This document shows, one piece after another, positions 1-64,000 of a DNA stretch of 64,000 nt. The DNA is from an uncultured Anaerolineales bacterium. Its GTDB lineage: Bacteria > Chloroflexota > Anaerolineae > Anaerolineales > UBA11858. Below the pieces are notes generated by a model, which made no database searches, had not been told where the DNA came from, and saw nothing but the letters and a program-made list of their open reading frames with translations. The stretch spans positions 26,517 through 90,516 of the forward strand of contig CAZVPR010000001.1 of NCBI GenBank assembly GCA_964629085.1, read 5' to 3'. A program made the translations under genes and the position numbers. Within the stretch, counting starts at the first letter, position 1. Every line of letters starts with the position of its first letter.

Positions 1-604
1 CGAGATCGCCCTGTCGTAAGATACGATCTTCGCCGCGGTTTCGCAGCGCAGCATACAAAATATCATCCGATTGAACTACCCGAAAAAGCAAATCTTCGTT
101 GCGCAAGGCGATGATGGCGTCTATTGCGCCTCCCCAATTACCGGCAGCCAACAAGGAACTGGCGCGGTTGAAGATTGATTCCTCTCCGCTGGGATCTCGG
201 GTGGGCGTGACCGTAGGCGTTGGTGTTGACGTTACTGTTGGTGGAATTGGCGTAAATGTAGCTGTCGCATTCATAATGGCCAATATTTCCGACAGGTATG
301 ACCAGGCGGCAGGATATTTGTCTGGTTCAAGTGCAATGACATACTCAAACCGCTGGCGAGCCCGATCATAGTGCCCTGCCTCGAAATCTTGCTGCCCCAA
401 CTCATACTGTTCTTGAATACTATTGCTATCATCCACTGGCTGAAAAACAGCGGCTTCCCGAATCCCATCTTGGTACCCAACAGCTGCAGCCACGATGCCG
501 GTTACAACCAATAGCATGATCACAAATATGATCCGCAAAACAATGATGAGCAGCTCCTCAAATTGGGACGTTTTTTTCGGTACGCGGGTCGGTTGGGTAT
601 CCAT
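1..604 (-). CDS. Membrane-anchored TPR-like protein with Thr/Pro-rich linker (partial; 3' end beyond window)
   Basis: Absent from the supplied track because there is no stop inside the window. My minus-strand translation from the ATG at 604-602 reads MDTQPTRVPKKTSQFEELLIIVLRIIFVIMLLVVTGIVAAAVGYQDG...QEQYELGQQDFEAGHYDRARQRFEYVIALEPDKYPAAW...TATFTPIPPTVTSTPTPTVTPT... The frame stays open to position 1. The start lies 3 nt after the stop of 608..1162. The product has one hydrophobic helix followed by a TPR-like helix pattern. Confidence 0.6.
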   Translation of the reverse strand, partial: MDTQPTRVPKKTSQFEELLIIVLRIIFVIMLLVVTGIVAAAVGYQDGIREAAVFQPVDDSNSIQEQYELGQQDFEAGHYDRARQRFEYVIALEPDKYPAAWSYLSEILAIMNATATFTPIPPTVTSTPTPTVTPTRDPSGEESIFNRASSLLAAGNWGGAIDAIIALRNEDLLFRVVQSDDILYAALRNRGEDRILRQGDL

Positions 605-607
605 AAA

Positions 608-1162
608 TCAGCTGCTCGCACCCCTCCCAAGCAAATGAGCCATGGCTCCATACACAATATAAATTGTCCCAACGATTACAATCACAAATTTGGGAGCAGC
701 ACACCAAAAAGCGATTTGCGGCCAAGGGTTTACTGGCTGACCAAACAGCAAACGAAGTAAAGCAATGTTTTCGATGCAATCTAAAACTCCGGCAAAAACA
801 ACTGCCCAGTCCAAAGGGATTCCTATCCGTTCTAAAGGCCAGCTCTTTCGCAAAAGTGTGTTTGATGCTCTACCACTCCCCAGTGCAATTACACCAACGT
901 ATATTGGAATAAATAAGAAATCCAACCCCTGGATGAAAGCGGCGCGCAACTTTGTGTTGTCGTCCCAACTCGAAAGGATAGTGCTAGCATTACTCAGGTT
1001 ACCAGCCAACTCAAAAGAGACGATTCCAAAAGGAGCCGCTTGTGTATTCAATGGTTTTCCTACAAATCCGAATATTACCCCTAACAGTAAAACAGCAATG
1101 AACAGTGGCCAGAAAAATTTTTGATATTCTTCAAGGATTGTTTTTGTGACTAAGGACATCAA
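608..1162 (-). CDS. Hypothetical integral membrane protein (about 4-5 TM)
   Basis: 184-aa ORF with several hydrophobic segments (FWPLFIAVLLLGVIFGFV, FLFIPIYVGVIALG, WAVVFAGVLDCIENIALL, FVIVIVGTIYIVYGA). It is tightly followed by the next minus-strand start. I recognise no family. Confidence 0.55.
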   Translation of the reverse strand: MMSLVTKTILEEYQKFFWPLFIAVLLLGVIFGFVGKPLNTQAAPFGIVSFELAGNLSNASTILSSWDDNTKLRAAFIQGLDFLFIPIYVGVIALGSGRASNTLLRKSWPLERIGIPLDWAVVFAGVLDCIENIALLRLLFGQPVNPWPQIAFWCAAPKFVIVIVGTIYIVYGAMAHLLGRGASS

Positions 1163-1189
1163 CGGCTCCCAAAAGATACGTTTGTCAAT

Positions 1190-1195
1190 TATAAT
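1190..1195 (+). promoter_or_regulatory. Candidate -10 box (TATAAT) in the divergent gap upstream of the YtxH gene
   Basis: Exact TATAAT hexamer 45 nt upstream of the ATG at 1240. I found no convincing -35. Confidence 0.25.
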
Positions 1196-1239
1196 ACTAT
1201 CTTCTCGCAGAAAACGTAACAGATAGAAGGAGATTAAAC

Positions 1240-1449
1240 ATGAAGCGAGCGATCAATTTCATCGTCGGTTTTACATTTGGCAGTTTGATTGGCGCTACAG
1301 TAGTAATGCTGATTACTCCCACTTCAGGAAATGAATTGCGGGGCCAATTTCAAACTCGGATTGCTGAACTTCAAGATGAGGTCAAGAGTGCAGCTAATGC
1401 TCGCCGGGCTGAGATGGAAGAACAATTAGCTACCCTGCGCAAACCATGA
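1240..1449 (+). CDS. YtxH-domain small membrane/stress protein
   Basis: 69 aa. The N-terminal helix FIVGFTFGSLIGATVVMLITPTSGNELR is followed by a charged helical tail, which is the typical YtxH layout. An AGAAGGAG RBS lies about 8 nt upstream. Two terminator hairpins follow. Confidence 0.75.
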   Translation: MKRAINFIVGFTFGSLIGATVVMLITPTSGNELRGQFQTRIAELQDEVKSAANARRAEMEEQLATLRKP

Positions 1450-1470
1450 AAACCTACTTTAAAAGATAAA

Positions 1471-1497
1471 CCCGGCAACTGATTGCCGGGCTTTTGT
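1471..1497. terminator. Bidirectional intrinsic terminator hairpin
   Basis: cccggcaa-ctga-ttgccggg, an 8-bp stem. It is followed by cttttgt on the + strand and preceded by aaaagataaa, which is a U-run on the - strand. It sits between the convergent genes 1240..1449 (+) and 1529..3634 (-). Confidence 0.7.
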
Positions 1498-1507
1498 CAT
1501 ATACACG

Positions 1508-1530
1508 GGCACCTAGCGGTGCCTGTTTTT
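1508..1530 (+). terminator. Second intrinsic terminator hairpin after the YtxH gene
   Basis: ggcacc-tagc-ggtgcc (6-bp stem) followed by tgttttt. Confidence 0.55.
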
Positions 1531-3634
1531 ATTCGGTAATTTCGAAACGATAAGCAGCTTTTTGGCGAGTATAGCGTGTCGTTCCGGAAACTACCAAAAT
1601 TATTTCATCGACATCTTCCGAGAATTCCAGGGGGATATCAACATCATTATCTGAGCTGAGCGAAATATAATCTACATTCGTGGTTTCGCCAATATGGACC
1701 AATGCTAGACGATAGTATTGAGGCAGCGAGTTGCGAATCTGCACAAAGCCAGCAGCCTGCCAACCCACAGAATCCCCCTCAAAATCGTCAAAATAATCTA
1801 CCTCTGGGATCTCAACATCATCCAACAGGAATCCTTCCCCGTTGACAGCCGCATCCGTCACATATTCAAACCGCAGTTGAACTTCCTGCCCACTGAACTG
1901 GGAAATATCCACTTTCTCTTGAATCCATTGACCATCGCCACCTGAAAGGCCATTATAGCCCCAGCCGTAACTATTCCCTGAGGGGTCTTCTGGGGTCCCG
2001 GAGGGTGTAGTCAATATTTGCCAATGCTCGCCATCCAGAGATGCTTCGAGGTAAAGGTAATCATAATCTTCCTCAAGGTCGTACCAGGTCCAATAAGTCA
2101 GCGTCAGCGGCCTATCGTGATCTCTAAAGTCGAAGCTCCTTGTCAAGGTCATATTCGATTCATCACCTTTATTGGACCAAAATGTATATTCGCCAGAAAA
2201 AGGACCGGCGAGGAGCAATTCGACTTCGACCGAACCTTCAAAGTGAAGATTGTAGTTCCCGGAGCACTTGATACTAATATAATCTACCCCAAACTGATGT
2301 ACATCTCTGGTCACTATTTCCGAGGGGCAACCAGGAACACTCTCGGTCGAGCTTGTTGAGGGTGCTTCTGGATAGTTTTGATAATCATAGCGACCATCGG
2401 CAACGCCCGCATCCTGGATGAAATTCGCCAAAACCCAATCCGCAAATACATCATCGGCGGTTATCGGTTCACCTGTGACTGAATCGTTGATGCCCAGTTC
2501 TCTAAGCACTGCATCGACGCTGGACAATCCATTGTCAGAATGCGCTACCAGAGCTTGGGTAGCTTCTTCGCCAAATCGGTCAAGAAAATACGTCACAAAG
2601 AGAAAACCAGCACCATAGTGCGGAGAAGTGGCACCTTGATCATTAGGCCAATCATTCAGCTGCAAATCTGGGTTGCGTGTGTATAAAAAATCAAACCCGC
2701 CGACATCATATCCATTAATAAATGCCGCCAATTCAGAGAAGCCCTCATTAAGCCAGGAGGTTTCATTGCGATCCATGTTCCAATGGATCATATGTTGGAA
2801 TTCGTGCGCCAAAACTCCCAATGTAAAGTCACCTTTAAGCCAGAGATTATCCGCATTTAAAACAAAAGCTTCATGGGCGTTTGAGTATTCATGCGCCAGC
2901 GGGTGATATTCATCCGCCGAGGAGAAATACCCAGCTAACCCATAACCAAGACCACCTGCATAGATTATATACAAATGAGGATCATTATCTATCCCAGGCG
3001 TCCACTCACTGCCAAAAAATTCCCGATTGGTTGGGTATATTTTTTCTTCGAACGTTGTTGCCAGTGCAGCTAATTCATCTTCATCATAATGAATGCCATC
3101 TTCGATCCAAAAGTAGAGATGGTCAGTCACAAAACGCAAAGTAACCTTAATTTGAGAATTTTCGTTGGTATCAACATTGGTGACCCACATAACATCCTGC
3201 GTACCAACTTGCAAAGGAGCAGGTGGGCCAACTACTGTCAGGGGGATATTCTCTTTCCCTTCCAGGCGCTCGGCCAATTGCAGAAGATCATTGATGGGCA
3301 CTTCGGTGTCTTCTAATATGCTCAAGGTATCTGCAAGCGTTACGGCTTCATCAACGTTGGGCTGGTTCGCAGATTGGCTCTCCTGCTCTGATTGATCCAG
3401 GGATTGCGCGGTCGGCTGCGCGGCCGATTGTGTGGCTGACTGCGTTTGCTCCAGGGTGGGACGCAAAACCAGAGGCGTTGGCGTAGATGGTCCGGATTCA
3501 ATTTCCCAGTTAATATCACCATCCATAATAAATGAAAAAGCCAATCCGCCGCCAGCGATTAACACAAAACACAAGCAGCAACAAATTAAAATAGCTACCA
3601 AAACTCCAATGACAACCAATAATGTTTGATTCAT
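1529..3634 (-). CDS. Membrane-anchored zinc metallopeptidase (HExxH...NEGFSE gluzincin-like, immune-inhibitor-A/M6-like C-terminal beta domain)
   Basis: 701 aa. It has an N-terminal TM (LLVVIGVLVAILICCCLCFVLIAGGG) and a Gln/Ser/Thr-rich linker. The catalytic region is LAHEFQHMIHWNMDRNETSWLNEGFSE. The C-terminal region is rich in W/Y/D/G (DYLYLEASLDGEHWQIL...QLRFEYVTDAAVNGEGFLLDDV). Confidence 0.6.
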   Translation of the reverse strand: MNQTLLVVIGVLVAILICCCLCFVLIAGGGLAFSFIMDGDINWEIESGPSTPTPLVLRPTLEQTQSATQSAAQPTAQSLDQSEQESQSANQPNVDEAVTLADTLSILEDTEVPINDLLQLAERLEGKENIPLTVVGPPAPLQVGTQDVMWVTNVDTNENSQIKVTLRFVTDHLYFWIEDGIHYDEDELAALATTFEEKIYPTNREFFGSEWTPGIDNDPHLYIIYAGGLGYGLAGYFSSADEYHPLAHEYSNAHEAFVLNADNLWLKGDFTLGVLAHEFQHMIHWNMDRNETSWLNEGFSELAAFINGYDVGGFDFLYTRNPDLQLNDWPNDQGATSPHYGAGFLFVTYFLDRFGEEATQALVAHSDNGLSSVDAVLRELGINDSVTGEPITADDVFADWVLANFIQDAGVADGRYDYQNYPEAPSTSSTESVPGCPSEIVTRDVHQFGVDYISIKCSGNYNLHFEGSVEVELLLAGPFSGEYTFWSNKGDESNMTLTRSFDFRDHDRPLTLTYWTWYDLEEDYDYLYLEASLDGEHWQILTTPSGTPEDPSGNSYGWGYNGLSGGDGQWIQEKVDISQFSGQEVQLRFEYVTDAAVNGEGFLLDDVEIPEVDYFDDFEGDSVGWQAAGFVQIRNSLPQYYRLALVHIGETTNVDYISLSSDNDVDIPLEFSEDVDEIILVVSGTTRYTRQKAAYRFEITE

Positions 3635-3638
3635 AAAC

Positions 3639-5252
3639 CTACTCTATCAATTCACTTCGCAATAATGCTAATCCATAATCATTTTGATAAATTATCTCGA
3701 AGCCCGAAATTTGATTCGCAAAAGCATCACCATAGAATTTTTGCCAGGCTTCCATATCGCCCGGATCGACTGCCGTGGCAACCGCGTCTGGTTTCGTAAA
3801 AGCCAGCACATAATCCATTTCCAGCATTAACATATCGGGCTGAGTGCGGTTGAAGTAATCGTATGATGCCAGTCGCCAATTCATGATGACATCATAATTG
3901 GGCTTTGGCATCACATAAGCCGTCAAGTCACGATAAACTACCAGATTCTCTTCAGCAACGTTCAATTCTTCGAGAACATCCTCAACCTCGTGATAAAAGG
4001 CGATATTCGGTGAGCGTTGTTCCCGATAAAGAATGCCATCATAAATCTCGATATCACTGCGAATATAGACGACGAACTGCGCCAGGATTATTCCCAACGC
4101 ACCAATTAGCAATACCGCAGAAATTCTCTCCTTTTTTTTCCCCGCCTTGATCCAATTCATAAGGTCAGAAAAAGTATCTGGAAATAGGTGAACCAATGCC
4201 GAAGCGACCGGAACAATCACGGGCAAAAAGTACAATGGCCGAATTGATGAAGTGCCCACTGTAAAGAAATAGGGAAGGATGTACATCAATATCAGCAGGT
4301 TGACCAGCCGATAACGCGGCAAAACAATCCCTTTCGCCAATCCAACTATCATTAACAACAGCATAAACCATTGGCCGTAATAAGGCCAGACAATACGATT
4401 AATTTTCTCCGCAGTCAAATTCCAATCTGGATTGACGGAATAATAGCCAATGCGCGTCTGGACAAATTGAAGCCGGGCCGTAGCAATGATCTCGGCGCGT
4501 TCCATGGGCAGCAATAGCAGCGGATTGGATACCACCAACCCCAACGCCATCACCAGCACAAAAGCGGCAGCAAATACAATTGCCCGCAGCCAGGATATCC
4601 TCTTTGCATATACGCCATAAACAAGATAGGTTGGAATGGCAAGCACAAAAAATGCGCCCGAATATTTAACGCTAAAGGCCATACCACAAGTAAAGGCAGC
4701 CAGGAATAAGAAACGCCCAAATCGGAGTTGATCACGATCCAGGAAATAAAAGATGATCACGATCAACAAAACAGCTAAACTATCCGGATGCCACCAAAAA
4801 TTATTGGTTATCACCGCGGGAATAACTAATATAAAAACAAACAAACCTACCACAAACAGAATTGATTTTCGACGAGTCTGGATTGATACCATCAATCCCA
4901 CTGCAAAAATCATCGGCAACACACTGACCATCTGGCGCAAGATCAACATAATCGTGCTGGTCTGATTCATCCAGTCTGACCCAGCCAGCAAGCGGAACGG
5001 GAACAGCACCAAGGCCGATAAAAGATAAAAAGGATACCCATAAAAGTAGTGCAGATAAACCACAAAGTGTCGCACGGTATCATAAAGCGTCTCGCCCGGT
5101 GTCAGCATGCGGATGACATGTTCATACTGGGCAAACTCATCTTTCTCAAAGATGGCCACCATGTTGAGGTTCTCTGCACCGGTAGCATTTGGAAAAGCCA
5201 TCAGGGCAAAGTAAATGACCGCGACTATGGCAAGAAAAAAATGTTTCTTCAT
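3639..5252 (-). CDS. GT-C fold membrane glycosyltransferase (PMT_2/ArnT-like) with C-terminal soluble domain
   Basis: The track ORF is 3639..5429. I place the start at ATG 5252-5250 (MKKHFFLAIVAVIYF...), because it forms an ATGA overlap with the stop of the upstream gene at 5249-5251. The product has more than 10 predicted TM segments, an acidic first loop (FEKDEFAQYEHV) and a soluble tail of about 150 aa. Confidence 0.55.
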   Translation of the reverse strand: MKKHFFLAIVAVIYFALMAFPNATGAENLNMVAIFEKDEFAQYEHVIRMLTPGETLYDTVRHFVVYLHYFYGYPFYLLSALVLFPFRLLAGSDWMNQTSTIMLILRQMVSVLPMIFAVGLMVSIQTRRKSILFVVGLFVFILVIPAVITNNFWWHPDSLAVLLIVIIFYFLDRDQLRFGRFLFLAAFTCGMAFSVKYSGAFFVLAIPTYLVYGVYAKRISWLRAIVFAAAFVLVMALGLVVSNPLLLLPMERAEIIATARLQFVQTRIGYYSVNPDWNLTAEKINRIVWPYYGQWFMLLLMIVGLAKGIVLPRYRLVNLLILMYILPYFFTVGTSSIRPLYFLPVIVPVASALVHLFPDTFSDLMNWIKAGKKKERISAVLLIGALGIILAQFVVYIRSDIEIYDGILYREQRSPNIAFYHEVEDVLEELNVAEENLVVYRDLTAYVMPKPNYDVIMNWRLASYDYFNRTQPDMLMLEMDYVLAFTKPDAVATAVDPGDMEAWQKFYGDAFANQISGFEIIYQNDYGLALLRSELIE

Positions 5253-6670
5253 GAGTGCGAATAGACGTTTGTGCTGGCTGTCAGCAAACCAAATACGATC
5301 CAGGCATTCGGCAAGGCAAAAGAATCCACCGAAAAAGCTACTCCAATAAATATGACCAGGGCCAAAATCCCTGCCTGGCCCCAATAGCGAATCTGTGGGT
5401 CGGGGCCGAGATAAAGATAGATCACACAACCAACCACGCCGACTAAAAAGGCCACATAGGCTGCCATGCCCAAGATTCCTGTTTCTGCCAAAATTCTGAC
5501 GAATAGATTTTTAGGCACGACCAACTGGTTTTTGCCTTCCTTGGGGACAAATTTGTACAGCAATTCCGGTGTAGGGTACAATGGCCGATCGGTCAATTCA
5601 TCTTCAAAATAAAAGACAAAATTTCCCAACCCTATTCCCAGCCAGGGATGCTGTTCATAGATCTGATAAGCCGTCTCCCAATAGATCATGCGCTGGCTAA
5701 AGGCGATGTAATGCAGATATGTACCAACGGCATTTTCATCCGTCCAATAGCGCCAAAGGCGAGCAAAGTATCTGTTCTGTGAACCAACAGCAATCATCAC
5801 AACCAGCAAGAGCACAACCACGGCCCCAACGAAGGCGATCCGTTTGATGAAATTGATCCATCTCTTGGAACCGGGTTTTCTTTTGCGCGGCCAGATCAAC
5901 AGCGCCAACACCAATTGCACGCCAATCAGCACATAGCCTGTGCGAGAATAGGTAAACACCAGCACACCCGAAGCATACAACAACAGCAGCACCTCAACTG
6001 TTAGTCGGTGCCAGCGCCAGCGAAACACGGTTGAATTTGACATCACTGCAGAAAACAACCAGGGCATGAACAAAAAAGTGATCTGTTCAGCGAACCAATT
6101 TGGCTCGTACGCCATCCCAGAGATGCGCGATTCGAATAGGCCGCGGACGGAGATGAAGCCCTGTAAATGCTCGACAGTATCAAACCATTCTGGTGAGTAA
6201 AACAGGATAAAACTGATATGGAGAGTGCCCCACAAAAGCGCAATCAGCAGCCCGGTGTACATCCAGCGCAAAGTGAAGTGCAAATCCGACTCCGTTTGGG
6301 GGGCTACTGCTACCGTGAGGTAAAAGGCTACGCCCATGGCCAGTGTCACCAACATGCGCAAGGAGCGCGCCGAAACCGAAATATTGATTTCAGGGTCGAT
6401 GCCTTGTGTGAAGGCAAAAATCGTACTTGCCAATGACAGCAAGATAAAAACCATCAACGGAATGACATTGCGGGGTATGGGCCTATTGAACAAATAGGGC
6501 AACGTTGTGATCAATAACAAAATGATCAAGGGGTACAAAGCTAACGGACGAACTTCCGTGCGCCCGCCAATACTGCCGGGAAAAAAGGGAAAGCTGGTCA
6601 CAGGCAAAGTAACCAGGAAAACGGCCCAGATGATTTTGCGGGCACGCTCTAGCCAGGACATCGACATCAA
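5249..6670 (-). CDS. O-antigen ligase/polymerase family (Wzy_C-type) membrane protein
   Basis: 473 aa and polytopic. The central region LLLYASGVLVFTYSRTGYVLIGVQLVLALLIW, plus a large loop and further TMs, is typical of Wzy_C proteins. There is a 4-nt overlap with the upstream gene. Confidence 0.7.
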   Translation of the reverse strand: MMSMSWLERARKIIWAVFLVTLPVTSFPFFPGSIGGRTEVRPLALYPLIILLLITTLPYLFNRPIPRNVIPLMVFILLSLASTIFAFTQGIDPEINISVSARSLRMLVTLAMGVAFYLTVAVAPQTESDLHFTLRWMYTGLLIALLWGTLHISFILFYSPEWFDTVEHLQGFISVRGLFESRISGMAYEPNWFAEQITFLFMPWLFSAVMSNSTVFRWRWHRLTVEVLLLLYASGVLVFTYSRTGYVLIGVQLVLALLIWPRKRKPGSKRWINFIKRIAFVGAVVVLLLVVMIAVGSQNRYFARLWRYWTDENAVGTYLHYIAFSQRMIYWETAYQIYEQHPWLGIGLGNFVFYFEDELTDRPLYPTPELLYKFVPKEGKNQLVVPKNLFVRILAETGILGMAAYVAFLVGVVGCVIYLYLGPDPQIRYWGQAGILALVIFIGVAFSVDSFALPNAWIVFGLLTASTNVYSHS

Positions 6671-7725
6671 TCTTCACCGCCCCAGGAAAGCCGCAAAATT
6701 TCTACGAACAAACCAATCAAAACCCCCAAGATTCCGCCCACCAACATCAGCGTACTCGAGGGGCGTACAATCTCCGTTTGAGGCTTGATCTCCTCCGGCA
6801 ACTCGATCTCCATAGCCGAGGACAGCGCCAGGCTTTTATCGATCTCCTCCTGGTATTGCCCTGAAAAAGAGTCAAATTGTGCCTGCATGGATTCGATTTG
6901 ATCTGGAAGCTCATCGAGCTCATTTTCTATCACCGAGAGGGCGCGCTCCACCCAAAGCAGGTATTCACTGGGCAAAGCATCGGGAGCGGGATAGGCTTCG
7001 AGTAAGGTTTGCCACCCTAGGTTCCAGTCAGAAGCTTGCGTCACCTGTGATAAAAGCTGCCAATGATTAAATGAGTCCCAAGGCTGGTCATCAACAGAGT
7101 TTTCCAAATCCAGCCATGCCCGCTCTAAATCTTCCTGCGCTTGTGTCACGGCTTGCAGACGTGTTTCCAAATCAGTCTGATGGTCCGCGATGGCTACCAT
7201 TTCCGTATCCAACACCACAACCTGGCGAGCATGCAAAATGGCTTCACTGACACGCTCATCGATGACCGCAGCCCATACCTGGACAGCTTGACTGGTCTGT
7301 TCTTTTTGGTTGAATTCCGCGCTCAAATGCCAGCGTCCGGCATTACGCCAGGAGCCCTGCAAGTTAAAATACAAATCTTCGACGGTTTTTGATTCCCAGT
7401 ATGCATCCAGGGTTTGCAAACGTTCCAATGTTTCTAACAAGAAATCATCGGTAAAGGCCAAAATATTGACCTGCTCCATCTGCCAATTTTTGTAATCATC
7501 CAGGCTGCTCAACTCGTCTTGAGCGACGTTGACAATATAGCGGTCCCGCGGGCCTCGGTAAGCGTTGATGCCCAGATACAAATCGATATGCGCACGATAC
7601 ATCGGCGGCCACAGAATGCTTGCTAACCATCCCAACAGCGCCCCCACCAAAAAACATGCGGCAACGAAATACCAGCGGTGCATTAAGTTGAGAATATAAT
7701 CGCGCAAACTCCACTCATTCGTCAT
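6667..7725 (-). CDS. Wzz-like polysaccharide co-polymerase (chain-length determinant architecture)
   Basis: 352 aa. TM1 is WYFVAACFLVGALLGWLASILW. A long helical, acidic extracytoplasmic region follows. A Pro-containing segment (ELPEEIKPQTEIVRPSS) sits immediately before TM2 (LMLVGGILGVLIGLFVEIL). This is the PCP-1 topology. Confidence 0.6.
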   Translation of the reverse strand: MTNEWSLRDYILNLMHRWYFVAACFLVGALLGWLASILWPPMYRAHIDLYLGINAYRGPRDRYIVNVAQDELSSLDDYKNWQMEQVNILAFTDDFLLETLERLQTLDAYWESKTVEDLYFNLQGSWRNAGRWHLSAEFNQKEQTSQAVQVWAAVIDERVSEAILHARQVVVLDTEMVAIADHQTDLETRLQAVTQAQEDLERAWLDLENSVDDQPWDSFNHWQLLSQVTQASDWNLGWQTLLEAYPAPDALPSEYLLWVERALSVIENELDELPDQIESMQAQFDSFSGQYQEEIDKSLALSSAMEIELPEEIKPQTEIVRPSSTLMLVGGILGVLIGLFVEILRLSWGGED

Positions 7726-7808
7726 ATATGATAACTAACTCCAAGCACCATATGTGCAAGACTTTATTTTCGTCAGCAAAACTTGATCAAAACAATTCAG
7801 ACACAACA

Positions 7809-7885
7809 ATCACGAATGGGAGCGAATGACACTAATTGCACGAATGTTTCTGGAAAAATTCGTGTCATTCGTAGTAATTCGTGAT
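7809..7885. repeat. Hairpin element copy 1 (CGAAT-word type); homologous to 43638..43715
   Basis: The left arm atcacgaatgggagcgaatgacac (7809-7832) pairs with the right arm gtgtcattcgtagtaattcgtgat (7862-7885), leaving a 29-nt loop. The first ~38 nt are nearly identical to the second copy. A conserved flank, gtcagcaaaacttga (7772-7786), is also shared. Confidence 0.8.
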
Positions 7886-7932
7886 AATAATTTGTTCAAG
7901 TTATTCTGGATATCTCCAGAATGTGCAAGATT

Positions 7933-9069
7933 TTACTCCATTTCATAAGATTCTAGCAGGTGATGGTATACGTCCAGGGTAGTCCGGTTAATTTTCTCGT
8001 GCGTAAACTTCTCCAACACAATTTGCCGGCCCCTAGCCCCCATTCGTTTTCGTAATTCTGGGTTTCGTACCAGTTTCTCGATAGCTTCTGCCAGCGCGGG
8101 AGCATCATTTTGGGGAATTAACAGGCCATTTCGATTGTGGTGAACAATCGCCCGACAACCGGGAACATCCGTCGCCACAATCGGGCGACCACAAGCAGCT
8201 GCCTCGATCAGGGTTGTTGGCAGGCCTTCGCCATACATTGTTGGCAAAACGACAATGTTACTCTGGCGGTAAACGCGCTCCATATCTTGCTGCCAGCCCC
8301 ACCATTCGATGATCTTCTGATTATGCCAGGCATTCAGGGTACCTTTTTCCAGGGTTTTTGGATTACCAGGATCAGGTTCTCCCACAAGAACCATGCGCAC
8401 ACCCACCCGTGCCTTTAGAAAACGAGCGGCATCAACAAACACACCCACCCCCTTATCCCAAAGAGTGCGAGCCGCCATCAAAATCACGACCTCCCCATCC
8501 GGTTCGGGAGTGGGCGAAAAGCGACGCGGATCAGCGCCGACGCCCTCGATCAACCAGGTTTGTTGAGGGTACACATACTTTTGCCTGAAGAAGTACTCTC
8601 GATCCGACTGGTTCTCAAAAATCACCGCCGAAGAGATTTTCCTCAAAACGCGCCGGTAAAATGGGTGGATCATTTTACGAATAATAACCGCTTTGGGATC
8701 AGTACTCGAAAAGACATACCCCAAACCCGAAATAGAATTTGCCACAAGCGCAATACCAGACAGGGCAGCAGCCAGCGAGCCATATAGGACGGCTTTTATC
8801 GTATGGTGATGAATGATATCTGGCTTTTCGCGCCGGTAAATCTGCCAAAGACGGAAAAATGAGCCAACTTCCAACCAGGGGGTAATACTTCTACGTTTCA
8901 AACGCCATTCATACCACTGAAAACCATCCTCCCGCAAGCGTTGCACAAATTTGCCATCTGGAGAGACCAAGACCACCTCAAATCCACGTGCGCGCAGATT
9001 GTGCATCAGGGCATAGCGGAAGTTGTATAAAAACCAATCAGTATTGGCAGCGAGGATGATTTTGGGCAT
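7933..9069 (-). CDS. GT4-family (GT-B) glycosyltransferase
   Basis: 378 aa. EX7E region: YGEGLPTTLIEAAACGRPIVATDVPGCRAIV. N-terminal Rossmann-like start: MPKIILAANTDWFLYNFR. Confidence 0.85.
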   Translation of the reverse strand: MPKIILAANTDWFLYNFRYALMHNLRARGFEVVLVSPDGKFVQRLREDGFQWYEWRLKRRSITPWLEVGSFFRLWQIYRREKPDIIHHHTIKAVLYGSLAAALSGIALVANSISGLGYVFSSTDPKAVIIRKMIHPFYRRVLRKISSAVIFENQSDREYFFRQKYVYPQQTWLIEGVGADPRRFSPTPEPDGEVVILMAARTLWDKGVGVFVDAARFLKARVGVRMVLVGEPDPGNPKTLEKGTLNAWHNQKIIEWWGWQQDMERVYRQSNIVVLPTMYGEGLPTTLIEAAACGRPIVATDVPGCRAIVHHNRNGLLIPQNDAPALAEAIEKLVRNPELRKRMGARGRQIVLEKFTHEKINRTTLDVYHHLLESYEME

Positions 9070-9079
9070 GAATTGAATA

Positions 9080-10285
9080 TTAGATATTGGAGGTTGGATA
9101 TTGGAGAATTGACGCGTAAAGGGCTATTATGCGCTTTTCCATGAACGTCCAATTGTATTGAGTTTCATAGAGCTTTCTCCCATTTGTGCCTAATCGTTCA
9201 CGCAAGGCAACGTCCACGTGCATCTTCCGCAATGCCATTTCTAAATCGACTTGGTTGCCATATTCTACAACCAGCCCACATTCTTCTAGCTTTACAATTT
9301 TGTCGATGCGAGTATTTTTTGCCACGACGACTGGTTTGCCAAGCATCATCGCTTCGTAGAGTTTATTCGGACTGGCAAAACGGTGGTTTGGGATCGCTGG
9401 ATCATAGAGCGCCAGGACTATATCAGCAGAACAGGTCAAAGATATAGTTTTTTGATATGGGATGCGTCCATGCCAACGGACATTGGGCATCTTTTTTGTC
9501 ACTGCCAAGATTTGCTGCTCACCCCCCCCGAAACCAGCCAAATCAAGCTGCCAGTTGGGATGATTGTTTAATATGTTCAAGATGTCAAGAAGACCGCGCT
9601 CGATCTGCAGCAACCCCACATAAATCAGCTTCAATTGATCTGTAGTTTGGCGTGGCACCTGGTGCTCGAAGTTCTGGCTTTCATCCTGGGGTGCGTTATA
9701 AATGACCGTACAGCAGTCCGCAGACAAATCTCCAATTTGCTGCAGTCGGGCTTCGTCGGTTACGATCACCCAGTCAACTTTGTGGATGACCCACAAATCT
9801 ACCGAGCGAATTATTCTTTTGATCCAGCCTGGTGTCTGGCGCAAATGATCGGCATAGAAATCAAAAATATCATAGATCACTTTTTTGCCAAACAATACCT
9901 TACTAATCATTGCTGGCAATACGGTGTCGAAATCACAGGCATGGACAATATCAAAATCTTTCTGGTGGCGGAGCATCCAGCGCAACAAAGCCCACTGCCA
10001 GCGTAATAACGGCCAAAAATTGCCCATACCGGTACCGAATTGTGCTTTGATATGCAATCGAATAAGGGGGACTCCTGCAAAGGGTTCATCGAAGGAGATT
10101 CCCCCAATCCGATCCCACCCGACAACGCGAACCGCATACCCAGCCTGAGACAAGGTCTGAGCCATGCGTTCAACGCGTGGATCTGGCGCAATAGGATTCG
10201 AGCGGCAAATTAACACACGCGCAACAGAGGTTTCAGCCACGTATATATTTCTCAGCAACACTGGCGGAATCGCCATCGGCGACAA
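9080..10285 (-). CDS. GT-B glycosyltransferase (GT4-like)
   Basis: 401 aa. N-terminus: VLICRSNPIAPDPRVERMAQTLSQAGYAVRVVGWD. C-terminus: FASPNKLYEAMMLGKPVVVAKNT. The start is uncertain. A GTG at 10240 (VAETSVARVL...) would overlap the wzt stop by 8 nt instead of 53 nt. Confidence 0.75.
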   Translation of the reverse strand: MSPMAIPPVLLRNIYVAETSVARVLICRSNPIAPDPRVERMAQTLSQAGYAVRVVGWDRIGGISFDEPFAGVPLIRLHIKAQFGTGMGNFWPLLRWQWALLRWMLRHQKDFDIVHACDFDTVLPAMISKVLFGKKVIYDIFDFYADHLRQTPGWIKRIIRSVDLWVIHKVDWVIVTDEARLQQIGDLSADCCTVIYNAPQDESQNFEHQVPRQTTDQLKLIYVGLLQIERGLLDILNILNNHPNWQLDLAGFGGGEQQILAVTKKMPNVRWHGRIPYQKTISLTCSADIVLALYDPAIPNHRFASPNKLYEAMMLGKPVVVAKNTRIDKIVKLEECGLVVEYGNQVDLEMALRKMHVDVALRERLGTNGRKLYETQYNWTFMEKRIIALYASILQYPTSNI

Positions 10286-10991
10286 TTACGCCCCCATCGA
10301 GCCAGATAGCTCGCTGGCAATATTCCTTTATCCTGGCCATACTATGCGACACGAAAACAATAGTCGTACCCTGTTCCTGGAATGAGCGCATGCGCTGGAT
10401 GCACTTTTCCTGGAATTGAGCATCGCCTACAGACAATACTTCATCGATCAACAACACATCCAGGCGGGTACTGGTTGCCACGGCAAATCCCAAACGGGCG
10501 ATCATGCCCGTCGAATAAGTGCGCATCGGCGAATCGATAAACTCATCGATTTCAGCAAAGGCGATGATATCTTCGATCCGGCTGGTGATCTCTTTGCGAG
10601 ATAAGCCTAACAAAGCCCCATTGAAGAAAATATTTTCACGGCCGGTCAATTCGAGGTGGAATCCAGCACCCAATTCCAGCAAGGGCGCTGTTTTACCATG
10701 CACGACCACCCTTCCCTGGGTTGGTTTGAGAATGCGGGCCAACAACTTCAACAACGTACTCTTACCAGCCCCATTGCGGCCTATAATGCCAAAGATTTCC
10801 CCCGGATTGATTTCCAAACTGACATCTTTCAACGCCAAAAATTGCCGGTAGTGCAAACGCCGCTGCAGCCAGCGAATGGCGTATTCCTTGACGCCGGAAA
10901 GTTCTTCATGCGGCAAGCGAAAGGCCACCGAGACACTTTCCAGGCGTATGGCAGCCTGCAGTTGAGGGCTATAGTCGGTAGGCATACTCAT
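10233..10991 (-). CDS. wzt: Polysaccharide/teichoic-acid ABC exporter ATP-binding protein (Wzt/TagH type, short form without C-terminal carbohydrate-binding domain)
   Basis: 252 aa. Walker A is GRNGAGKST, the signature is YSTGMIARLGFA, Walker B is VLLIDEVLSVGD, followed by AQFQEKC. Confidence 0.9.
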   Translation of the reverse strand: MSMPTDYSPQLQAAIRLESVSVAFRLPHEELSGVKEYAIRWLQRRLHYRQFLALKDVSLEINPGEIFGIIGRNGAGKSTLLKLLARILKPTQGRVVVHGKTAPLLELGAGFHLELTGRENIFFNGALLGLSRKEITSRIEDIIAFAEIDEFIDSPMRTYSTGMIARLGFAVATSTRLDVLLIDEVLSVGDAQFQEKCIQRMRSFQEQGTTIVFVSHSMARIKEYCQRAIWLDGGVIVADGDSASVAEKYIRG

Positions 10992-11799
10992 CAGATTTGG
11001 CGGTGAAGATCAATCCGCCAAGCAAGAGGGAGGCTAACGAGAAAACCAGGGCGGGCAGCCAGATTCCCCATGTCGGAACAATTTGATAAAGCAAAGGAAG
11101 TCGAAAAGCCTCTACAAAATAATACATGGGATTGAATTGAAACAACCAGCGCCAGTCTTGCGGCACGATCTCCAGCGGATAGATCACCGGCGTAGCATAA
11201 AGCCAGATGGTCAACAGGACGCTATACGCGGGTGCCATATCGGCAAAATAAATGCTGATCGTCGTCAGAATCAACCCTAAACCTAATGAAAACAGCGCTA
11301 ATAGCAGAATCGTCAGCGGCCAGGTCAGCAGAGCCAGGCTCAATTTCACCTTCAAAAAAATGGCGATCAGCAACAGCGGCAATAACGAAATCCCTAAGTT
11401 AACCAACCCGGTTCCAATAGCAGTTACGGCAAAGATCGATTTCGGCACATAAATGCGTTTAATCAGATCCCCGCTCCAAAGCATATCTCCCATCGCTGCG
11501 CTGGTCGTATTGGAGAAGAAAATCCAAATCAGTTGCCCGCTCAAAACGTAAACCGGGAATTTCTCGATCTGGATGCGAAAGAGCTGCGAGAAGACCACGG
11601 TGAGCACCAGCATGGTCAACAGCGGATTCAACATCGTCCAGGCCACGCCTAGGATAGAGCGTTTGTAGCGAGTTTTAATTGACCGGCTGACAAATTGAAC
11701 CACCAATTGGCGATATGTCAGCAGCGCTAGGACCTCCTCACTGAGCGGATGCTCCCGGAGAGATGAATCATAGATGTCGGTGTGGTTGAGCGATTTCAT
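10969..11799 (-). CDS. wzm: ABC-2 type polysaccharide exporter permease (Wzm/TagG type)
   Basis: 276 aa with six hydrophobic segments. The N-terminus (LLTYRQLVVQFVSRSIKTRYKRSILGVAWTMLNPLL) is typical of ABC-2 permeases. It lies immediately upstream of wzt. Confidence 0.85.
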   Translation of the reverse strand: MKSLNHTDIYDSSLREHPLSEEVLALLTYRQLVVQFVSRSIKTRYKRSILGVAWTMLNPLLTMLVLTVVFSQLFRIQIEKFPVYVLSGQLIWIFFSNTTSAAMGDMLWSGDLIKRIYVPKSIFAVTAIGTGLVNLGISLLPLLLIAIFLKVKLSLALLTWPLTILLLALFSLGLGLILTTISIYFADMAPAYSVLLTIWLYATPVIYPLEIVPQDWRWLFQFNPMYYFVEAFRLPLLYQIVPTWGIWLPALVFSLASLLLGGLIFTAKSDEYAYRL

Positions 11800-13907
11800 G
11801 GATCGATAGGGATCAAACGATATAAAAACACGTCTTTGTGCTCATATTCTAAACGAGTATAGCGATTATAGAAATCATCAGATAACGCCGCGGACATATA
11901 CAACTTCGGCCTGTGCTGCTGCTCTGGCGGAAAAGTCAAGACGTAATCATACCCCTTTTCCGCCAGAAAGTGAGCCAACTCATCGGCAGTCGTATTGGTG
12001 TGTAAAGCCAGATAGGCCTCTTTCGAAAAATAAACCCCATAAATCTCAGAGTCGGTGTATAAGCGCAGTTCATTACCAACAGATAATACCTTAAAGCTGC
12101 CCTGCTGGTCTAAAAACTCAAAAGCACCATACACCGGTAAGATGCGCTCAACAAACTCTTCCATGCTCTCGCTGCTGCTCCAGATTCGGATGGGATAACG
12201 TTCAGGGATCTCCCACCAACGTACAGTAAACGCCAGACGTGTGGAAAACAAATAAACTAGACAAAGGATGACAAACCCGGTGGCATAGACTTTTTTCCAG
12301 GCAGATAACTTCGCAGCTATCATCTCGATGTTCGCAGCAGCCAACACGCTGAACAAAGGAAAAATTGGCATCAAATAACGCGCGCTGGCCCCAAAACTGA
12401 ACAACATCGCCAGAGCCACAGCCAACACGCCAAAAAATATCAATAGATTTCTCCGCCGATGATACATCCAGGGCAAAGACAAAAGGGGCAACCCTGCCAG
12501 CACAGCGCCGGACGATTCATGATAATAGGCATGCGATTGGGCGACTCCCCTCCAGGGAAAATGAAGAATATTGCGCAATGTGTTTTCGGTAGGTTGGAAT
12601 ATGAAAAAATTCCGATCGAAATACTTGGGACTTTGAAACAGGGAATTCAAATTCGGAAATACCGGATTGCCCGTCCAAAACCAATCGCGAATCAGCCAAG
12701 GAGCCCATAGCAAAATTACCGGAGTAAAGATGATCGAAATGTTCCTCCAGGATAGCTTTCGATAGTGGTGAAGTCTCCACAACATCAGTCCCCAAAAAGG
12801 GAGCAGCAGCCAAAAAGCCGACAATTTCGTCCCCACGGCAAGCCCGGAGAAAATCCCAAAAAGCAGCAACCACCCGCGCTCGAGATTGTGTTCCCATAGC
12901 AACCCACAGTGCAAAGCAGCTGTGAGGAAAACAGCGATATAAATATCGATATATGTGGTGGCCGACTCAATTCCGATGATCGGCAATGAATAGAGCACTA
13001 ATGCAGCGATCAACCCCATTCTACGATTTACCAGGCGCTTGCCGATGAAAAACGTCTGCACGGCCAGCACCAACCCGGCCGAAAAGTTGATCAATCCAGT
13101 TAATGGTTGGTCGCCAATAGAGAGCGCCATCACATAGAACATTTCGCCATAATGCGCAAAATAAGTCTGGAAGGATTCGGGCAGCTCAATCATTCTGCCG
13201 GCCTGGAGATAGCGCACCGGTACAGCCAGGTGATAGCTGAGCGAGTCATAGCGTACGGCTGGCGCTAACGACCACAAGAAACTCCCTAAGGCGATGATAA
13301 TCACCAAACTTATGGTCAACGAGTCGAATTTGGAATCTGGTAACCGCCGAAAATTGAAACGCCGGAAGCGCGCCCGATGACGTACCAGCCCCCAAAGCGA
13401 GATCAGGCTGAACAGAGCGGAGAAAACCCACTGGCGATACAAACCGATCACCCCCAGGAGCAGGGTCAACATCACCAGCGCTCCCCACCCCAAAACCAGG
13501 CCAATGATCAACCTTTCGACTGAAACTAAGTCGGCAGTGATCTTCAGCAAGCCGATCAGAAAGTCACCGATCATCCAACTAACCAACAAAAACCAGCCCA
13601 ACAGTAAAATACTGTGCAGCGCGCGCGCATTGTGTAAAGGGACGATGATCGCAATGGCAGCGACCAGAAGACCAAACAATAGCAGCCAGCGATACTTGCC
13701 CGTCAGAAACAGGAGCCCAACGAACGAGAAAACAGCCAGGTACGCAGCGGCTATCCAGAGATCGGCGGGATACGATACGAAGGGTGGTTTGGGCAGCCAA
13801 AAGGTGTTGAAGGCGTAGCCAGTGGCGGAAAGCAATCCAAACAATACACCCGCCATACCAATCCCTGCCATTAGGCGATTTTTCAGCACATCACGGAAAT
13901 TTGACAA
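11796..13907 (-). CDS. Large polytopic membrane protein, probable GT-C glycosyltransferase, with C-terminal soluble domain
   Basis: 703 aa with more than 12 hydrophobic segments. Loop motif: VRYDSLSYHLAVPVRY. The soluble tail is about 130 aa. There is a 4-nt overlap with wzm. An alternative start is Met13 (13871). Confidence 0.5.
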   Translation of the reverse strand: MSNFRDVLKNRLMAGIGMAGVLFGLLSATGYAFNTFWLPKPPFVSYPADLWIAAAYLAVFSFVGLLFLTGKYRWLLLFGLLVAAIAIIVPLHNARALHSILLLGWFLLVSWMIGDFLIGLLKITADLVSVERLIIGLVLGWGALVMLTLLLGVIGLYRQWVFSALFSLISLWGLVRHRARFRRFNFRRLPDSKFDSLTISLVIIIALGSFLWSLAPAVRYDSLSYHLAVPVRYLQAGRMIELPESFQTYFAHYGEMFYVMALSIGDQPLTGLINFSAGLVLAVQTFFIGKRLVNRRMGLIAALVLYSLPIIGIESATTYIDIYIAVFLTAALHCGLLWEHNLERGWLLLFGIFSGLAVGTKLSAFWLLLPFWGLMLWRLHHYRKLSWRNISIIFTPVILLWAPWLIRDWFWTGNPVFPNLNSLFQSPKYFDRNFFIFQPTENTLRNILHFPWRGVAQSHAYYHESSGAVLAGLPLLSLPWMYHRRRNLLIFFGVLAVALAMLFSFGASARYLMPIFPLFSVLAAANIEMIAAKLSAWKKVYATGFVILCLVYLFSTRLAFTVRWWEIPERYPIRIWSSSESMEEFVERILPVYGAFEFLDQQGSFKVLSVGNELRLYTDSEIYGVYFSKEAYLALHTNTTADELAHFLAEKGYDYVLTFPPEQQHRPKLYMSAALSDDFYNRYTRLEYEHKDVFLYRLIPIDP

Positions 13908-16900
13908 ATTCTTGTAATCTTTCTAGAAGAGCCGAGACGGTATTCGACCAGTCTGCTGCGGCGATGAATTCGCGAACATCCTTGTCAGTGGAAAATACCC
14001 CCTTCTGGTCAAGCGCACGATCCAATTGCTGGGCAAAATCGTCAGGTGAATCGGCCAGGAGTACACCGGGCCAGTCCTTGATCTCGTCCAGCGGAACGGC
14101 CACAACCGGCATCCCCATGGCCAGATATTCCAACACTTTCAGCGGGCGCACTGCATGGGTTAGCTGATTCAGCTTGAAAGGCAGCACGCCGACATCAAAA
14201 TGGGAAATCGTCCGGGGGATTTCTTCATAATTTACCGCTTTTAGATATTGGATATTGGGTAGTTGGATCAACCGCTCAATCTCGATTGAAACGGGGCCGA
14301 CAAGCTGGAAATGGTAATCGGGTCTCAGCTTGGCAACTTCAACGAGCAAATCCACATCAATCCAGTCAGCAATGGCACCGTGGAAACCGATTACGGGCGC
14401 AGATAGTGTTTGGGGATGTTTTTCGGATTTTTGGAAATGAGTCAGGTCGATGCCATTCGGCACCAGGATCACATCCGACCGAACAGGTTTAATTTGCCGA
14501 TGAAGCATATCTGATGAAGTCATCACCAGATCGGCTTCATTCATCAACTGATGGTGGAAATCGACCGCCCGCTGTCCTTTGGGCAAATCCTTGTCCGATG
14601 CGGCGTGGATGCTGATGTCATCCAATACATCATAGACCACCAAGGGGTCATCGAATTGATCCAAAAGCTGGTAATGGAAAGGATAATAGATAAACACCAC
14701 AGGCCGTTGAAGATTGATCTCATCCTCCGGCCCCAGAATATGCAGCAAGGGCTCTGGGCTGGCGCTGCGCTTGTCAGGGTCCTGCCAAAAGGTTTCAATG
14801 CCAGCCTTGGCAAGTTGGACAGCCAGGTGATGCGGACGCTGCTTGATGCCCTCCCAGGGGATTCCCGGTGCAGCCGTGAATAAAGCCACAGGTCTTTCGA
14901 GAATTTCACCCTTATCATCTACCGGTAGGTATCGACGCAAAACTTGCTCCCAACGAGAGCGCCAGCTTACGATGGAAAACGACTGGGCTACATCACGCCC
15001 CCGGCGTCCAAATTTCTGTCGCAGCGCTTTATCTTCGATCAACTTTTTCAATGCCCACAGCAGGGCCTCAGCAGACACATCGATCAATAAGCCATTGAAA
15101 TCTGGCAGAATTAAGTTCGGCAGACCGCCCACATTGGTAGCGATGACGGCATTGCCCGATGCCATGGCTTCCAAACAAGATAACGAAGTACCTTCGCTAT
15201 GTACTGTCGGGATGATCGTAATGTGGGCCTGCTGGTAGGCCTGGGGCATCTCTTCTGGCGGCAACCAATACCAATGGATCCGGCCAAGATAGTGCTCGCT
15301 CAAACTGAGGATATGTTCCTCTTCGCGCGGGTCAGCTTTGCCAACAAAGTGAAATTCCACCTGTGGATATGCATTCAAGATTTCTTCCACCACATCGGCA
15401 ACCAGCCAAAAACCGCGCGGCCGGTACAAACGGCGCGGATACAAAACGACGATTTTTTCATCAACGCCTGTGGGCCCAACATCAAATGCCTTGGTATCTA
15501 CAAAATTAGGGATATAGTCAAATTTATCCACCAGGGCGGCTGAGGCCGCCGCGGCCCGGAGAGTATTGATGGTATTGGTATCAACGGATACGATCCGATC
15601 CAGATACCGACCGGCGTCAAAGACTGCCTGCATGGCCGTCGGGTTGGCTTGCATTTCGGCATAATCCCAAAAAACACCATGGCTGATCCCTACTCCAGGA
15701 GCTTCGCTTGTAAATTGCGCCAGCGAGAATGGGGAATAAATGGTCAGCGCCTGGGCCTGATCGAACTTCTGCACCTCATCTGCCAGGCGCGTTGCCTCAC
15801 CCCCCACATCGATCCCCGTCACTCGCAAACCCTGATAGTAACGCACCCAATAGCCATTGCCGCACTGGTACAACTCAGGATAATACCCAAACGCCCGAAA
15901 CAGCCGCGCCAACTCCAGCATATAGCGCTCAGCCCCACCGTAATACATATTGTTGCCGTCGAAATCAAAAAAAGTATACGAAAGAATAACCACCCTGCGC
16001 TCAGCCGAGATATGTGGATGCCCCAACGACAGCGGTGGTTGAAAAGCTATCTCTTCCGTCCCCAGCACCTGAGGTGCTTCTTTTTGGAAAAAGTGACGCA
16101 GCCCTTTTAGAATTCGCTTGAATTTGGTATAGCCCCTGTACAGTACGAAACGCAACAGTGAACCAACGTTTAGCGTGCGAGGCAGACGAAGAGCCTCGAT
16201 CTGCCTCCGAAGAAACTCAATCTCCTGGATTTTCCCTACCAGCACGCCCGTATGATCGTGCTCAATCTGCCGGATCATCCCCATCTGGTCGATATCGCGC
16301 TGACGTTCATAAGCGCTCAGTTGCTCAACCAGTTCTTCGTTTTGCTGCACCTGAAGTTCTTTCAGATATGCAAGTATTGCCGCGGCTTCCTTTTCGAGCA
16401 GGCGAACTGTATCGGCGAATTGATCTGCGTTTTGCTGCTCCAATTCCCGAATTCTTTTGGTCAATTTCGATGCATTCTGCTGCTCTATGGCTTGCAATTG
16501 CGACGTCAGGCGTTGTTCATGGTCTAGCTCAATCTGGTGAATTTGTTCAGCCAGAGTCTTGGCGCTTTGGGCTTCAATCTCGCGGACACGCTCAACCAAA
16601 TCTGCCACATGCGCCTGCTGCAACCGCTCAAGCTGCGCGCTCAGGGTCGAGAGTTGGGCATTAAATTCCTGGCGCAATTGTTGCGCGTCACGCTCGTCGC
16701 CAATTTTGATCGCCAAAGCATCTGCCAAGGCTGATGAAACCAACTCAAGGTTTTGCGATGTGGATTGGGATTCTTCCTGGGAAATGCCCAGCCAGAATTT
16801 AGAAGCTGGCTGTTCCCCAACACTTCCCAGCCCGGCCAACAAATAATTGGTTTGTGTTTCGGGCAGCAGTCCTGAACGATGGACTTCGAGCAGCACCCGT

Positions 16901-17538
16901 TGCAAATCTTCCGAGAGACCATTGATGCCTGTGACGAAGCTTTCGGTCCATCCCGAGCCAATATAAGCGCTGCCCTGATATTGCATACCAGCCGCTTCGA
17001 AGACAGAACCCAGCGCCACCGCCGGGATCTCTTTACCAAAAGGCCACAAGCCCTGGCTCGATTTTTGAATCCGCCAAATCCAATACCAATAATTGGAGAA
17101 GTTGGGCACCATTACGAGCACGTACTTTCGGCTGCGACTGGCCATGCCGCGCAAGAGTTCGACCTGCTCATCAGAAGCATAGTGCTCCAAAACCCCAGCG
17201 TTGAATACCAGATCAAATTCCGGCTCGCCGGGCATGAATACGTCTTGGATTGAAAAGTTCGCTTCAACACCGGCCTGCGCAAACGACTTGCGCGCCGTAT
17301 CGATGGCCTCGGTCGAAAAATCCATCAAAGTCATTTCGAATTTGCCCCGCTGTGCCAGGGCCAGACTCTGCTCTCCCGCTCCACAGCCCGCTTCGAGGAT
17401 CCGGCCACCATCGTGAAGCAAACCGTCCACAATACCAACGAATTCATCCCGAAATTTCTGTACGTTCTCAGCTTCCGCGTCCTGATGAAGATTAGCGTAA
17501 TAGTAATCCCACTTCTTGCGTTCTTGGTCGGAATCCAT
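13891..17538 (-). CDS. Multidomain protein: SAM-dependent methyltransferase + ~135-aa 15-residue helical repeat + GT4 domain + second GT-B domain
   Basis: The track start at 17541 is a TTG. The ATG at 17538 forms a TGATG junction with the upstream small ORF. SAM motif I is ILEAGCGAGEQSLALAQRG. The helical repeat spans aa 319-452. A basic amphipathic segment follows (SLLRFVLYRGYTKFKRILKGLRHFF). The GT4 EX7E region is EGTSLSCLEAMASGNAVIATNVGGLPNLI. The second GT-B C-terminus is RPLKVLEYLAMGMPVVAVPL. The frame is uninterrupted. Confidence 0.8.
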   Translation of the reverse strand: MDSDQERKKWDYYYANLHQDAEAENVQKFRDEFVGIVDGLLHDGGRILEAGCGAGEQSLALAQRGKFEMTLMDFSTEAIDTARKSFAQAGVEANFSIQDVFMPGEPEFDLVFNAGVLEHYASDEQVELLRGMASRSRKYVLVMVPNFSNYWYWIWRIQKSSQGLWPFGKEIPAVALGSVFEAAGMQYQGSAYIGSGWTESFVTGINGLSEDLQRVLLEVHRSGLLPETQTNYLLAGLGSVGEQPASKFWLGISQEESQSTSQNLELVSSALADALAIKIGDERDAQQLRQEFNAQLSTLSAQLERLQQAHVADLVERVREIEAQSAKTLAEQIHQIELDHEQRLTSQLQAIEQQNASKLTKRIRELEQQNADQFADTVRLLEKEAAAILAYLKELQVQQNEELVEQLSAYERQRDIDQMGMIRQIEHDHTGVLVGKIQEIEFLRRQIEALRLPRTLNVGSLLRFVLYRGYTKFKRILKGLRHFFQKEAPQVLGTEEIAFQPPLSLGHPHISAERRVVILSYTFFDFDGNNMYYGGAERYMLELARLFRAFGYYPELYQCGNGYWVRYYQGLRVTGIDVGGEATRLADEVQKFDQAQALTIYSPFSLAQFTSEAPGVGISHGVFWDYAEMQANPTAMQAVFDAGRYLDRIVSVDTNTINTLRAAAASAALVDKFDYIPNFVDTKAFDVGPTGVDEKIVVLYPRRLYRPRGFWLVADVVEEILNAYPQVEFHFVGKADPREEEHILSLSEHYLGRIHWYWLPPEEMPQAYQQAHITIIPTVHSEGTSLSCLEAMASGNAVIATNVGGLPNLILPDFNGLLIDVSAEALLWALKKLIEDKALRQKFGRRGRDVAQSFSIVSWRSRWEQVLRRYLPVDDKGEILERPVALFTAAPGIPWEGIKQRPHHLAVQLAKAGIETFWQDPDKRSASPEPLLHILGPEDEINLQRPVVFIYYPFHYQLLDQFDDPLVVYDVLDDISIHAASDKDLPKGQRAVDFHHQLMNEADLVMTSSDMLHRQIKPVRSDVILVPNGIDLTHFQKSEKHPQTLSAPVIGFHGAIADWIDVDLLVEVAKLRPDYHFQLVGPVSIEIERLIQLPNIQYLKAVNYEEIPRTISHFDVGVLPFKLNQLTHAVRPLKVLEYLAMGMPVVAVPLDEIKDWPGVLLADSPDDFAQQLDRALDQKGVFSTDKDVREFIAAADWSNTVSALLERLQEFVKFP

Positions 17539-17744
17539 CAATTTATTCTAATCATTTCAGTGAAATCCGGCACCCTTCGATACGCACCGATTGCAATCAT
17601 CCATGTATTAGCATCTTGAGTAAGCCGAGGCGAAGCCAAGGCTGTATCGAAAGGTGCGGTGTTAATCAGGGTGCTCATTGCATTTTTAAACACAAAGTTC
17701 ATTGGCAATCGAACGGTACCATCCAATAATACCAATGAACTCAT
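17538..17744 (-). CDS. Hypothetical small protein (68 aa)
   Basis: The ORF fills the gap between the GT2 gene and the multidomain gene, and its stop overlaps the next ATG (TGATG). I see no obvious SD and no recognisable motif. Confidence 0.3.
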   Translation of the reverse strand: MSSLVLLDGTVRLPMNFVFKNAMSTLINTAPFDTALASPRLTQDANTWMIAIGAYRRVPDFTEMIRIN

Positions 17745-17766
17745 GTGAACTGAAGTCCAGTTTGTT

Positions 17767-18537
17767 TCAGCGCAACGTATTACGTCGGCGCCAGTTGATC
17801 AATGGCGCCAGAATGCGACGGGCAAAATAGCGTAGATAAATCCAGGAAAAATAACTACCACCATCACGGCGATGAACTTGCAGCATCTCTGGCCAACAAC
17901 GTTCGTCAGCAGCAATGGTTTTGGCATCGTCGTGCAAGCGAAAATTTGCCCAGGTGTGACCCGGAATATAGCGAATTCCTGATACCTTCGCCAATCTCAC
18001 CCACAGATCATAATCCATCGCAAAATAGAAACTGGGATCCAATGGGCCAACTTGTCGCCATAAATCTGCTCGCCAGAAGGCGGCCTGCTGAGGGATATAA
18101 ACTCCACCGCGCCGCAAGCGAGCAAAACTGGTCTGCTGGGCGTTGAATTTGCCAATCACACTATCCTCTCCATCGATGAAATTGGCATCACCATAGATCA
18201 AGCCAGCTTCGGGGTATGCTTGAAATTCGGCCACCGCCTGTGAGACAGCCTTTGGGAGATAGGTATCATCCGAGTTCAGCCAAGCCATGATATCCCCCTT
18301 GGCGCGCGCGAAGCCCTTGTTGATGGCATCCGTCTGGCCTTGATCCGGTTCAGAAACCCACCAGGACAGGCGATCGGAATACTTTTGCAAGATATCCACA
18401 CTGCCATCTCTTGAACTGCCATCGACAACAATGTACTCGATGTTCTCGTAGTCCTGATCCAACACCGATTGGATGGTAGCTTCCAGGTATTTGGCCTGGT
18501 TAAAGGAGGGGGTTACGATAGATACCAGAGGTTTCAT
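17767..18537 (-). CDS. GT2-family glycosyltransferase
   Basis: 256 aa. [42 protein letters not shown], and a DxD-type WLNSDDTY. Confidence 0.85.
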
Positions 18538-18596
18538 GAATTAATATGACAGGGCATTGGGTAGATGTGTGGTTACAGATTATTTGATGATAATTT

Positions 18597-18706
18597 ACCG
18601 CAAAGACGCGAAGGGCACAAAGCAAAGGAAATTCAGGGATAAATATTTCGATATTAGGAAGAGAGACTCTTTGCGGTGTATTGTGGTCTACTTAGCGATC
18701 TTCGCG
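18597..18706. repeat. Long-range inverted repeat / multi-stem element (CGAAG/CAAAG-word type)
   Basis: accgcaaagacgcgaag (18597-18613) matches the reverse complement of cttcgcgtcttcgcggt (18690-18706) at 16 of 17 positions. The 76-nt interior contains a small palindrome (aatat-ttcg-atatt) and further caaag/ctttg words. Confidence 0.7.
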
Positions 18707-18740
18707 TCTTCGCGGTTCAACCTAATACAGTACTTACCTA

Positions 18741-20261
18741 TCAAGGCGATGCATTCTGATTCAGGTCGAAGATAAAGTAGCCATCCCCTTCGGCCATGAG
18801 CAAATAGTTATCGAAAAGGCGCTCCTTCAACTCGGGGTTGTCGTTGAATTCGCCCATTTTAGTGACGACAAAATAATCATATTCATCGATGCGGCGGAGA
18901 ATATCGTTCTTGAAATTACTTACATCTTCCCCAGCCAGAGCGCGGATCTGGATATCGTTGGAGTCCGGCCAACTGTCGTTGCCTACATGTCCATAATAAG
19001 CAAGATAGTAGCCATAAGCATGACTGAGTGAAACGGTCTTCTTGCCGGGCTCGATCAACTCACCGATCTGCTGCCAGTATTGATATTCTTCACGATAATC
19101 GTGGCGAACAAGATTCACGCGCACATCCCAAACTTTGAAAAACGCGCCCCCAATGATCAGGAGCACCACAAACCCCCGCGCCAGGAGCCCGCTATCCACA
19201 GCAGCCAGGCGCTGGAAAACTTCCGATAAAACGACGATTAATGAAATCGCCACTATCAATATTAATGGCAGTTGGTAATAGTCATGCGTCAGGGTGTGAT
19301 AGGCAAAAGTCAGACTGTAAACCCCATAGCCAAACCACAAACCTGCTAATAGGCCGCGTTTACCTTTATCTTTCAATAAAAGGATTCCAGCCAACGCGGC
19401 CAGAACGGTCCCATAACCAGCGATATTCGTTATCATTTCCTGCCAGCGGATGTAGAAGGCCGGGTCACGAAGGAGAGCGGGGAATACCCGGTAGCTGAGC
19501 TGCTGCTGGAGGAAACCAGCAATCCACAAACCGTAAATATTGAATAAAGCCGTAGGCAATATTGTGACCACTGCCATTATCCAGACTTGCTTGTCACGCA
19601 GCGCTTTCCACAGACCCACACCGAACAAAATTAAACCGACATAGCCACCAGCGATAAAGAAGACGGCCACGCTCTTGATATAAATGGCCAAACCGCCCAG
19701 CGCCCCGGCGAGAATTGCCATTTTCAGCGTGCGCATACGATACCAACGCAAAGCGGCCCACAAAGCCCAGGCAATCAAGCAGGTCATCAAAGGGTCAGGT
19801 TGAAAGACTCGGCTGCCAAAGATGCCATAGGGCAAAAACAGAATGTAGAACATAGCCACCAAGGAGCCATCCAAATTACCGAGTTCACGCCCTAAGAGCA
19901 AAACAACCAGCCCAGCCAGCACCCAAAAGATCGATGATAATAAACGCGGAACCCACAACTGCTCCGCGCCGCCAAGCCTGTACAACCAGACTGTGAGCTG
20001 CTCCAGCAATTGAGGCTCGATGGTGGTCTCGTTGTTCCAGGCATACATAGCCGCGGCGCGCTCATCTTCTGGGATATCGTCGCGGCTTTCATAAAATATA
20101 CCGCGGGCGATAATCGCCGAACGGTGCTGGCGAGTGGAATGGAAATCAAAGGGCGGATCGGTCAGATCATAAACACGGATTCCAAGCCCCAGTGCTACTC
20201 CGAATACAACTAAGATTAGAAAAAACCAGGTAGGTTGAAAAAAGTAAAGTTTTTCTTTCAC
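18741..20261 (-). CDS. GT-C fold membrane glycosyltransferase (PMT_2/ArnT-like)
   Basis: 506 aa and polytopic. First loop: YDLTDPPFDFHSTRQHRSAIIARGIFYE. The soluble tail is about 100 aa. There is a 4-nt overlap with the upstream GT2 gene. Confidence 0.65.
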   Translation of the reverse strand: MKEKLYFFQPTWFFLILVVFGVALGLGIRVYDLTDPPFDFHSTRQHRSAIIARGIFYESRDDIPEDERAAAMYAWNNETTIEPQLLEQLTVWLYRLGGAEQLWVPRLLSSIFWVLAGLVVLLLGRELGNLDGSLVAMFYILFLPYGIFGSRVFQPDPLMTCLIAWALWAALRWYRMRTLKMAILAGALGGLAIYIKSVAVFFIAGGYVGLILFGVGLWKALRDKQVWIMAVVTILPTALFNIYGLWIAGFLQQQLSYRVFPALLRDPAFYIRWQEMITNIAGYGTVLAALAGILLLKDKGKRGLLAGLWFGYGVYSLTFAYHTLTHDYYQLPLILIVAISLIVVLSEVFQRLAAVDSGLLARGFVVLLIIGGAFFKVWDVRVNLVRHDYREEYQYWQQIGELIEPGKKTVSLSHAYGYYLAYYGHVGNDSWPDSNDIQIRALAGEDVSNFKNDILRRIDEYDYFVVTKMGEFNDNPELKERLFDNYLLMAEGDGYFIFDLNQNASP

Positions 20262-21253
20262 GCTATCCGCTCCTCATAAAGGAGGTTAATGTTTTCTACA
20301 CCAAATTGTCGCACCGACTCAGGAATCTTTTTCCGTTGTACACTGTAGTATACATCGCCTAACTTCCCCAGGCCTAGCATTGCCAAGAATGCGTAAACGA
20401 TGCGGTGCCACTCTTTCAATGCAGTTTTAGGATGTAAAGAAAATGCTTTGAGATAATTCTTCAAAGCGGGCCAGCCCTTCCCTCCATCCAACAGATAGCG
20501 GGCATTAAACCGATAAGCGCCAGCCTGAATTGAAGATGGAGCCTGCTGAATGATAGCTTGCAAATCTGGCTGGGTTTTCATCCATTCGAGGACTTCCAGG
20601 GCTTCACGCCCAAAACCCTCGGGTTGAGCAACATTTTTTGCAAAAGAATGATGACGGGCAAATGCCCACAAATGCGGAACATACTTCAATGTGGAATGTC
20701 GGGCCATGCGCAGCCACAAATGATGATCCAGCATGTAATGATATTTAGGATTGAGATAACCGGCCTGATCTAACACAGATTTACGAAAAACAACCGCCGG
20801 CTGCCAGATGATATTGAATGCCATCAGGTCTTTCAATGTCCAATCCCCAAAGGTAGCCTCATTTAAGGGCAGGCCATCTTCATTGATTGAGACGGCATTC
20901 CCAAACACCAGACCGACCTCGGGGTGGGCGCGCAGAACCTCGATGGCTTGATTCAACATCCCAGGGGCGTACATATCATCAGAATTCAACCAGGCTACAA
21001 ACTCCCCTCTGGCTCGTGCAAAGCCCTTGTTAATTGCTTCTGCCTGTCCACTGTCGGGTTCCGAGATCCACCAGGCCAGTTGATGGGCAAATTTTTGAAT
21101 GATCTCTACGCTGCCATCGGTCGAGCGGCCATCCACAATGAAATATTCCAGGTCAGGAATTTCCTGAGCCAACACCGAGCGGATGGCAAATTCCAGAAAT
21201 TCGGCCTGATTATAGGATGGGGTGATAATTGTGATCGATGGAGAAGAAGTCAT
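20258..21253 (-). CDS. GT2-family glycosyltransferase (paralog of 17767..18537)
   Basis: 331 aa. ITIITPSYNQAEFLEFAIRSVLAQEIPDLEYFIVDGRSTDGS, and WLNSDDMY. Confidence 0.85.
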   Translation of the reverse strand: MTSSPSITIITPSYNQAEFLEFAIRSVLAQEIPDLEYFIVDGRSTDGSVEIIQKFAHQLAWWISEPDSGQAEAINKGFARARGEFVAWLNSDDMYAPGMLNQAIEVLRAHPEVGLVFGNAVSINEDGLPLNEATFGDWTLKDLMAFNIIWQPAVVFRKSVLDQAGYLNPKYHYMLDHHLWLRMARHSTLKYVPHLWAFARHHSFAKNVAQPEGFGREALEVLEWMKTQPDLQAIIQQAPSSIQAGAYRFNARYLLDGGKGWPALKNYLKAFSLHPKTALKEWHRIVYAFLAMLGLGKLGDVYYSVQRKKIPESVRQFGVENINLLYEERIA

Positions 21254-23037
21254 TATTTGTGATCGATTTGATAAACCTGTAAAGGTGATGATTCTGAAAC
21301 CAATGTTGCCGATGTCAAATCAAGAAACTCAAGAGGGAACTTTTCTTTTTGTAAAACCCCTTCAAATGTTTGCTTACTCTCATCGATGACCACAAATACA
21401 TTCCGAAAACTCCCGCCCCGATCAGAAAATCTATCCCCATCATTCAGTTGATATAGATCAAAATAATACCGAACCAGCGCATCTACCGGGAATGTTGTAA
21501 CAACTACATCGCCGGTTTCTAAAATATTCTCTAAATCTACAGTAACGTTTCTAGCCGGAGAGCCATTTGAGATTTGCTTCGAGAATATTTTTTGCCCGCC
21601 TAAGAATATGGGAGTAAGAATAATCACCAGCAAACCAAACTTGGTCCCTGCTGCGATCCAACGCCTATCCGCAACCAAGCGTCTCAGGGTGAAATTATAG
21701 AAACCCACTATCCCGGCAGCTGCCCAAATCAGGAATACAGGCACAACAAACAACCACATTCGATCAAATGGTGCTACTCTTCTTACGAAAATAAAACCTG
21801 CCGAGAAAAGGATCAATATATAGGCGAAGGATACCCGCGGTTGATCATCCCTATTCTGAAAAAATGGGGCCACTACAAATCCTACAATTAAAATCCATAT
21901 CGTAGGTTCAGGAGTTCCCTTACGGAAAACATCCCAAGTTTCTAACAATCTTTCTGATAGCACACGCCAATATTCAGATTTATCCAGGGGAGCAACAAAT
22001 GAATTACTGGCTACCTGATCAAAACCACTAACAATGAATACCGGTGAATATAACAAGATCACCCAAACAACCGTGATAATCACCATGCCTATCAAATTTC
22101 GAAGAAATCGATTCTCCCGGACTGGTTGAGTATCATTTAGCAGCCAAACCAAGGCCATCCAAATACAGAAAGCGCCAAAGGGAAATAACATCGTCGGGAC
22201 AGTGTAGAAACCAAAGACAGAAAATACCACCATCAAAACCCAGGCAGCCTTATTTGGTATCTTCTGAACATAGGCCCCCAAAGCAATGATTACCAGCGTG
22301 ACCAGGCAAAGGATCGAATATCCACGAGCGTTAGTCGAGTAATTGATCAGAATTGGCGCGAGCCCAATTAAGCCAGCGGAGAGCAGCGCTGTATCTGGAT
22401 CGAATATTCTTCTCGCGGCCAAATATCCTGCCGGAACCAGGAAAATGCCCGCCATAAAGGCTGGCAAGCGCACCACCCAGAGTTGATTGCCAAAAATGCG
22501 ATAAATAATATGCACCAGGATGGAATGGAAAATGTGGTTGTTGGGCAAATGATAATCGCTGATGATGCGTAGCAATGGACGGGAGGCAAAAATATTGAAG
22601 GTATAGGCCTCATCATAAAGGATGGGCCGTTGTAAAAACCTGGCGCTATTGACAATCACACCAACGAAAACGGCCAACAATATGTAACGATGCCAGCGAT
22701 CATCTTCAGCCCAAAACAAGTCTTTGCACAAAGCCTTGATATCCGCGATGATCGCATGCGCAACATCCTTTACCCCATGAACTAATTGGCTTACAAGGCG
22801 TTGGGATACATTCCTGGAAATCACCATCCAGCCGCTGAAACCCATAAATACAGCACCAACCCATTTCAAAAAACTTAGCTGGACGTGAATTTCAGATGTA
22901 AAAAATTCTAATTCGCCGTCTCTGGGAATGGTATCTGCGTAAGGTTTCAAAATCTCGAAAGGGATTAGCGAGAGCAGAAATAGCAAGCTCCCGGCCATCA
23001 GCATTCCCAAAAGAATTATGCCCCACAAGGGCTTCAC
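21253..23037 (-). CDS. GT-C fold membrane glycosyltransferase (PMT_2 / GT39-like)
   Basis: 594 aa and polytopic. ILYDEAYTFNIFASRPLLRIISDYHLPNNHIFHSILVHI carries the DEAY-type first-loop motif. The soluble tail is about 110 aa. Confidence 0.65.
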   Translation of the reverse strand: MKPLWGIILLGMLMAGSLLFLLSLIPFEILKPYADTIPRDGELEFFTSEIHVQLSFLKWVGAVFMGFSGWMVISRNVSQRLVSQLVHGVKDVAHAIIADIKALCKDLFWAEDDRWHRYILLAVFVGVIVNSARFLQRPILYDEAYTFNIFASRPLLRIISDYHLPNNHIFHSILVHIIYRIFGNQLWVVRLPAFMAGIFLVPAGYLAARRIFDPDTALLSAGLIGLAPILINYSTNARGYSILCLVTLVIIALGAYVQKIPNKAAWVLMVVFSVFGFYTVPTMLFPFGAFCIWMALVWLLNDTQPVRENRFLRNLIGMVIITVVWVILLYSPVFIVSGFDQVASNSFVAPLDKSEYWRVLSERLLETWDVFRKGTPEPTIWILIVGFVVAPFFQNRDDQPRVSFAYILILFSAGFIFVRRVAPFDRMWLFVVPVFLIWAAAGIVGFYNFTLRRLVADRRWIAAGTKFGLLVIILTPIFLGGQKIFSKQISNGSPARNVTVDLENILETGDVVVTTFPVDALVRYYFDLYQLNDGDRFSDRGGSFRNVFVVIDESKQTFEGVLQKEKFPLEFLDLTSATLVSESSPLQVYQIDHK

Positions 23038-23057
23038 GAGAGAATATCCATCCCGAT

Positions 23058-23882
23058 TCAGAATAATGAGTTGTACTCGACCTTTGGAAAAACGGTTAAT
23101 TTTCCCCCAATGGTGGCATCGAGCATGCGACGACCGGCTTTTTCGAAGTGCATGCGGGCCAACAAGTAGCCTCGTTCAGAAGTATCCAGATCGGGAAGCT
23201 GCCAGCGGAAGCCTTTACCAAAATACCCGGGATCGAAATGATTGGGGTCATCGCCACCCGAAACTACAGTCGTATTGGGCTTCCCTTCGCTGGTGAAACT
23301 GTGATCCACGCCAATCAAGATAACTTCATCAAAACCCATGTGAAAGGCTAACTGCAAACAAACGTAGGTTACCGTTGCTCCTTCCCAAAGCCGTTCACAC
23401 ACATCATGAGCAAATTTTGGGCCGGTGTACGTCGAAAAGAGAAAATGTGTATTTTCATCGGGCTGGCCCTGGGGATAAAGCAGCCCGCGCGATCGCCAGG
23501 AAAAAAACTTGGGCATCGCTAATGATTGAAAATCCAGGTAACACTGCTCATTGACAAGGTTATTCACCGACACAAGAAAATTCGTGCGAAAACCCCAATC
23601 CGGAAATGCCAGATAAATGCGATTCATCCCAAAGGTGAATTCGTTTTTCAGTTTCGAAACATCCGTATTCTTCAAGCTGGGACCATTTCCAATCACGAAA
23701 CAGCGTTCACCATTATGTACGTCTTTCAACGCTGCCAGACGGCGAATACTCTCTCGTCGCCAGGGATGCATGACAGCCATTGGCCATTGTGCGGCACGTC
23801 GAAGCGCATAGCGCGTCTCACTAATTGGTTGCCAAATGGAGGCGGGAACCAGTGATTTGATTTTCTGCCTGTAATTTGTCAT
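23058..23882 (-). CDS. DUF115 (MAF_flag10/MptE-like) protein resembling CstII-type (GT42) ulosonic-acid transferases
   Basis: 274 aa. CFVIGNGPSLKNTDVSKLKNEFTFGMNRIY aligns by eye with the CstII N-terminus (VIIAGNGPSLKEIDYSRLPNDFDVFRCNQFY). The later block TYVCLQLAFHMGFDEVILIGVDHSF resembles GVYMCAVAIALGYKEIYLSGIDFY. Confidence 0.6.
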   Translation of the reverse strand: MTNYRQKIKSLVPASIWQPISETRYALRRAAQWPMAVMHPWRRESIRRLAALKDVHNGERCFVIGNGPSLKNTDVSKLKNEFTFGMNRIYLAFPDWGFRTNFLVSVNNLVNEQCYLDFQSLAMPKFFSWRSRGLLYPQGQPDENTHFLFSTYTGPKFAHDVCERLWEGATVTYVCLQLAFHMGFDEVILIGVDHSFTSEGKPNTTVVSGGDDPNHFDPGYFGKGFRWQLPDLDTSERGYLLARMHFEKAGRRMLDATIGGKLTVFPKVEYNSLF

Positions 23883-23885
23883 GGG

Positions 23886-24647
23886 TTATTCTGTGCTTAG
23901 GCGAGCTGTCGCGCCCCCATCGACTATCATTGCCTGGCCCGTCATGAAGGAAGATTGTTCTCCATCCGCTAAAAAATAAATCGACTGGGCTATCTCTTCC
24001 GGTAAGCCAATTTTTCCACTAACCGTTTTGCGAGCCAGATTTTCTAGACGATCCATCAGGTTTCCAGCTCCAGCATGGTCTCGGTTCATCCCAGCGCGCA
24101 GCATGGGTGTATCAACTGCACCTGGGAGAATTGAGTTGACGCGAATATTGTCAGGGGCAAATTCAATGGCCATCGCTCTGGTCAGAGCCAGCATACCGCC
24201 TTTACTGGCCGCGTACGCGGCAATATCTTTGGATGTAGCCACGGCGTGCACAGAGGATACATTCACCATCGCCCCGCCTCCCCGGCACTTCAGTAATGGG
24301 TGGGCCAGTTTTGCACTTAGAAACACCGAACGCAAATTTGATGCCATGACCGCATCCCACTCTTCAACAGTAGTCTCTAGGAGTGGCTTAGTAATTTGAT
24401 GAGCAGCGTTATTTACGAGAGCATCTAGAGTATCCGTGAAGCCTTGCGCTTGATTAAAAATCTCTTCTAACGCTGAAGCATCGGATATATCCGCCTGAAT
24501 GAATAGGCCATTATCAGGAAATTCCGAGCCAAAGGGCGCTCGATCCACACCAATTACTTGCCACCCCTTATTCGCAAATAACTGTACCGTAGCGCGACCG
24601 ATGCCGCCTGCTGCGCCGGTAATCAACATTGTTCGTGAGCCAGTCAT
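23886..24647 (-). CDS. Short-chain dehydrogenase/reductase (classical SDR)
   Basis: 253 aa. Cofactor motif ITGAAGGIGRAT, the NNAA motif, and the catalytic YAASKGG. Confidence 0.85.
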   Translation of the reverse strand: MTGSRTMLITGAAGGIGRATVQLFANKGWQVIGVDRAPFGSEFPDNGLFIQADISDASALEEIFNQAQGFTDTLDALVNNAAHQITKPLLETTVEEWDAVMASNLRSVFLSAKLAHPLLKCRGGGAMVNVSSVHAVATSKDIAAYAASKGGMLALTRAMAIEFAPDNIRVNSILPGAVDTPMLRAGMNRDHAGAGNLMDRLENLARKTVSGKIGLPEEIAQSIYFLADGEQSSFMTGQAMIVDGGATARLSTE

Positions 24648-25618
24648 TACTCTCCTGTTTTAAATTCTTCCAATTTTGAACTATCGAGACCCAGCCCATC
24701 TAAAAGGTTTCGAATTGTATTCCAGTGAACCTGTTCCCAAGCCATCGGGCTGGAATTTGCGTTGTGAGGCGCGATCAAAACATTATCCATCTCGAGCAGC
24801 GGACTGGAATTTGGCAGGGGTTCCTCTTCAAAAACATCTAACGCAGCCCCAGCGATAGTGCCATTATTAAGGGCATCGATAAGGGCCACTTCGTCCACAA
24901 TGGGGCCACGAGCCGAGTTGATAAGCACGGCTCCAGGCTTCATCATTGCCAATGTATCAGCATTGATCAAATGTTCGCTGGTTGGATTAAGATCGCAATT
25001 CAAACTCACAAAATCCGCTCGACTAAGCAAATCCACCAAAGTAGTCATCTGCAAACGATGTTCGCGCACAAAATCAGGCCTGATTTCGCGAATATCGTTG
25101 CCCAACACTTCCATGCCAAATACATTGGCTCGCCGAATGACTGCTTTACCGGTATTTCCCACACCTATCACCCCTAGGGTGCACTCATGCAAAGCTCGAC
25201 CAGGGATTTTATCCCATGTGCCGGCTTTCATCGCCCGATCCATCCAGGGTTGCCGGCGTGCAAAAGCAAGCATATACCCAAGAACCGTATCCGCAACCGG
25301 CAATGTAAATGCGTTGGGTGTATTTCCAATTTTAATACCCAGACGTTCACACGCTTCCTGATCAATTGAATCGATGCCCGTCCCCCATTTAGAGATTACC
25401 TTCAAGCGCGGCACACAAACATCCAAAACCTGGGGCGTATAGCGGTCATCACCACAAACGGCCCCATCGAATTGTCCGGCATAGGACAGGATATCTTCTT
25501 CTTCAAGACGTTCTTCCACTTCTGGGACGATTAATTCAATACCATAACTGTCGAACACTGACCGAAAGCGGTCCAAAAATGGGATCATGTACGGAGCGGT
25601 GAAAAGGACAGTATACAT
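24647..25618 (-). CDS. D-isomer-specific 2-hydroxyacid dehydrogenase family (NAD-binding)
   Basis: 323 aa. GVIGVGNTGKAV (GxGxxG), INSARGPIVDE, and the catalytic-His region IAPHNANSS. Confidence 0.85.
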   Translation of the reverse strand: MYTVLFTAPYMIPFLDRFRSVFDSYGIELIVPEVEERLEEEDILSYAGQFDGAVCGDDRYTPQVLDVCVPRLKVISKWGTGIDSIDQEACERLGIKIGNTPNAFTLPVADTVLGYMLAFARRQPWMDRAMKAGTWDKIPGRALHECTLGVIGVGNTGKAVIRRANVFGMEVLGNDIREIRPDFVREHRLQMTTLVDLLSRADFVSLNCDLNPTSEHLINADTLAMMKPGAVLINSARGPIVDEVALIDALNNGTIAGAALDVFEEEPLPNSSPLLEMDNVLIAPHNANSSPMAWEQVHWNTIRNLLDGLGLDSSKLEEFKTGE

Positions 25619-25623
25619 TGATG

Positions 25624-25677
25624 TCAGGTATCAGGTGCCAGGTTTCAGGTATCAGATGCGAATAAAAACCTGATACC
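25624..25677. repeat. Tandem heptamer array (YCAGGTN x4.5) with inverted partner (CAGGT-word type)
   Basis: tcaggta tcaggtg ccaggtt tcaggta tcag spans 25624-25655. cctgatacc (25669-25677) is the exact reverse complement of ggtatcagg within the array. Confidence 0.8.
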
Positions 25678-25690
25678 AAATAACCAATAC

Positions 25691-26362
25691 CTACTTACCT
25701 TTTTTTCTCCTCATCAAAAAGTCGACGATCTCAAAATCCAATTCTTCATCGATGTCCCAGGCTTCAGCGGCGTCAATTTCAAACATCATCGGACGCTCAC
25801 CAAGTCGATTACGGCGTTGTTGCAGGATTTCCTTAGTGAAGATATAGATACATGAGTTTTCTTCATAATTCGGAGGCAGATCTTGGGTTTGCAGAAGAAC
25901 GGCTGGATTATGGTTTATCGCGCGTCCCAGTTGATCCCACAAACGTGTCTGAATGCGTGTTACAGAAAATAGAGAGTCATACGCCGGATATTGATCTAGA
26001 AAAGATTGGATCGCATTCGAAACGGTTTCAGGACACAAAAGTGGATTCGTGCTATGCGTTTGGAGATAAAAGTCGGTCTCTACTTGCCCTGCATCATATG
26101 TCAGCACTTCATTCATTGGCACTTCGCCTGGACATAAATAATCAGGTCGTTCAATAACACGTACAGATGGGAAGTGCCGTTGCAGACCATTCATCACTTC
26201 TGAGCTATCTGTGTTCACGATAACTTCTGAAATTTCTGGGACATTCAAAAGTGTTTCAACGATGTAGTGGAAAAGAGGTTTTCCCGCAAGTAAACGATAA
26301 TTTTTCCCTGGCACTCGTTGAGAATTATGGCGCATGGGAACGAGGGCGACGATTCTAGTCAT
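25691..26362 (-). CDS. CTP_transf_3 cytidylyltransferase (acylneuraminate/ulosonate cytidylyltransferase family)
   Basis: 223 aa. The N-terminus IVALVPMRHNSQRVPGKNYRLLAGKPL matches the family P-loop-like motif. Confidence 0.75.
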   Translation of the reverse strand: MTRIVALVPMRHNSQRVPGKNYRLLAGKPLFHYIVETLLNVPEISEVIVNTDSSEVMNGLQRHFPSVRVIERPDYLCPGEVPMNEVLTYDAGQVETDFYLQTHSTNPLLCPETVSNAIQSFLDQYPAYDSLFSVTRIQTRLWDQLGRAINHNPAVLLQTQDLPPNYEENSCIYIFTKEILQQRRNRLGERPMMFEIDAAEAWDIDEELDFEIVDFLMRRKKGK

Positions 26363-26377
26363 GTCCTGATTATAATC

Positions 26378-27349
26378 CTACTCTGTCTTGTTCTCATAAT
26401 CGATTGGAGTAATCTCGCGCGGGGCAGGCGTTTTATCTGACAAAATACTTGGAGGGTAATAGAATGCCCGATGAAGTTGCGCATCGATATTCCCCGAATA
26501 ACGGTATCCTTGGTGCGTTCCCCAATACTGCAAAAAGCGAAACCAAAAAATGCTCACCCAATGGGCTCCGAGGCTCCTCTCTCGGCGAGCTTGTAATAAA
26601 TCTGAAAATGTACTCCCTAGCCACAACCCCAAAAAATTCCTAAATGTGAATTTGCTTTCAGGAAGGATTTGCTTCATAGCTATCGCTTCACGTCGATAAC
26701 GATTATAAACCTGGGCAGGTTTTTCATCATGCAAATGCACAATTTCAGCTTCAGCCACGTACGCAATCAAATACCCTTCTTGTTGCACCCAACTACTCCA
26801 GGTTAAATCTTCCAATCCGGTCAGAGATTCATTGTAGGGATTCGCTTCCCACAATGAACGCCGAATAGCGGCGTTGGCGTTATGAGCATAAGCGTGCGCT
26901 TGCCTGGGCTGTGAACTATCCGGAAAGTACTTGCGGAAAAACTGGTGTTCAGAATACTGATTGGTTTGGCCCCCACGCTGCTTTCCATAAGTAACGGCAA
27001 CTTCAGTATTACTGAAAGGTGCCAGCATTTGTTCCAACCAATCGGGATAAACCGGGTAACAATGCGCACTGATAATAACAATATATTCACCCGATGTTGC
27101 CTCAATACCCCGGTTCAAGGAACGCCCAAAGGTAAATTCCTGTGGACTGATGTTGACGATTTTTACAGGATAACCGCCTGCAATGGCTACAGTTTCATCC
27201 GTAGAACCTGAGTCAACCAGGATAGTTTCCACATCCTTTAACGTTTGCTGCGAAATGCCCTTCAGCAACCGGCCTATGTGGCCGGCTTCGTTATAGGCGC
27301 GAATGACCACCGAACAAAGTGGTCGATTACCAATCTGTGGATTGCTCAT
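26378..27349 (-). CDS. GT2-family glycosyltransferase
   Basis: 323 aa. CSVVIRAYNEAGHIGRLLKGISQQTLKDVETILVDSGSTDET. Confidence 0.8.
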   Translation of the reverse strand: MSNPQIGNRPLCSVVIRAYNEAGHIGRLLKGISQQTLKDVETILVDSGSTDETVAIAGGYPVKIVNISPQEFTFGRSLNRGIEATSGEYIVIISAHCYPVYPDWLEQMLAPFSNTEVAVTYGKQRGGQTNQYSEHQFFRKYFPDSSQPRQAHAYAHNANAAIRRSLWEANPYNESLTGLEDLTWSSWVQQEGYLIAYVAEAEIVHLHDEKPAQVYNRYRREAIAMKQILPESKFTFRNFLGLWLGSTFSDLLQARRERSLGAHWVSIFWFRFLQYWGTHQGYRYSGNIDAQLHRAFYYPPSILSDKTPAPREITPIDYENKTE

Positions 27350-28178
27350 ATCCTAATTGCACTAACAAACCTCCAGCAACCTCTTTGAACAAATATTTAT
27401 GCTCCTCTGTGAACGATTCTCGCCATTTGCCGACTTTGCCACTTCGGAATGTTGGGGAACGTGCTGGATCAATAGCAGATTTCAAAATATTTATTGTTTC
27501 TGGTTCATTTTTCTCAACTGGGAAGCCGCGCCCTCGGGCGTGATTCAGGACCTTTAGGAGAGTCTTGTCTTGATCGGTGATGAAATCTTCAAATTTCAAA
27601 ACCAAAACTTCGGAGCGTTCGAGCCAACCCAAATAAGGTTCAAAGCGTTCACGAATGTTCGGAAATTCGATTTCTAGTTCAGGTCTTCCCAAAATACTGG
27701 CGCGTAAGCGTACATCAAAATTATGCAATTCCATCTTATAAAATTGATGATGAACATGATTGGGCTCCATCTCAGTAACATAGTGGACGTGAGAAACAAC
27801 TACATCACGCGGATCGCGAAAGATAAAAAATGGAACCACACTATCCTGCGTAAGCAGGGATACAACCCCTGGCAGGGCATGCAAATGACCATAGGCGATA
27901 TCCCCCGGCCGTAAACGCCGAAGGTCACTCAAAATTTGATTTTGTGGGCGCAGTTCGCCCGTAGGGCCATCGAAGGTAAGCACAGCCGGGAGGCCACCGT
28001 CCACCGCAGGCCCTATTTTGGTCAGCCCTTGCAACACCTGAGTGAGCAAATGTGTGCCACTCTTTGGGAAAGAATTAGCGAAGAAGACAGGAACGCCTGA
28101 AAGAGAACCATTTCGGGCCAATACTTTTAGGCGACGCATTCGCCAACGGGCTAACTTGAGCAGATTTCGAATTCTCAT
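27327..28178 (-). CDS. PAPS-dependent sulfotransferase
   Basis: 283 aa. 5'-PSB-type loop FPKSGTHLL and 3'-PB-type FRDPRDVVVSHVHY. Confidence 0.8.
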   Translation of the reverse strand: MRIRNLLKLARWRMRRLKVLARNGSLSGVPVFFANSFPKSGTHLLTQVLQGLTKIGPAVDGGLPAVLTFDGPTGELRPQNQILSDLRRLRPGDIAYGHLHALPGVVSLLTQDSVVPFFIFRDPRDVVVSHVHYVTEMEPNHVHHQFYKMELHNFDVRLRASILGRPELEIEFPNIRERFEPYLGWLERSEVLVLKFEDFITDQDKTLLKVLNHARGRGFPVEKNEPETINILKSAIDPARSPTFRSGKVGKWRESFTEEHKYLFKEVAGGLLVQLGYEQSTDW

Positions 28179-29791
28179 TCCATCTCCGGCAATAGGAATG
28201 GTTTCTGTTGGGTTATCCCTTCGAAAATCACCTTCATTGATGGAGATTTCTCAATGGATAATTCCCGCCACGAAAAGGGCTCGATCTGAACATATCCTGG
28301 TGTTGGGTGAGTTTTGATGAATTTTCCAAAAGGCAAAGATACCCGAAAGAGTTGATAATACAAAAAGCGCCGGGCATTGACTTTATATTCGTCGGGCACA
28401 TTCAGTTTATTCGTAATCAAAAATTCCTCGGCCTTATTCTGATATGCCTGAGGCGATTGCGGAAAATGGACAATCGGATATTGCGTGAAACGCGCTTTTC
28501 CTCCACACAATACAGGCGTATCCAATAGTGTCGCCTCCAACCCAATGGAAGAGTTATACACCATAACAAACTTCGCCCGCCGGATCAGGTCATAAGAACT
28601 GACGTGGTCTTGCGAGTCAAAAAAGATTACATTCGGCAGCTTATCTGCCCCTTTGCTTGCCAACCAATCGCTGACACTTTCACGGGTCTGCTTACGAGTA
28701 CCAGGACGCTTTTCATCCGGATGAGCACGGATCACAAATAGAGTCTGCGGATGCGATTTGATGATTTCCAACACTAGATCCAACCAGGCGAACATTTGGG
28801 GAAATATCGTATTGGCATGGACCTGACTGGTATCAAAAACTACATTGGTAAACACCGGCACGATCTGGTTGAATTTTGCAGCATGATCTAAAAAATCATC
28901 ATCCAATCCATTCATTTCTGGCCAAAAGCGTATCCCAGCCATGGTGAAATCGCCTTTGAATCGCTTACTCAGGTAATCGTCCAGGCGGTGGTTTTGGGTC
29001 TCAGTTAGCTCAAAATCAGTTGGGATTTCAATGGGATAGGCTGTGGCATCCCCATCCGTGAAAAAGGCGGAAAACTGTTGAAAACTCACTTCTTGGGTGA
29101 TCGTACGAATGCCATGCTTGCGTGCTGCCCAGCGCGCCGTCGCCTCAGGGAATTGCAAACCGTTGAAAAGCACAACAGTTTGCGGTTTTAATTCCCGCAA
29201 AAATTTATCAAATTCAACTGCAATATTATAGGCTGACAAGATATATGCCTGAAGTTGATGGCGATTGGCCTTGTTGTCAACCAGGTGATGTTGTCGCAAA
29301 GCCCAGCGCAGCGAAGGCAGCACCAGTTTTCCAAGTGGAATAGTCTGAGAATCAAAAGTGAATTGGAAATTGGACAGTTCAGCCAGGGAAAGGTTTGCGA
29401 TTTCTTCCGACAAAGTTTGATTCTGTTGATAATCAAACCAGTGAACATCCGAGTGAGCGGTTAGTTTTTTGGATTGGGAAATACAAATTTGACAGGGCGG
29501 ATCAGCCAGGTAGTCATCTGGATTGGTACCCAAAACACAACGGCTCATACCCGCGCGGCAAACAAAATGAACAACCGGTACACCCTCGAGCTGGAGCCCC
29601 CAAGATGTTAGCTGAGTAAAAGCTGCATTTAAACTCAAGCCGCCCAAGCGGGACGAAGCATTAAAAAAGACTGCCGGGCTATATTGCAAATCCCGCTTTG
29701 AATTTTTTTGAATTCTGCGAGAAAGATTTGCAACCCGCCAATCCGCTTTCAATCGCAGCAAAAGCAGATGTAATCGCTGATTTATATTCAC
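28175..29791 (-). CDS. GT-B enzyme with HP motif, Capsule_synth (KpsC/KpsS)-like / CMP- or CDP-donor transferase candidate
   Basis: 538 aa. LFVIRAHPDEKRPG...FVMVYNSSIGLEATLLDTPVLCGGKARF fits the pattern HP...nS.iGlEA...g.PV...G. Confidence 0.5.
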   Translation of the reverse strand: MNINQRLHLLLLRLKADWRVANLSRRIQKNSKRDLQYSPAVFFNASSRLGGLSLNAAFTQLTSWGLQLEGVPVVHFVCRAGMSRCVLGTNPDDYLADPPCQICISQSKKLTAHSDVHWFDYQQNQTLSEEIANLSLAELSNFQFTFDSQTIPLGKLVLPSLRWALRQHHLVDNKANRHQLQAYILSAYNIAVEFDKFLRELKPQTVVLFNGLQFPEATARWAARKHGIRTITQEVSFQQFSAFFTDGDATAYPIEIPTDFELTETQNHRLDDYLSKRFKGDFTMAGIRFWPEMNGLDDDFLDHAAKFNQIVPVFTNVVFDTSQVHANTIFPQMFAWLDLVLEIIKSHPQTLFVIRAHPDEKRPGTRKQTRESVSDWLASKGADKLPNVIFFDSQDHVSSYDLIRRAKFVMVYNSSIGLEATLLDTPVLCGGKARFTQYPIVHFPQSPQAYQNKAEEFLITNKLNVPDEYKVNARRFLYYQLFRVSLPFGKFIKTHPTPGYVQIEPFSWRELSIEKSPSMKVIFEGITQQKPFLLPEME

Positions 29792-29847
29792 AAAGATTGT
29801 ATATTTTTTATTGAATTGATCGCGCTATTTTTGAATGCAGAATTTAT

Positions 29848-31734
29848 CTACTCAGAAATAGCTTCGAGATAGGCATCTGAAAGACGATTGATAGCAATAA
29901 TGAAACCTTCGCCCCCTCGTTGGTGCCCGCGCCAGATTTCGGGAATCATTGTGCCGTGATATTCCTTGACAATCTTGAAGAAACGCACCCAGTCGATATT
30001 TCCCTGACCAATTTGCAACCCTTCCCCATCCAAGCCAGCCGCATCGGAGAGATGCAAATGCGATATGTAGGGCAAAATGACTTTAACTTGTTCATAAAAA
30101 TCGACTTGTGCCCAATTGCAATAAAGCTTATGATGCGAAGTGTCGTAGCAAGTTTTCAATCCCATTGAATCAAGGAATTCTTTAATTTCATACGTATCCA
30201 TGAAGGCATTCGTCAACCACTGACCGCCAAAGTACCACGGATGAGGGGGTAAGTTCTCGATGAGTAATTCAATGTCATCGCTGTCAAGCGCTTCAACGGA
30301 GCGACCAAGATTATCATATAGACCCTTACGATCCTCAATTGGCTGATCCAGACTGGCGGCACCTGGGTGAACGACTACTTTTGGAGTCCCTGAGAAATGA
30401 GGAGCCATATCTCGGGTTACGTTTATGGCGCGCTGCAAGATATCCACAGACGCTTGGCGGTGATCATCATCAAATGTGCATAAATCGACCAAATGGTTAG
30501 TCCAAAACTCGGGGGCATGCACCACTAACTGTACATCCAAATCATCACCGGGATAAGGTTCATCCAGGTCCTTATCTGTGAAGTGGAATTCCAACAAGGG
30601 AGGTTCATATTTCAGCATTTCGCGAAAATCGTTGAAGCGAACAACCAGGCCCCACTTCATGGGCAGCGTATGTTCCACATCTAATGTTGTGCGCTGTCCC
30701 AAATCTACGGGTAGAAATGGATCATCCGCTTCAATGACGCGAGAAGCTATCCGTCCAACTAATTCTGTATACCGCTGGGGGGATAAACCTTGCCCAGGTC
30801 CTTTGACAGTGATCACTTCACGGGTAATTTCTTCTCCCGGCTGGATCTGATGTGTGGCTACCAAGCTTTTTGCCAGTACTTCACGGTTAAGGATTTCTCC
30901 CATCGTAAAAAATTTCTCATCGCCAGTTCCCAGCGCCAAAGTAACTTGTCGGATATCACGGACCATTTTTCTAAATCCATGCGGCTCTAAACTTGAAGCA
31001 TGGTCTGGACCATCCATAGTGCGATCGAGCGTGATATGCCGTTCAATGACGCTAGCTCCTAAAGCTGCCGCCACAGTCGATACCGAAATACCCCGTTCAT
31101 GGCCTGAGTAACCAACAGGCACTCCAAATTCCCGCAGGCGTTCCATAAATCTTAAATTGATATCTGCAAAGGCGGCCGGATAAGCACTGTTGCAATGTAA
31201 CAATGCAAATTCTGCTTTTTTCTCCTTTAGGAAATTCACCGTTGTCTCAACTTCTTCCATGCGAGACATTCCTGTAGAAACAATCAGAGGTTTCTCCTTG
31301 CCAATCAAATAATCAATCAGAGGCAAGTTGATCATATCCGCTGAGGCAACTTTGTAGGCAGGAACCCCCAAGGATTCAACAAAATCGGCGCTGTCATCAT
31401 CGAAAGCCGAACACATGAAAGTTATGCCTTTTTTCTGACAATATTCGACGATTTTGAAATAGTCATCATTAGAGAGTTCGACTCTTTGCAAAATGGGGAG
31501 CAGGTAATTGAGATTCTTCTCGCCAACATTGGCGTTATCCAAATATTTCTTTGGATATAACTTTTCCAAATTTCGTTTCTGGAATTTGACCGCATCTGCG
31601 CCAGCATCCACCGAAGCATCGATCAGTTCAAAGGCATATTCGAGAATACCATTATGATTTACCCCAATCTCGGCAATAATATAGGGCGAATGCCCGTCGC
31701 CTACGTGTCGATCACCAATTTTAATTTCTGGCAT
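29848..31734 (-). CDS. NeuB-family ulosonic acid synthase + SAF domain fused to a xylose-isomerase-like (AP_endonuc_2) TIM-barrel domain
   Basis: 628 aa. NeuB motifs: YIIAEIGVNHNG, AVKFQK, KVASADMINLPLIDY, VSTGMS, GYSGHERG. SAF region: LVATHQIQPGEEITREVITVKGPGQGL. C-terminal ~280 aa: ...VVHPGAASL...IENLPPHPW...ISHLHLSDAAGLDGEGLQIGQGNIDW. Confidence 0.8.
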   Translation of the reverse strand: MPEIKIGDRHVGDGHSPYIIAEIGVNHNGILEYAFELIDASVDAGADAVKFQKRNLEKLYPKKYLDNANVGEKNLNYLLPILQRVELSNDDYFKIVEYCQKKGITFMCSAFDDDSADFVESLGVPAYKVASADMINLPLIDYLIGKEKPLIVSTGMSRMEEVETTVNFLKEKKAEFALLHCNSAYPAAFADINLRFMERLREFGVPVGYSGHERGISVSTVAAALGASVIERHITLDRTMDGPDHASSLEPHGFRKMVRDIRQVTLALGTGDEKFFTMGEILNREVLAKSLVATHQIQPGEEITREVITVKGPGQGLSPQRYTELVGRIASRVIEADDPFLPVDLGQRTTLDVEHTLPMKWGLVVRFNDFREMLKYEPPLLEFHFTDKDLDEPYPGDDLDVQLVVHAPEFWTNHLVDLCTFDDDHRQASVDILQRAINVTRDMAPHFSGTPKVVVHPGAASLDQPIEDRKGLYDNLGRSVEALDSDDIELLIENLPPHPWYFGGQWLTNAFMDTYEIKEFLDSMGLKTCYDTSHHKLYCNWAQVDFYEQVKVILPYISHLHLSDAAGLDGEGLQIGQGNIDWVRFFKIVKEYHGTMIPEIWRGHQRGGEGFIIAINRLSDAYLEAISE

Positions 31735-31802
31735 AGTTTTTCTCCGAAATCAATAACCATGAAAACTGCAAACACATTCTCACTGTGCTTTGTGCATTCG
31801 TT

Positions 31803-32549
31803 TCATGTAAACTGGAATCCCAGATCATCTACGGTGATTTCCCCACTTTCCAGCAACCGTTCTGCCCTTCTCCAATCATCAGGTGAATCAATGTCAATCC
31901 ATTCGCTGGGATCAATCACCAATGGAAGAATGTGATCACCCGTCATAGAATTTTTTCGCAAAATCGTTTCTGTCCAGGCGGCGTCAACATAACCAGTTTG
32001 CCAATAGATTTCTGGTAAAACTTGGCGAGGCTGGTTGTAGGCTTCTCCAGGGACGCCAAGTTCGTTGCCAATGGGGTTCAAAAACCCATCAACTCCAATG
32101 CGCCACATTTTGAATGGATTCTGGAAAGGAACACAAACGGTACGCACGGCATCAGCATCGGGGCGCTCAACCAGCCGTAATACCGCCTGATCAATATGCC
32201 AAACACGTCGAAAGGGTGAGGTCGGCCGCAACTGAACTACAATATCGGGGACATAGTCTTCATTATCCGCCAACCATTCCAGGGCATGCCCAAACACGGG
32301 CAGGTCTGGCGTCGAATCTTCAGCGTGTTCTGTTGGCCGAATAAAGGGGGTTTCAGCCCCAAAGCGACGCGATGTTTCTGCAATCTCTTCGTCGTCCGTG
32401 GAGACAATCACTCGCGAAACTGTCTCTGCAGTAAGGCCAGCAATGATACTGTAAGCAATCAATGGATAGCCAGCGAAATCTAAGATATTCTTTCTGGGGA
32501 TGGTTTTCGATCCACCACGCGCGGGTATCAAAGCAAGAACTTCAGTCAT
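31803..32549 (-). CDS. CTP_transf_3 cytidylyltransferase (CMP-ulosonic acid synthetase, NeuA-like)
   Basis: 248 aa. VLALIPARGGSKTIPRKNILDFAGYPLIAYSI. Confidence 0.8.
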   Translation of the reverse strand: MTEVLALIPARGGSKTIPRKNILDFAGYPLIAYSIIAGLTAETVSRVIVSTDDEEIAETSRRFGAETPFIRPTEHAEDSTPDLPVFGHALEWLADNEDYVPDIVVQLRPTSPFRRVWHIDQAVLRLVERPDADAVRTVCVPFQNPFKMWRIGVDGFLNPIGNELGVPGEAYNQPRQVLPEIYWQTGYVDAAWTETILRKNSMTGDHILPLVIDPSEWIDIDSPDDWRRAERLLESGEITVDDLGFQFT

Positions 32550-32579
32550 CAGTTTTTATCCGGGGATGAAAGATCAACG

Positions 32580-33407
32580 TCACCAGGTTGTCCAACCTCC
32601 ATCTATCACCAAATTTGCACCAGTCATATATTTTGAGGCATCCGAAGCCAAAAAAAGCAATGCTCCATTCATTTCATCTTTTTCAGCCATACGGCCAAAT
32701 ACAGATCGTGCTGAATAAGCTTGAACGAATTCATCATCATGATCGTTAAACACACCCCCTGGTGTGATCGCGTTTACGCGAATTTGCGCATCTCTATCAG
32801 CATAATAGGCTGCCAAATATTTGGTCATTCCTAGAACCCCAGCTTTGGTCACAGTGTAATAGACCGGCTTATAATGAGCTGGTTGGCCTTCACGTTGATA
32901 CAATCTTTGATCCGGTGCGGTTAGCCCGTAAATCGACGATATGTTGATAATCACACCATGTTTCTGAGCTAGCATTGGTTTTACGGCTGCTTGAGAACAC
33001 AAAAAAACGCCTGTCAGGTTGACATCCACAGCTTGCTGCCAAAGTTCCAAGGGGTAATCTTCAAATGCGCCAGAATGTACAGTATCGGAAGTAGGATCGA
33101 ACTTCGGATCAAGGGCCGCGCTGTTCACAAGGATGTCAAGGCGGCCAAATCTCTCCAGGGTTGAGTCCACCATATCTTGAACAGAATCCCCCCTGGTCAC
33201 ATCTGTCTTTATGCCTAAAGATGAATATCCACTATGGGACAGAGAAGCTGCCAAATCTTTGGCAGCTTCTTCATCGATATCAGCAATTACAATGGAGGCA
33301 CCTGCACGTGCGAGAGTCCAGCAAAACTCTTCACCCAATAACCCTATCCCACCAGTGACAACGGCCACTCGGTCGGAAAGGTTAAAAAGCTCTGATAATT
33401 CCGACAT
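32580..33407 (-). CDS. Short-chain dehydrogenase/reductase
   Basis: 275 aa. VAVVTGGIGLLGEEF and the catalytic YTVTKAG. Confidence 0.8.
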   Translation of the reverse strand: MSELSELFNLSDRVAVVTGGIGLLGEEFCWTLARAGASIVIADIDEEAAKDLAASLSHSGYSSLGIKTDVTRGDSVQDMVDSTLERFGRLDILVNSAALDPKFDPTSDTVHSGAFEDYPLELWQQAVDVNLTGVFLCSQAAVKPMLAQKHGVIINISSIYGLTAPDQRLYQREGQPAHYKPVYYTVTKAGVLGMTKYLAAYYADRDAQIRVNAITPGGVFNDHDDEFVQAYSARSVFGRMAEKDEMNGALLFLASDASKYMTGANLVIDGGWTTW

Positions 33408-33417
33408 TTATCGGCCT

Positions 33418-35136
<1,719 letters not shown>

Positions 35137-35243
35137 CTAACGCAACTCCTGCATACATATTTAGCAAATCAATATCAATTTGATTTGACTTATTTTCTAC
35201 TTTGAAGACCCAAACAACATTATCTTGGGACATCACTGACATG

Positions 35244-35266
35244 AAAAAAGCCGACCAGCAGCCGGC
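35244..35266 (-). terminator. Candidate intrinsic terminator after the usp/TauE operon
   Basis: Minus strand: gccggc-tgctg-gtcggc (6-bp stem including one G.U pair) followed by tttttt. It lies about 85 nt downstream of the usp stop. Confidence 0.45.
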
Positions 35267-35349
35267 GACCTGGAATCATAACATGAAATTGATAATTATG
35301 CCGTTATTTTCGGTCACACTGATCACAATTATCCTGTAGCAATAATAGA

Positions 35350-36174
35350 TCAGACCAGTGTTTTTTCTCCCACAACCAAAATTGGAATAGTAACCTGAGT
35401 CAAAATTTGCTGCATGATGTCACCCAAGAAGAATTCTTTCAACCCTTTGGTAACCCTCGATCGTCCAATCACCAGCATGTCATAATCTCCAAGATTCACT
35501 TCCCGAACTATCTCATCGATTGGAATTCCACGACGTAATTCCAATTCACCTTCAACGTTGTTCATTTCTAGGATTTCTGCCCCTTTCCGCAAATGTTGAG
35601 CAATTGGAGTTTCCGTTTTCAGAAGTTCTTCAAGCGTTTCCTCGATTTCATGTAAACCAGTATACATGGAAGGCACGGCACCCGAAGCAACATGCAAAAG
35701 GGTAACTTTAGCACTATTAGCATTCGCTAAATTGGCACTCGTCGTAATCACTTCATTTTTTTTATATCCCCCACTCGAGCAAACCAGGATGTGTTCCAAC
35801 TTCGGAACACCATTGCGGATAACCAGGACTGATGGAAAAATGGACTGGGAAACAATCTTATCAATGGGCACTAGCCGAGGGATGCCCCTTGCTTTAGGGC
35901 CAACTTGCAAAATGACCAGATCATATTTCCCCTGATTGGCCTCTGAGAGCAGAACTCCGGCCGGGTCACCCCAACGCAGCAACAATTCTACATCCACGCC
36001 ATCGGCCATTTCTTGAGCTTTCTCGAAAATCTTTTGTCCAACTTCCTGATCCTCACCCCGGGTCAGAACATGCAATAAGGTGATTTCCGCTCCCATTGAC
36101 TTTGATAACAGCGCGGCAATTCTCACAGCTGACTGCTTTTTCCGCTTTTTGCCAAGATAAACCAAAACTTTCAT
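35350..36174 (-). CDS. Tandem universal stress protein (2 x Usp domain)
   Basis: 274 aa with two Usp-like halves (ITLLHVL...DLVILQVG...VLVIR and VTLLHVA...DMLVIGRS...ILVVG). Confidence 0.75.
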   Translation of the reverse strand: MKVLVYLGKKRKKQSAVRIAALLSKSMGAEITLLHVLTRGEDQEVGQKIFEKAQEMADGVDVELLLRWGDPAGVLLSEANQGKYDLVILQVGPKARGIPRLVPIDKIVSQSIFPSVLVIRNGVPKLEHILVCSSGGYKKNEVITTSANLANANSAKVTLLHVASGAVPSMYTGLHEIEETLEELLKTETPIAQHLRKGAEILEMNNVEGELELRRGIPIDEIVREVNLGDYDMLVIGRSRVTKGLKEFFLGDIMQQILTQVTIPILVVGEKTLV

Positions 36175-36194
36175 TTAGAACCATCCATTTTCAA

Positions 36195-37100
36195 TCAATG
36201 TATGCCTGCAACCCCCAATAAACGAAGGATGACCATCAACGCGCCGAAAACAGGCAAGGCAGAAAAAAACAATCGTATCCTGGGGCCAGCAAAGAAACGG
36301 GTCAGAGAAGCACCGATTTGAGCGCCCATAGCCGCACCGGTCTGCATTACAAGAGCCATCATCACATCTACATTCCCCTTTATTGCGTGGGTAATAGTTC
36401 CATATCCTGCAGAAAATACAATTTCAAACAAATCCGTACCAACGGCAACATGAGTTGGAATCCCCATGAAATACACTAATAATGGCATGCGAATAAAACC
36501 ACCCCCAACACCAAGAAACCCAGCCAAAAAGCCAGTCACCAATCCTACACCCAAGACCACCCATAAAGAGATCGAAGAAACTCCTGAAACAGGCAATTCA
36601 ATCATTGGAGGAATCCGAATGGCATGAACACGTCGAGCAAGTCCTTGAAATCCAACGGCATCATGGACATCAACCCGATCGGTGCGGATCATCTGCATGG
36701 CACGCATACTCTCCCAGGCGGTAAATCCACTGATCAACAGGAGAATAACTATATATGTAATGCCAATGATCAAGTTAACAGTACCCGCAGTTTCTAAAGC
36801 CTCAATAATACGAGCACCAATCTCAACACCCACAACTGTGCCCAGGATCATCAGAACTCCCAATTTGACATCCACATGCCCAAGGGCTCGATGCCGCCTG
36901 GCAGCCACCATCGACTTTCCCGTCATATGTGCCAGGTCTGTCCCGACCACAAAATTCATGGGGACACCCAGCCAAAACATCATTGGAGCCGCTAGAAATC
37001 CTCCCCCCACGCCAAAAAAGCCCCCCAAGATCCCTACTATAAATCCGATCCCTGCCAAGAGAAATGGATTTACGACGACGCCAGAAATTGGAAATTCCAT
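36195..37100 (-). CDS. TauE/SafE (TSUP) family anion permease
   Basis: 301 aa. Duplicated GGGF-type motifs (GILGGFFGVGGGFLAAPMM, and later GFLGVGGGFIRMPLL) with 8 or more TMs. Confidence 0.8.
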   Translation of the reverse strand: MEFPISGVVVNPFLLAGIGFIVGILGGFFGVGGGFLAAPMMFWLGVPMNFVVGTDLAHMTGKSMVAARRHRALGHVDVKLGVLMILGTVVGVEIGARIIEALETAGTVNLIIGITYIVILLLISGFTAWESMRAMQMIRTDRVDVHDAVGFQGLARRVHAIRIPPMIELPVSGVSSISLWVVLGVGLVTGFLAGFLGVGGGFIRMPLLVYFMGIPTHVAVGTDLFEIVFSAGYGTITHAIKGNVDVMMALVMQTGAAMGAQIGASLTRFFAGPRIRLFFSALPVFGALMVILRLLGVAGIH

Positions 37101-37111
37101 AAAGCTACTTT

Positions 37112-37360
37112 TCAGTCGAAACGGTCCAAACGCAAATTATTCAATAGAAATGAGGTCACCAAATCTAAGAAGATCCCCTGCACGACAATCAACCCTAAAC
37201 ACAAAAAAGCATAGAGAATAATATTGTCATGGTACAGGGAATTTAGCCAATTTCCAAGGAAACGTAATACGGCAAAGAAATACGCAATGACAACGAATGC
37301 ATAAAGAGCTAGCTCGATGAGATAATTGCGAAAATGGTTTAGGGTATTATCATCGGACAT
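37112..37360 (-). CDS. Hypothetical small membrane protein (2-3 TM)
   Basis: 82 aa. Hydrophobic segments LALYAFVVIAYFFAVL and ILYAFLCLGLIVVQGIFL. It is tightly spaced upstream of the TauE gene. Confidence 0.45.
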   Translation of the reverse strand: MSDDNTLNHFRNYLIELALYAFVVIAYFFAVLRFLGNWLNSLYHDNIILYAFLCLGLIVVQGIFLDLVTSFLLNNLRLDRFD

Positions 37361-37366
37361 TTTAAA

Positions 37367-38341
37367 TCACCAGCCCGTTACCAAAATATCTCCCAACAAT
37401 GCGTTATTGACAAAGATGACCGCGTGTTGCACATCGGGGAATTGAATTTCTATCGTCTCCCAAATTTGCGCACGCATGCGCAGCGCATGGCATTTGTCAT
37501 TCGGTCTGGGAACTTCACCTCTCAGCCAAATGTATATTTCTCTTTCCCAAGCAGTTGCTTCCACATCTTCAACGCGCAGCGAGGTCGCATAAGCCGGGTT
37601 AAACAAGCCATTATAATACTGGTGCTTATTGGCAAAAAGCGCTGTCAAAGCAGTAGTGATATCGGCAACCATATCCCCAGTACGTGGTTTACCAAAATAA
37701 AGATAAAGCAAACCATCACCGCATCCAAATGGGCCGCCGCTATTTTCGGCCACCAGGAAATAATAAAGTCCTTCCCCAGCCGGCAAGGAGGGCGATCCAG
37801 CCGCAGGAGTTGGAGGAGGTTCGGTTATTGGTAAACTTGCTACGTTTCCAGCAAGGGAAACGATATCATCAACAATCCAACAAGGCTCACCTTTGCCCTC
37901 GTACGTTATGACCCACCAAACTGGTTCGGTCTCGCTTTTGCCAATTACATTCGGCGAATCTCCGGCTGACTGATACCCAACGATGGGATAATCCATTCCA
38001 GGACCAGATCGGCAGACCGCGTCCCGATCGACTACTAACAAGGGAGGTTCTTCAGTTGGCGTGTTTGAAGGAATCTCTGTGGGAGTAAAGGTCGCAGTTG
38101 GTGTTTCTGTAGGGACTTCCGTAAAAGTATGCGTTGCGGTTGGTGTATCTGTAGGGGGAATTGGTGTCTCCGTCGGAATATCAGGGATGTTCGTCTCCGT
38201 GGGAACTTCCGTAGGTCCAGGCAAGTTGTTTGGTTGAGCCTGCTCATCTGTTGGCTCTGGCGTCGCAAATAAACTACATCCCGTTAGCAGCGCCAGCAAC
38301 AGTATACTTACAATCAAACGGATAAAAGTTTTGTTGTGCAT
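37367..38341 (-). CDS. Secreted lipoprotein with Thr/Pro-rich repeat linker, SH3b-like and GerMN-like regions
   Basis: The track ORF starts at 38380. I prefer ATG 38341 (MHNKTFIRLIVSILLLALLTGCSL), which has an AGGA RBS and an LLTGC lipobox. The repeat region is TETNIPDIPTETPIPPTDTPTATHTFTEVPTETPTATFTPTEIPSNTPTEEPP. The SH3b-like segment is CRSGPGMDYPIVGY...VWWVI. Confidence 0.65.
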   Translation of the reverse strand: MHNKTFIRLIVSILLLALLTGCSLFATPEPTDEQAQPNNLPGPTEVPTETNIPDIPTETPIPPTDTPTATHTFTEVPTETPTATFTPTEIPSNTPTEEPPLLVVDRDAVCRSGPGMDYPIVGYQSAGDSPNVIGKSETEPVWWVITYEGKGEPCWIVDDIVSLAGNVASLPITEPPPTPAAGSPSLPAGEGLYYFLVAENSGGPFGCGDGLLYLYFGKPRTGDMVADITTALTALFANKHQYYNGLFNPAYATSLRVEDVEATAWEREIYIWLRGEVPRPNDKCHALRMRAQIWETIEIQFPDVQHAVIFVNNALLGDILVTGW

Positions 38342-38417
38342 TGTTTCCTTTGTTGAAAAAGGGGCCATGAAGTAAAACAAGACTATTTACAGAACCACAA
38401 TTTTATTATGCATGCGC

Positions 38418-38423
38418 TATAAT
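38418..38423 (+). promoter_or_regulatory. Candidate -10 box (TATAAT) for the lone plus-strand membrane gene
   Basis: Exact TATAAT 34 nt upstream of ATG 38457. An AAGGTGA RBS lies about 8 nt upstream of the start. The -35 is weak. Confidence 0.25.
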
Positions 38424-38456
38424 GATGGATATTCAATCCAAAGGTGATTTTGTTGT

Positions 38457-40049
38457 ATGAATAATATCAAAAAGAACTGGTTTTTTCTATTGCTGTTGGT
38501 TATTTTTGCAGTTTATACAGGGGTCTATATTTTCCAGACCAGCTTCATTTCAAACAATGTGCGCTATTTCGTGCTTTTCGACGATGCTATGATATCCATG
38601 CGCTATGCCAAGAATCTTGCCGAAGGCCATGGTCTGGTTTGGAACCCGGGCGAGACTCCGGTGGAGGGCTATACCAACCCACTTTGGGTGATCTTCATGG
38701 CGCTCTTCCACTTATTCCCAATTGCATCAACGAAAATCAGCCTGGCCATCCAAATCAGTGGCGCGATTTTTCTGCTCGCAAATTTGATTTTCGTAAAACG
38801 GATCGCAGAATTCATAAGCGACAAACCGATAGTGCCAATCCTGGCCGTAATTCTTGCTGCGTTCTACACCCCATTAAACAACTGGGGGCTGCAGGGCATG
38901 GAAGTCAGCCTTTTGGTGCTGCTGCTCAGTGCAGCGGTCTTCAAGCTGCTCAACGATACAAAAAATGACAAATTTTCCCCATGGCCTTATATAGTTCTCG
39001 GCCTGAGCACGCTGGTACGCATCGATATGGCCGTGCCCTATTTGGTGGTTCTAGGATTTGCAATTCTCTTCATCACTAAATATCGTCGGCAACATATCCT
39101 GTGGGGAATTGGCACGCTTGTCTTTTTCCTGGCGATACAAACCATCTGCCGTTTATGGTATTACGGGGAACCCGTTCCTAACACGTATTACTTGAAGATC
39201 GGCGGCATCTCCATTTTCCAACGCATCAAACGCGGTATTCTCGTTTTGTATCAATTCCTGTGGGATATGAATTGGGTGTTGTTCCTGCTGCCCTTCATTT
39301 TCGTGTTGCTGAAAAGAGAACGCCAAAGCATTCTTTTGGCCCTGCTCATAGCTGGGCAAATTGCCTACAGTGTCTATGTTGGGGGTGATGCCTGGGAGCA
39401 CAAAGGCGGTGCCAACCGATATATGGCCGTAGCCATCCCCCATTTCTTCATTCTCTTTTCTTGGGCTATTAGCCTGGTGGTTCAGGCTGTTTCGCAGATT
39501 GCTGAGAAAGTCAAAACTCCCTTGCCGGGCAAGGTGCTTTCAAATCTAACCCTGATCGCAATCGCGTTGATCAGTCTGGCAAATTTCAACTTTATCCAAC
39601 AAGATTTCAAATATTTGCAACGCTGGCTGCTCATTCGGCCGCCCCTTTTCATTGAAGGCAACAAAGAAGCTGTGGCCATTGCACAAGCCGTCGAGAAAAT
39701 CACTACACCCCAGGCCCAGATTGCTGTCGTCACCGCTGGCGCAATCCCATACTTTTCCGAACGTCCCGCTCTGGATCTACTGGGGAAAAATGACGCTTAC
39801 ATTGCCAGTCTCCCCAGTCATCCTCCTGCCTCACTGGAAGACCTCCGCCCAGGGCACATGAAGTGGGATTATGATTATTCAATTGGAGAACTAAAACCGG
39901 ATATGATCTTGCAATTGTGGGGTGATCAAGAAATCGCGTACGAATATATCGAGCAGGTTTATACTGTTGTGGAAGTTGATGGTATGCTGTTCTCAGCTCG
40001 CAGTGATTCGCAAGATATTTTGTGGGAACGCGTCGATTCAACCCCGTGA
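38457..40049 (+). CDS. Polytopic membrane protein, GT-C-like glycosyltransferase candidate
   Basis: 530 aa. First loop YFVLFDDAMISMRYAKNLAEGHGLVWNPGETPVEGYTNPLW contains a DD motif. It has more than 10 TMs and a soluble tail of about 100 aa. It is the only large plus-strand gene in the window. Confidence 0.5.
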   Translation: MNNIKKNWFFLLLLVIFAVYTGVYIFQTSFISNNVRYFVLFDDAMISMRYAKNLAEGHGLVWNPGETPVEGYTNPLWVIFMALFHLFPIASTKISLAIQISGAIFLLANLIFVKRIAEFISDKPIVPILAVILAAFYTPLNNWGLQGMEVSLLVLLLSAAVFKLLNDTKNDKFSPWPYIVLGLSTLVRIDMAVPYLVVLGFAILFITKYRRQHILWGIGTLVFFLAIQTICRLWYYGEPVPNTYYLKIGGISIFQRIKRGILVLYQFLWDMNWVLFLLPFIFVLLKRERQSILLALLIAGQIAYSVYVGGDAWEHKGGANRYMAVAIPHFFILFSWAISLVVQAVSQIAEKVKTPLPGKVLSNLTLIAIALISLANFNFIQQDFKYLQRWLLIRPPLFIEGNKEAVAIAQAVEKITTPQAQIAVVTAGAIPYFSERPALDLLGKNDAYIASLPSHPPASLEDLRPGHMKWDYDYSIGELKPDMILQLWGDQEIAYEYIEQVYTVVEVDGMLFSARSDSQDILWERVDSTP

Positions 40050-41048
40050 GTTGATTCTGTTTCCCCAGGTTATCATTGTTCCCAAACGTGCAGATTCATG
40101 CGCAGCTGCGGCCAATTCCTGCGCCCAAATTCCATCGTCCAGGGTACAGTGCGGCTGATCATCCCCGCGTGTCACAGCCAAAAAGTGCCGCATTTGATCC
40201 ATAAACAAATGGTTGCGCTCGAAATCTTCTGAGAGCGGGTATGATTCCCAAGATTCGCCTGCCGCTCGATAAGTTTTCAACTCACCTTCAAGATAATCCC
40301 AATAGATTGTGCCCTCGGTGCCCACGATCTCCATTCGGTTGGTATGCGGTCGCTGGATATAATCCAGATGCACCGAACCTAAAACCCCATTGGCAAAACG
40401 CAACCCAATCTCCGCAACGGATTCAACCTCGATTTCGAGTTCTGACACCTGCACTGAGAAAGCCCAAAGAGCAGTAACATCCCCAAAGAGCCACCGTAAA
40501 TAATCAAGTGGATGCGTCAGGGTCAGGATCACCCCTCCCCCAAGATCCGCCCGGGCACTGAATCCCTGGCGATAATCTTCCCAGGGATGCCACCCCGGTA
40601 AATATTCACCCCAATGTACGCGTACGGACACCGGTCGGCCAATGGTCTTATCCGCAAGAATTTTAGAAATTTGGAGAAGCTGTGGGTGATACCGAAACTG
40701 GAATCCCACTAAAACCTGGCCACCGCCCCTTTTCACTGCATCCTGCAATTCACCCAGACGCTCTAGAGAATGCGAAATAGGCTTCTCCAAAAACAGATCA
40801 CAGCCAGCTTCAGCCGCCGGGATAGCCACATCCAAATGCATTGAGGTGGGGTTCGACACAATAACTGCACCCGGGTTATGCGCTAGCGCAGATTGAATAT
40901 CGGTCTCGACTGGATATTCGGCGATCTCATCATCGGGCAGAGTGCTGAGTTTGCTGCGCAGGAAAACAAAATCACCCTCGCCAAGTGCAGTTAGATTTCT
41001 AAAATGTCTTCGGCCAATTGAGCCAAAACCAGCGATAAGGGTTTTCAT
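40038..41048 (-). CDS. Gfo/Idh/MocA family NAD(P)-dependent sugar oxidoreductase
   Basis: 336 aa. The N-terminus MKTLIAGFGSIGRRHFRNL forms a Rossmann fold, and EKP is present (FLEKPISHS). Its 3' end overlaps the convergent 38457..40049 gene by 12 nt. Confidence 0.8.
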   Translation of the reverse strand: MKTLIAGFGSIGRRHFRNLTALGEGDFVFLRSKLSTLPDDEIAEYPVETDIQSALAHNPGAVIVSNPTSMHLDVAIPAAEAGCDLFLEKPISHSLERLGELQDAVKRGGGQVLVGFQFRYHPQLLQISKILADKTIGRPVSVRVHWGEYLPGWHPWEDYRQGFSARADLGGGVILTLTHPLDYLRWLFGDVTALWAFSVQVSELEIEVESVAEIGLRFANGVLGSVHLDYIQRPHTNRMEIVGTEGTIYWDYLEGELKTYRAAGESWESYPLSEDFERNHLFMDQMRHFLAVTRGDDQPHCTLDDGIWAQELAAAAHESARLGTMITWGNRINSRG

Positions 41049-41053
41049 AGGAA

Positions 41054-41117
41054 AGGTAACAGGAAAACATTGTAAACAGGGCTACAGGATTGCTATTTGT
41101 TACTCCTGTTTACCTGT
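41054..41117. repeat. Hairpin element (ACAGG/TAAACAGG-word type)
   Basis: gtaaacagg (41072-41080) pairs perfectly with cctgtttac (41105-41113). Additional words are aggtaacagg (41054-41063) and acagga (41084-41089). The 13-mer cctgtttacctgt (41105-41117) recurs as a reverse complement at 60763-60775. Confidence 0.7.
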
Positions 41118-42161
41118 CTACCAATCGTTGTTCTTTTCATACCCCCATTTGACCAACATCTCCCCAGCAAATTCTTTGAACACTGCCCGGTCTCTCGCAG
41201 TAAATAATTCTCGCCAAGAACCCGATTTGCCTTTTTTGAGCGGCTCCACCAGTTCACCAGCTTTTTGCTGTTGCCACTTGGCATCGGGGTTGCTGCCCAA
41301 TTCTTCGGTCAACAAATTTTGCAATTCCGGCAGTGAAACATCGGCGCCGAGTAAAGACCACAAGCGCTGCATTTCATTCCAGGGTATTTTGAGCAGATCT
41401 TCGTATCGCACGGAGGCGTATTGCCCTTCCCCATAGAGGCGCTGACCTTCCTGATCGGTCTCGGTGATATTGCGCACCCAACTCTCGGCGGCATGCCGGA
41501 TGCCCTTCTGCGTAAAGATGGATCGTTCGCCAGTCATGAAAGGCTCAGGATTGCTCTCAAATTCAGCGCGAATTGCCCAATCCTGTTTGGTGAGGTGCGC
41601 CTGGGCATCAATGAAAGCCTGAAAACGATGAGAGATAGCTGCATCACGGCCATCACGAATTATGAAGATCAATTTCCCGTCGGGAAATACCTTGTGCATG
41701 CGGCGGACAGCTTCACCATTCAATAAGGCATTGGGACTTTTATCGCCCACACACCTGGCACCCTCCTGTCGGGCTTCTCGTTCCATCACATACTCCACCG
41801 CAGCCCGTAACATCACCGGGGAAAGATCACGACCGCGATTCCAGCGGTTGCTGCGGCGAGCGAGCCATAATTCGATATCCTTGCGATCAACAAAAGCCTC
41901 AAGCGTTGGCTTGCGGGTAAAGAAGTGTCCCTGATAATTGCAATGCACGTCAGGGTGCAATCGAATCAGCCGAGTTAACAAGGTTGTCCCCGAACGCGCA
42001 TGCCCAAATACAAAGAATTTGTCCAGAGGAAAGAATTCCTTGAATTCCGCAACCTCTTCAGGGGTGATTGCCGGAACTTCCCGTAACATCGCAGACGAGA
42101 GTCGTCCTGTGAGTAATACCTGAGCAGTCAATTTCAAGCGATGGGCTATTTTAATAATCAT
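41118..42161 (-). CDS. PAPS-dependent sulfotransferase (second)
   Basis: 347 aa. FGHARSGTTLLTRLI (5'-PSB) and FIIRDGRDAAISHRF (3'-PB). Confidence 0.8.
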   Translation of the reverse strand: MIIKIAHRLKLTAQVLLTGRLSSAMLREVPAITPEEVAEFKEFFPLDKFFVFGHARSGTTLLTRLIRLHPDVHCNYQGHFFTRKPTLEAFVDRKDIELWLARRSNRWNRGRDLSPVMLRAAVEYVMEREARQEGARCVGDKSPNALLNGEAVRRMHKVFPDGKLIFIIRDGRDAAISHRFQAFIDAQAHLTKQDWAIRAEFESNPEPFMTGERSIFTQKGIRHAAESWVRNITETDQEGQRLYGEGQYASVRYEDLLKIPWNEMQRLWSLLGADVSLPELQNLLTEELGSNPDAKWQQQKAGELVEPLKKGKSGSWRELFTARDRAVFKEFAGEMLVKWGYEKNNDW

Positions 42162-42166
42162 GCCTT

Positions 42167-43597
42167 TTAATTCATCAGAGAAAGTAAGAATTCAGCCGTC
42201 TTCTCCCCTGCATTTCCATCGGTGAAAGTACATTCGCGCGCTATAAAATCTTTCCGGGTCTGCTGATCCGCCGATGGGTTGGTGAGATAGCGGTTTATAG
42301 CCTCCTGCAATTCGGCTTGATTCTGCGCTTCTCGCCCGGCTTTCGATTCCAAATACCGCAAATGAGTTGGCCAACCGCTGATCTTGCTGAGCGGCAAAGT
42401 ATATTTGCCCGGCCAGCCCTCAGGAGAATCGATACACAGGCTTATCACCGGAGTGCCATGAATGGAGGCTTCCACAACCATGGTCGAATAAACCGTTACC
42501 ATCACATCAGAGTAATCCATCATGGATGATTTTTCTGGCATATCTTCCCCCGAATAATAACTCATGCCGCCTTCACCGAGGGGCACAGGTTCAACAACGT
42601 GCACGTTGGGCAGGTTGGCAGCCAATGCGCGAATTTTCTCGCGTTCACCGGCGAAACGGGGCGTATCCATAAAATGCGTGGGATGCAATCGGATGAGCAA
42701 TTGGCAAGGTTCGGCCAATTGGTCCGAAGAAATTAATACTGCCAGGGCCTCGACATTTTGATAATTTGGTGAAAAGGACACGAAACTGCTGGCGTATGAT
42801 ATCAATTTACGACTTGGATCAAGGCCGTGAAGTTGAAAGTACTCTTCCCGCGGCATCAGCCATTTTCTGGAAAAATAGCGATCATAGGCTGGAACACCGC
42901 CGATATTCACCCGTTCAGGAGGCCAATCTGCCCCCTGAGTAAGTTCTTCCTTTTGGATTTCCGACCAGCATGAAACCCAATCCACGGATGCGCCGGGCAA
43001 GCTGTAACTGCTGGAATTGTCCCAACCTACGATTACAGCTGCAGTTTTCACTCCCCGGTCTTTGGCCTCACGTAGCAGGAAACGATCAAGGCGCCATCCT
43101 GGAGTGCTGGCTACTACCAATTCGGGCTGATATTTTTCAAATAAGTCCGCATACAATTTCGGATTGAAGCGATCTTGATACAGTACCAATTTCTGACGAG
43201 CAGGCTTATTATTGCGCAAAAAAGCGACGACCAACTTCATCAGTGGGAATAACATCTTGCGCTTGTTGTGGGCTTCATCCCGCACCTGATTGATAAAACC
43301 GTCAACAGCCTGCAAATTGATGCGATTCGATGCCCCAGCCCGGCGCAAGAAATGCAGCCAGAATTGCAGCGAGGGGCTTTCGTTTCTTTCATATTTTTTT
43401 GCCCGCTCAGTGCGCAGGCCCTCGACAATTAAACCAGGACGTCCAAACCGTTTTTCGAGCTGAGGTTTAAGTGAATCGTCTGTCAGCAGGATTACTTCCA
43501 ACCCTGCATCTAAAAGCGAAGAAACTATGTCACTTTGTAAAAAATAAACAGTCGCCAGGCCGTGGTCGGCACAGACGAATATCCGCTTTGATGCCAT
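42167..43597 (-). CDS. GT-B enzyme with HP motif (TagF / Capsule_synth-like transferase candidate)
   Basis: 476 aa. LLIRLHPTHFMD...VMVTVYSTMVVEASIHGTPVISL. The N-terminal half is Rossmann-like (RIFVCADHGLATVYFLQSDIVSSLLDAGLEVILL). Confidence 0.45.
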   Translation of the reverse strand: MASKRIFVCADHGLATVYFLQSDIVSSLLDAGLEVILLTDDSLKPQLEKRFGRPGLIVEGLRTERAKKYERNESPSLQFWLHFLRRAGASNRINLQAVDGFINQVRDEAHNKRKMLFPLMKLVVAFLRNNKPARQKLVLYQDRFNPKLYADLFEKYQPELVVASTPGWRLDRFLLREAKDRGVKTAAVIVGWDNSSSYSLPGASVDWVSCWSEIQKEELTQGADWPPERVNIGGVPAYDRYFSRKWLMPREEYFQLHGLDPSRKLISYASSFVSFSPNYQNVEALAVLISSDQLAEPCQLLIRLHPTHFMDTPRFAGEREKIRALAANLPNVHVVEPVPLGEGGMSYYSGEDMPEKSSMMDYSDVMVTVYSTMVVEASIHGTPVISLCIDSPEGWPGKYTLPLSKISGWPTHLRYLESKAGREAQNQAELQEAINRYLTNPSADQQTRKDFIARECTFTDGNAGEKTAEFLLSLMN

Positions 43598-43637
43598 AAA
43601 ATTTATATTTTGTATTGGTCAGCGAAACTTGAATAAA

Positions 43638-43715
43638 ATCACGAATAGGAGCGAATGACACAAATTGCACGAACATTTTTCAAGGTGTCATTGGTGAAAT
43701 TCGTTGAATCGTGAT
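43638..43715. repeat. Hairpin element copy 2 (CGAAT-word type); homologous to 7809..7885
   Basis: atcacgaataggagcgaatgacac (43638-43661) ... gtgtcattggtgaaattcgttgaatcgtgat (43685-43715). The flank gtcagcgaaacttga (43618-43632) matches 7772-7786 at 14 of 15 positions. Confidence 0.8.
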
Positions 43716-43773
43716 TTAAGATTTGTTTATGCTTTTCTTGATCACCACAAGAATTTGTGAATATTTTTTTATC

Positions 43774-44733
43774 CTATTTATGCAAAAATTCAAAAAGGCG
43801 ATGATAGATCCAGTAAATCAATTCCTCAAAAGGTTTCCATTCCAGTATGCGATGACGGCGACTCTTCCTTCCTTCCAGATTGACAACTGGTTTTCCGTTC
43901 AGAAACTCTACACCAGAAATCGTATTGCCCATATGCTGCACCCACCATTCTGGAGTGCAAAGTCGTAGATAACCAGCCTCGTTTAGGGCAATATCCAGCA
44001 AACGAACCTGCCCCATAGGACGTTCATTGGGGATGGGAGACAATTTTTGAAATACTTCCTTGTATCCAACGAATTGGAAATGTCCGGCACCGACGTAACA
44101 CTGCTTACCGTTGTACGACAGACGAATTCCCTGTATGTCTGCAAAGAATTCACGAGCACGCTCTTCCTCTACACCTAGGCTGCGCGCATGACGCCAGTGA
44201 TCTTCAAAGGGGAGAAATTCCCCCCGCTCGACCAGGACATCCGGGTTCTGTTCAGCCCATTCAACGGTTTGGGTTGAAAATTCCTCAGCACTCCACATAG
44301 GCATTGCTGTAATCATTCCAACATTTGGGAACATCTCGACCAGATCAAGCGATGCTGTCAACCACCCTGGGAAGTAATACACGTCGCTATCAGCATAAGC
44401 TATGATGTCACCTGGCGCAGCACCGAAGATGACATTCCAGGCGCCGGCCTTGCCGACATTCTGCTCAGAGAGCATCAAGTATTGAATTAAACCTTGATCA
44501 TGCGCTTCTGAGAGATATTCACGAACTTCGGTGCAACTGGCATTGTCGAATACCATCAGATCATAGGGTTTATTGGTATTCTCCCAGATGCTATTCAAAC
44601 ACACTTTGAGCACATCCAAACTGTGTTCGAAATATCCCCCCAGCACCGGTATATAGGTAACAGTAGCGACTGTCACTCGCGCAGGCTGAGGAACACTCTG
44701 AATAAACTTTGCAGGATTTTGACCTATGCGCAC
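43774..44733 (-). CDS. GT-A fold (GT2-like) glycosyltransferase, paralog 1 of 3 (MRIGQNPAK family)
   Basis: 319 aa. VTVATVTYIPVLGGYFEHSLDVLKVCLNSIWENT...LMVFDNAS, and DxD-type AYADSDVYY. Confidence 0.7.
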   Translation of the reverse strand: MRIGQNPAKFIQSVPQPARVTVATVTYIPVLGGYFEHSLDVLKVCLNSIWENTNKPYDLMVFDNASCTEVREYLSEAHDQGLIQYLMLSEQNVGKAGAWNVIFGAAPGDIIAYADSDVYYFPGWLTASLDLVEMFPNVGMITAMPMWSAEEFSTQTVEWAEQNPDVLVERGEFLPFEDHWRHARSLGVEEERAREFFADIQGIRLSYNGKQCYVGAGHFQFVGYKEVFQKLSPIPNERPMGQVRLLDIALNEAGYLRLCTPEWWVQHMGNTISGVEFLNGKPVVNLEGRKSRRHRILEWKPFEELIYWIYHRLFEFLHK

Positions 44734-44737
44734 TTGT

Positions 44738-46969
44738 TTACTCCTGTAATTGGTGTAGAAGGAGATTCATATTTTTATTCCGGTTCGGTAAAATAACTAT
44801 TTCTCCTAGAGAGAGATGATCTAATAAAAACAAACCCGCCATCCAACCCATGAATCGGAATTGAACTCCGATTTGGGCTGCATGTCGTTCGATTTCCATA
44901 GGATTGCCATGCCAGATAATAAAAAGCATGGGGTACAAACTGACTAATAAAATCCCAATGACTACCCAGGATGATTGGTTCAAATCGCTCGATACATACC
45001 ACCATACCCCGACAATACTCATTCCCAGGATACTCAAAAAAGCCAAGGGAGATCTTGGATAAACTTTGCTGGTAAAGTTGTGTAGCCAGTGAGGAATTGT
45101 CGAAACGCCATAAAGAGGCGCGTGGTATTCGAGATTGTTACCCCCCAACAAGGATGGGAACTGTCGGATTGGTTCGAGCATTGAAGAAATGGGTTTCGAG
45201 AGAAGATACTGCATGTAAGTGGCGACCCCGGATTGGTCAATCCACTCACGAACATGTTCCATCTCAGAATGGTTAGCCAGGTAATCCTGGTATTCATACC
45301 CATCCATGGTTGTGATTTGCATAAGATTTTGGTCAACCGGTAATCCTGCCGCTTCGAAGTATTCTCTTGCTTCATCGTCAGGAAGTAAACGCAAGGCTAA
45401 ATGATCATAAATATGGATCTGCCATATGTTGCTAACGTTGAAAGCGATACTCTTGGTAATCAAAATTACCATGAAGATGACCAAATAAATCAGGTAATCC
45501 GTGCGTTTTTGGCGTGATGCCTTTCCAAAGAAACTCGCTATTGGAAAAATGACAGCCCCGAATAAAACAAAATATTGATTGCTCTCGCGGGTGAACATAT
45601 AGAAAACCGTCACCACGACGAGAATGATCAACGTTGATACTCTTAACACAGGTTTTCCCAAAAATTCGAATGGCAGATCCCAAATTGCCCAAAGGGCTAA
45701 TAGCAAGGCAAAAAGAGAAAATGAAATCGACTCAGTCAGTATCAAACTTTCCCAAATGCTGATCTCCAAATTGAGGCTAAAGAACAGAACCATCCCAAAT
45801 GCAATCGGCATCAACCAAAGTTTACGTACTCGGAAAGACAAAGCCGCTCCCAAGGCAGTCCATGAAGAAATTGAAAACCAGTATTGGAACTGAGCCACAT
45901 TTGCATTTCGAATAGCGTCGGTATAATTTTGTGCATTAATCCCAAACAACTTTAAAATAAATGGGTAAGCGAAGGATCGATACCCTGCCCAGAAGCGCAA
46001 TGAATTCCATGGTTCACCTGCCGTTTCAGCATAGGAAATCGTATCTCGAAATACCCTGATTGCACTAAATTCCAAATAAGCGAGTTTCTCCCGCACAAAA
46101 ATAAAAAAGAGTGCAGCATACAACAACCCAATAACAAGATATACAATGCCTGGTTTTGGCCAGCGTAATTCAACGATAAGTGCAAATATAAAAAGAAATG
46201 ATAGCAACCCAATAAAATAGAAAAGCTGAACAAAACCAGAAACCAACCCTTGCAATGACGTCCATGATGCGCTCTCACCCCGCAACACGATATCCGCTGT
46301 TACGCTCTGAGAGGCGAACAAGTCATAATCCGTTTGGGTCCCATTCCAATTGATGGACATTTCCCCAGCATCAAGATTATGGCGCACGCTTAATACAATA
46401 CCAGCAGGCATTTGGCCACTCCATTCAGCCAAAGAAAATCCGTCTTCACCGGTCGAAAGCAACTTGCCATCATGAATTTGCCAACCGCCCGATAAACTAA
46501 ATTCCTTCAAGGGGACTGGCGTACCGTCAAGGAATTTCGCGCCCCGAATCTCAATCATGGCAGCCTGGGATCCTTCATTGTTTTCACCTATGCTGATGAG
46601 TTGCAGGGTATTCTGCTGCGTAAGTGCAGGGACAGCAAATGGAAACCAAAAAGAGATCAATAAGGAGAGAACTGCACAAGGTATCAGAATGTATCGAAGA
46701 CCCTTTTGCGAAATCTCGCTGAACTTCGGGATTACAATCTTCCTGGCCAGCAAAACTGCCGTAATACATACAACAGGAAGAACAATGATCCCCTTCTCCA
46801 AACCTCGCACGGCATATACACCAAATTGATTCCCAAATAAAATCGATACGATAATCAGCCACCAGGCAAACGATACAACAACCAGAGAGAAAATGTTAAC
46901 AACAACTCTTCTCCCGGTATTTACGGGATTATCGTTATCGGAGAAAAGAGCTAGAAAGTTTGTCAACAT
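44738..46969 (-). CDS. Uncharacterised 743-aa polytopic membrane protein with inserted beta-rich extracytoplasmic domain
   Basis: It has 3-4 N-terminal TMs. A soluble insert of about 130 aa follows (LQLISIGENNEGSQAAMIEIRGAKFLDG...MSINWNGTQTDYDLF), then 10 or more TMs and a second loop domain. I recognise no family. Confidence 0.55.
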   Translation of the reverse strand: MLTNFLALFSDNDNPVNTGRRVVVNIFSLVVVSFAWWLIIVSILFGNQFGVYAVRGLEKGIIVLPVVCITAVLLARKIVIPKFSEISQKGLRYILIPCAVLSLLISFWFPFAVPALTQQNTLQLISIGENNEGSQAAMIEIRGAKFLDGTPVPLKEFSLSGGWQIHDGKLLSTGEDGFSLAEWSGQMPAGIVLSVRHNLDAGEMSINWNGTQTDYDLFASQSVTADIVLRGESASWTSLQGLVSGFVQLFYFIGLLSFLFIFALIVELRWPKPGIVYLVIGLLYAALFFIFVREKLAYLEFSAIRVFRDTISYAETAGEPWNSLRFWAGYRSFAYPFILKLFGINAQNYTDAIRNANVAQFQYWFSISSWTALGAALSFRVRKLWLMPIAFGMVLFFSLNLEISIWESLILTESISFSLFALLLALWAIWDLPFEFLGKPVLRVSTLIILVVVTVFYMFTRESNQYFVLFGAVIFPIASFFGKASRQKRTDYLIYLVIFMVILITKSIAFNVSNIWQIHIYDHLALRLLPDDEAREYFEAAGLPVDQNLMQITTMDGYEYQDYLANHSEMEHVREWIDQSGVATYMQYLLSKPISSMLEPIRQFPSLLGGNNLEYHAPLYGVSTIPHWLHNFTSKVYPRSPLAFLSILGMSIVGVWWYVSSDLNQSSWVVIGILLVSLYPMLFIIWHGNPMEIERHAAQIGVQFRFMGWMAGLFLLDHLSLGEIVILPNRNKNMNLLLHQLQE

Positions 46970-47014
46970 CGAAAAATTGCTACCTGGCCAATTTGATCAT
47001 CGCATGTTTATAAA

Positions 47015-48055
47015 TTATTGACGATGTTTGGCATAGAGAATATCGAAAAGCAAAGCATAAATTCGTTTTACAAATTGCTTTAAATTTTCAGAGCGATAGG
47101 TAGCCCGGATTAACCAGGTTTTGAGGAAATTCTCGCTTTCTACCTTTTGAATGTCCGGAAAAAAATCTTCATAAATTGGCTTGGCTTTTTCTAATACCTG
47201 ATTGATTTCCGGCACCCGTTTGCCCTGGATAGTATTACCCATGTGGTATACCAGGGGATCAGTAAGTGAAAGCTGAAAATAACCCAATGACCGTATGCGT
47301 TGGTTTATATCCTGGTGATCATCAGAATCCAGGGTAAATTCCGCCAGCAAGGGCACCATTTGACGGGCTACATCTCGCCGAATCATGAATTGCATGGAAG
47401 TGCTGCCCAAGACCGCTTGAATCTGATTTTCAGGGTTGGTGGCTACCTTCAACCGGTTCTGCGCAACCAGCTGACGAATTTCCTCGGTAGCGTTAATGCC
47501 GTCACAATATTCATCAAAAGCATCAGGAAACGGGTCATGCTCACTAATATCAATATTCGGATTGGCCTGAAACATTTTTTCAGCCATATCGTCTATGCTT
47601 TCTTTCTTGTTGAAGAAAGCCGGTTGAGCGCTGACGATTCCCACCTGTTCAAACGAATCAAACACCTCTAAACTGCGCTCAGCCCAACCAGGCCGATACA
47701 GCACATCGCTATCGGTTGAGACAATAAATTCATTGGGCATCGACGAGAACACCCAATTCAGCGAACCAGTTTTGCCCAAATTATGTTTCGATAGGATGAG
47801 CCAATCGATGATCCCGTTATGATAAAGCTCATTCATGAACTCAGTTGCCTCAACGCAACTGCAATTATCAATAACCAGGATGTCCGCTTCTGTTCCTAAA
47901 GTTTGGCGCAAACTTAACAAATGGGCTTCAATGACCTTGAGGGCTTCCTTGAAGAAACCATCCAATACAGGCACAAAGGTAATCGATGCTACCCCAATAC
48001 GTTTTGGGGCATAAACAGGATAGCGATTTCGAACGGGATTTGTTCCAACTCTCAT
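47015..48055 (-). CDS. GT-A fold (GT2-like) glycosyltransferase, paralog 2 of 3
   Basis: 346 aa. MRVGTNPVRNRYPVYAPKRIGVASITFVPVLDGFF..., LVIDNCS, and VSTDSDVLY. Confidence 0.7.
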   Translation of the reverse strand: MRVGTNPVRNRYPVYAPKRIGVASITFVPVLDGFFKEALKVIEAHLLSLRQTLGTEADILVIDNCSCVEATEFMNELYHNGIIDWLILSKHNLGKTGSLNWVFSSMPNEFIVSTDSDVLYRPGWAERSLEVFDSFEQVGIVSAQPAFFNKKESIDDMAEKMFQANPNIDISEHDPFPDAFDEYCDGINATEEIRQLVAQNRLKVATNPENQIQAVLGSTSMQFMIRRDVARQMVPLLAEFTLDSDDHQDINQRIRSLGYFQLSLTDPLVYHMGNTIQGKRVPEINQVLEKAKPIYEDFFPDIQKVESENFLKTWLIRATYRSENLKQFVKRIYALLFDILYAKHRQ

Positions 48056-49005
48056 AAGTCACTTACCCGGCCATAATAAATCTGGAATATTTTGTTATAC
48101 AAAAGCATGAGTCCTTTTTTTATTGGAGGCCATTCAAAAAATCGATTGTACTGCAATTTCTCGAATTTTTGGCCATCGCCCAAGATACTCAGAGTATTAC
48201 CCATGTGTGCAACAAGTGGCTCAGCCGTCATTAAGCGTAGGTATCCAGCCTCATTTAACTTTTCATCCAGCCTGCGCACTTGCCCCATGGGTTTGTCCAT
48301 TTCAAATGGCAACAATTCTTGCAAATCACGCTTTTTAGCCAAAAACTGAAAATGTGCCGCTCCAGCAAAAGCGGTAGTTCCTTTATATTGTACTCGCCAA
48401 TCATGACTTTCATGAAACCATTCTTGAGATTGCTCAATGGAAACGCCGCAACTCTGCGTATGTTGATTGAAAACTTCCCAATCCAGGTATTGCCCTTTTT
48501 CTAAAACCGCGGCATCGACGTGTTGGGCCCACTCCAACGTCTTCGAGTAATAGCGTTCTTTGCTGCGCAATGGTCGCGCCGTCACCATGCCAACATTCGG
48601 GAAGGTCTGCAAGATTTCTAAAGATTTCGACAGCCAATCTTTCTGAAAGAAAATATCACCATCGGCATAAGCCAGATACTCTCCAGGGGCAGCGCCAAAA
48701 ATAAAATTCCAGGCCCCGCCTTTTCCCAGGTTTTTCTCGGAGAGCACCAGATATTGAATTTTTCCCTGGGAGTATTGGTCTTGAAGAAAAGAGCGCACCC
48801 CTTCATCACTGCCATTATCAAAGACCATCAAGTCAAAAGGATGGCTGGTATTTTCATGAAGACTGCTGAGACTCGCTTTAAGCACATCCAATCCCTGGGA
48901 ATAATAACCGCTTAAGAAGGGCAGATAGGTGACAATTGCCACCGTCACTTCTTTTGGCTTGGCTACATGGGAAATGGATTTGGCGGGATTCTGTCCAATG
49001 CGCAT
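48052..49005 (-). CDS. GT-A fold (GT2-like) glycosyltransferase, paralog 3 of 3
   Basis: 317 aa. Roughly half of its positions are identical by eye to 43774..44733 (MRIGQNPAKSISHVAKPKEVTVAIVTYLPFLSGYY..., LMVFDNGS, AYADGDIFF). Confidence 0.7.
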   Translation of the reverse strand: MRIGQNPAKSISHVAKPKEVTVAIVTYLPFLSGYYSQGLDVLKASLSSLHENTSHPFDLMVFDNGSDEGVRSFLQDQYSQGKIQYLVLSEKNLGKGGAWNFIFGAAPGEYLAYADGDIFFQKDWLSKSLEILQTFPNVGMVTARPLRSKERYYSKTLEWAQHVDAAVLEKGQYLDWEVFNQHTQSCGVSIEQSQEWFHESHDWRVQYKGTTAFAGAAHFQFLAKKRDLQELLPFEMDKPMGQVRRLDEKLNEAGYLRLMTAEPLVAHMGNTLSILGDGQKFEKLQYNRFFEWPPIKKGLMLLYNKIFQIYYGRVSDL

Positions 49006-49020
49006 GGATTCGTTCCGGGC

Positions 49021-49890
49021 TTATTTCACTGATTTCCAGGCTCGATGAGGGACCAGTTTCAATAACACTCTGCGCCACAACATGCCCAGGCGTCGCTTCA
49101 AGGCGACATTACTCTCAGGCTTGATCTGATAATCCTGCTCCTGCGGTTGAGCCAAGACTGTCAGATAGAGCGGCAGCATATCCGAGCGTGGTTGGCCGTG
49201 TTTCTCCAGGGCGATTACGCGAAAACCCGCCTTCAGGAGCACCAGCTGTAAACTTTGCGCGCTGAAGCTGGTCATGTGCGCAATTTCGAAACTATCATGG
49301 GAATAGAGATTTGGCACCTCGATCAGGAGCCCGCCCAAGGGAGTCAGAACTTCCTGACGCAAATCGGCCAGATACCTCACCGGGTCAGGCATATGCTCCA
49401 ATACATGCGCCATGCTAACCAGATCGAAATCCATTTCACCAGCACCCTTTAAGTCAACGATATCAGCATAAACAGTCAACCCCTGCTTCTGAGCATATTT
49501 CCGATATGCCTCCCCAGGTTCCACACCGATTGCCTCACAATCATACTTTTCTTGAAAACGCTGCAACAGGATTCCTGATGAACTGCCGATATCCAGGTAT
49601 CGTTTTAGTTTAACACTCTGCGTTGAAAGGAAATCCAAGAGGGAATCGGCGCGTCCATTCTGAACAAAGAGATCCTTCTGCGTGGGGCCTTCATCCCCCT
49701 GGTAAACCTGACGATATTCGTTGGCATAGAAGTCATCCAGCTCACCAGCCGTCATGCGCGGGGATTGATAGACCAGGCCGCAATTTCCGCAAATTCGATT
49801 AATTACTTGCTGATCTCGAAACCGGCGCTGATCGAAAAGTTTACTTCTTTCTGAACTACAAAGTGGGCATTGCTTCAATTTTTCTGGCAT
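49021..49890 (-). CDS. Class I SAM-dependent methyltransferase with N-terminal Cys4 zinc ribbon
   Basis: 289 aa. CPLCSS...CGNCGLVYQSP, and motif I YLDIGSSSGILL. Confidence 0.8.
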   Translation of the reverse strand: MPEKLKQCPLCSSERSKLFDQRRFRDQQVINRICGNCGLVYQSPRMTAGELDDFYANEYRQVYQGDEGPTQKDLFVQNGRADSLLDFLSTQSVKLKRYLDIGSSSGILLQRFQEKYDCEAIGVEPGEAYRKYAQKQGLTVYADIVDLKGAGEMDFDLVSMAHVLEHMPDPVRYLADLRQEVLTPLGGLLIEVPNLYSHDSFEIAHMTSFSAQSLQLVLLKAGFRVIALEKHGQPRSDMLPLYLTVLAQPQEQDYQIKPESNVALKRRLGMLWRRVLLKLVPHRAWKSVK

Positions 49891-49905
49891 AAGAGGCTCA
49901 CAAAT

Positions 49906-50793
49906 CTACACAAATTTCTTGCGCAACAATCTCAATCGTCGGGTGATAGCCCAACGAATTCCCTGCTGATCTGGAGAATAAAAAACTCGTTCGAGCCGTC
50001 GGAAAAAACGCGGCAGGGTGAGGCGTGCTCTGCGAACACGCCGATGGCGAATTTCATGGCTGGAATCCAGAACCATGTACATATTTTGCATACCACCACC
50101 GAGGGCGGCGTTGATTTGGGTCTCTTCGAGGTCGTAATGCGCCTGTCCCCCCGGCAGATGACTGTAATCGTGATTCTGATGCACAATCATCAAAGATTGC
50201 GTGGCATCGATGACTGGCCAGCGCTGCTGCAAACCCTGATAGATCATCCAATTGTCCCAGCCGGCGCGACCGATAGCAAAGTCTGGAATATCGGCAAAAA
50301 CTTCTCTGGGGAATATAAAATAATCGCTGCCCGCGGGCGCATGCAGGGTTCCATTGGCCAGCACATAATTTCGCAGGTCGTCGGCCCAATGTGAGGGGAA
50401 TTCCATTGGCTGAGTAACATCCAAATCCCAGCGCCGACCTACGATGAGAAATTTTTCGACCTGTTCGGCGATTTGGCGGGTGACATTGACTATATCAGGC
50501 ATCAACAAGATATCGGCATTGACATATGCCAACAAAGGCGACTGACTGTGCTGACGAGCCAACGAAAAGATTGAGCTAACCAAAGGTGTGCCCCACTCAT
50601 TACAGGCCACATCCGGCAGATGGGAAACGCCAAATTCTTGCGCTGCTTCCGCCATACCCTGCTCATCGCCAACCAACAACACATCTACATCAGTGGACAG
50701 ATGTTGCCAAGACTGAATTGCATTACGCTGAATTGTATTGATATGCGGATCAGTGAAGGGTTTCGGAGCGGTAAAAATCGTCAAATATGTCAT
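49906..50793 (-). CDS. Hypothetical protein, possible GT-A-like nucleotide-sugar transferase
   Basis: 295 aa. MTYLTIFTAPKPFTDPHINTIQRNAIQSWQ..., YVNADILL, and a basic C-terminal tail. The family assignment is not secure. Confidence 0.35.
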   Translation of the reverse strand: MTYLTIFTAPKPFTDPHINTIQRNAIQSWQHLSTDVDVLLVGDEQGMAEAAQEFGVSHLPDVACNEWGTPLVSSIFSLARQHSQSPLLAYVNADILLMPDIVNVTRQIAEQVEKFLIVGRRWDLDVTQPMEFPSHWADDLRNYVLANGTLHAPAGSDYFIFPREVFADIPDFAIGRAGWDNWMIYQGLQQRWPVIDATQSLMIVHQNHDYSHLPGGQAHYDLEETQINAALGGGMQNMYMVLDSSHEIRHRRVRRARLTLPRFFRRLERVFYSPDQQGIRWAITRRLRLLRKKFV

Positions 50794-51620
50794 CGATCGT
50801 CCACATCCAGATGGGTTTTGTGTTCGATTTGGGCGTTTATCGCCATCAACTCTGCATTGTTTTTTACAAGAGCTAGCACATCCAACCAGAAGAAATACTC
50901 ATCGGGTAATTGGGCTATTATTTCCCTGACCAATTCCAAATCCTCGGGAGTATCCACCGTCCAGCGATGGTGGCCTAATTCCTCCGTATGATGAAGCAAC
51001 CCAATATTAAACCCGCGTGGCGATTGGCTTGTTGCCAACGGCACCGAATTGTTTAAGAAGTGCAAATCATCGGCGGGCACATCTTCGTAAAAATAGGGCG
51101 TGACATGCTCTCGTTGGTGAGTTTCTTTGGCTTCCTTCCAGGCTTGTTCAAGGGCTGAGAAAGTGAAGACCTCCGTATCCAATCCGATGGGATAGGTGCG
51201 CCACCAGGGCTGCGGCAAACGATTGGCAATGAAGTGCCATGTGCCGGTTGATAGTTGATGCTTGTCAGTGGTCAGTGTTGTCACTGCTTGATCAACTAAA
51301 TCGGGGTCGATCAGCGGGCAGTCGGCAGTGATGCGTACAACAACGTCTGCTCGATATGTTTTGGCAGCCTGATAGTAGCGGTCCAGCACATCCTGGACGC
51401 TGCCACGAGAAATGGAATATCCTTGAGCTTGGCAGAAATCAGCCACTGCATTATCGCTGGGATCAACGGTAGTGGCTACGACAACCTGGTCGATGCTTTT
51501 GGCCCGCTGCATCCTCTCGACTACCCATTGCAGCATGGGCTTGCCGCCGATGTCCAGGAGCACTTTCCCTGGCAGCCGTGAGGCGCTCATCCGGGCTTGA
51601 ATGATGGCCACAACTTTCAT
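50790..51620 (-). CDS. SpsF-type CTP_transf_3 cytidylyltransferase
   Basis: The track ORF starts at 51704. I prefer ATG 51620 (MKVVAIIQARMSASRLPGKVLLDIGGKPMLQWVVERM), which forms an ATGA overlap with the upstream stop. Confidence 0.75.
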   Translation of the reverse strand: MKVVAIIQARMSASRLPGKVLLDIGGKPMLQWVVERMQRAKSIDQVVVATTVDPSDNAVADFCQAQGYSISRGSVQDVLDRYYQAAKTYRADVVVRITADCPLIDPDLVDQAVTTLTTDKHQLSTGTWHFIANRLPQPWWRTYPIGLDTEVFTFSALEQAWKEAKETHQREHVTPYFYEDVPADDLHFLNNSVPLATSQSPRGFNIGLLHHTEELGHHRWTVDTPEDLELVREIIAQLPDEYFFWLDVLALVKNNAELMAINAQIEHKTHLDVDDR

Positions 51621-52945
51621 GCTTCGGGAGCCTCGCTGGGGATGGGCAGAACTTCTACAAAACCTTTGGCTCGAAACTTTTCGACATATTCGTAAACTAC
51701 CCAATAATCCAACTCAACCAATTCGCCAATCTCGAAAATGGATAAGTTCCCTTCGAAAGACATCATAATCTTTTCAATGGCCCGATTGAGAGCGAAGTTC
51801 TCCCGCCAATCCACCCACAAACCGTGACCGGAAAGAAAGACCGGGCCGCGGAAGGTGCGCTTGGGAATGTAGTTGGTTGCAAATATGCGCACAATTTCTT
51901 CAACCACATCCGCCGCTCCCTGGAGCATATCTTCGTGGATAATGTCAGGATTATCATCAGTGGTGTGGTATTCATCGTAAGGCCAACGATTGATGGAAAT
52001 GCATGGCACATTTACACCAGGGCCATTGATGACACGCTCATCATTAGGGGGGAAGTCGGCGAAATTGCGCTCGACATGCTCAGTTTCGCGCAAAACATGA
52101 GCCGTGATACGGTCCAGCAAGTGGTTATGTTGACGGGAATGATGCCAGGCAATCTCGCTGCGGTTGCCGGTCATCTCGATGAAAATGCCACCCTTCATCT
52201 GTGGGATCAACTCTTCGTGATGCGCCAGATAGACAATCGTCCCCACTGTTTCCGGCCCAAACCAGAAGCGCACACTCATCGAACCGGCCGGCAGCGGATT
52301 CTCGGCCAGGCGCCGGGCAACTTCAATGGCGGTCACGACACCGGCAGCGTCATCATTAGCCTGCATGGGGTGGCACAGATGGGTCGAGATGAGCAGCTCT
52401 CCAGCACCGGGCGCTTCGGAGGCAGATCCATCATCCGCGGGATGCTGAACCCCCACCCCCACCCGAAAACCACCGGATTCAATATCGGTGAGGAATTCAA
52501 CCCGAATGACTGCGCGATATTCACCCTCACGCGGCAATGCATCAAAATCATCCTTTGCCAGGCAAAAACCCCAATTACGATCATAAAAGCGAAAATGCCA
52601 GGGAATCGCCCAGGGACGTTTTTCATCATAGTGCAGATGCGGCTCCAACTCATCCCAGGTGAGCGTTTCATCCACAGGTAACGAATAGGAAACAATATGC
52701 AAGGGATTGTCAGCAAAATCGATCACCCGTTGGCCATCCGGCGCTTCGAGATAGGCTTCATGCACCACATAGCGTTCAGGCACTTCCCAGGTCCAGACCG
52801 GCTTCAACGGAGTGAACGATTCGATTTCATAATTGGTCGACTCAGGCATCTCATCGCCGACAATCTGCAAAGCCTCGTCCATCTCTTTGCAAGCCAGCGT
52901 GCGATGCAATGGATAGATTTTCTCAAGGATTGACTTCAACGTCAT
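51617..52945 (-). CDS. DUF4910-type aminopeptidase-like (M28-fold) protein with C-terminal winged-helix-like tail
   Basis: 442 aa. I recall this architecture from glycan loci, where it is paired with AAC(3)-type acetyltransferases. The metal-ligand-like residues lie in HLCHPMQANDDAAG...GPETVGT...EYHTTDD. The call rests on pattern memory only. Confidence 0.5.
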   Translation of the reverse strand: MTLKSILEKIYPLHRTLACKEMDEALQIVGDEMPESTNYEIESFTPLKPVWTWEVPERYVVHEAYLEAPDGQRVIDFADNPLHIVSYSLPVDETLTWDELEPHLHYDEKRPWAIPWHFRFYDRNWGFCLAKDDFDALPREGEYRAVIRVEFLTDIESGGFRVGVGVQHPADDGSASEAPGAGELLISTHLCHPMQANDDAAGVVTAIEVARRLAENPLPAGSMSVRFWFGPETVGTIVYLAHHEELIPQMKGGIFIEMTGNRSEIAWHHSRQHNHLLDRITAHVLRETEHVERNFADFPPNDERVINGPGVNVPCISINRWPYDEYHTTDDNPDIIHEDMLQGAADVVEEIVRIFATNYIPKRTFRGPVFLSGHGLWVDWRENFALNRAIEKIMMSFEGNLSIFEIGELVELDYWVVYEYVEKFRAKGFVEVLPIPSEAPEA

Positions 52946-52996
52946 CGAATAATCACCAAATCTAATTCCGAATACCGAGTAATAAATACCCGATTT

Positions 52997-53755
52997 TTAC
53001 TTCCCAAAATCAACATAATACAGCAAAAGCGGATCGCGCCGCATTTCGCGCGCCGTGAATTCATAAATATCATTAGCCACCATCAGTTTTACTGCGGCTT
53101 CTCCGATCTGGCGGTGTTTGATCAGGCCCTGCTCTTCAGCAAGATCAGCCATGGGATCGACCATGGTATGAACACCTTTTTCGATATCGCGGACCAACAT
53201 TTGGAAGGTATCTTCATACGAACTGCCATCCTCGTCCGTGACCATCCCGGTGAAATCCTTCAAATAGCGATAATCACATCCTTCGAGTTCCTCGACATGA
53301 TGGAAAAAGGTCATGCTGTCGTTGTAAGCCAGGCCAATGACCATGATCTTGCCATTCAAAATGCGCAATTTTCCAAATAGCGAATCGGCTTCATAACTGC
53401 TCTTATAGCGATCTTTGGTCAAATATTCAGCCTGCTTGCCGATAATCGCAAACGAATAAATGGGGTGGAACACACGCAGGCTGCGAGGATCCTGGCGCAC
53501 CAACTCGGTGATAATGCCCATATGCGAGGGCGTTTCGCGCGCGTCCCAGGGTTCGCCTTTGCAAAAATCGAAATTGAACGTCGGCATAATCAGTGTGCCA
53601 TCCTCACCTAAAACATCCAACAAAGCATCGATCACAGTTTGCGGGCCGCCATCTACACCACCGAAGGATTTATAAGAACTGTGAACCAGCAATACATCGC
53701 CAGCCACAACCCCGTGCGCAGAAAATTCGTCAATTAGATTTTGTTTCGTTAGCAT
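52997..53755 (-). CDS. AAC(3)-family (Antibiotic_NAT) N-acetyltransferase, probably acting on an amino sugar
   Basis: 252 aa. GDVLLVHSSYKSFGGVDGGPQTVIDALLDVLGEDGTLIMPTFNF. Confidence 0.75.
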   Translation of the reverse strand: MLTKQNLIDEFSAHGVVAGDVLLVHSSYKSFGGVDGGPQTVIDALLDVLGEDGTLIMPTFNFDFCKGEPWDARETPSHMGIITELVRQDPRSLRVFHPIYSFAIIGKQAEYLTKDRYKSSYEADSLFGKLRILNGKIMVIGLAYNDSMTFFHHVEELEGCDYRYLKDFTGMVTDEDGSSYEDTFQMLVRDIEKGVHTMVDPMADLAEEQGLIKHRQIGEAAVKLMVANDIYEFTAREMRRDPLLLYYVDFGK

Positions 53756-53784
53756 ACTACACTCCGTAATCTCAAATCAATCTA

Positions 53785-53828
53785 CCAGGGATGAACCGGG
53801 ATCATCGGGGATTCTACATTTATCCCTG
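53785..53828. repeat. Word-repeat hairpin (GGGAT-word type)
   Basis: The direct words are ccagggat (53785-92), ccgggat (53796-802) and cggggat (53806-12). The inverted copy atccctg follows at 53822-28. Confidence 0.6.
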
Positions 53829-53851
53829 TTTGTCACTGGTGAATCAAATTC

Positions 53852-54082
53852 CTAATTTCGCTTCTTGCCCGAATAAACAAACCCCTTTTTGATCATCTTG
53901 ATATGCTGGCCCTTATCGATGCCGATCAAGTTGCCGCAGGTGCAAGCCAGCTTATCACCGACAATGTTGTACTCGTACTCGCGTTCAATGCGCGATTTAT
54001 AACAACGCAGCACTTCACCCTTGCCAATTTTTTCGTATTTCCAGAGTTTGCGTTTGCAAGCCGCACACTTGATTGTGAGCAT
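53852..54082 (-). CDS. Small Lys-rich zinc-ribbon protein
   Basis: 76 aa. The CAAC...C and CTC pairs (MLTIKCAACKRKLWKY...LRCYKS...LACTCGNL) suggest metal binding. The ORF sits between two structured gaps. Confidence 0.45.
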   Translation of the reverse strand: MLTIKCAACKRKLWKYEKIGKGEVLRCYKSRIEREYEYNIVGDKLACTCGNLIGIDKGQHIKMIKKGFVYSGKKRN

Positions 54083-54095
54083 AGGTAAGGCGGGA

Positions 54096-54150
54096 GACAG
54101 AAGACGGATGACGGGAATTTCGCTCGGTCCCCGGTCATCGGTCTTCTGTC
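54096..54150. repeat. Long near-perfect hairpin (about 20-bp stem) spanning the stop codon of the upstream methyltransferase gene
   Basis: gacagaagacggatgacggg (54096-54115) matches the reverse complement of cccggtcatcggtcttctgtc (54130-54150) with only one mismatch (g/c). The loop is about 14 nt. No U-run follows on either strand. Confidence 0.75.
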
Positions 54151-54985
54151 ATTTTATAGCCAACACACCAAAAGCACCCGGTTTGGGTATAACGCCAGAA
54201 AAGCCAGCCTTCTTCAAGCGACTGACAACGCCCTGAGTCACTCGTGAGCCCGATTTACTTTCAGGGTTGCCAATGTAGTGAAACATGTGTCCATTGGGTT
54301 TCAACACCCGGAATGCTTGCTGATAGAAAGCCTGCGAATATAAATCCCCAGCCAGGCTGAACATGGGGGGATCATGAATGATGGCGTTGAAACGCTGATC
54401 TTCAAATATCTCGATTTCGTCGTAGCTATCCCCAATAACTTGATTTATTTTATCGTTTTCGAATAAAGCTTGTGACCAGGGGTTGCTGCGTGCGATAGTT
54501 TGTGCGGCAGGGTCTAATTCAATGGTAGTCACCTTATCCGCTGTTTTTGCAGCCAAAATTGCCGTATACCCCAGGCCAGTGGTTGTATCCAAAACATGCC
54601 CGAACGCTCGCCCCAAAGCTTTGAGCTTACTATGCGTATCTCGCCAGGGGTCCGTACCTTTGATGCGGTGCATGGGGATGCCCGAAACCAACATCGTGGG
54701 GGCCGACTCAGTCGGATACAAACTGTACATACGCTCGAAACTATCAGAATAGGTCTGAATGGCTTCGATTTCTCCCCCTTCAAGACGGTAACAGCTATTC
54801 TCACTTTCTGAGATTTCAGCAATTGACGCCCAATCTACCCTCCCTCCATTCGCAAAACTGACCCCCTCACCGTCAAGTTCAACCTGGACTTTTGAAACCT
54901 CCAAGTCGGTCGAAATTTCGACAGTTGTACTCTTGCCCCTGTTCTGAAGCAATTCTTTTGCCTGGAAATGAGATAGGACAATCAT
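54149..54985 (-). CDS. Class I SAM-dependent methyltransferase with DPPxF motif
   Basis: 278 aa. Motif I is [16 protein letters not shown]. Motif IV is [12 protein letters not shown] (N- or O-methyltransferase type). Confidence 0.7.
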
Positions 54986-56097
54986 CAGGATAATGCCAGG
55001 CGATAAGCGTCGAAAAGTTTTGGAAAATTATTTTCCCAGTTTGCGCGTGCTTCAGCTAATTGACGCGCGGCTACGCCCATGGCGGACAACTGTTCCCGTT
55101 GATCCAGTGCCCGAAGGATGCCTTCCCGTAGAGCATCTACATCGCCATCATTGAACAGCCAGCCCACTTCGCCCGGCTGTGTGACCCACTCTTGGTTACC
55201 AGGAATATCCGTCAACAAGACTGGTTTGCCGCTGGCCAGGGCCTCCAGGAGAGAAATGGAGGTGCCGTCGCTGTGGGAAGTGCTAATGTAAAGATCGGCA
55301 GCGCGGTAATAATTGGGCAAATCGTTCTGATTGATCAACCCTGGGAAATGGACCTGATCCTGCACTCTTGCATTGATGAATATTCTGCGTATTTTCGGAG
55401 CCAGGGGGCCATTCCCCAACATTAACAAGCGTAACTCGGGGTGCTGTTGTGCAACCTGAGCAAACGCCTTGGCTAAATCCTCGACGCCATAGATCGGTGC
55501 CCAGCCTCGGGTGGAAAGTAAAACAAAAATATCTTCACCCCACCCCAAACGTCGACGCAAACTGCTATCTTCACCGGGAGAATACTTATCGATATTCGCC
55601 CCCCAAGGAAAAGTGACGATTCGGTCCGGGTTCATGCCATAATCGATGCTTAGATTCCGAATTGTATTACAGTCCCCCAACAAGGCATCGCTGCGCCGTA
55701 ATGTGAATTTTGTTGCCCAGACCCACCACTTATTTTTGTATACATCCATGAGCAGATCATAGCCCCAAGACATGCTCAAAAGCGGGTGAAAACCGGTCAA
55801 TGCTGCTAAAAATGCTGAACGTTGAATCGGCCCTGCCTGGATCAAATCAGGCGAAAACTCACGGATTACTTTCTTCAATCCTGCCAAAAGCTTCAATCCA
55901 TCCTGAAACCTGGCTTCGGATTTTCCACCCACCCAGGGAATAATTTCAATTTCGGGCGGCAGCGGACGGTCATCCAAATCCTGACCGCGTTTCTCCAAAC
56001 GCAAGTACCCCACCTGGTGCTCGGTCTGTGCTAAAGCCGACAGGAAGCGGTGGTCGTGGGTGGTGTAATCGCGAGAGAAGTACAAAATGCGGGTCAT
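54985..56097 (-). CDS. GT4-family (GT-B) glycosyltransferase
   Basis: 370 aa. [32 protein letters not shown]. Confidence 0.85.
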
Positions 56098-56103
56098 CTA
56101 TAT

Positions 56104-56408
56104 AGTGCGGAGTGCGAAGTACTGTGTGTGAAGATCAACTCTTTTTTAGTGATTTTTTAAAGGCGCTGACCATGGCTTTGACTTAATTAGCCTGGTTGTA
56201 ATTGCTTTCAAAGGTTCTTCTTCGATATATCCAACATCAAAAATTGCATAAAGCAGTGATTGAACTTCAACGGCAGAACGACGAGAAAAGCCCAAAAACC
56301 TGGCAAACTCGGGTTTGGATTAACAATCGAAACCTTCAACGCCATTCATCCACCTGAAACCTGACACTTGCTTCTAGATACCCGCAACCACCCCGCACAT
56401 CGCACTTC
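56104..56408. repeat. Inverted GTGCG-word arms enclosing the four-helix-bundle gene remnant
   Basis: The + strand has agtgcggagtgcgaagtac (56104-56122) and ccgcacatcgcacttc (56393-56408). That is two GTGCG words on one side and two CGCAC words on the other. The interior also carries cacctgaaacctgacac (56351-56367), which shares a 12-mer with the reverse complement of the 25624-25655 array. Confidence 0.6.
56146..56319 (-). pseudogene. C-terminal fragment of a four-helix-bundle protein (23S rRNA intervening-sequence protein family)
   Basis: My minus-strand translation is SKPEFARFLGFSRRSAVEVQSLLYAIFDVGYIEEEPLKAITTRLIKSKPWSAPLKNH*. An in-frame TAA lies immediately upstream and there is no start codon. 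The pattern EF.RFL..S..S..E..S.L..A.D.GYI matches my recollection of the family's C-terminal half. Confidence 0.55.
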
Positions 56409-56418
56409 TCACATTGTT

Positions 56419-57501
56419 CTATGCGCCAACATTCTCCCACCGGATATCCATGCCGTAAGGCATATCGATGAGGGCTTTTTTGCCCACCAATTGATCCAAA
56501 TCCCAGGCCATGAGCGCGCCTTCTGCAGCCGGGCGCAGGGGCTCGACCATGTCTGCAGCGAAAGATTCTCCAGCTTTGATATCGCGAGCTGCACGCAGAC
56601 AACGTCTTTGCAGGGAATAGGTTTCTTGTTCGCTCCCGGTAACAAATTTGTCATAGGAGCCAAGGGAACGTTCCAAGGTGCGCACCTGGTGCACCATTTC
56701 GGCCCAAGTCTCCGGGTTCATGGCGAATTTATGGTCCGGGCCTTCGCGGTCGTTACTGTCGGTAAAATGGCGCTCAATAACTCGCGCCCCGATGGCCACC
56801 GCACCGACAATCGGTGCCGGGCTGTGCGTATGATCGGAGAGACCTAATACCACGTCCGGAAACATCGCAGCATACGTCTTGAGCACGTTGATATTCAGAT
56901 GGTCATAATTGGAGTCGTCGGCCGTATAATTGGTATTGCACTGGAACAAAATGATTTGATCGTTGACCGCTTGAACAGCTCGCACGGCACGTACCACATC
57001 ACCCATATCCGCCGCTCCGGTTGCCATCAGGAAAGGTTTACCGGTTTTGGCCATCCGCACTAGCGCATCCGGCCATGACATCAACCCAGAGCCCGCTTTG
57101 AAGGCCGGCACGTAGGGTTCGAGCATATCGATGGCCTCATAATCATAAGGCGAGGAATAATAATGAATTCCCACTTTGTCACACTCTTCTTTGAGAATGG
57201 GAGTCCATTCAAACGGCACCGAGGCATCATCATACACTTCGAAAACGCTCTTGCTCCATTCTGCCTGATGAGAAAGTTGACCGCCCAGCGCTTTGAAACC
57301 GTAATCGGAGACGATCTTAGGGGCGCGGAAATTTTGGAATTTGGCGGCTTCAGCCCCAGCTTCTTCGGCCAGCCGAATCAGCTTTTTGGCACGTTCCAGA
57401 TCGCCATCGTGGTTGGCAGCGATATCGGCAATAAAATACGTGGGGTGGTTCAGGCCAATCTTGCGATCCGCAATTGTAATTTCTGGAGAAGGGATTTTCA
57501 T
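56419..57501 (-). CDS. NeuB-family ulosonic acid synthase (NeuB/PseI/LegI type) with SAF domain
   Basis: 360 aa. YFIADIAANHDGDLERAKKLIRLAEEAGAEAAKFQNF, PAFKAGSG, ATGAADMGDV, GLSDHT, and SAF region CLRAARDIKAGESF. Confidence 0.85.
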   Translation of the reverse strand: MKIPSPEITIADRKIGLNHPTYFIADIAANHDGDLERAKKLIRLAEEAGAEAAKFQNFRAPKIVSDYGFKALGGQLSHQAEWSKSVFEVYDDASVPFEWTPILKEECDKVGIHYYSSPYDYEAIDMLEPYVPAFKAGSGLMSWPDALVRMAKTGKPFLMATGAADMGDVVRAVRAVQAVNDQIILFQCNTNYTADDSNYDHLNINVLKTYAAMFPDVVLGLSDHTHSPAPIVGAVAIGARVIERHFTDSNDREGPDHKFAMNPETWAEMVHQVRTLERSLGSYDKFVTGSEQETYSLQRRCLRAARDIKAGESFAADMVEPLRPAAEGALMAWDLDQLVGKKALIDMPYGMDIRWENVGA

Positions 57502-57544
57502 TGGGCACTCCTTTTCGATATGTCCTTAGGAGAAACAGAAATGT

Positions 57545-57603
57545 GGAACCACGAAGACACAAAGACACTAAGTTTTTTCGACATTGCACCTTCCCTTCGT
57601 GCC
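57545..57603. repeat. Word-repeat region with short stem (CGAAG/GACAC-word type)
   Basis: ggaaccacgaagacacaaagacac (57545-57568). cacgaag (57550-56) pairs with cttcgtg (57595-601). Further cgaag words start at 57612 and 57642. Confidence 0.4.
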
Positions 57604-57648
57604 TGCCCCACCGAAGGTGTGCTCGTCTGCGACGTGCACATCGAAGAT

Positions 57649-57681
57649 GGCCCTACGGGCAACGGCAAGGGCCGCTTTTGG
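57649..57681 (+). terminator. Plus-strand hairpin followed by a short T-run, terminator-like, antisense to the gene flow
   Basis: ggccct-acgggcaacggca-agggcc (6-bp stem, 13-nt loop), then gcttttgg. No plus-strand CDS lies upstream. Confidence 0.25.
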
Positions 57682-57714
57682 CGTGAGTCTTAGTGGTGGA
57701 TAGTAATCAACTGA

Positions 57715-59787
57715 TTATTCTTTTGGAAAACTCTCACATTCCAAAAAGTTGACGACATTTTCAATAATTTCATCTCGCTCGGGGCTGGCAAAAGTCTCCG
57801 CTTCTAAATTTGACCAGATAACGCAAAACATATCCTGTACCCCTTCATCTCCCTTGTAGGCAAAGATGCTTAATGTCTGCGCTCGCTCCCAATCGCCGGC
57901 GCGGCCATAGGCTTCGATAAAGGGATACCATTCGACCTTATTGTCCGTATTGGGTTCAAAATCGTTCTCCTCGACAATTTTTCCTAGCGAAGTAATCTGC
58001 TCCCAATCCTGTTGGTGATAGGCAATACTGGCCTTTTCGAAGTAATAGCACCAGGTGTGGGGAGGTTCTTCGCCAAAGACATCCTGCCGAAGGAGTGTCG
58101 CTTCAGCTGGATCATGGATGATGCGGGAAAGGTTTGAAACTGGGATGGCAGCCTTGGTTATCCCCGTGATATTGGGATGCAAGGCATCTTGATCGCTCAA
58201 CACCCAGACACAACTGCCGGGGAAATCATAAAAGACAACCAGGTTATCATGCCCATACCCATCGAATTTTAGATTGCGGATACGATATTCGATCGGTTGG
58301 TTATCAAACAAGATGCTCATATCAGCAAAAAAATTGTCATCGATCTCAAAGAACCAATAGGGCTGCTGACCGGTTCCTTTGGGGTCTGAATACATGACAT
58401 TGATTGCAGAGCCGGTGGGATGCTCGCCAGTGTAATTGAACAAAGCCCCATCGGCCAGAATAGCAGTATTCTCTTTAACCGCCGGTGCGCGCCAATAAAG
58501 TTGCCAATAGAATTGGCGCTGTTCGACCCACTCCCAACGATATTCATTGGCGATGCGGAAATGAGCGCCAACGCCTAAACCGACGAATATGCTGATCAGA
58601 ATCAGTTGGGTCTTGCGATTGGATGTAATCCAAACCACCAGGCAAACCAGAACAATTCCTGCGCCAATCAAGGCGGGCAAAGCAATACGATCCGAAAAAA
58701 GCCCGCGCGTGATTTCTCGGCCGACCAGCCATCCGGGTAGCATCCCCACAAATATGGCATACATGCCAAATACCAGAGCTTCTTTCAGCCAGCCCGCCTT
58801 TGAGGGGGATTCTTCTAAAGGTGGAGAGATCAAGCTTCCAAAGATATACGCAACTAATCCAACAAAAGCGCCTACAATCCAGGCAATTAATGACGAAGGA
58901 GATTCCAGATCGATCAAATTTGGTTGCAAGGACCCGTACCAGGCCATTGAAAGAATAGCGACAAAATCTCGCAGTACCGTTTGAACAAATCGTCGGATTC
59001 CATTGACGGGTTCAGCGATAATATGGGAGAGCAGCAACAAACTATTCGTGTCACCATCTTCGAAATCCACCCAGACAAAGCGCCAAAGTGCAACCAGAAG
59101 CAAAACCACCAAATAGGGGCTCCATGATTTCGCCAGCTTGGATATTTTTTCCCTGTTGGTGTTCTCTGCGTTCTTGGAAAGAACGATCCAAAGCGCGGCT
59201 GGACGAAGCAATTCCAGGCCCCAAAAATATTCCATCGTCAGCAGGTGTAAAGCGGCAGCGATAACAGACACAACAAACATTGCGATTGGGCGTTTATTAG
59301 ACACCATGGACAGCATCGCCCCCACAGATAATACAAAGAAGGCATACGATATGAAATGCTGGCTGTAGGCAACCGCGATAGATTGCTGCATAAATACGGG
59401 ATGGACGATAAAAATCAATATCATCCAGAAAACTTCTTTTTTTCTGTCAGGCCAAAGTTGCCGCAGAATCCAATAGACACCCCAGGCAGTCAGCCAGCGC
59501 AGCAGTATCGTGAAAATCTGCCAATTCAAAGGGAAAAGACCAAGAATCGGTTCGAATACCAAAAAGGTCCAGGCAGAAAACGGACGGTCAGATTGGTAAA
59601 ACTCCCACAAATCGATTTCGGCGTGTAGGGCCACGAATGCGGTCCAATCATCGAAATATAGTCCTAATTGCGAGGCCAACAAGCCGTAGGTGAGAAAGCT
59701 TACTACCAACAGGAATAACGGAGCACTCCACCATTGCTGGAAGTATTTCGAATATTTGCTCAAATCAGTGTATTTCGTCAAATCCAT
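57715..59787 (-). CDS. Large polytopic membrane protein (possible GtrII/GT-C-like glycosyltransferase) with C-terminal soluble helical domain
   Basis: 690 aa. The first loop LGLYFDDWTAFVALHAEIDLWEFYQSDRPFS has a DD motif. It has 12 or more TMs and a soluble tail of about 230 aa. Confidence 0.45.
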   Translation of the reverse strand: MDLTKYTDLSKYSKYFQQWWSAPLFLLVVSFLTYGLLASQLGLYFDDWTAFVALHAEIDLWEFYQSDRPFSAWTFLVFEPILGLFPLNWQIFTILLRWLTAWGVYWILRQLWPDRKKEVFWMILIFIVHPVFMQQSIAVAYSQHFISYAFFVLSVGAMLSMVSNKRPIAMFVVSVIAAALHLLTMEYFWGLELLRPAALWIVLSKNAENTNREKISKLAKSWSPYLVVLLLVALWRFVWVDFEDGDTNSLLLLSHIIAEPVNGIRRFVQTVLRDFVAILSMAWYGSLQPNLIDLESPSSLIAWIVGAFVGLVAYIFGSLISPPLEESPSKAGWLKEALVFGMYAIFVGMLPGWLVGREITRGLFSDRIALPALIGAGIVLVCLVVWITSNRKTQLILISIFVGLGVGAHFRIANEYRWEWVEQRQFYWQLYWRAPAVKENTAILADGALFNYTGEHPTGSAINVMYSDPKGTGQQPYWFFEIDDNFFADMSILFDNQPIEYRIRNLKFDGYGHDNLVVFYDFPGSCVWVLSDQDALHPNITGITKAAIPVSNLSRIIHDPAEATLLRQDVFGEEPPHTWCYYFEKASIAYHQQDWEQITSLGKIVEENDFEPNTDNKVEWYPFIEAYGRAGDWERAQTLSIFAYKGDEGVQDMFCVIWSNLEAETFASPERDEIIENVVNFLECESFPKE

Positions 59788-59797
59788 AATTGAAAAA

Positions 59798-60721
59798 TCA
59801 GGCCTCGGCCATACAAAGGTCCCGAACCTGCTGTGGATAATTCTGTTGATAAAGCTGGTAAAAGCGCTCGATCCCTGTGGATAATGTCGGGGGGACTCGC
59901 CCTAAATCGTGGATAAGTTTGTCAACATTCAGAGAAAGCTGTGGAGAACGTACAGCAGTGAGCCCGCCTTCGGACACGGAAACAGGCGCAATCAGGTCTG
60001 AATCAAAGCCAAACTTATTGGCGATGGCCACGCCAAAATCATATTTAGTGGAACTCTCGCTGCTGACCACATGATAGAGACCACTCAAGTTTTTATCAAG
60101 CATGCCAAAAAACAGATCAGCAATGTCATTCACCAATAAGGGGCAAAAATATACATCTGTGAATCCTTTGATCTGATTCCCTGCCTTCAGGTTGTTGAAG
60201 AAAAATTCTGCCAGACTGCGCTTTCCACTAGGACTCCATCCGAAAATGTTGATGCGTGCCACAATAGCATTTGAAGATGCATCCAAGACAGCCCGTTCTC
60301 CATCGAGTTTCGTCTGTGCGTAAATATTGATGGGGGTAGGTTCATCATCCTCGCGATAATCACCCTGTTGACCATCGAACACAGCATCAGTAGAGACATG
60401 CAACAGGCGCGCTCCGCCCCTGGCGACATGTTTCGCCAGTTTGCCAGGTAATTCTGTATTCAGATTGCTGGCCAACTCAGGTTCACGTTCGCACTCATCT
60501 ACATTGGCCAGTGCGGCGCAGTGGATCACCCAATCGGGTTGTGTCTCATCAAGGATGCGCTCCACTACACCGGGATCGAGCAAGTCGGCCACCACGGGCG
60601 TGAAGGCCGCTGTTTTCTGGGGGCAGCTACGATCCACCCCGAAAACAGTGTGGTTACGGGCGGCTTCCAAGGCCAAATTGCTGCCCAATAGTCCGCCTGT
60701 ACCGGTAATCAATACGCGCAT
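59798..60721 (-). CDS. RmlD-like NAD(P)H-dependent nucleotide-sugar 4-reductase (extended SDR)
   Basis: 307 aa. MRVLITGTGGLLGSNL, VIHCAALANVDECE, and YAQTKLDGE (YxxxK). A GAGGTGA RBS is present. Confidence 0.75.
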   Translation of the reverse strand: MRVLITGTGGLLGSNLALEAARNHTVFGVDRSCPQKTAAFTPVVADLLDPGVVERILDETQPDWVIHCAALANVDECEREPELASNLNTELPGKLAKHVARGGARLLHVSTDAVFDGQQGDYREDDEPTPINIYAQTKLDGERAVLDASSNAIVARINIFGWSPSGKRSLAEFFFNNLKAGNQIKGFTDVYFCPLLVNDIADLFFGMLDKNLSGLYHVVSSESSTKYDFGVAIANKFGFDSDLIAPVSVSEGGLTAVRSPQLSLNVDKLIHDLGRVPPTLSTGIERFYQLYQQNYPQQVRDLCMAEA

Positions 60722-60731
60722 GTTTCACCTC

Positions 60732-60813
60732 GTGTACCTGTCCGCCTGTTTTTCTCCTGAATACAGGTAAACAGGTACACAAGGTAAATTTGCATGTTAT
60801 GTTAATTTACCTT
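60732..60813. repeat. Two adjacent hairpins between pseB and the reductase gene (ACAGG-word type plus a 10-bp perfect palindrome)
   Basis: Hairpin 1: gtgtacctgtccgcctgt (60732-49) pairs with acaggtaaacaggtacac (60763-80). Hairpin 2: aaggtaaatt (60781-90) pairs with aatttacctt (60804-13) perfectly, with a 13-nt loop. Its right arm encodes the last pseB codons. Confidence 0.75.
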
Positions 60814-61803
60814 GTGCGTAGGCTTCTTCAAAAGGAGCCACGATCTTTTTAATCTGTTCGACGTTGAGCCATTCGGTGTTCTCGGCGCTGGAGTAACGAA
60901 AACCATCTTCGACAGGCTTACCTTGTTCTGGCCAGGTTCCACCAAACCAGAATGCTTCCACAGGTTGGACCACGTACATATCATCCAATTCAACGGTAGA
61001 GCGCGACTCATCGCGCGAAATCAACATCTCGTGGAGCTTTTCACCGGGCCGAATGCCGATAAATTTCATTTCTGAATCGGGCGCAATCGCTTTGGCCAGA
61101 TCGACAACATTCATACTGGGAATCTTGGGAACGAAGACTTCACCGCCCTTCATCTGTTCGATGCTGCGAATGACAAAGCGTACACCTTGATCTAGAGAAA
61201 GCCAAAATCGGGTCATGCGTTCGTCGGTGATGGTCAGAACACCGCTGTCACGCTGACGCAGAAAGACAGGCACAACGCTGCCGCGACTGCCGACAACATT
61301 GCCATATCGCACGCAACTCATGCGAGGCTCTTTACCACCAGCATAGGAGTTACTTTGAACAACCAGTTTTTCTGCTGCCAATTTCGTAGCCCCATAAAGA
61401 TTGACCGGGTTGACGGCTTTGTCGGTGCTCAATGCCAAAACCTTTTTGACTCCGGTATCCAAGGCGGCATCCACAACATTGCTGCTACCCAGGATATTGG
61501 TCTTGATGGCTTCCATGGGGTTGTATTCGCATGCCGGCACCTGTTTCAAAGCCGCAGCATGGACTGCAATGTCCACACCGCGCATAGCTCTTTTCATACG
61601 CTCCAGATCGCGCACATCACCAATAAAGAAGCGCAAGTTCGGGTAATCAAAACCAGCTGCTTTCATTTCATGTTGCTTTAATTCATCACGGCTGTAAACA
61701 ATCACTTTCGCCGGTTGATACTCTTTCAAAAGAATGCTGATGAATTTTTTTCCAAAGGAACCCGTTCCACCGGTTACGAGGACAACTTGATCTTTCCAAT
61801 TCA
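60797..61803 (-). CDS. pseB: UDP-N-acetylglucosamine 4,6-dehydratase (inverting), PseB/FlaA1 type
   Basis: The track ORF starts at 61864. I prefer ATG 61803 (MNWKDQVVLVTGGTGSFGKK), which has a GGAGGA RBS 5 nt upstream. There are long stretches of near-identity, by recollection, to Helicobacter PseB: VYSRDELKQHEM, FFIGDVRDLERM, HAAALKQVP..EYNP.E.IKTNI.G, LYGATKL, RYGNVVGSRGSVVP, RMTRFW, GGE.FVPKIPSM, IGIRPGEKLHE. Confidence 0.9.
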
Positions 61804-61896
61804 TAAATTCCTCCATATAAAAATCTAGAAATCCGTATTTTCGATAGTTCAGCTTGATTGACAAATTCGTTTTTAGACTGGATTTCTTTTTCGCAT

Positions 61897-62778
61897 CTAA
61901 GATTTACGAATGACTACAAGCGGATATTGGCCATGCTCGCCAAAAAATCGCGGGAAGCGCTCTTCACACCAGAATAGTAAACGCAGCAACACACGCCCAC
62001 ACCAACCTGAATGGATGAAGGTGCGCATATGTTTGACACTGACGCCGCGCCAGACGAAGATGTCAAACGGCATCAATGGTTCAAGCTGCGCTTTCAGCCA
62101 ATCAGCGCCGTATTTGCGAACAAAAGTACTCTTGGGTTTGTCGCCCCGAGGTTTTTCCGCGGGTTTAGCCGGGTGTTCAGGAGGGGCAACGCCAAAAATG
62201 CGCCGCAGAATGCCAATGATGCGATTCGTCCAACGCATGGGAACAACCAACAAGCGTGGGATCAGCGCGTCCCCCCATCCATTTACTACCACAGCCTGAC
62301 TCTCAGCCGCCAAAACCCGATACAACTCTTGATATGCAGGGATGTGTTCATCAGGCGGCAAATGGTGAATTGTGTGCAAAGAAACAATACCTTCGAAAAC
62401 TTCGGGCTTAAATGGCAAGCGAGCTATATCTGCAACCACGCACAAACCTTTTTCTCCGGTTCGTTTGCGGGCATCTAACAAGGCTACATGAGAAATATCC
62501 GCGCAAACCCGGAAATCGTATCCCTTGGAATATTCTAAATACTCCGGATACTGGATCGGCCCCGAACCAGCATCGAGCATAAATCGCCCCTCAGGGTTCA
62601 AGTGCCGCGCAACCCGTAAATGACAACGGTGAATATAGTCACGCGCCACCGGTCTCAAATCTTCATAGCGCGCATTCTGATAGACCCCTTCACTGACCTG
62701 CTGCCAGCCAACCTGGTCATAAAACTGGCGTACTTGTTGCTTGATTTCTAATTCTGTAGACATACTTATTGGGTCCAA
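61897..62778 (-). CDS. Class I SAM-dependent methyltransferase
   Basis: 293 aa. Motif I is FMLDAGSGPIQYPEY. HTIHHLPPDE is also present. Confidence 0.7.
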   Translation of the reverse strand: MDPISMSTELEIKQQVRQFYDQVGWQQVSEGVYQNARYEDLRPVARDYIHRCHLRVARHLNPEGRFMLDAGSGPIQYPEYLEYSKGYDFRVCADISHVALLDARKRTGEKGLCVVADIARLPFKPEVFEGIVSLHTIHHLPPDEHIPAYQELYRVLAAESQAVVVNGWGDALIPRLLVVPMRWTNRIIGILRRIFGVAPPEHPAKPAEKPRGDKPKSTFVRKYGADWLKAQLEPLMPFDIFVWRGVSVKHMRTFIHSGWCGRVLLRLLFWCEERFPRFFGEHGQYPLVVIRKS

Positions 62779-64000
62779 ACGATAGGTTTCCCAAGCAAAT
62801 ATTCGAAAGACCTACCGAAAATGGCCATTCCTTCATCGGATAGAACCTTTGCCAATGGCCAGCGCTGAATATCATCTTCGAAATACTGCACATGCCAGGG
62901 ATAAGGTTGGGGATATTTGAAAAAGAAGCGATAGGCATACGTCCAGGCCGCTTCGACTGCCGTTCGGCTGGGTCGGTGCTTTTGAGGGTCTTTCAGCACC
63001 CGCTGGAGAGTCTCGAAAAATTCATCCCATGAGTCTGGATCCTGGGTGAAACCTTTGTCACGGTAATGAGTCTGCCCAGTAACAATGACCGGCAGACCGC
63101 TCATGGCCATCTCCATCCCCAGAGTGGTCGTAAATACCAGACCAACATCGGCAACATGCACCAGGTCGTAAGCATTTACCTTGGCGTCGGCCGCTAGCAA
63201 GTGAATGTGGTCGGGCAAGTTGGGGAACTTTTCATTCAAAATATCATAGACTGCCGGGCCCCAGCCAATCAATTCGCCAGGATGAGTTTTAATCACAAAT
63301 TGCACATCATCCCGCCCAAGGAAGTACTCAATGGTGCGCTGCAACCATTCAGTCATGCTGCTGCTGAAAAGCTGCCGTCCTAGTGTTAGGCTGTCACCGA
63401 GAACATTGGTCGGCAAGAATACCACCGGGCGTGAATCCAGGCCTAATTCTTGGCGAACATCACCACCTTGTTGAACGGGTGTCTCCTGCCAAAGGCGCAC
63501 AAAAGTTTCCCACAAATCGCCCTTCTGCCGCGCCGAGAAGAAATCCTTGACCCGGCTCCACTCATCTTCACTGAGTGATTTTTCTTTATTGGCCTCCCAG
63601 AGCGGGCCGGTATCCTGGCGCATAACATCGTCATCCTGAGCCAACCACATGCGGTCATTCTGCTCACCGAATTCAAAGGTCATCACAGGAATGCCCAAAT
63701 AACGTGCTACATGATAAGTAATTCCAAATTCCAAAATACTGCCATTAGGGACCACAATCACATTAGGGCGGTTTTTTTCGATCTGAGCTAGCAACCGCAA
63801 AGCATGTCGTCGGTTGCGTTCCAGGCGCAGACGGTATAAGTCGCTATCCACCTCGACGTCTTCACGCAACTCACTATATTGAGTATCGCGAAAAGCGGCA
63901 TCATCCATAAGATCAGCCAATTCTTTTGGTAATTCCTTCGCCAGTGGGGCATCTAGGAAGGGCACCATTTTGATCAGCGTTTCGGCCGGTTTGAGGGTAT
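62766..64000 (-). CDS. GT-B enzyme with HP motif, Capsule_synth (KpsC/KpsS)-like (5' end possibly beyond window)
   Basis: VQFVIKTHPGELIGWG...VGLVFTTTLGMEMAMSGLPVIVTGQTHY. The track start is ATG 63968, but the frame stays open upstream to position 64000 (..TLKPAETLIKMVPF), so the true start may lie outside the window. Confidence 0.5.
   Translation of the reverse strand, partial: TLKPAETLIKMVPFLDAPLAKELPKELADLMDDAAFRDTQYSELREDVEVDSDLYRLRLERNRRHALRLLAQIEKNRPNVIVVPNGSILEFGITYHVARYLGIPVMTFEFGEQNDRMWLAQDDDVMRQDTGPLWEANKEKSLSEDEWSRVKDFFSARQKGDLWETFVRLWQETPVQQGGDVRQELGLDSRPVVFLPTNVLGDSLTLGRQLFSSSMTEWLQRTIEYFLGRDDVQFVIKTHPGELIGWGPAVYDILNEKFPNLPDHIHLLAADAKVNAYDLVHVADVGLVFTTTLGMEMAMSGLPVIVTGQTHYRDKGFTQDPDSWDEFFETLQRVLKDPQKHRPSRTAVEAAWTYAYRFFFKYPQPYPWHVQYFEDDIQRWPLAKVLSDEGMAIFGRSFEYLLGKPIVWTQ

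What the first reader, a model, noticed from the sequence alone, without database searches (positions are those of the whole stretch)
23058..33407. Ulosonic-acid module 1: CstII/DUF115-like transferase, two CMP-type cytidylyltransferases, a NeuB fusion, two SDRs and a 2-hydroxyacid dehydrogenase, but no recognisable aminotransferase, epimerase or hydrolase
- **Seen:**
  - GNGPSLK..D transferase motif (23058..23882).
  - CTP_transf_3 N-termini (25691..26362 and 31803..32549).
  - NeuB motifs (29848..31734).
  - Dehydrogenase motifs (23886..25618 and 32580..33407).
- **Established:** canonical Neu5Ac, Pse and Leg pathways need, besides the synthase and the CMP-transferase, a 2-epimerase/hydrolase or a dehydratase/aminotransferase/acetyltransferase set.
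- **Inference:** this enzyme mix (three oxidoreductases, no PLP enzyme) suggests a non-amino or keto-modified ulosonic acid, for example Kdn- or Kdo-like or something new. Alternatively the amino steps are supplied by module 2.
Basis: partly seen in the sequence, partly recalled or inferred. Interest (0 to 1): 0.62.

Follow-up and report, generated by a model that had tools for sequence, protein, structure and literature searches.

The report
Non-canonical sialic-acid-like sugar operon
An uncultured marine Anaerolineales bacterium carries a tightly packed operon that most likely makes, activates, epimerises, transfers and sulfates a sialic-acid-like (probably Kdn-type, non-amino) sugar, built around an unstudied synthase fused to a metal-dependent TIM-barrel domain that recurs in dozens of species.

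Summary
It skipped three genes inside the interval (GT2, a sulfotransferase, a KpsC/KpsS-like transferase) and the PAPS synthase next to it.

The interval is the core of a co-directional operon of an uncultured Anaerolineales bacterium (Chloroflexota). In 34 related species loci the order GFO oxidoreductase, PAPS synthase, SDR, CMP-transferase, NeuB-TIM fusion, KpsC-like transferase is kept in 30-34 of 34.

- **No amino-sugar genes.** No DegT aminotransferase and no convincing NeuC homologue was found in the window, 84 related loci or about 6 kb past the window end.
- **Non-canonical synthase.** The NeuB domain scores below the NeuB and PseI cut-offs and lacks the Arg314 equivalent.
- **Obligate partner domain.** The fused TIM barrel resembles MJ1311 and endonuclease IV, and this subfamily occurs mostly as NeuB fusions.
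- **Kdn signal.** One cytidylyltransferase carries the Arg shown experimentally to confer Kdn specificity.
- **Oxidoreductases.** SDR, CMP-transferase and GFO mirror ElaC/B/A, a CMP-sugar epimerisation module.

Verdict: a new variant of nonulosonic-acid biosynthesis, probably Kdn-type and linked to sulfation. The TIM domain's role is unresolved: phosphatase is favoured, isomerase is the rival.

The parts
33418..35136 (-). L: bifunctional ATP-sulfurylase / APS-kinase (PAPS synthase).
   Evidence: Pfam PUA_2 + ATP-sulfurylase (2e-82) + APS_kinase (9e-64). Present on the same strand upstream of the fusion in 34/34 related loci.
32580..33407 (-). K: classical SDR of the PtmA/ElaC type; proposed reductase of a CMP-keto-nonulosonate.
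   Evidence: Pfam. Best NCBIfam PRK09186 (196 bits, below the cut-off of 255) and PtmA model 136 bits. Top PDB hit is 6UH2, the search model used to solve ElaC (PMC13656337). Present in 33/34 loci.
31803..32549 (-). J: CMP-nonulosonate synthetase with the canonical 'PARGGSK..P.KN' motif and a hydrophobic (Met202) C5-pocket residue.
   Evidence: Pfam. PseF model 148 bits (below 205). Top PDB hit 6IFD. Met202 in 67/77 orthologues. Present in 33/34 loci.
29848..31734 (-). I: NeuB-SAF-TIM fusion, 628 aa. NeuB domain about 30919-31626, SAF about 30700-30870, AP_endonuc_2 TIM about 29851-30657.
   Evidence: Pfam. NeuB_NnaB 348.6 bits (below 399.65) and PseI 252 bits (below 340). 68-94% identical in about 75 Anaerolineales species and 47-54% in CPR, DPANN, Methanosarcinales and Desulfobacterales MAGs. 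Gly312 replaces NmNeuB Arg314. TIM is closest to MJ1311 and EndoIV.
28175..29791 (-). H: KpsC/KpsS-like (GT107-type) glycosyltransferase; proposed CMP-ulosonate transferase.
   Evidence: Pfam Capsule_synth 33 bits (above the cut-off of 20). hhalign against E. coli KpsC gives probability 71%, with D320 aligned to D160 and H357-P358 to H194-P195; against NeuC the probability is 0.08%. Present in 34/34 loci.
27327..28178 (-). G: PAPS-dependent sulfotransferase.
   Evidence: Pfam Sulfotransfer_1. 'PKSGTH' and 'RDPRD' motifs. Present in 32/34 loci.
26378..27349 (-). F: GT2 glycosyltransferase.
   Evidence: Pfam 2.4e-24. Present in 23/34 loci (an undercount, because it often sits at the locus edge).
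25691..26362 (-). E: second cytidylyltransferase, CMP-Kdn-synthetase-like.
   Evidence: Best PDB hit is PpNeuA (9t4z), 2.7e-17. Arg186 aligns with the PpNeuA Arg196 gatekeeper, and is invariant in 41/41 sequences. R196L switches Kdn to Neu5Ac (PMC12934254).
24647..25618 (-). D: D-isomer 2-hydroxyacid dehydrogenase (PGDH/GhrB-like); accessory tailoring enzyme.
   Evidence: Pfam; NCBIfam. Present in only 11/34 related loci.
23886..24647 (-). C: second classical SDR; accessory tailoring enzyme.
   Evidence: Pfam. Present in 9/34 loci.
23058..23882 (-). B: DUF115/MptE-like protein with a CstII-type CMP-binding motif; proposed second CMP-nonulosonate transferase.
   Evidence: Pfam PF01973 46 bits (above 34.6). 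Best PDB hits are CstII. Present in 8/34 loci.
40038..41048 (-). Q: GFO/IDH/MocA oxidoreductase, ElaA-like; proposed oxidant of the CMP-sugar.
   Evidence: Pfam. PDB 3EZY (the ElaA search model) is among the top hits. Present in 30/34 loci on the same strand, and contiguous with L-K-J-I in L034. Also next to the fusion in a Woesearchaeota MAG.
41118..42161 (-). R: second sulfotransferase (Sulfotransfer_3), adjacent to Q.
   Evidence: Pfam. Present in 25/34 loci.

Best explanation
The interval is the centre of a single co-directional operon that builds a CMP-activated nonulosonic (sialic-acid-like) acid without any amino-sugar tailoring, modifies it while it is on CMP, attaches it to a cell-surface glycan and sulfates that glycan.

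Proposed steps:
1. The NeuB domain of the 628-aa fusion condenses PEP with a manno-type hexose taken straight from central metabolism, most likely as the 6-phosphate. This gives a Kdn-type (5-hydroxy) acid. This step is inferred.
2. The fused MJ1311/endonuclease-IV-like metal TIM domain performs the step that is obligatorily coupled to NeuB. Most likely it removes the 9-phosphate. This is the least certain step, at about 0.4; the alternative is isomerisation of the sugar substrate.
3. Two cytidylyltransferases make CMP-sugars. E carries the Kdn-specific Arg. J has a hydrophobic pocket residue.
4. The GFO oxidoreductase Q and the SDR K oxidise and re-reduce one hydroxyl of the CMP-sugar, as ElaA and ElaC do, yielding an epimer. 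In the closest relatives the 2-hydroxyacid dehydrogenase D and the SDR C add a second tailoring branch next to E.
5. The KpsC/KpsS-like H and the CstII/DUF115-like B transfer the CMP-sugars.
6. The operon-encoded PAPS synthase L feeds sulfotransferases G and R.

Shown here: domain identities, motif conservation, synteny, and the absence of amino-sugar genes. Inferred: substrates, order of steps, the TIM reaction and the target of sulfation.
For: - **Synteny.** In 34 species-level Anaerolineales loci with a full 10 kb on each side, H and L occur in 34/34, J and K in 33/34, G in 32/34 and Q in 30/34. All lie on the fusion's strand, in the order Q-L-K-J-I-H. A Woesearchaeota MAG keeps SDR + CTP_transf_3 + GFO + fusion together.
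- **No amino-sugar genes.** There are no DegT hits in the window or 84 loci, and the only NeuC-family hit is one weak match inside an H-like gene. None appear in the annotated relatives or beyond the window end.
- **Non-canonical NeuB.** The domain scores below both curated cut-offs. PEP, metal and catalytic positions align with N. meningitidis NeuB, but the Arg314 position is Gly. E. coli NeuB, C. jejuni PseI and the window's own NeuB2 keep Arg. The AFP domain of human NANS, which uses 6-phosphosugars, also lacks it. In those of the 150 family representatives that matched the motif pattern (26), the position is S, G, T, C or A and never R.
- **TIM domain.** The nearest solved relative is MJ1311 (profile E 6e-13), followed by endonuclease IV. 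The Foldseek top hit is M. tuberculosis endonuclease IV. hhalign to E. coli Nfo aligns HPG, IEN, CxDTxH and HLxDA, that is Nfo H109, E145, D179, H182 and H216. This TIM subfamily occurs mostly as NeuB fusions: 89 of the top 150 representatives carry NeuB, 29 may be stand-alone and 32 are fragments.
- **E is CMP-Kdn-synthetase-like.** See and PMC12934254.
- **K, J and Q match the Ela enzymes.** They share nearest PDB relatives with ElaC, ElaB and ElaA (PMC13656337).
- **H is KpsC-like.** The nucleophile Asp and the HP motif are conserved.
- **B is CstII-like**.
- **Sulfation.** G has intact PAPS-binding motifs and L is a complete PAPS synthase.
Against: - No biochemical data exist for any of these proteins, and all 79 related loci come from MAGs.
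- J, the cytidylyltransferase that always sits beside the fusion, has Met at the gatekeeper position, which fits an N-acylated sugar better.
- AAC(3)-like N-acetyltransferase + DUF4910 pairs occur near the fusion in 23/34 loci. CE4 deacetylases sit near it in two distant loci. Both hint at an amino sugar somewhere in the glycan.
- No sugar-phosphate phosphatase is known in the AP_endonuc_2 superfamily. hhalign scores the TIM domain higher against the epimerase UlaE (76%) than against Nfo (42%). The Nfo D229/H231 pair is not conserved in register: 'DGEG' replaces MJ1311's 'DDEH'.
- Distant loci carry NDP-sugar 4,6-dehydratases and heptose-nucleotide genes. If these feed NeuB, a 6-phosphate substrate is impossible there.
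- The sulfotransferases may act on other residues of the polymer.
Confidence: 0.5

Rival explanations
1. The pathway is the same overall, but the fused TIM domain is a sugar or sugar-phosphate isomerase or epimerase. It would make the aldose substrate for NeuB from a common sugar, for example a ketose-to-aldose or C2-epimer conversion yielding mannose or ManNAc. It would not be a phosphatase.
For: - Most characterised AP_endonuc_2 enzymes are sugar epimerases, isomerases or dehydratases.
- The Foldseek list is dominated by ketose 3-epimerases. UlaE has the best TM-score, 0.70.
- hhalign probability is highest for UlaE, 76%.
- The generic Glu-Asp-His-Glu metal site is conserved (E493, D531, H561, E599).
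- The aromatic-rich invariant loop 'PWYFGGQW' looks like a sugar-binding feature.
Against: - The extra invariant His residues ('HAPE', 'HPG') that endonuclease IV and MJ1311 have are not aligned to His in UlaE.
- The nearest sequence relatives are MJ1311 and endonuclease IV, not epimerases.
- The loss of the Arg314 equivalent parallels human NANS, which uses phosphosugars.
Confidence: 0.3
2. The product is an ordinary N-acylated nonulosonic acid (Neu5Ac, or a Leg/Pse derivative). Its precursor enzymes (NeuC, or dehydratase/aminotransferase/acetyltransferase/hydrolase) are encoded elsewhere in the genome. K, J and Q would then be a true ElaABC-type epimerase of that sugar.
For: - J has the canonical NeuA/PseF N-terminal motif and a hydrophobic gatekeeper (Met202). 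Its best PDB hit is 6IFD, which PMC13656337 describes as the CMP-pseudaminic acid synthetase PseF.
- ElaABC acts on CMP-Leg5,7Ac2 (PMC13656337).
- AAC(3)-like acetyltransferases occur nearby in 23/34 loci, and directly beside the fusion in L002 and L003.
Against: - No DegT and no convincing NeuC-type gene is found within 10 kb of the fusion in 84 loci, nor anywhere in the 64-kb window.
- The NeuB domain is below both curated cut-offs and lacks the Arg314 equivalent that NeuB and PseI share.
- E carries the Kdn-specific Arg in 41/41 sequences.
- H is not NeuC-like.
Confidence: 0.17
3. The acid is not a nonulosonic acid but a shorter or longer ulosonic acid. It could be Kdo-like, from a pentose, or a C10 acid, from a heptose. 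It would be made by a NeuB-type instead of a KdsA-type synthase.
For: - H is related to beta-Kdo transferases.
- E has a KdsB-like 'R..RVPGK' N-terminal motif, and the third cytidylyltransferase (50790-51704) scores best on KdsB models.
- Heptose-nucleotide genes lie beside the fusion in L076 and L078.
Against: - All characterised NeuB-family enzymes make nine-carbon acids.
- E's closest characterised relative is a CMP-Kdn synthetase, with matching specificity residue.
- The KpsC/KpsS fold says only that the donor is a CMP-ulosonate.
Confidence: 0.07
4. The genes are an accidental neighbourhood of unrelated glycan genes rather than one pathway.
For: The window is a very large, heterogeneous glycan island with many glycosyltransferases and two ulosonic modules.
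Against: - Gene order and strand are conserved in 30-34 of 34 species-level loci.
- The core set recurs in an archaeon.
- Intergenic gaps are -23 to +72 nt (coordinates).
Confidence: 0.02

Closest known systems
ElaABC CMP-legionaminic acid 8-epimerisation module of Acinetobacter baumannii KL49 / Vibrio vulnificus (PMC13656337)
   Same: It has the same three enzyme types placed next to a NulO synthase: a Gfo/Idh/MocA oxidoreductase (Q), a CTP_transf_3 cytidylyltransferase (J) and a PtmA-type SDR (K). K and J have as top PDB hits the very entries used as search models for ElaC and ElaB (6UH2, 6IFD). Q hits the ElaA model 3EZY among its top six.
   Different: There are no lga/leg genes (dehydratase, aminotransferase, acetyltransferase, hydrolysing epimerase) nearby. 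A PAPS synthase is inserted between Q and K in 34/34 loci. The substrate is therefore unlikely to be Leg5,7Ac2. K is below the PRK09186 and PtmA cut-offs.
Kdn pathway: Kdn-9-P/Neu5Ac-9-P synthase (animal NANS, Bacteroides BT1714) + HAD phosphatase + CMP-Kdn synthetase (Prymnesium PpNeuA, PMC12934254)
   Same: A NeuB-family synthase with an AFP/SAF domain that lacks the Arg314 equivalent, as the human NANS domain does. No amino-sugar genes are needed. E shares the Kdn-gatekeeper Arg of PpNeuA.
   Different: The putative phosphatase would be an AP_endonuc_2 TIM barrel fused to the synthase, not a free HAD enzyme. Use of a phosphosugar substrate is untested. Two cytidylyltransferases are present.
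[quoted passage not shown]
   Same: A TIM barrel with the motifs HAP(E/F), HPG, EN, DxxH and HxHxxD, and a Glu after the last strand (PE in the fusion). It is the closest solved sequence relative (profile E 6e-13). There is a weak CbiR hit.
   Different: It is fused to NeuB. The 'DDEH' of MJ1311 (corresponding to Nfo D229/H231) is 'DGEG' here. There is no evidence of DNA or cobamide substrates. The function of MJ1311 itself is unknown.
KpsC/KpsS (GT107) beta-Kdo transferases of E. coli group 2 capsules
   Same: H aligns over 200 columns with KpsC. The nucleophile Asp160 and the His-Pro motif are conserved. Pfam Capsule_synth is above its gathering score.
   Different: It has a single catalytic module of 538 aa with a long N-terminal region. 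The organism is monoderm-type with no kps export genes. The donor is probably a C9 rather than a C8 acid.
CstII (GT42) sialyltransferase and Maf/DUF115 proteins
   Same: B has the N-terminal 'GNGPSLK..D.S.L.N.F' nucleotide-binding motif and the 'G(V/I)D' motif in the same order, and it matches PF01973.
   Different: Overall similarity is very weak (E about 0.01). B is present in only 8 of 34 related loci. The catalytic His equivalent was not established.
YcjQ/YcjR/YcjS of E. coli (dehydrogenase + AP_endonuc_2 4-epimerase + GFO dehydrogenase)
   Same: It combines a GFO oxidoreductase, an AP_endonuc_2 TIM barrel and a second dehydrogenase (annotation).
   Different: The TIM domain here stays fused to NeuB in loci that lack the GFO and SDR partners. 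hhalign to YcjR gives only 15% probability.

Membership tests
N-acetylneuraminate synthase NeuB/NnaB (TIGR03569) | Whole-protein score above NCBIfam's curated cut-off | tested here: not met
   348.6 bits against a cut-off of 399.65. NeuB2 scores 241.6.
N-acetylneuraminate synthase NeuB/NnaB (TIGR03569) | Conserved catalytic, PEP-binding and metal-binding positions of N. meningitidis NeuB | tested here: met
   E22, K50, Q52, K128, H212, E231, H233 and D244 align with identical residues of Nm NeuB. The roles assigned to these residues come from memory of the 1XUU literature.
N-acetylneuraminate synthase NeuB/NnaB (TIGR03569) | Arg314 of the SAF/AFP domain, the residue mutated in PDB entries 4IPI and 4IPJ | tested here: not met
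   The fusion has Gly312 ('VKGPG'). Nm NeuB, E. coli NeuB, Cj PseI and NeuB2 all have Arg. It is never Arg among the family representatives that matched the motif pattern.
N-acetylneuraminate synthase NeuB/NnaB (TIGR03569) | Partner hydrolysing UDP-GlcNAc 2-epimerase (NeuC) in the cluster | tested here: not met
   No convincing WecB/NeuC-type hit in the window or 84 loci; the single weak hit (E 5e-4) lies inside an H-like gene. The H family against E. coli NeuC gives probability 0.08%.
Pseudaminic acid synthase PseI (TIGR03586) | Score above the curated cut-off, with PseB/C/H/G partners for this synthase | tested here: not met
   252.3 bits against 340.25. No aminotransferase is present. A true PseB exists, but in module 2 beside the other NeuB.
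ElaABC-type CMP-nonulosonate epimerisation module | Gfo/Idh/MocA oxidoreductase + CTP_transf_3 + PtmA-type SDR co-located with a NulO synthase | tested here: met
   Q occurs in 30/34 loci and J and K in 33/34, on the same strand and contiguous. They share nearest PDB relatives with the Ela proteins.
ElaABC-type CMP-nonulosonate epimerisation module | Substrate CMP-Leg5,7Ac2, supplied by lga/leg genes | tested here: not met
   No DegT aminotransferase and no LegG/NeuC-type gene nearby.
ElaABC-type CMP-nonulosonate epimerisation module | The SDR belongs to the PtmA/PRK09186 family by the curated cut-off | tested here: inconclusive
   PRK09186 is the best of 212 SDR models, but at 196 bits against a cut-off of 255. 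The PtmA model gives 136 bits against 350.
CMP-Kdn synthetase (PpNeuA type) | Arg at the C5-pocket gatekeeper position (PpNeuA Arg196) | tested here: met
   E Arg186 aligns with it in 'RLGE' and is invariant in 41/41 sequences. J has Met and E. coli NeuA has Phe at this position.
CMP-Kdn synthetase (PpNeuA type) | Kdn preferred over Neu5Ac in an assay | not testable with these tools
   This needs the purified enzyme.
GT107 KpsC/KpsS beta-Kdo transferases | Pfam Capsule_synth match, nucleophile Asp and HP motif | tested here: met
   33 bits against a cut-off of 20. D320 aligns with KpsC D160 and H357-P358 with H194-P195. The titles of PDB 8FUW and 8FUX name D160.
GT42 CstII / DUF115 | PF01973 match and the N-terminal GNGPSL nucleotide-binding motif | tested here: met
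   46.2 bits against a cut-off of 34.6. The motif aligns with CstII residues 6-38.
GT42 CstII / DUF115 | Catalytic base equivalent to CstII His188 | not tested
   The alignment does not extend reliably that far.
Endonuclease IV (trinuclear-metal phosphoesterase) | All nine metal ligands (Nfo H69, H109, E145, D179, H182, H216, D229, H231, E261) | tested here: inconclusive
   Five align directly with E. coli Nfo: H456, E493, D531, H534 and H561. H406 and E599 are placed via MJ1311 and the strand ends of the model. The D229/H231 pair is replaced by 'DGEG'. The ligand list itself is from established literature (Hosfield 1999, cited in PMC7733943).
Ketose 3-epimerase / UlaE-type sugar epimerases | Glu-Asp-His-Glu metal site and significant profile similarity | tested here: inconclusive
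   UlaE gives hhalign probability 76%, but several of the fusion's invariant His residues have no counterpart. Foldseek TM-scores are 0.55-0.70.
PAPS-dependent sulfotransferases | 5'-PSB (PKxGT) and 3'-PB (RDP) motifs | tested here: met
   'PKSGTH' and 'RDPRD' are present in G. Pfam Sulfotransfer_1 is matched.

The most novel reading that the evidence does not exclude
A NANS-like phosphosugar route to a deaminated sialic acid operates widely in uncultured prokaryotes (Anaerolineales, CPR, DPANN, some methanogen relatives). In it an endonuclease-IV-like TIM barrel has been recruited as the nonulosonate-9-phosphate phosphatase and permanently fused to the synthase. In Anaerolineales the resulting epimerised Kdn-type sugar is itself O-sulfated, which to my knowledge would be the first bacterial sulfated nonulosonic acid.
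Probability: 0.15. Interest if true: 0.8.

Novelty: new variant of a known kind. Interest (0 to 1): 0.6.

Why it matters
Nonulosonic acids are usually predicted from the canonical Neu, Leg or Pse gene sets. This operon would be missed or mis-called by such rules.

- It is conserved in dozens of Anaerolineales species, a group abundant in marine, sediment and sludge communities where Kdn and sulfated polymers are detected chemically without known producers (PMC10483923).
- The NeuB-TIM fusion defines a sizeable enzyme family with no studied member: 135 clusters at 50% identity with E<=1e-30.
- Resolving the TIM reaction would either add a new chemistry, a sugar-phosphate phosphatase, to the endonuclease IV superfamily, or reveal a new way of feeding NeuB.
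- A PAPS synthase embedded in a CMP-sugar operon makes the idea of bacterial sulfated sialic-acid-like sugars directly testable.

Tried and rejected
- **H as the 'missing' NeuC.** Foldseek ranked UDP-GlcNAc 2-epimerases first by E-value, though with TM-scores of only 0.2-0.35. hhalign gave 0.08% probability for E. coli NeuC against 71% for KpsC, with catalytic motifs conserved. Rejected.
- **TIM domain as a YcjR-like epimerase working with the GFO and SDR enzymes.** The fusion persists in loci without those partners, and hhalign to YcjR gives 15%. Rejected.
- **Module 2 as the supplier of amino steps.** It contains PseB, an RmlD-like reductase and NeuB2, but no aminotransferase. Rejected.
- **Reaching past the window end.** A look-up with the last gene of the window failed because no identical product is on record. 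The RmlD-like gene worked.
- **Expression evidence.** The region occurs in four marine DNA runs. The metatranscriptomes of the same study hold none of its words, so nothing can be said about expression.
- **Literature.** No paper in the library describes a NeuB/AP_endonuc_2 fusion or nonulosonic acids in Chloroflexota. The MJ1311 structure paper is not held.
Curated HMM cut-offs and residue checks were used instead.
- **PDB search for ElaA/B/C themselves** gave no entries under those names. The link rests on shared nearest relatives.

Full report
**Observation**

- 23058-23882: a DUF115/MptE-like protein.
- 23886-24647: an SDR.
- 24647-25618: a D-2-hydroxyacid dehydrogenase.
- 25691-26362 and 31803-32549: CTP_transf_3 cytidylyltransferases.
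- 29848-31734: a 628-aa NeuB protein.
- 32580-33407: a second SDR.

E-values run from 1e-12 to 1e-85, so chance is excluded.

The 'GNGPSLK..D' motif is there. The best PDB sequence matches of that protein, seven of the ten listed, are CstII sialyltransferases, through two collinear motifs. 'CstII/DUF115-like' is therefore a fair description.

- Three genes inside its interval: GT2 at 26378-27349, a sulfotransferase at 27327-28178 and a Capsule_synth-type protein at 28175-29791.
- The bifunctional ATP-sulfurylase/APS-kinase immediately upstream, at 33418-35136.
- The identity of the NeuB fusion partner, which is an AP_endonuc_2 (xylose-isomerase-like) TIM barrel.

From 35136 to 18741 all genes share one strand, with gaps of -23 to +72 nt.

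**Organism and conservation**

The fusion's closest homologues are all from Anaerolineae/Anaerolineales (Chloroflexota) metagenome bins. The region itself is present in marine metagenomes.

A scan of one genome per species returned 79 loci.
- About 75 are Anaerolineales MAGs with 68-94% identical full-length fusions.
- Full-length fusions at 47-54% identity occur in a Woesearchaeota, a Saccharibacteria, a Doudnabacteria, a Methanosarcinales and a Desulforapulum MAG.

I compared all window proteins with these loci by tblastn. Among 34 Anaerolineales-type loci with a full 10 kb on each side:
- the KpsC-like gene H and the PAPS synthase L occur in 34/34;
- cytidylyltransferase J and SDR K occur in 33/34;
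- sulfotransferase G occurs in 32/34;

These always lie on the fusion's strand, in the order Q-L-K-J-I-H.

The DUF115 protein B, SDR C and 2-hydroxyacid dehydrogenase D occur in only 8-11 of 34, so they are accessory. The second cytidylyltransferase E is found in at least 23/34. That is an undercount, because E often lies at the edge of the fetched DNA.

In the Woesearchaeota locus an SDR, a CTP_transf_3 and a GFO enzyme again flank the fusion. There the fusion carries an extra C-terminal methyltransferase.

**Are the canonical genes really missing?**

- tblastn with E. coli WecE (DegT aminotransferase family) found nothing at E<=1e-3 in the 64-kb window or in any of 84 loci.
- WecB (the NeuC/LegG family) gave a single weak hit, inside an H-like gene.
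- Four relatives with precomputed Pfam annotation show no aminotransferase, Epimerase_2 or PseG either.
- A 201-kb contig that carries identical copies of the module-2 genes extends about 6 kb past the window end. It shows MarR, three NDP-sugar epimerase/dehydratases and Wzm/Wzt, and again no aminotransferase.
- Module 2 holds a bona fide PseB (498.9 bits against a cut-off of 407.75). It is followed by an RmlD-like reductase rather than PseC, then the second NeuB.
- Neither NeuB reaches the curated NeuB or PseI cut-offs.

**The NeuB-TIM fusion**

*NeuB domain.* It aligns with N. meningitidis NeuB over 330 residues, with the catalytic, PEP and metal positions identical. The Arg314 position is Gly312. 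Arg314 is the single SAF-domain residue mutated in PDB entries 4IPI and 4IPJ.
- Arg is kept in E. coli NeuB, C. jejuni PseI and the window's own NeuB2.
- Arg is absent in the AFP domain of human sialic acid synthase. By established knowledge that enzyme uses 6-phosphosugars.
- Among those of the 150 family representatives that matched the motif pattern, the position is S, G, T, C or A.

*TIM domain.* An AlphaFold model of this domain has pLDDT 82.
- Its closest solved sequence relative is MJ1311 (profile E 6e-13), followed by endonuclease IV.
- Foldseek puts M. tuberculosis endonuclease IV first, followed by ketose 3-epimerases and UlaE.
- hhalign to E. coli Nfo aligns the 'HPG', 'IEN', 'CxDTxH' and 'HLxDA' motifs, which correspond to Nfo ligands H109, E145, D179, H182 and H216.
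- 'HAPE' matches MJ1311's 'HAPF'.
- MJ1311's 'DDEH' is 'DGEG' here, so one of the three metal sites is altered.
- UlaE scores a higher hhalign probability (76% against 42%) but shares fewer of these residues.
- YcjR scores 15%.

*Distribution.* A search of 1.84 billion representatives found 422 relatives at E<=1e-10 and 135 at E<=1e-30. Of the top 150, 89 carry NeuB, including a class of 700 aa or more; three of the four members scanned have N-terminal CBS domains. Another 29 may be stand-alone and 32 are fragments.

The TIM reaction is therefore tied to the NeuB reaction itself. I favour dephosphorylation of a 9-phosphate product, for four reasons.
- The ligand set resembles that of a phosphoesterase.
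- The loss of Arg parallels NANS.
- Consecutive steps are a common reason for a fusion.
- The conserved core would be self-sufficient if it starts from Man-6-P.

A substrate-isomerase role remains nearly as likely.

**The oxidoreductases and cytidylyltransferases**

A 2026 study shows that in Acinetobacter KL49 a Gfo/Idh/MocA enzyme (ElaA) oxidises C8-OH of CMP-Leg5,7Ac2. A CTP-transferase (ElaB) makes that CMP-sugar and an SDR (ElaC) re-reduces it to the 8-epimer. Their structures were solved with the search models 3EZY, 6IFD and 6UH2 (PMC13656337).

Here K's top PDB hit is 6UH2 and J's is 6IFD. Q hits 3EZY among its top six. K's best NCBIfam model is PRK09186, the PtmA-like family. Together with the synteny, this makes Q, J and K an Ela-like oxidise-then-reduce epimerisation set acting on a CMP-nonulosonate.

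E's best PDB match is PpNeuA, the CMP-Kdn synthetase of Prymnesium parvum. That enzyme's Arg196 dictates Kdn specificity, and R196L switches it to Neu5Ac (PMC12934254). After correcting an 18-residue numbering offset, Arg196 aligns with E Arg186 in an identical 'RLGE' motif. Arg186 is invariant in 41/41 sequences.

At the same position J has Met, in 67/77 orthologues, and E. coli NeuA has Phe. The lone cytidylyltransferase beside the Methanosarcinales fusion also has Arg.

This is the strongest positive evidence for a deaminated, Kdn-type product. J's hydrophobic residue keeps an N-acylated second product possible.

**Transferases and sulfation**

H was modelled at pLDDT 85. Foldseek was ambiguous between UDP-GlcNAc 2-epimerases and KpsC. 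Profile comparison settled it.
- KpsC: probability 71%, with H D320 aligned to the KpsC nucleophile D160 and H357-P358 to the HP motif.
- KpsS: 27%.
- NeuC: 0.08%.

H is thus a CMP-ulosonate glycosyltransferase, not the missing hydrolase. B is a second, CstII/DUF115-type candidate transferase.

G has intact PAPS-binding motifs. The PAPS synthase sits between Q and K in every related locus, which ties sulfation to this pathway. The sulfated atom is unknown.

**Comparison with known systems and novelty**

The parts are all known kinds: a NeuB-family synthase, CMP-synthetases, an Ela-like epimerisation pair, GT107- and GT42-like transferases, and sulfotransferases. The assembly is not.
- It fails the membership tests for NeuB, PseI and the Leg-specific Ela system.
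- It replaces the precursor-supplying genes by a fused MJ1311/endonuclease-IV-like domain.
- It embeds PAPS synthesis.

No paper in the searchable library mentions this fusion or nonulosonic acids in Chloroflexota. I rate it a new variant of a known kind, with interest 0.6.

Its reading of the oxidoreductases and its fallback on module 2 are not.

Noticed in passing
window 50790-63968 (module 2); also L034:179-5167: The second ulosonic module pairs a true PseB (above the curated cut-off) with an RmlD-like 4-reductase instead of the PseC aminotransferase. Next come a NeuB below all cut-offs, a GT4, an AAC(3)-like acetyltransferase, DUF4910 and a KdsB-like cytidylyltransferase. This suggests a 5-acetamido-7-hydroxy (mono-amino) Pse-like acid. 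The same PseB-reductase-NeuB2-GT4-cytidylyltransferase order recurs in L034.
   Followed up: partly
L070:5816-8707: A Woesearchaeota MAG encodes a 963-aa triple fusion, NeuB-SAF-TIM-methyltransferase. It is flanked by an SDR, a CTP_transf_3, a GFO oxidoreductase and a CE4 deacetylase.
   Followed up: partly
representative proteins P0263, P0286, P0294, P0310: A large class of 740-770-aa proteins has an N-terminal extension in front of NeuB-SAF-TIM; CBS domains were detected in P0263 and P0294. Of the top 150 TIM-domain relatives, 34 are NeuB-TIM proteins of 700 aa or more.
   Followed up: partly
L046:14829-16640 and L028:14309-15969: In other Anaerolineales the space between the KpsC-like gene and the sulfotransferases holds a class-II aminoacyl-tRNA-synthetase-like protein and a GNAT. 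They sit next to the AAC(3)-like/DUF4910 pair, which hints at aminoacyl or N-acyl decoration of the glycan.
   Followed up: no
L076:12955-15127 and L078:12768-14807: Heptose-nucleotide genes lie beside the distant fusions, together with NDP-sugar 4,6-dehydratases: a GmhA-like SIS protein plus an HldE-like kinase/adenylyltransferase in L076, and an NTP_transferase-CBS-GHMP-kinase fusion in L078.
   Followed up: no
window 13891-17541, with 10233-11799 and 5249-6670: A 1216-aa protein combines an N-terminal SAM methyltransferase with GT4 glycosyltransferase domains (two matched stretches). It lies next to a Wzm/Wzt-type ABC transporter and a Wzy_C/O-antigen-ligase-like protein. This is an O-antigen-style, ABC-transporter-dependent assembly line in a Chloroflexota genome.
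   Followed up: no
window 35350-40049: Between the PAPS synthase and the GFO gene the window carries a Usp protein, a TauE/SafE anion permease, an SH3-like protein and a 530-aa ORF with no Pfam hit (38457-40049). That ORF is the only long plus-strand ORF that does not overlap a minus-strand gene in an otherwise all-minus 64-kb window. Related loci often have Q-L contiguous instead.
   Followed up: no
window 18741-23037 and 11796-13907: Three PMT/PMT_2 (GT-C) membrane glycosyltransferases alternate with GT2 enzymes directly downstream of the ulosonic genes. This suggests polyprenol-phosphate-sugar-dependent extracytoplasmic glycosylation steps in the same operon.
   Followed up: no
L089:4684-5046: In the contig that extends the window, a 23S_rRNA_IVP-family gene lies between the Wzm and Wzt genes just upstream of module 2.
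   Followed up: no

Follow-up and report, generated by a model that had tools for sequence, protein, structure and literature searches.

In rhizobia, genes for PAPS formation are linked to carbohydrate sulfotransferase genes in glycoconjugate loci. Such systems, represented by NodP/NodQ with NodH, by LpsS and by Mesorhizobium loti KpsS, sulfate Nod factor, LPS and K-antigen. NodPQ is a CysD/CysN-type GTPase-coupled sulfurylase. In the Synechocystis xss (synechan) cluster sulfotransferases are likewise found within a bacterial polysaccharide locus, which to our knowledge contains neither a dedicated PAPS synthase nor nonulosonic acid genes. The nonulosonic acid loci of Tannerella forsythia and Campylobacter encode a NeuB/PseI/LegI synthase, a CMP-synthetase, a PtmA-type SDR and HP-motif or Maf transferases. 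BFO_1060 is a Tannerella Pse/Leg-derivative transferase ortholog and carries an HP motif. Literature searches for a bacterial nonulosonic acid cluster with sulfation genes found none.

The stretch of DNA analyzed here (the window) comprises 64 kb and belongs to an uncultured member of the Anaerolineales (Chloroflexota) from a marine low-oxygen zone. It contains a probably dedicated glycan-sulfation module, for which we infer the acceptor and the sulfate chemistry. The module is a NodPQ/NodH-type arrangement joined to nonulosonic acid biosynthesis. In contrast to the rhizobial loci it lies in a nonulosonic acid operon, not in a chitooligosaccharide or LPS context, and in the phylum Chloroflexota. 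With the Tannerella and Campylobacter loci the window shares a synthase of the NeuB family, a cytidylyltransferase (here PseF-like), an SDR (PtmA-like), HP-motif transferases of the BFO_1060 family and an MptE-like protein; in addition it encodes both a PAPS synthase and sulfotransferases, enzymes that the consulted descriptions of those loci do not mention. We consider it probable that this operon, which is conserved in Anaerolineales, directs the synthesis of a sulfated, nonulosonic acid-containing cell-surface glycan with a self-made sulfate donor. The initial annotation had proposed a sulfation module within a glycan island; this proposal was supported, and the host operon can now be specified as one of the nonulosonic acid type. 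The relevant features are the following.

23058..26362, minus strand: downstream conserved block of a second cytidylyltransferase, a 2-hydroxyacid dehydrogenase, an SDR and an MptE-like (Maf-core-like) protein (Pfam)
26378..27349, minus strand: GT2 glycosyltransferase (Pfam Glycos_transf_2, E 2e-24; syntenic in relatives)
27327..28178, minus strand: ST-A, predicted PAPS-dependent sulfotransferase, 283 aa (Pfam Sulfotransfer_1; cytosolic-SULT-like; N-terminal amphipathic helix)
28175..29791, minus strand: HP-motif GT-B-like transferase, Capsule_synth/BFO_1060-like (Pfam Capsule_synth, E 6e-8)
29848..31734, minus strand: NeuB-type nonulosonic acid synthase with SAF and a C-terminal xylose-isomerase-like TIM barrel (Pfam)
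31803..32549, minus strand: CMP-nonulosonate/ulosonate synthetase-like cytidylyltransferase (Pfam CTP_transf_3, E 1e-18)
32580..33407, minus strand: SDR oxidoreductase, PtmA-like (Pfam adh_short_C2, E 3e-50; syntenic in relatives)
33418..35136, minus strand: Sat/CysC, predicted bifunctional PAPS synthase, 572 aa (PUA_2, ATP-sulfurylase and APS_kinase; apparent operon head)
35247-35219, minus strand: promoter-like site after the hairpin (consensus match)
35250..35266, minus strand: terminator-like hairpin and subsequent T6 in the usp-sat/cysC gap (consensus match)
35350..36174, minus strand: tandem universal stress protein (Pfam Usp, two matched stretches, E 2e-26)
36195..37100, minus strand: TauE/TSUP-family permease, candidate sulfate importer (Pfam TauE, PF01925, E 2e-43)
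40038..41048, minus strand: GFO/IDH/MocA sugar oxidoreductase, adjoining ST-B (Pfam)
41118..42161, minus strand: ST-B, predicted PAPS-dependent sulfotransferase of the Sulfotransfer_3 type, 347 aa (Pfam; RSGTT 5'-PSB)
42167..43597, minus strand: second HP-motif GT-B-like transferase (NCBIfam BFO_1060 family, E 4e-15; weak Pfam Glyphos_transf)

The PAPS synthase and the nonulosonic acid operon

The families of Sat/CysC, ST-A, ST-B and TauE/Usp were all matched at or above the curated thresholds of Pfam and NCBIfam. They are profile matches, as opposed to chance occurrences of a motif. All open reading frames and motifs lay at the positions given in the initial annotation, and its assignments of a fused PAPS synthase (33418-35136), of two PAPS-type sulfotransferases (27327-28178 and 41118-42161) and of a TauE permease next to a tandem Usp protein (35350-37100) were borne out by Pfam, for the PAPS synthase also by NCBIfam and a PDB match.

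In Sat/CysC, Pfam detected PUA_2 (E 3e-47), ATP-sulfurylase (E 2e-82) and APS_kinase (E 9e-64) in this order at residues 10-165, 174-390 and 398-548. The protein scored 851.2 bits against the NCBIfam equivalog NF004040 (bifunctional sulfate adenylyltransferase/adenylylsulfate kinase; cut-off 669), and its top PDB match was the Aquifex structure 2GKS (E 1e-232). The SAT/APS kinase of Aquifex aeolicus (2GKS, NF004040) exhibits the same domain order and aligned with the protein of the window over nearly the full length; its genomic role differs, since its gene appears to head a surface-glycan operon. The translation contains the catalytic motifs of both families, QTRNPxHRxH and GRDHAG for the sulfurylase and Walker A (GLSGxGKST, with an intact P-loop), DGD and ISP (ISPY) for the kinase. 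The strong homology predicts that Sat/CysC forms both APS and PAPS. Unlike NodPQ, this protein combines a homomeric Sat and CysC in one fusion. The NCBIfam nodulation models gave no match except for a 30-residue P-loop match to NoeE.

From sat/cysC to the GT2 gene the spacing is operon-like: four gaps measure 10, 30, 68 and 56 bp, and two junctions overlap, by 4 bp and by 23 bp. The first gap, of 10 bp, separates the sat/cysC stop from the start of the SDR gene. For this SDR the matches to the NCBIfam models PRK09186 and FlagModPtmA remained under the cut-offs. The cytidylyltransferase encoded at 31803..32549 came closest to the PseF model (148 bits, below the cut-off of 206). The subsequent NeuB/TIM fusion protein was matched by the Pfam models NeuB (E 9e-85), SAF and AP_endonuc_2 (E 9e-29); in the PDB its NeuB part aligned with N. 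meningitidis NeuB (E 2e-54) and its TIM part with MJ1311 (E 3e-8). Its scores against the NCBIfam models NeuB_NnaB (349 bits, cut-off 400) and PseI (252 bits, cut-off 340) were too low for an equivalog assignment. Both the extra TIM-barrel domain and these low scores distinguish it from the synthases of T. forsythia and Campylobacter. The synthase is a member of the NeuB family at the Pfam level; with NeuB_NnaB, PseI and PseF all below their equivalog cut-offs, no assignment to a specific Neu5Ac, pseudaminic acid or legionaminic acid pathway is supported. The transferase encoded at 28175..29791 matched the NCBIfam BFO_1060 family (E 2e-10) and possesses a VIRAHPDEK motif. On the basis of its sequence it is a candidate nonulosonic/ulosonic acid transferase.

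About 20 Anaerolineales species retain a block in which sat/cysC is followed by the genes for the SDR, the CMP-sugar synthetase, the NeuB/TIM fusion, the HP-motif transferase, ST-A and GT2; in rearranged loci the sulfotransferase genes remain beside sat/cysC. Gene presence was counted in 19 relatives with a Sat/CysC at least 70% identical and a downstream flank of at least 5 kb. In 18 of these 19 sat/cysC was linked to the SDR/CMP-sugar/NeuB genes, rearranged loci included. The CMP-sugar synthetase was present in 18/19, the NeuB/TIM fusion in 16/19 (an unfused NeuB in two more) and an ST-A-type gene in 16/19. The rearranged loci L025 and L027-L029 carry ST-A directly upstream of sat/cysC, accompanied in L028 and L029 by ST-B. 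One to three sulfotransferases were counted per cluster in the relatives, three of them in L040 and L041. The block at 23058..26362 was syntenic in L007-L014, L018, L020, L022, L033, L040 and L041.

The permease scored 149 bits against PF01925 (cut-off 32.6). A TauE gene upstream of sat/cysC was observed in only five relatives, TauE and Usp occurred together in L014-L017 and L021, and Usp is missing from most relatives. Thus, the module does not need this pair, which is a lineage-specific and probably separately transcribed addition. It is confined to this lineage and a few relatives, apparently as a transcription unit of its own. The terminator-like and promoter-like sites between usp and sat/cysC are consensus matches whose regional counts do not exceed the shuffled expectation. 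Sulfate import by TauE-family proteins has been shown for Corynebacterium glutamicum CysZ and Pseudomonas fluorescens TK06_RS10770. The permease of the window resembles these in its Pfam family and in its adjacency to sulfate-activation genes, and by this analogy a role as sulfate importer is plausible; the TauE/TSUP family also holds sulfite and sulfoacetate exporters.

The core and the accessory sulfotransferase

ST-A was recognized by Pfam Sulfotransfer_1 (E 2e-10, 40.8 bits, cut-off 22) and contains the motifs SFPKSGTHLL and FRDPRDVVVSH. Its gene overlaps the gene of the HP-motif transferase 28175..29791 by 4 bp and the GT2 gene by 23 bp. The AF2 model (pLDDT 92, pTM 0.89) confidently predicts a cytosolic-SULT fold: the best 50 PDB matches in Foldseek were cytosolic sulfotransferases, save for retinol dehydratase of the same fold family, with SULT-PAP complexes on top (E down to 8e-9, TM about 0.54). 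Residues K39, H98, R121, S129, R245 and G247 align with K48, H108, R130, S138, R257 and G259 of human SULT1A3. All residues aligned to PAPS-binding or catalytic residues of SULT1A3 are kept in ST-A and invariant in 40 close homologs. In representatives of 30-55% identity, too, conservation is complete or at least 90% for all of them except H98; this predicted catalytic base is the majority residue in the distant set, yet at less than 90%. The 5'-PSB P38-K39-S40-G41-T42, which includes the catalytic Lys, aligns with PKSGT of SULT1A3 and is invariant in the close homologs; in the distant representatives its residues other than T42 are likewise invariant or vary in no more than 10%. In the 3'-PB R121 and S129 are invariant, and for R245, G247, G250 and W252 of the C-terminal RxGxxGxW motif conservation is complete or at least 90%.

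ST-B was matched by Sulfotransfer_3 (E 3e-23) and Sulfotransfer_1 (E 1e-13). Like NodH, it is a Sulfotransfer_3 protein with an RXG-type 5'-PSB motif. Its motifs GHARSGTTLL and IIRDGRDAAISH align with PRSGTT and RDGRAS of TPST2; R56-S57-G58-T59-T60 of the 5'-PSB as well as R169 and S177 of the 3'-PB are invariant in 40 homologs. The AF2 model is of moderate quality (pLDDT 71, with low confidence for residues 74-146). The Foldseek matches listed for this moderate model were sulfotransferases or close relatives only, with 3RNL and TPSTs on top; the TM values of the best matches were only 0.34-0.45. Retention of the PAPS-binding residues by ST-A and of both sequence motifs by ST-B speaks for the two assignments. 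A function of ST-B as tyrosylprotein sulfotransferase (TPST/RaxST-like) is improbable; its invariant Q77 aligns with TPST2 E99, the catalytic base of that enzyme.

ST-B was present in six and absent in four of the ten relatives with sufficient upstream flank. The second HP-motif transferase (LIRLHPTHF motif), whose gene precedes that of ST-B with a spacing of 5 bp, is kept in relatives that lack ST-B. Of the two sulfotransferases assigned initially, both of which are present, ST-A is a core gene and ST-B an accessory gene. In NCBIfam the oxidoreductase encoded on the other side of ST-B resembled inositol 2-dehydrogenase and UDP-GlcNAc 3-dehydrogenase, in both cases under cut-off. A Pro/Thr-rich lipoprotein is encoded nearby at 37367-38380.

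Alternative explanations and proposed pathway

Sat/CysC might be a general assimilatory enzyme. Its linkage to glycan genes would then be merely inherited gene order, the sulfotransferases would draw on a general PAPS pool and the module would not be dedicated, although a sulfated glycan could exist all the same. We regard this as rather unlikely. Sat/CysC, at 71-90% identity to its Anaerolineales relatives, is more conserved than most of its neighbours, and in L023 (Sat/CysC 78% identical), L031 and L036 it is encoded outside any glycan cluster; in L023 aconitase/SecA and amylase genes flank it, and only a TauE gene is attached, namely a different paralog after sat/cysC with 26% identity to the TauE of the window. 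However, the NeuB/TIM fusion (71-89% identity) is as conserved as Sat/CysC, and the linkage to sulfotransferase and NeuB genes outlasts the rearrangements in L025-L029. The position of sat/cysC 10 bp upstream of the SDR gene, with its start after a terminator-like site, also argues against a merely inherited order. The open reading frames of at least 150 aa in the 64 kb included none for cysteine or sulfite metabolism (cysH, sir, cysK and cysE among them), and Rfam found no riboswitch in the window. This check, run in part, pointed away from a cysteine regulon, and sat/cysC appears to head a nonulosonic acid (sialic acid-like) operon instead. Sat/CysC may in addition feed sulfur assimilation. 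Since it could serve both uses, the assimilatory explanation overlaps with that of a sulfated surface glycan.

That either sulfotransferase, or both, modifies something other than a glycan, for instance protein tyrosine, a lipid or a small metabolite, is improbable. This idea is favoured by the tyrosylprotein sulfotransferases (E about 1e-6) that lead the PDB sequence matches for ST-B, by the nearest folds of ST-A, the small-molecule cytosolic SULTs, and by the nearby lipoprotein gene. However, the similarity of ST-B to TPSTs is limited to the PAPS-binding N-terminal half, Q77 replaces E99, and Sulfotransfer_3 also includes carbohydrate sulfotransferases such as NodH. Moreover, both sulfotransferase genes adjoin glycosyltransferase-like genes, a pairing kept in most relatives. 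Finally, sulfate could serve as a transient leaving group in sugar biosynthesis (CurM-type chemistry) and be absent from the final glycan. ST-A sits within genes of sugar biosynthesis, no steps are assigned to the TIM barrel of the fusion or to the two SDRs, and the CurM sulfotransferase domain turned up in the more remote fold matches for ST-B; nothing specific speaks for such chemistry, though, and we consider it highly improbable. The partners of ST-A are a transferase and a GT2, not enzymes of the decarboxylase/thioesterase type, and one to three sulfotransferases per cluster suit a decoration better than an obligatory step.

For the preferred reading, a sulfated nonulosonic acid-containing surface glycan, we propose the following pathway. 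The Sat domain would convert sulfate and ATP to APS and the fused CysC domain APS to PAPS, as the strong homology predicts. The NeuB/TIM fusion, the CMP-sugar synthetase and the PtmA-like SDR would make and activate a sialic acid-like sugar, which the HP-motif GT-B enzyme may place onto the growing glycan at the cytoplasmic face of the membrane. With PAPS as donor, ST-A would then add a sulfate ester to the nonulosonic sugar or its neighbour. Because their genes overlap by 4 bp, ST-A and the HP-motif transferase are probably translationally coupled. Should the nonulosonic acid itself be the acceptor of ST-A, the vertebrate sialate O-sulfotransferases WSCD1/WSCD2 (PMC9304399) would be functional analogues. 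In this lineage ST-B, encoded beside the second HP-motif transferase, would add a second, optional sulfate, and the upstream TauE-family permease with its tandem Usp protein likely imports sulfate. Export and ligation of the finished glycan might, speculatively, proceed via the ABC-2 transporter, Wzy_C and GT-C enzymes of the island.

The presence of sulfate, its acceptor and the kind of nonulosonic acid are each inferred from the genes. Most likely, the product of this bacterium is a sulfated acidic surface glycan, a type of molecule so far undescribed in the phylum Chloroflexota.

PAPS synthase and the two sulfotransferases

The initial annotation had read positions 27327-42161 of the window as a dedicated sulfation module, and all ORFs and motifs it named were found in place. 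Profile searches with Pfam, which it had proposed, gave matches to the sulfotransferase, ATP-sulfurylase and APS_kinase models. The features concerned are the following.

Features of the sulfation module and its neighbours (window positions, strand, description)
27327-28178, minus: core sulfotransferase ST-A
28175-29791, minus: putative HP-motif transferase
29848-31734, minus: nonulosonic acid synthase fused to a TIM barrel (NeuB/TIM)
33418-35136, minus: fused PAPS synthase Sat/CysC, 572 aa; PUA_2, ATP-sulfurylase (E 2e-82) and APS_kinase (E 9e-64) in Pfam
35350-36174, minus: tandem universal stress protein (Usp), Pfam
36195-37100, minus: TauE-family permease, Pfam E 2e-43
41118-42161, minus: accessory sulfotransferase ST-B
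42167-43597, minus: putative HP-motif transferase

The Sat/CysC sequence contains [20 protein letters not shown] and the kinase P-loop GLSGCGKST, and likewise the APS-kinase motifs LDGD, ISPY and KGLY...FTGIDDPYE. It scored 851 bits against the NCBIfam equivalog for the bifunctional enzyme (cut-off 669). Among solved structures the closest is 2GKS (E 1e-232), the bifunctional SAT/APS kinase of Aquifex aeolicus, with which it shares the enzyme architecture.

ST-A matched Pfam Sulfotransfer_1 (E 2e-10). Its structure model, built from 40 homologs, was confident (pLDDT 92, pTM 0.89), and the best fold matches in the PDB were cytosolic sulfotransferases with bound PAP or PAPS (E ~1e-8, TM ~0.54). 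Residues were assigned by HMMER alignment with human SULT1A3.

Correspondence of ST-A and SULT1A3 residues
ST-A K39 (PKSGT); SULT1A3 K48; 5'-PSB loop
ST-A H98; SULT1A3 H108; catalytic base
ST-A R121 / S129; SULT1A3 R130 / S138; 3'-PB
ST-A R245-x-G247-x-x-G250-x-W252; SULT1A3 RKGxxGDW; C-terminal motif

These residues are invariant among close homologs and, with the exception of H98, invariant or at least 90% conserved in representatives of 30-55% identity. The subfamily comprises 139 representative clusters at E <= 1e-30, a number that rises to 1,453 at E <= 1e-10; the few homologs with an organism name are labelled Chloroflexota.

ST-B matched Sulfotransfer_3 (E 3e-23) and Sulfotransfer_1 (E 1e-13) in Pfam. 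Its model was of moderate quality (pLDDT 71), and all fold matches listed were sulfotransferases or close relatives. R56-S57-G58-T59-T60 and R169...S177 are invariant in ST-B homologs and align with the PAPS-binding motifs of TPST2. Thus, the PAPS-binding positions on which the initial annotation had made its reading depend are kept in both proteins, as judged from the model and aligned residues of ST-A and the motifs of ST-B. A function of ST-B as tyrosylprotein sulfotransferase was ruled out, because an invariant Q77 is aligned with E99, the catalytic glutamate of TPST2.

Neither sulfotransferase has a signal peptide and each starts with a predicted helix; both therefore probably act on the cytoplasmic side. 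Their C-terminal tails (27327-27446 and 41118-41237, both minus strand) share 40 residues at 50% identity with the pattern KGKxGxWRExFT...GYExxxDW, whereas the proteins are otherwise unalignable. The terminal GYE..W is also kept in distant relatives of ST-A. This common tail may be an interaction or membrane-docking element.

Nonulosonic acid genes and the glycan island

Nearly all genes of the window lie on the minus strand and encode glycan-related functions. From sat/cysC to the GT2 gene the intergenic distances are 10, 30, 68 and 56 bp, followed by overlaps of 4 and 23 bp. This spacing is operon-like, and sat/cysC appears to be the first gene of an operon for a sialic-acid-like sugar. The NeuB protein is closest to Neu5Ac synthases (Neisseria meningitidis NeuB, E 2e-54), with 349 bits for NeuB_NnaB, below the cut-off of 400. 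Its C-terminal part (29848-30687, minus strand) is an additional xylose-isomerase-like TIM barrel (AP_endonuc_2). The only clear structural relative of this barrel is the uncharacterised MJ1311; D-tagatose 3-epimerases followed at E ~0.06, and NCBIfam gave just a weak match to CbiR phosphodiesterase. A phosphatase or epimerase role is possible. For the cytidylyltransferase the nearest family is PseF, for the SDR it is the PtmA-type flagellin-modification proteins; neither score reaches the NCBIfam cut-off.

The proteins encoded at 28175-29791 and 42167-43597 gave partial matches to the NCBIfam family BFO_1060, and both contain R-x-HP. BFO_1060 is the Tannerella forsythia ortholog of Tanf_01245, an HP-motif transferase for pseudaminic or legionaminic acid derivatives. 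Since both proteins adjoin sulfotransferases, the locus holds two pairs of putative HP-motif transferase followed by sulfotransferase. The partial Pfam and NCBIfam matches and the HP motif suggest a GT-B-like assignment. Sequence searches of the PDB with both proteins returned non-significant matches only (KpsC, E 0.78; RNA polymerase, E 0.32), and BLASTP between the two (E 0.34) showed no paralogy.

Elsewhere the window encodes a second NeuB and a third cytidylyltransferase, together with methyltransferases, GT-C/PMT_2 enzymes, an ABC-2 exporter and a Wzy_C protein. Another set of nonulosonic acid genes occupies 50790-57501 (minus strand). Besides methyltransferases, it encodes an unfused NeuB (56419-57501), a KdsB-like cytidylyltransferase (50790-51704), a DUF4910/DUF2172/M28-like protein and an AAC(3)-like N-acetyltransferase. 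The island may make ulosonic sugars of two or three kinds. Near an MptE-like protein (23058-23882) there are three PMT_2/ArnT-like GT-C membrane glycosyltransferases (11796-13907, 18741-20261 and 21253-23037, minus strand), hinting at a role for part of the island in the glycosylation of proteins or wall polymers on the outer side of the membrane. The sole plus-strand gene of the block (38457-40049) encodes a 530-aa polytopic membrane protein with a weak NCBIfam match to the LA_3751/LA_3752 putative glycosyltransferase family, probably a GT-C-type enzyme; its inverted orientation is kept in relatives (64-71% identity). A reading of the locus as LPS O-antigen genes was not adopted, because Chloroflexota are commonly considered to have no LPS.

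One intergenic hairpin (35266-35250) with a T6 tail, at the end of the TauE and Usp genes, gives a hint that they form a separate transcription unit, in a region whose promoter and terminator counts were not above those of shuffled sequence. Sulfate import has been demonstrated for TauE-family proteins in Corynebacterium and Pseudomonas. Directly upstream of the permease gene lies an 82-aa ORF (37112-37360, minus strand) with hydrophobic stretches resembling transmembrane segments, which is also called as a gene on the identical metagenome contigs L001-L003. The adjacent gene (37367-38380, minus strand) encodes a protein of 337 aa that has a signal of the lipoprotein type (LLALLTGC) and a long Pro/Thr-rich linker with PTETP-type repeats; its C-terminal domain matched nothing in Pfam or NCBIfam. 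Homologs of 38-61% identity occur upstream of sat/cysC in seven of the compared loci (L009-L013, L015, L018). The protein may carry O-glycans at the cell surface, or might even serve as the glycan acceptor.

Conservation among relatives and alternative readings

A scan for Sat/CysC that covered one genome per GTDB species yielded about 25 species-level comparisons, and all window proteins were compared by tblastn with the loci of relatives (numbered with the prefix L). The identical Sat/CysC protein was found on marine-metagenome contigs with the same gene order as the window; the sample names indicate low-oxygen water columns. Contigs that carry proteins of the window reach 201 kb. The nearest relatives (71-90% identity) belong almost only to uncultured Anaerolineales/Anaerolineae MAGs, which according to the record titles derive from the marine water column and from further aquatic or subsurface habitats. 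The syntenic core runs sat/cysC - SDR - CMP-sugar synthetase - NeuB/TIM fusion - Capsule_synth-like transferase - ST-A - GT2 - second cytidylyltransferase - 2-hydroxyacid dehydrogenase - SDR - MptE-like. Among the 19 relatives with Sat/CysC at least 70% identical and a downstream flank of at least 5 kb, the CMP-sugar synthetase was present in 18, an ST-A-type gene in 16 and the NeuB/TIM fusion in 16, with an unfused NeuB in 2 more. Two loci are rearranged to ST-B - ST-A - sat/cysC - CMP-synthetase - NeuB/TIM (L028, L029), and ST-A likewise lies immediately upstream of sat/cysC in L025 and L027. The sulfotransferases remain with the PAPS synthase despite the changed gene order.

ST-B was found in 6 of the 10 relatives with sufficient upstream flank. 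It is missing from L007, L009, L023 and L033, and its neighbour genes are still there in L007, L009 and L033. The TauE and Usp genes occur only in the species of the window and in L014-L017 and L021. ST-A homologs also occur in more distant relatives, on two contigs of Chloroflexota type, L040 (3.05 Mb) and L041 (1.15 Mb). Their clusters resemble that of the window in kind, each with three sulfotransferases and genes for a carrier protein, a ligase and acetyltransferases. In these clusters (L040 532-20190; L041 1-19633) the carrier protein is of the PP-binding type and the ligase is tRNA-synt_2b-like; DUF4910/DUF2172 occurs as well, and the L041 cluster includes a penicillin-binding protein gene. 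This gene content suggests aminoacyl or acyl decoration besides sulfation.

Sat/CysC may also be a housekeeping PAPS synthase that serves sulfur assimilation additionally or solely. The enzyme is highly conserved, and in three more distant relatives (L023, L031, L036) its gene is not part of a glycan cluster. In the Anaerolineaceae MAG L023 (9995-12596) a sat/cysC of 78% identity is placed between aconitase/SecA and amylase genes and is directly followed by a TauE paralog only 26% identical to that of the window; the two permeases are not orthologs, and this pairing is an independent one. As to the membership in a cysteine regulon considered by the initial annotation, the ORFs scanned in the 64 kb window included no cysteine, sulfite or PAPS-reductase gene. 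Rfam models, run over the whole window at their gathering thresholds, gave zero matches, thus no S-box or other riboswitch lies upstream of sat/cysC. The tRNA scan of the window found none and hence no obvious integration site. That the sulfotransferases modify a protein tyrosine, a lipid or a small molecule instead of a glycan is improbable, since the gene context speaks against it and the TPST-type catalytic Glu is missing. A merely transient sulfate, acting as leaving group during sugar biosynthesis, seems more improbable still. The genes are solidly predicted to form a conserved cluster for a sulfated nonulosonic-acid glycan with its own PAPS supply.

Proposed pathway and its significance

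In this lineage sulfate would probably enter via the TauE-family permease. Homology and conserved linkage suggest that Sat then forms APS and CysC converts it to PAPS, while NeuB/TIM, the SDR and the cytidylyltransferase would provide a CMP-activated sialic-acid-like sugar. The HP-motif enzyme would move this sugar onto the glycan, ST-A would place sulfate on the sialic-acid-like residue or a neighbour, and ST-B would add a second, optional sulfate. Export of the candidate sulfated glycan would fall to the transport and ligation genes of the island.

The module follows the same logic as rhizobial NodPQ-NodH, LpsS and KpsS, and its sugar genes resemble those of the Tannerella and Campylobacter nonulosonic acid loci. 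Our full-text literature searches turned up no account of a bacterial nonulosonic-acid cluster that includes a PAPS synthase and sulfotransferases of its own, nor of a sulfation and nonulosonic acid cluster in Chloroflexota/Anaerolineae. Bacterial sulfated glycans are rare and poorly understood: a review lists sulfated polysaccharides from only six bacterial genera, and its discussion of bacterial sulfotransferases is confined to three (NodH, KpsS and Stf0; PMC11625862). The EPS of granular sludges is reported to be both sialylated and sulfated; that study obtained few matches with reference sulfotransferases and stated that the enzymes responsible may be unknown (PMC10483923).

An abundant and largely uncultured order of Chloroflexota shares this arrangement. 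Anionic surface or EPS polymers, sulfated and sialylated, have been detected by chemical means in anaerobic communities, and the cluster offers candidate genes for them as well as two new, well-populated sulfotransferase subfamilies for biochemistry. The predicted strongly acidic cell surface of Anaerolineales bears on aggregation, metal binding and interactions with phages and grazers. We regard it as possible, if doubtful, that ST-A sulfates the nonulosonic residue itself and that Anaerolineales thus display O-sulfated bacterial sialic-acid analogues, made by an operon that is vertically inherited throughout the order and provides its own PAPS. If true, the sulfated sialic acids of vertebrates and echinoderms would have a counterpart among prokaryotes, the bearers would include Anaerolineales relatives from soil, groundwater and marine sediment, and the operon would supply candidate genes for the "sialylated and sulfated" granular-sludge EPS (PMC10483923).
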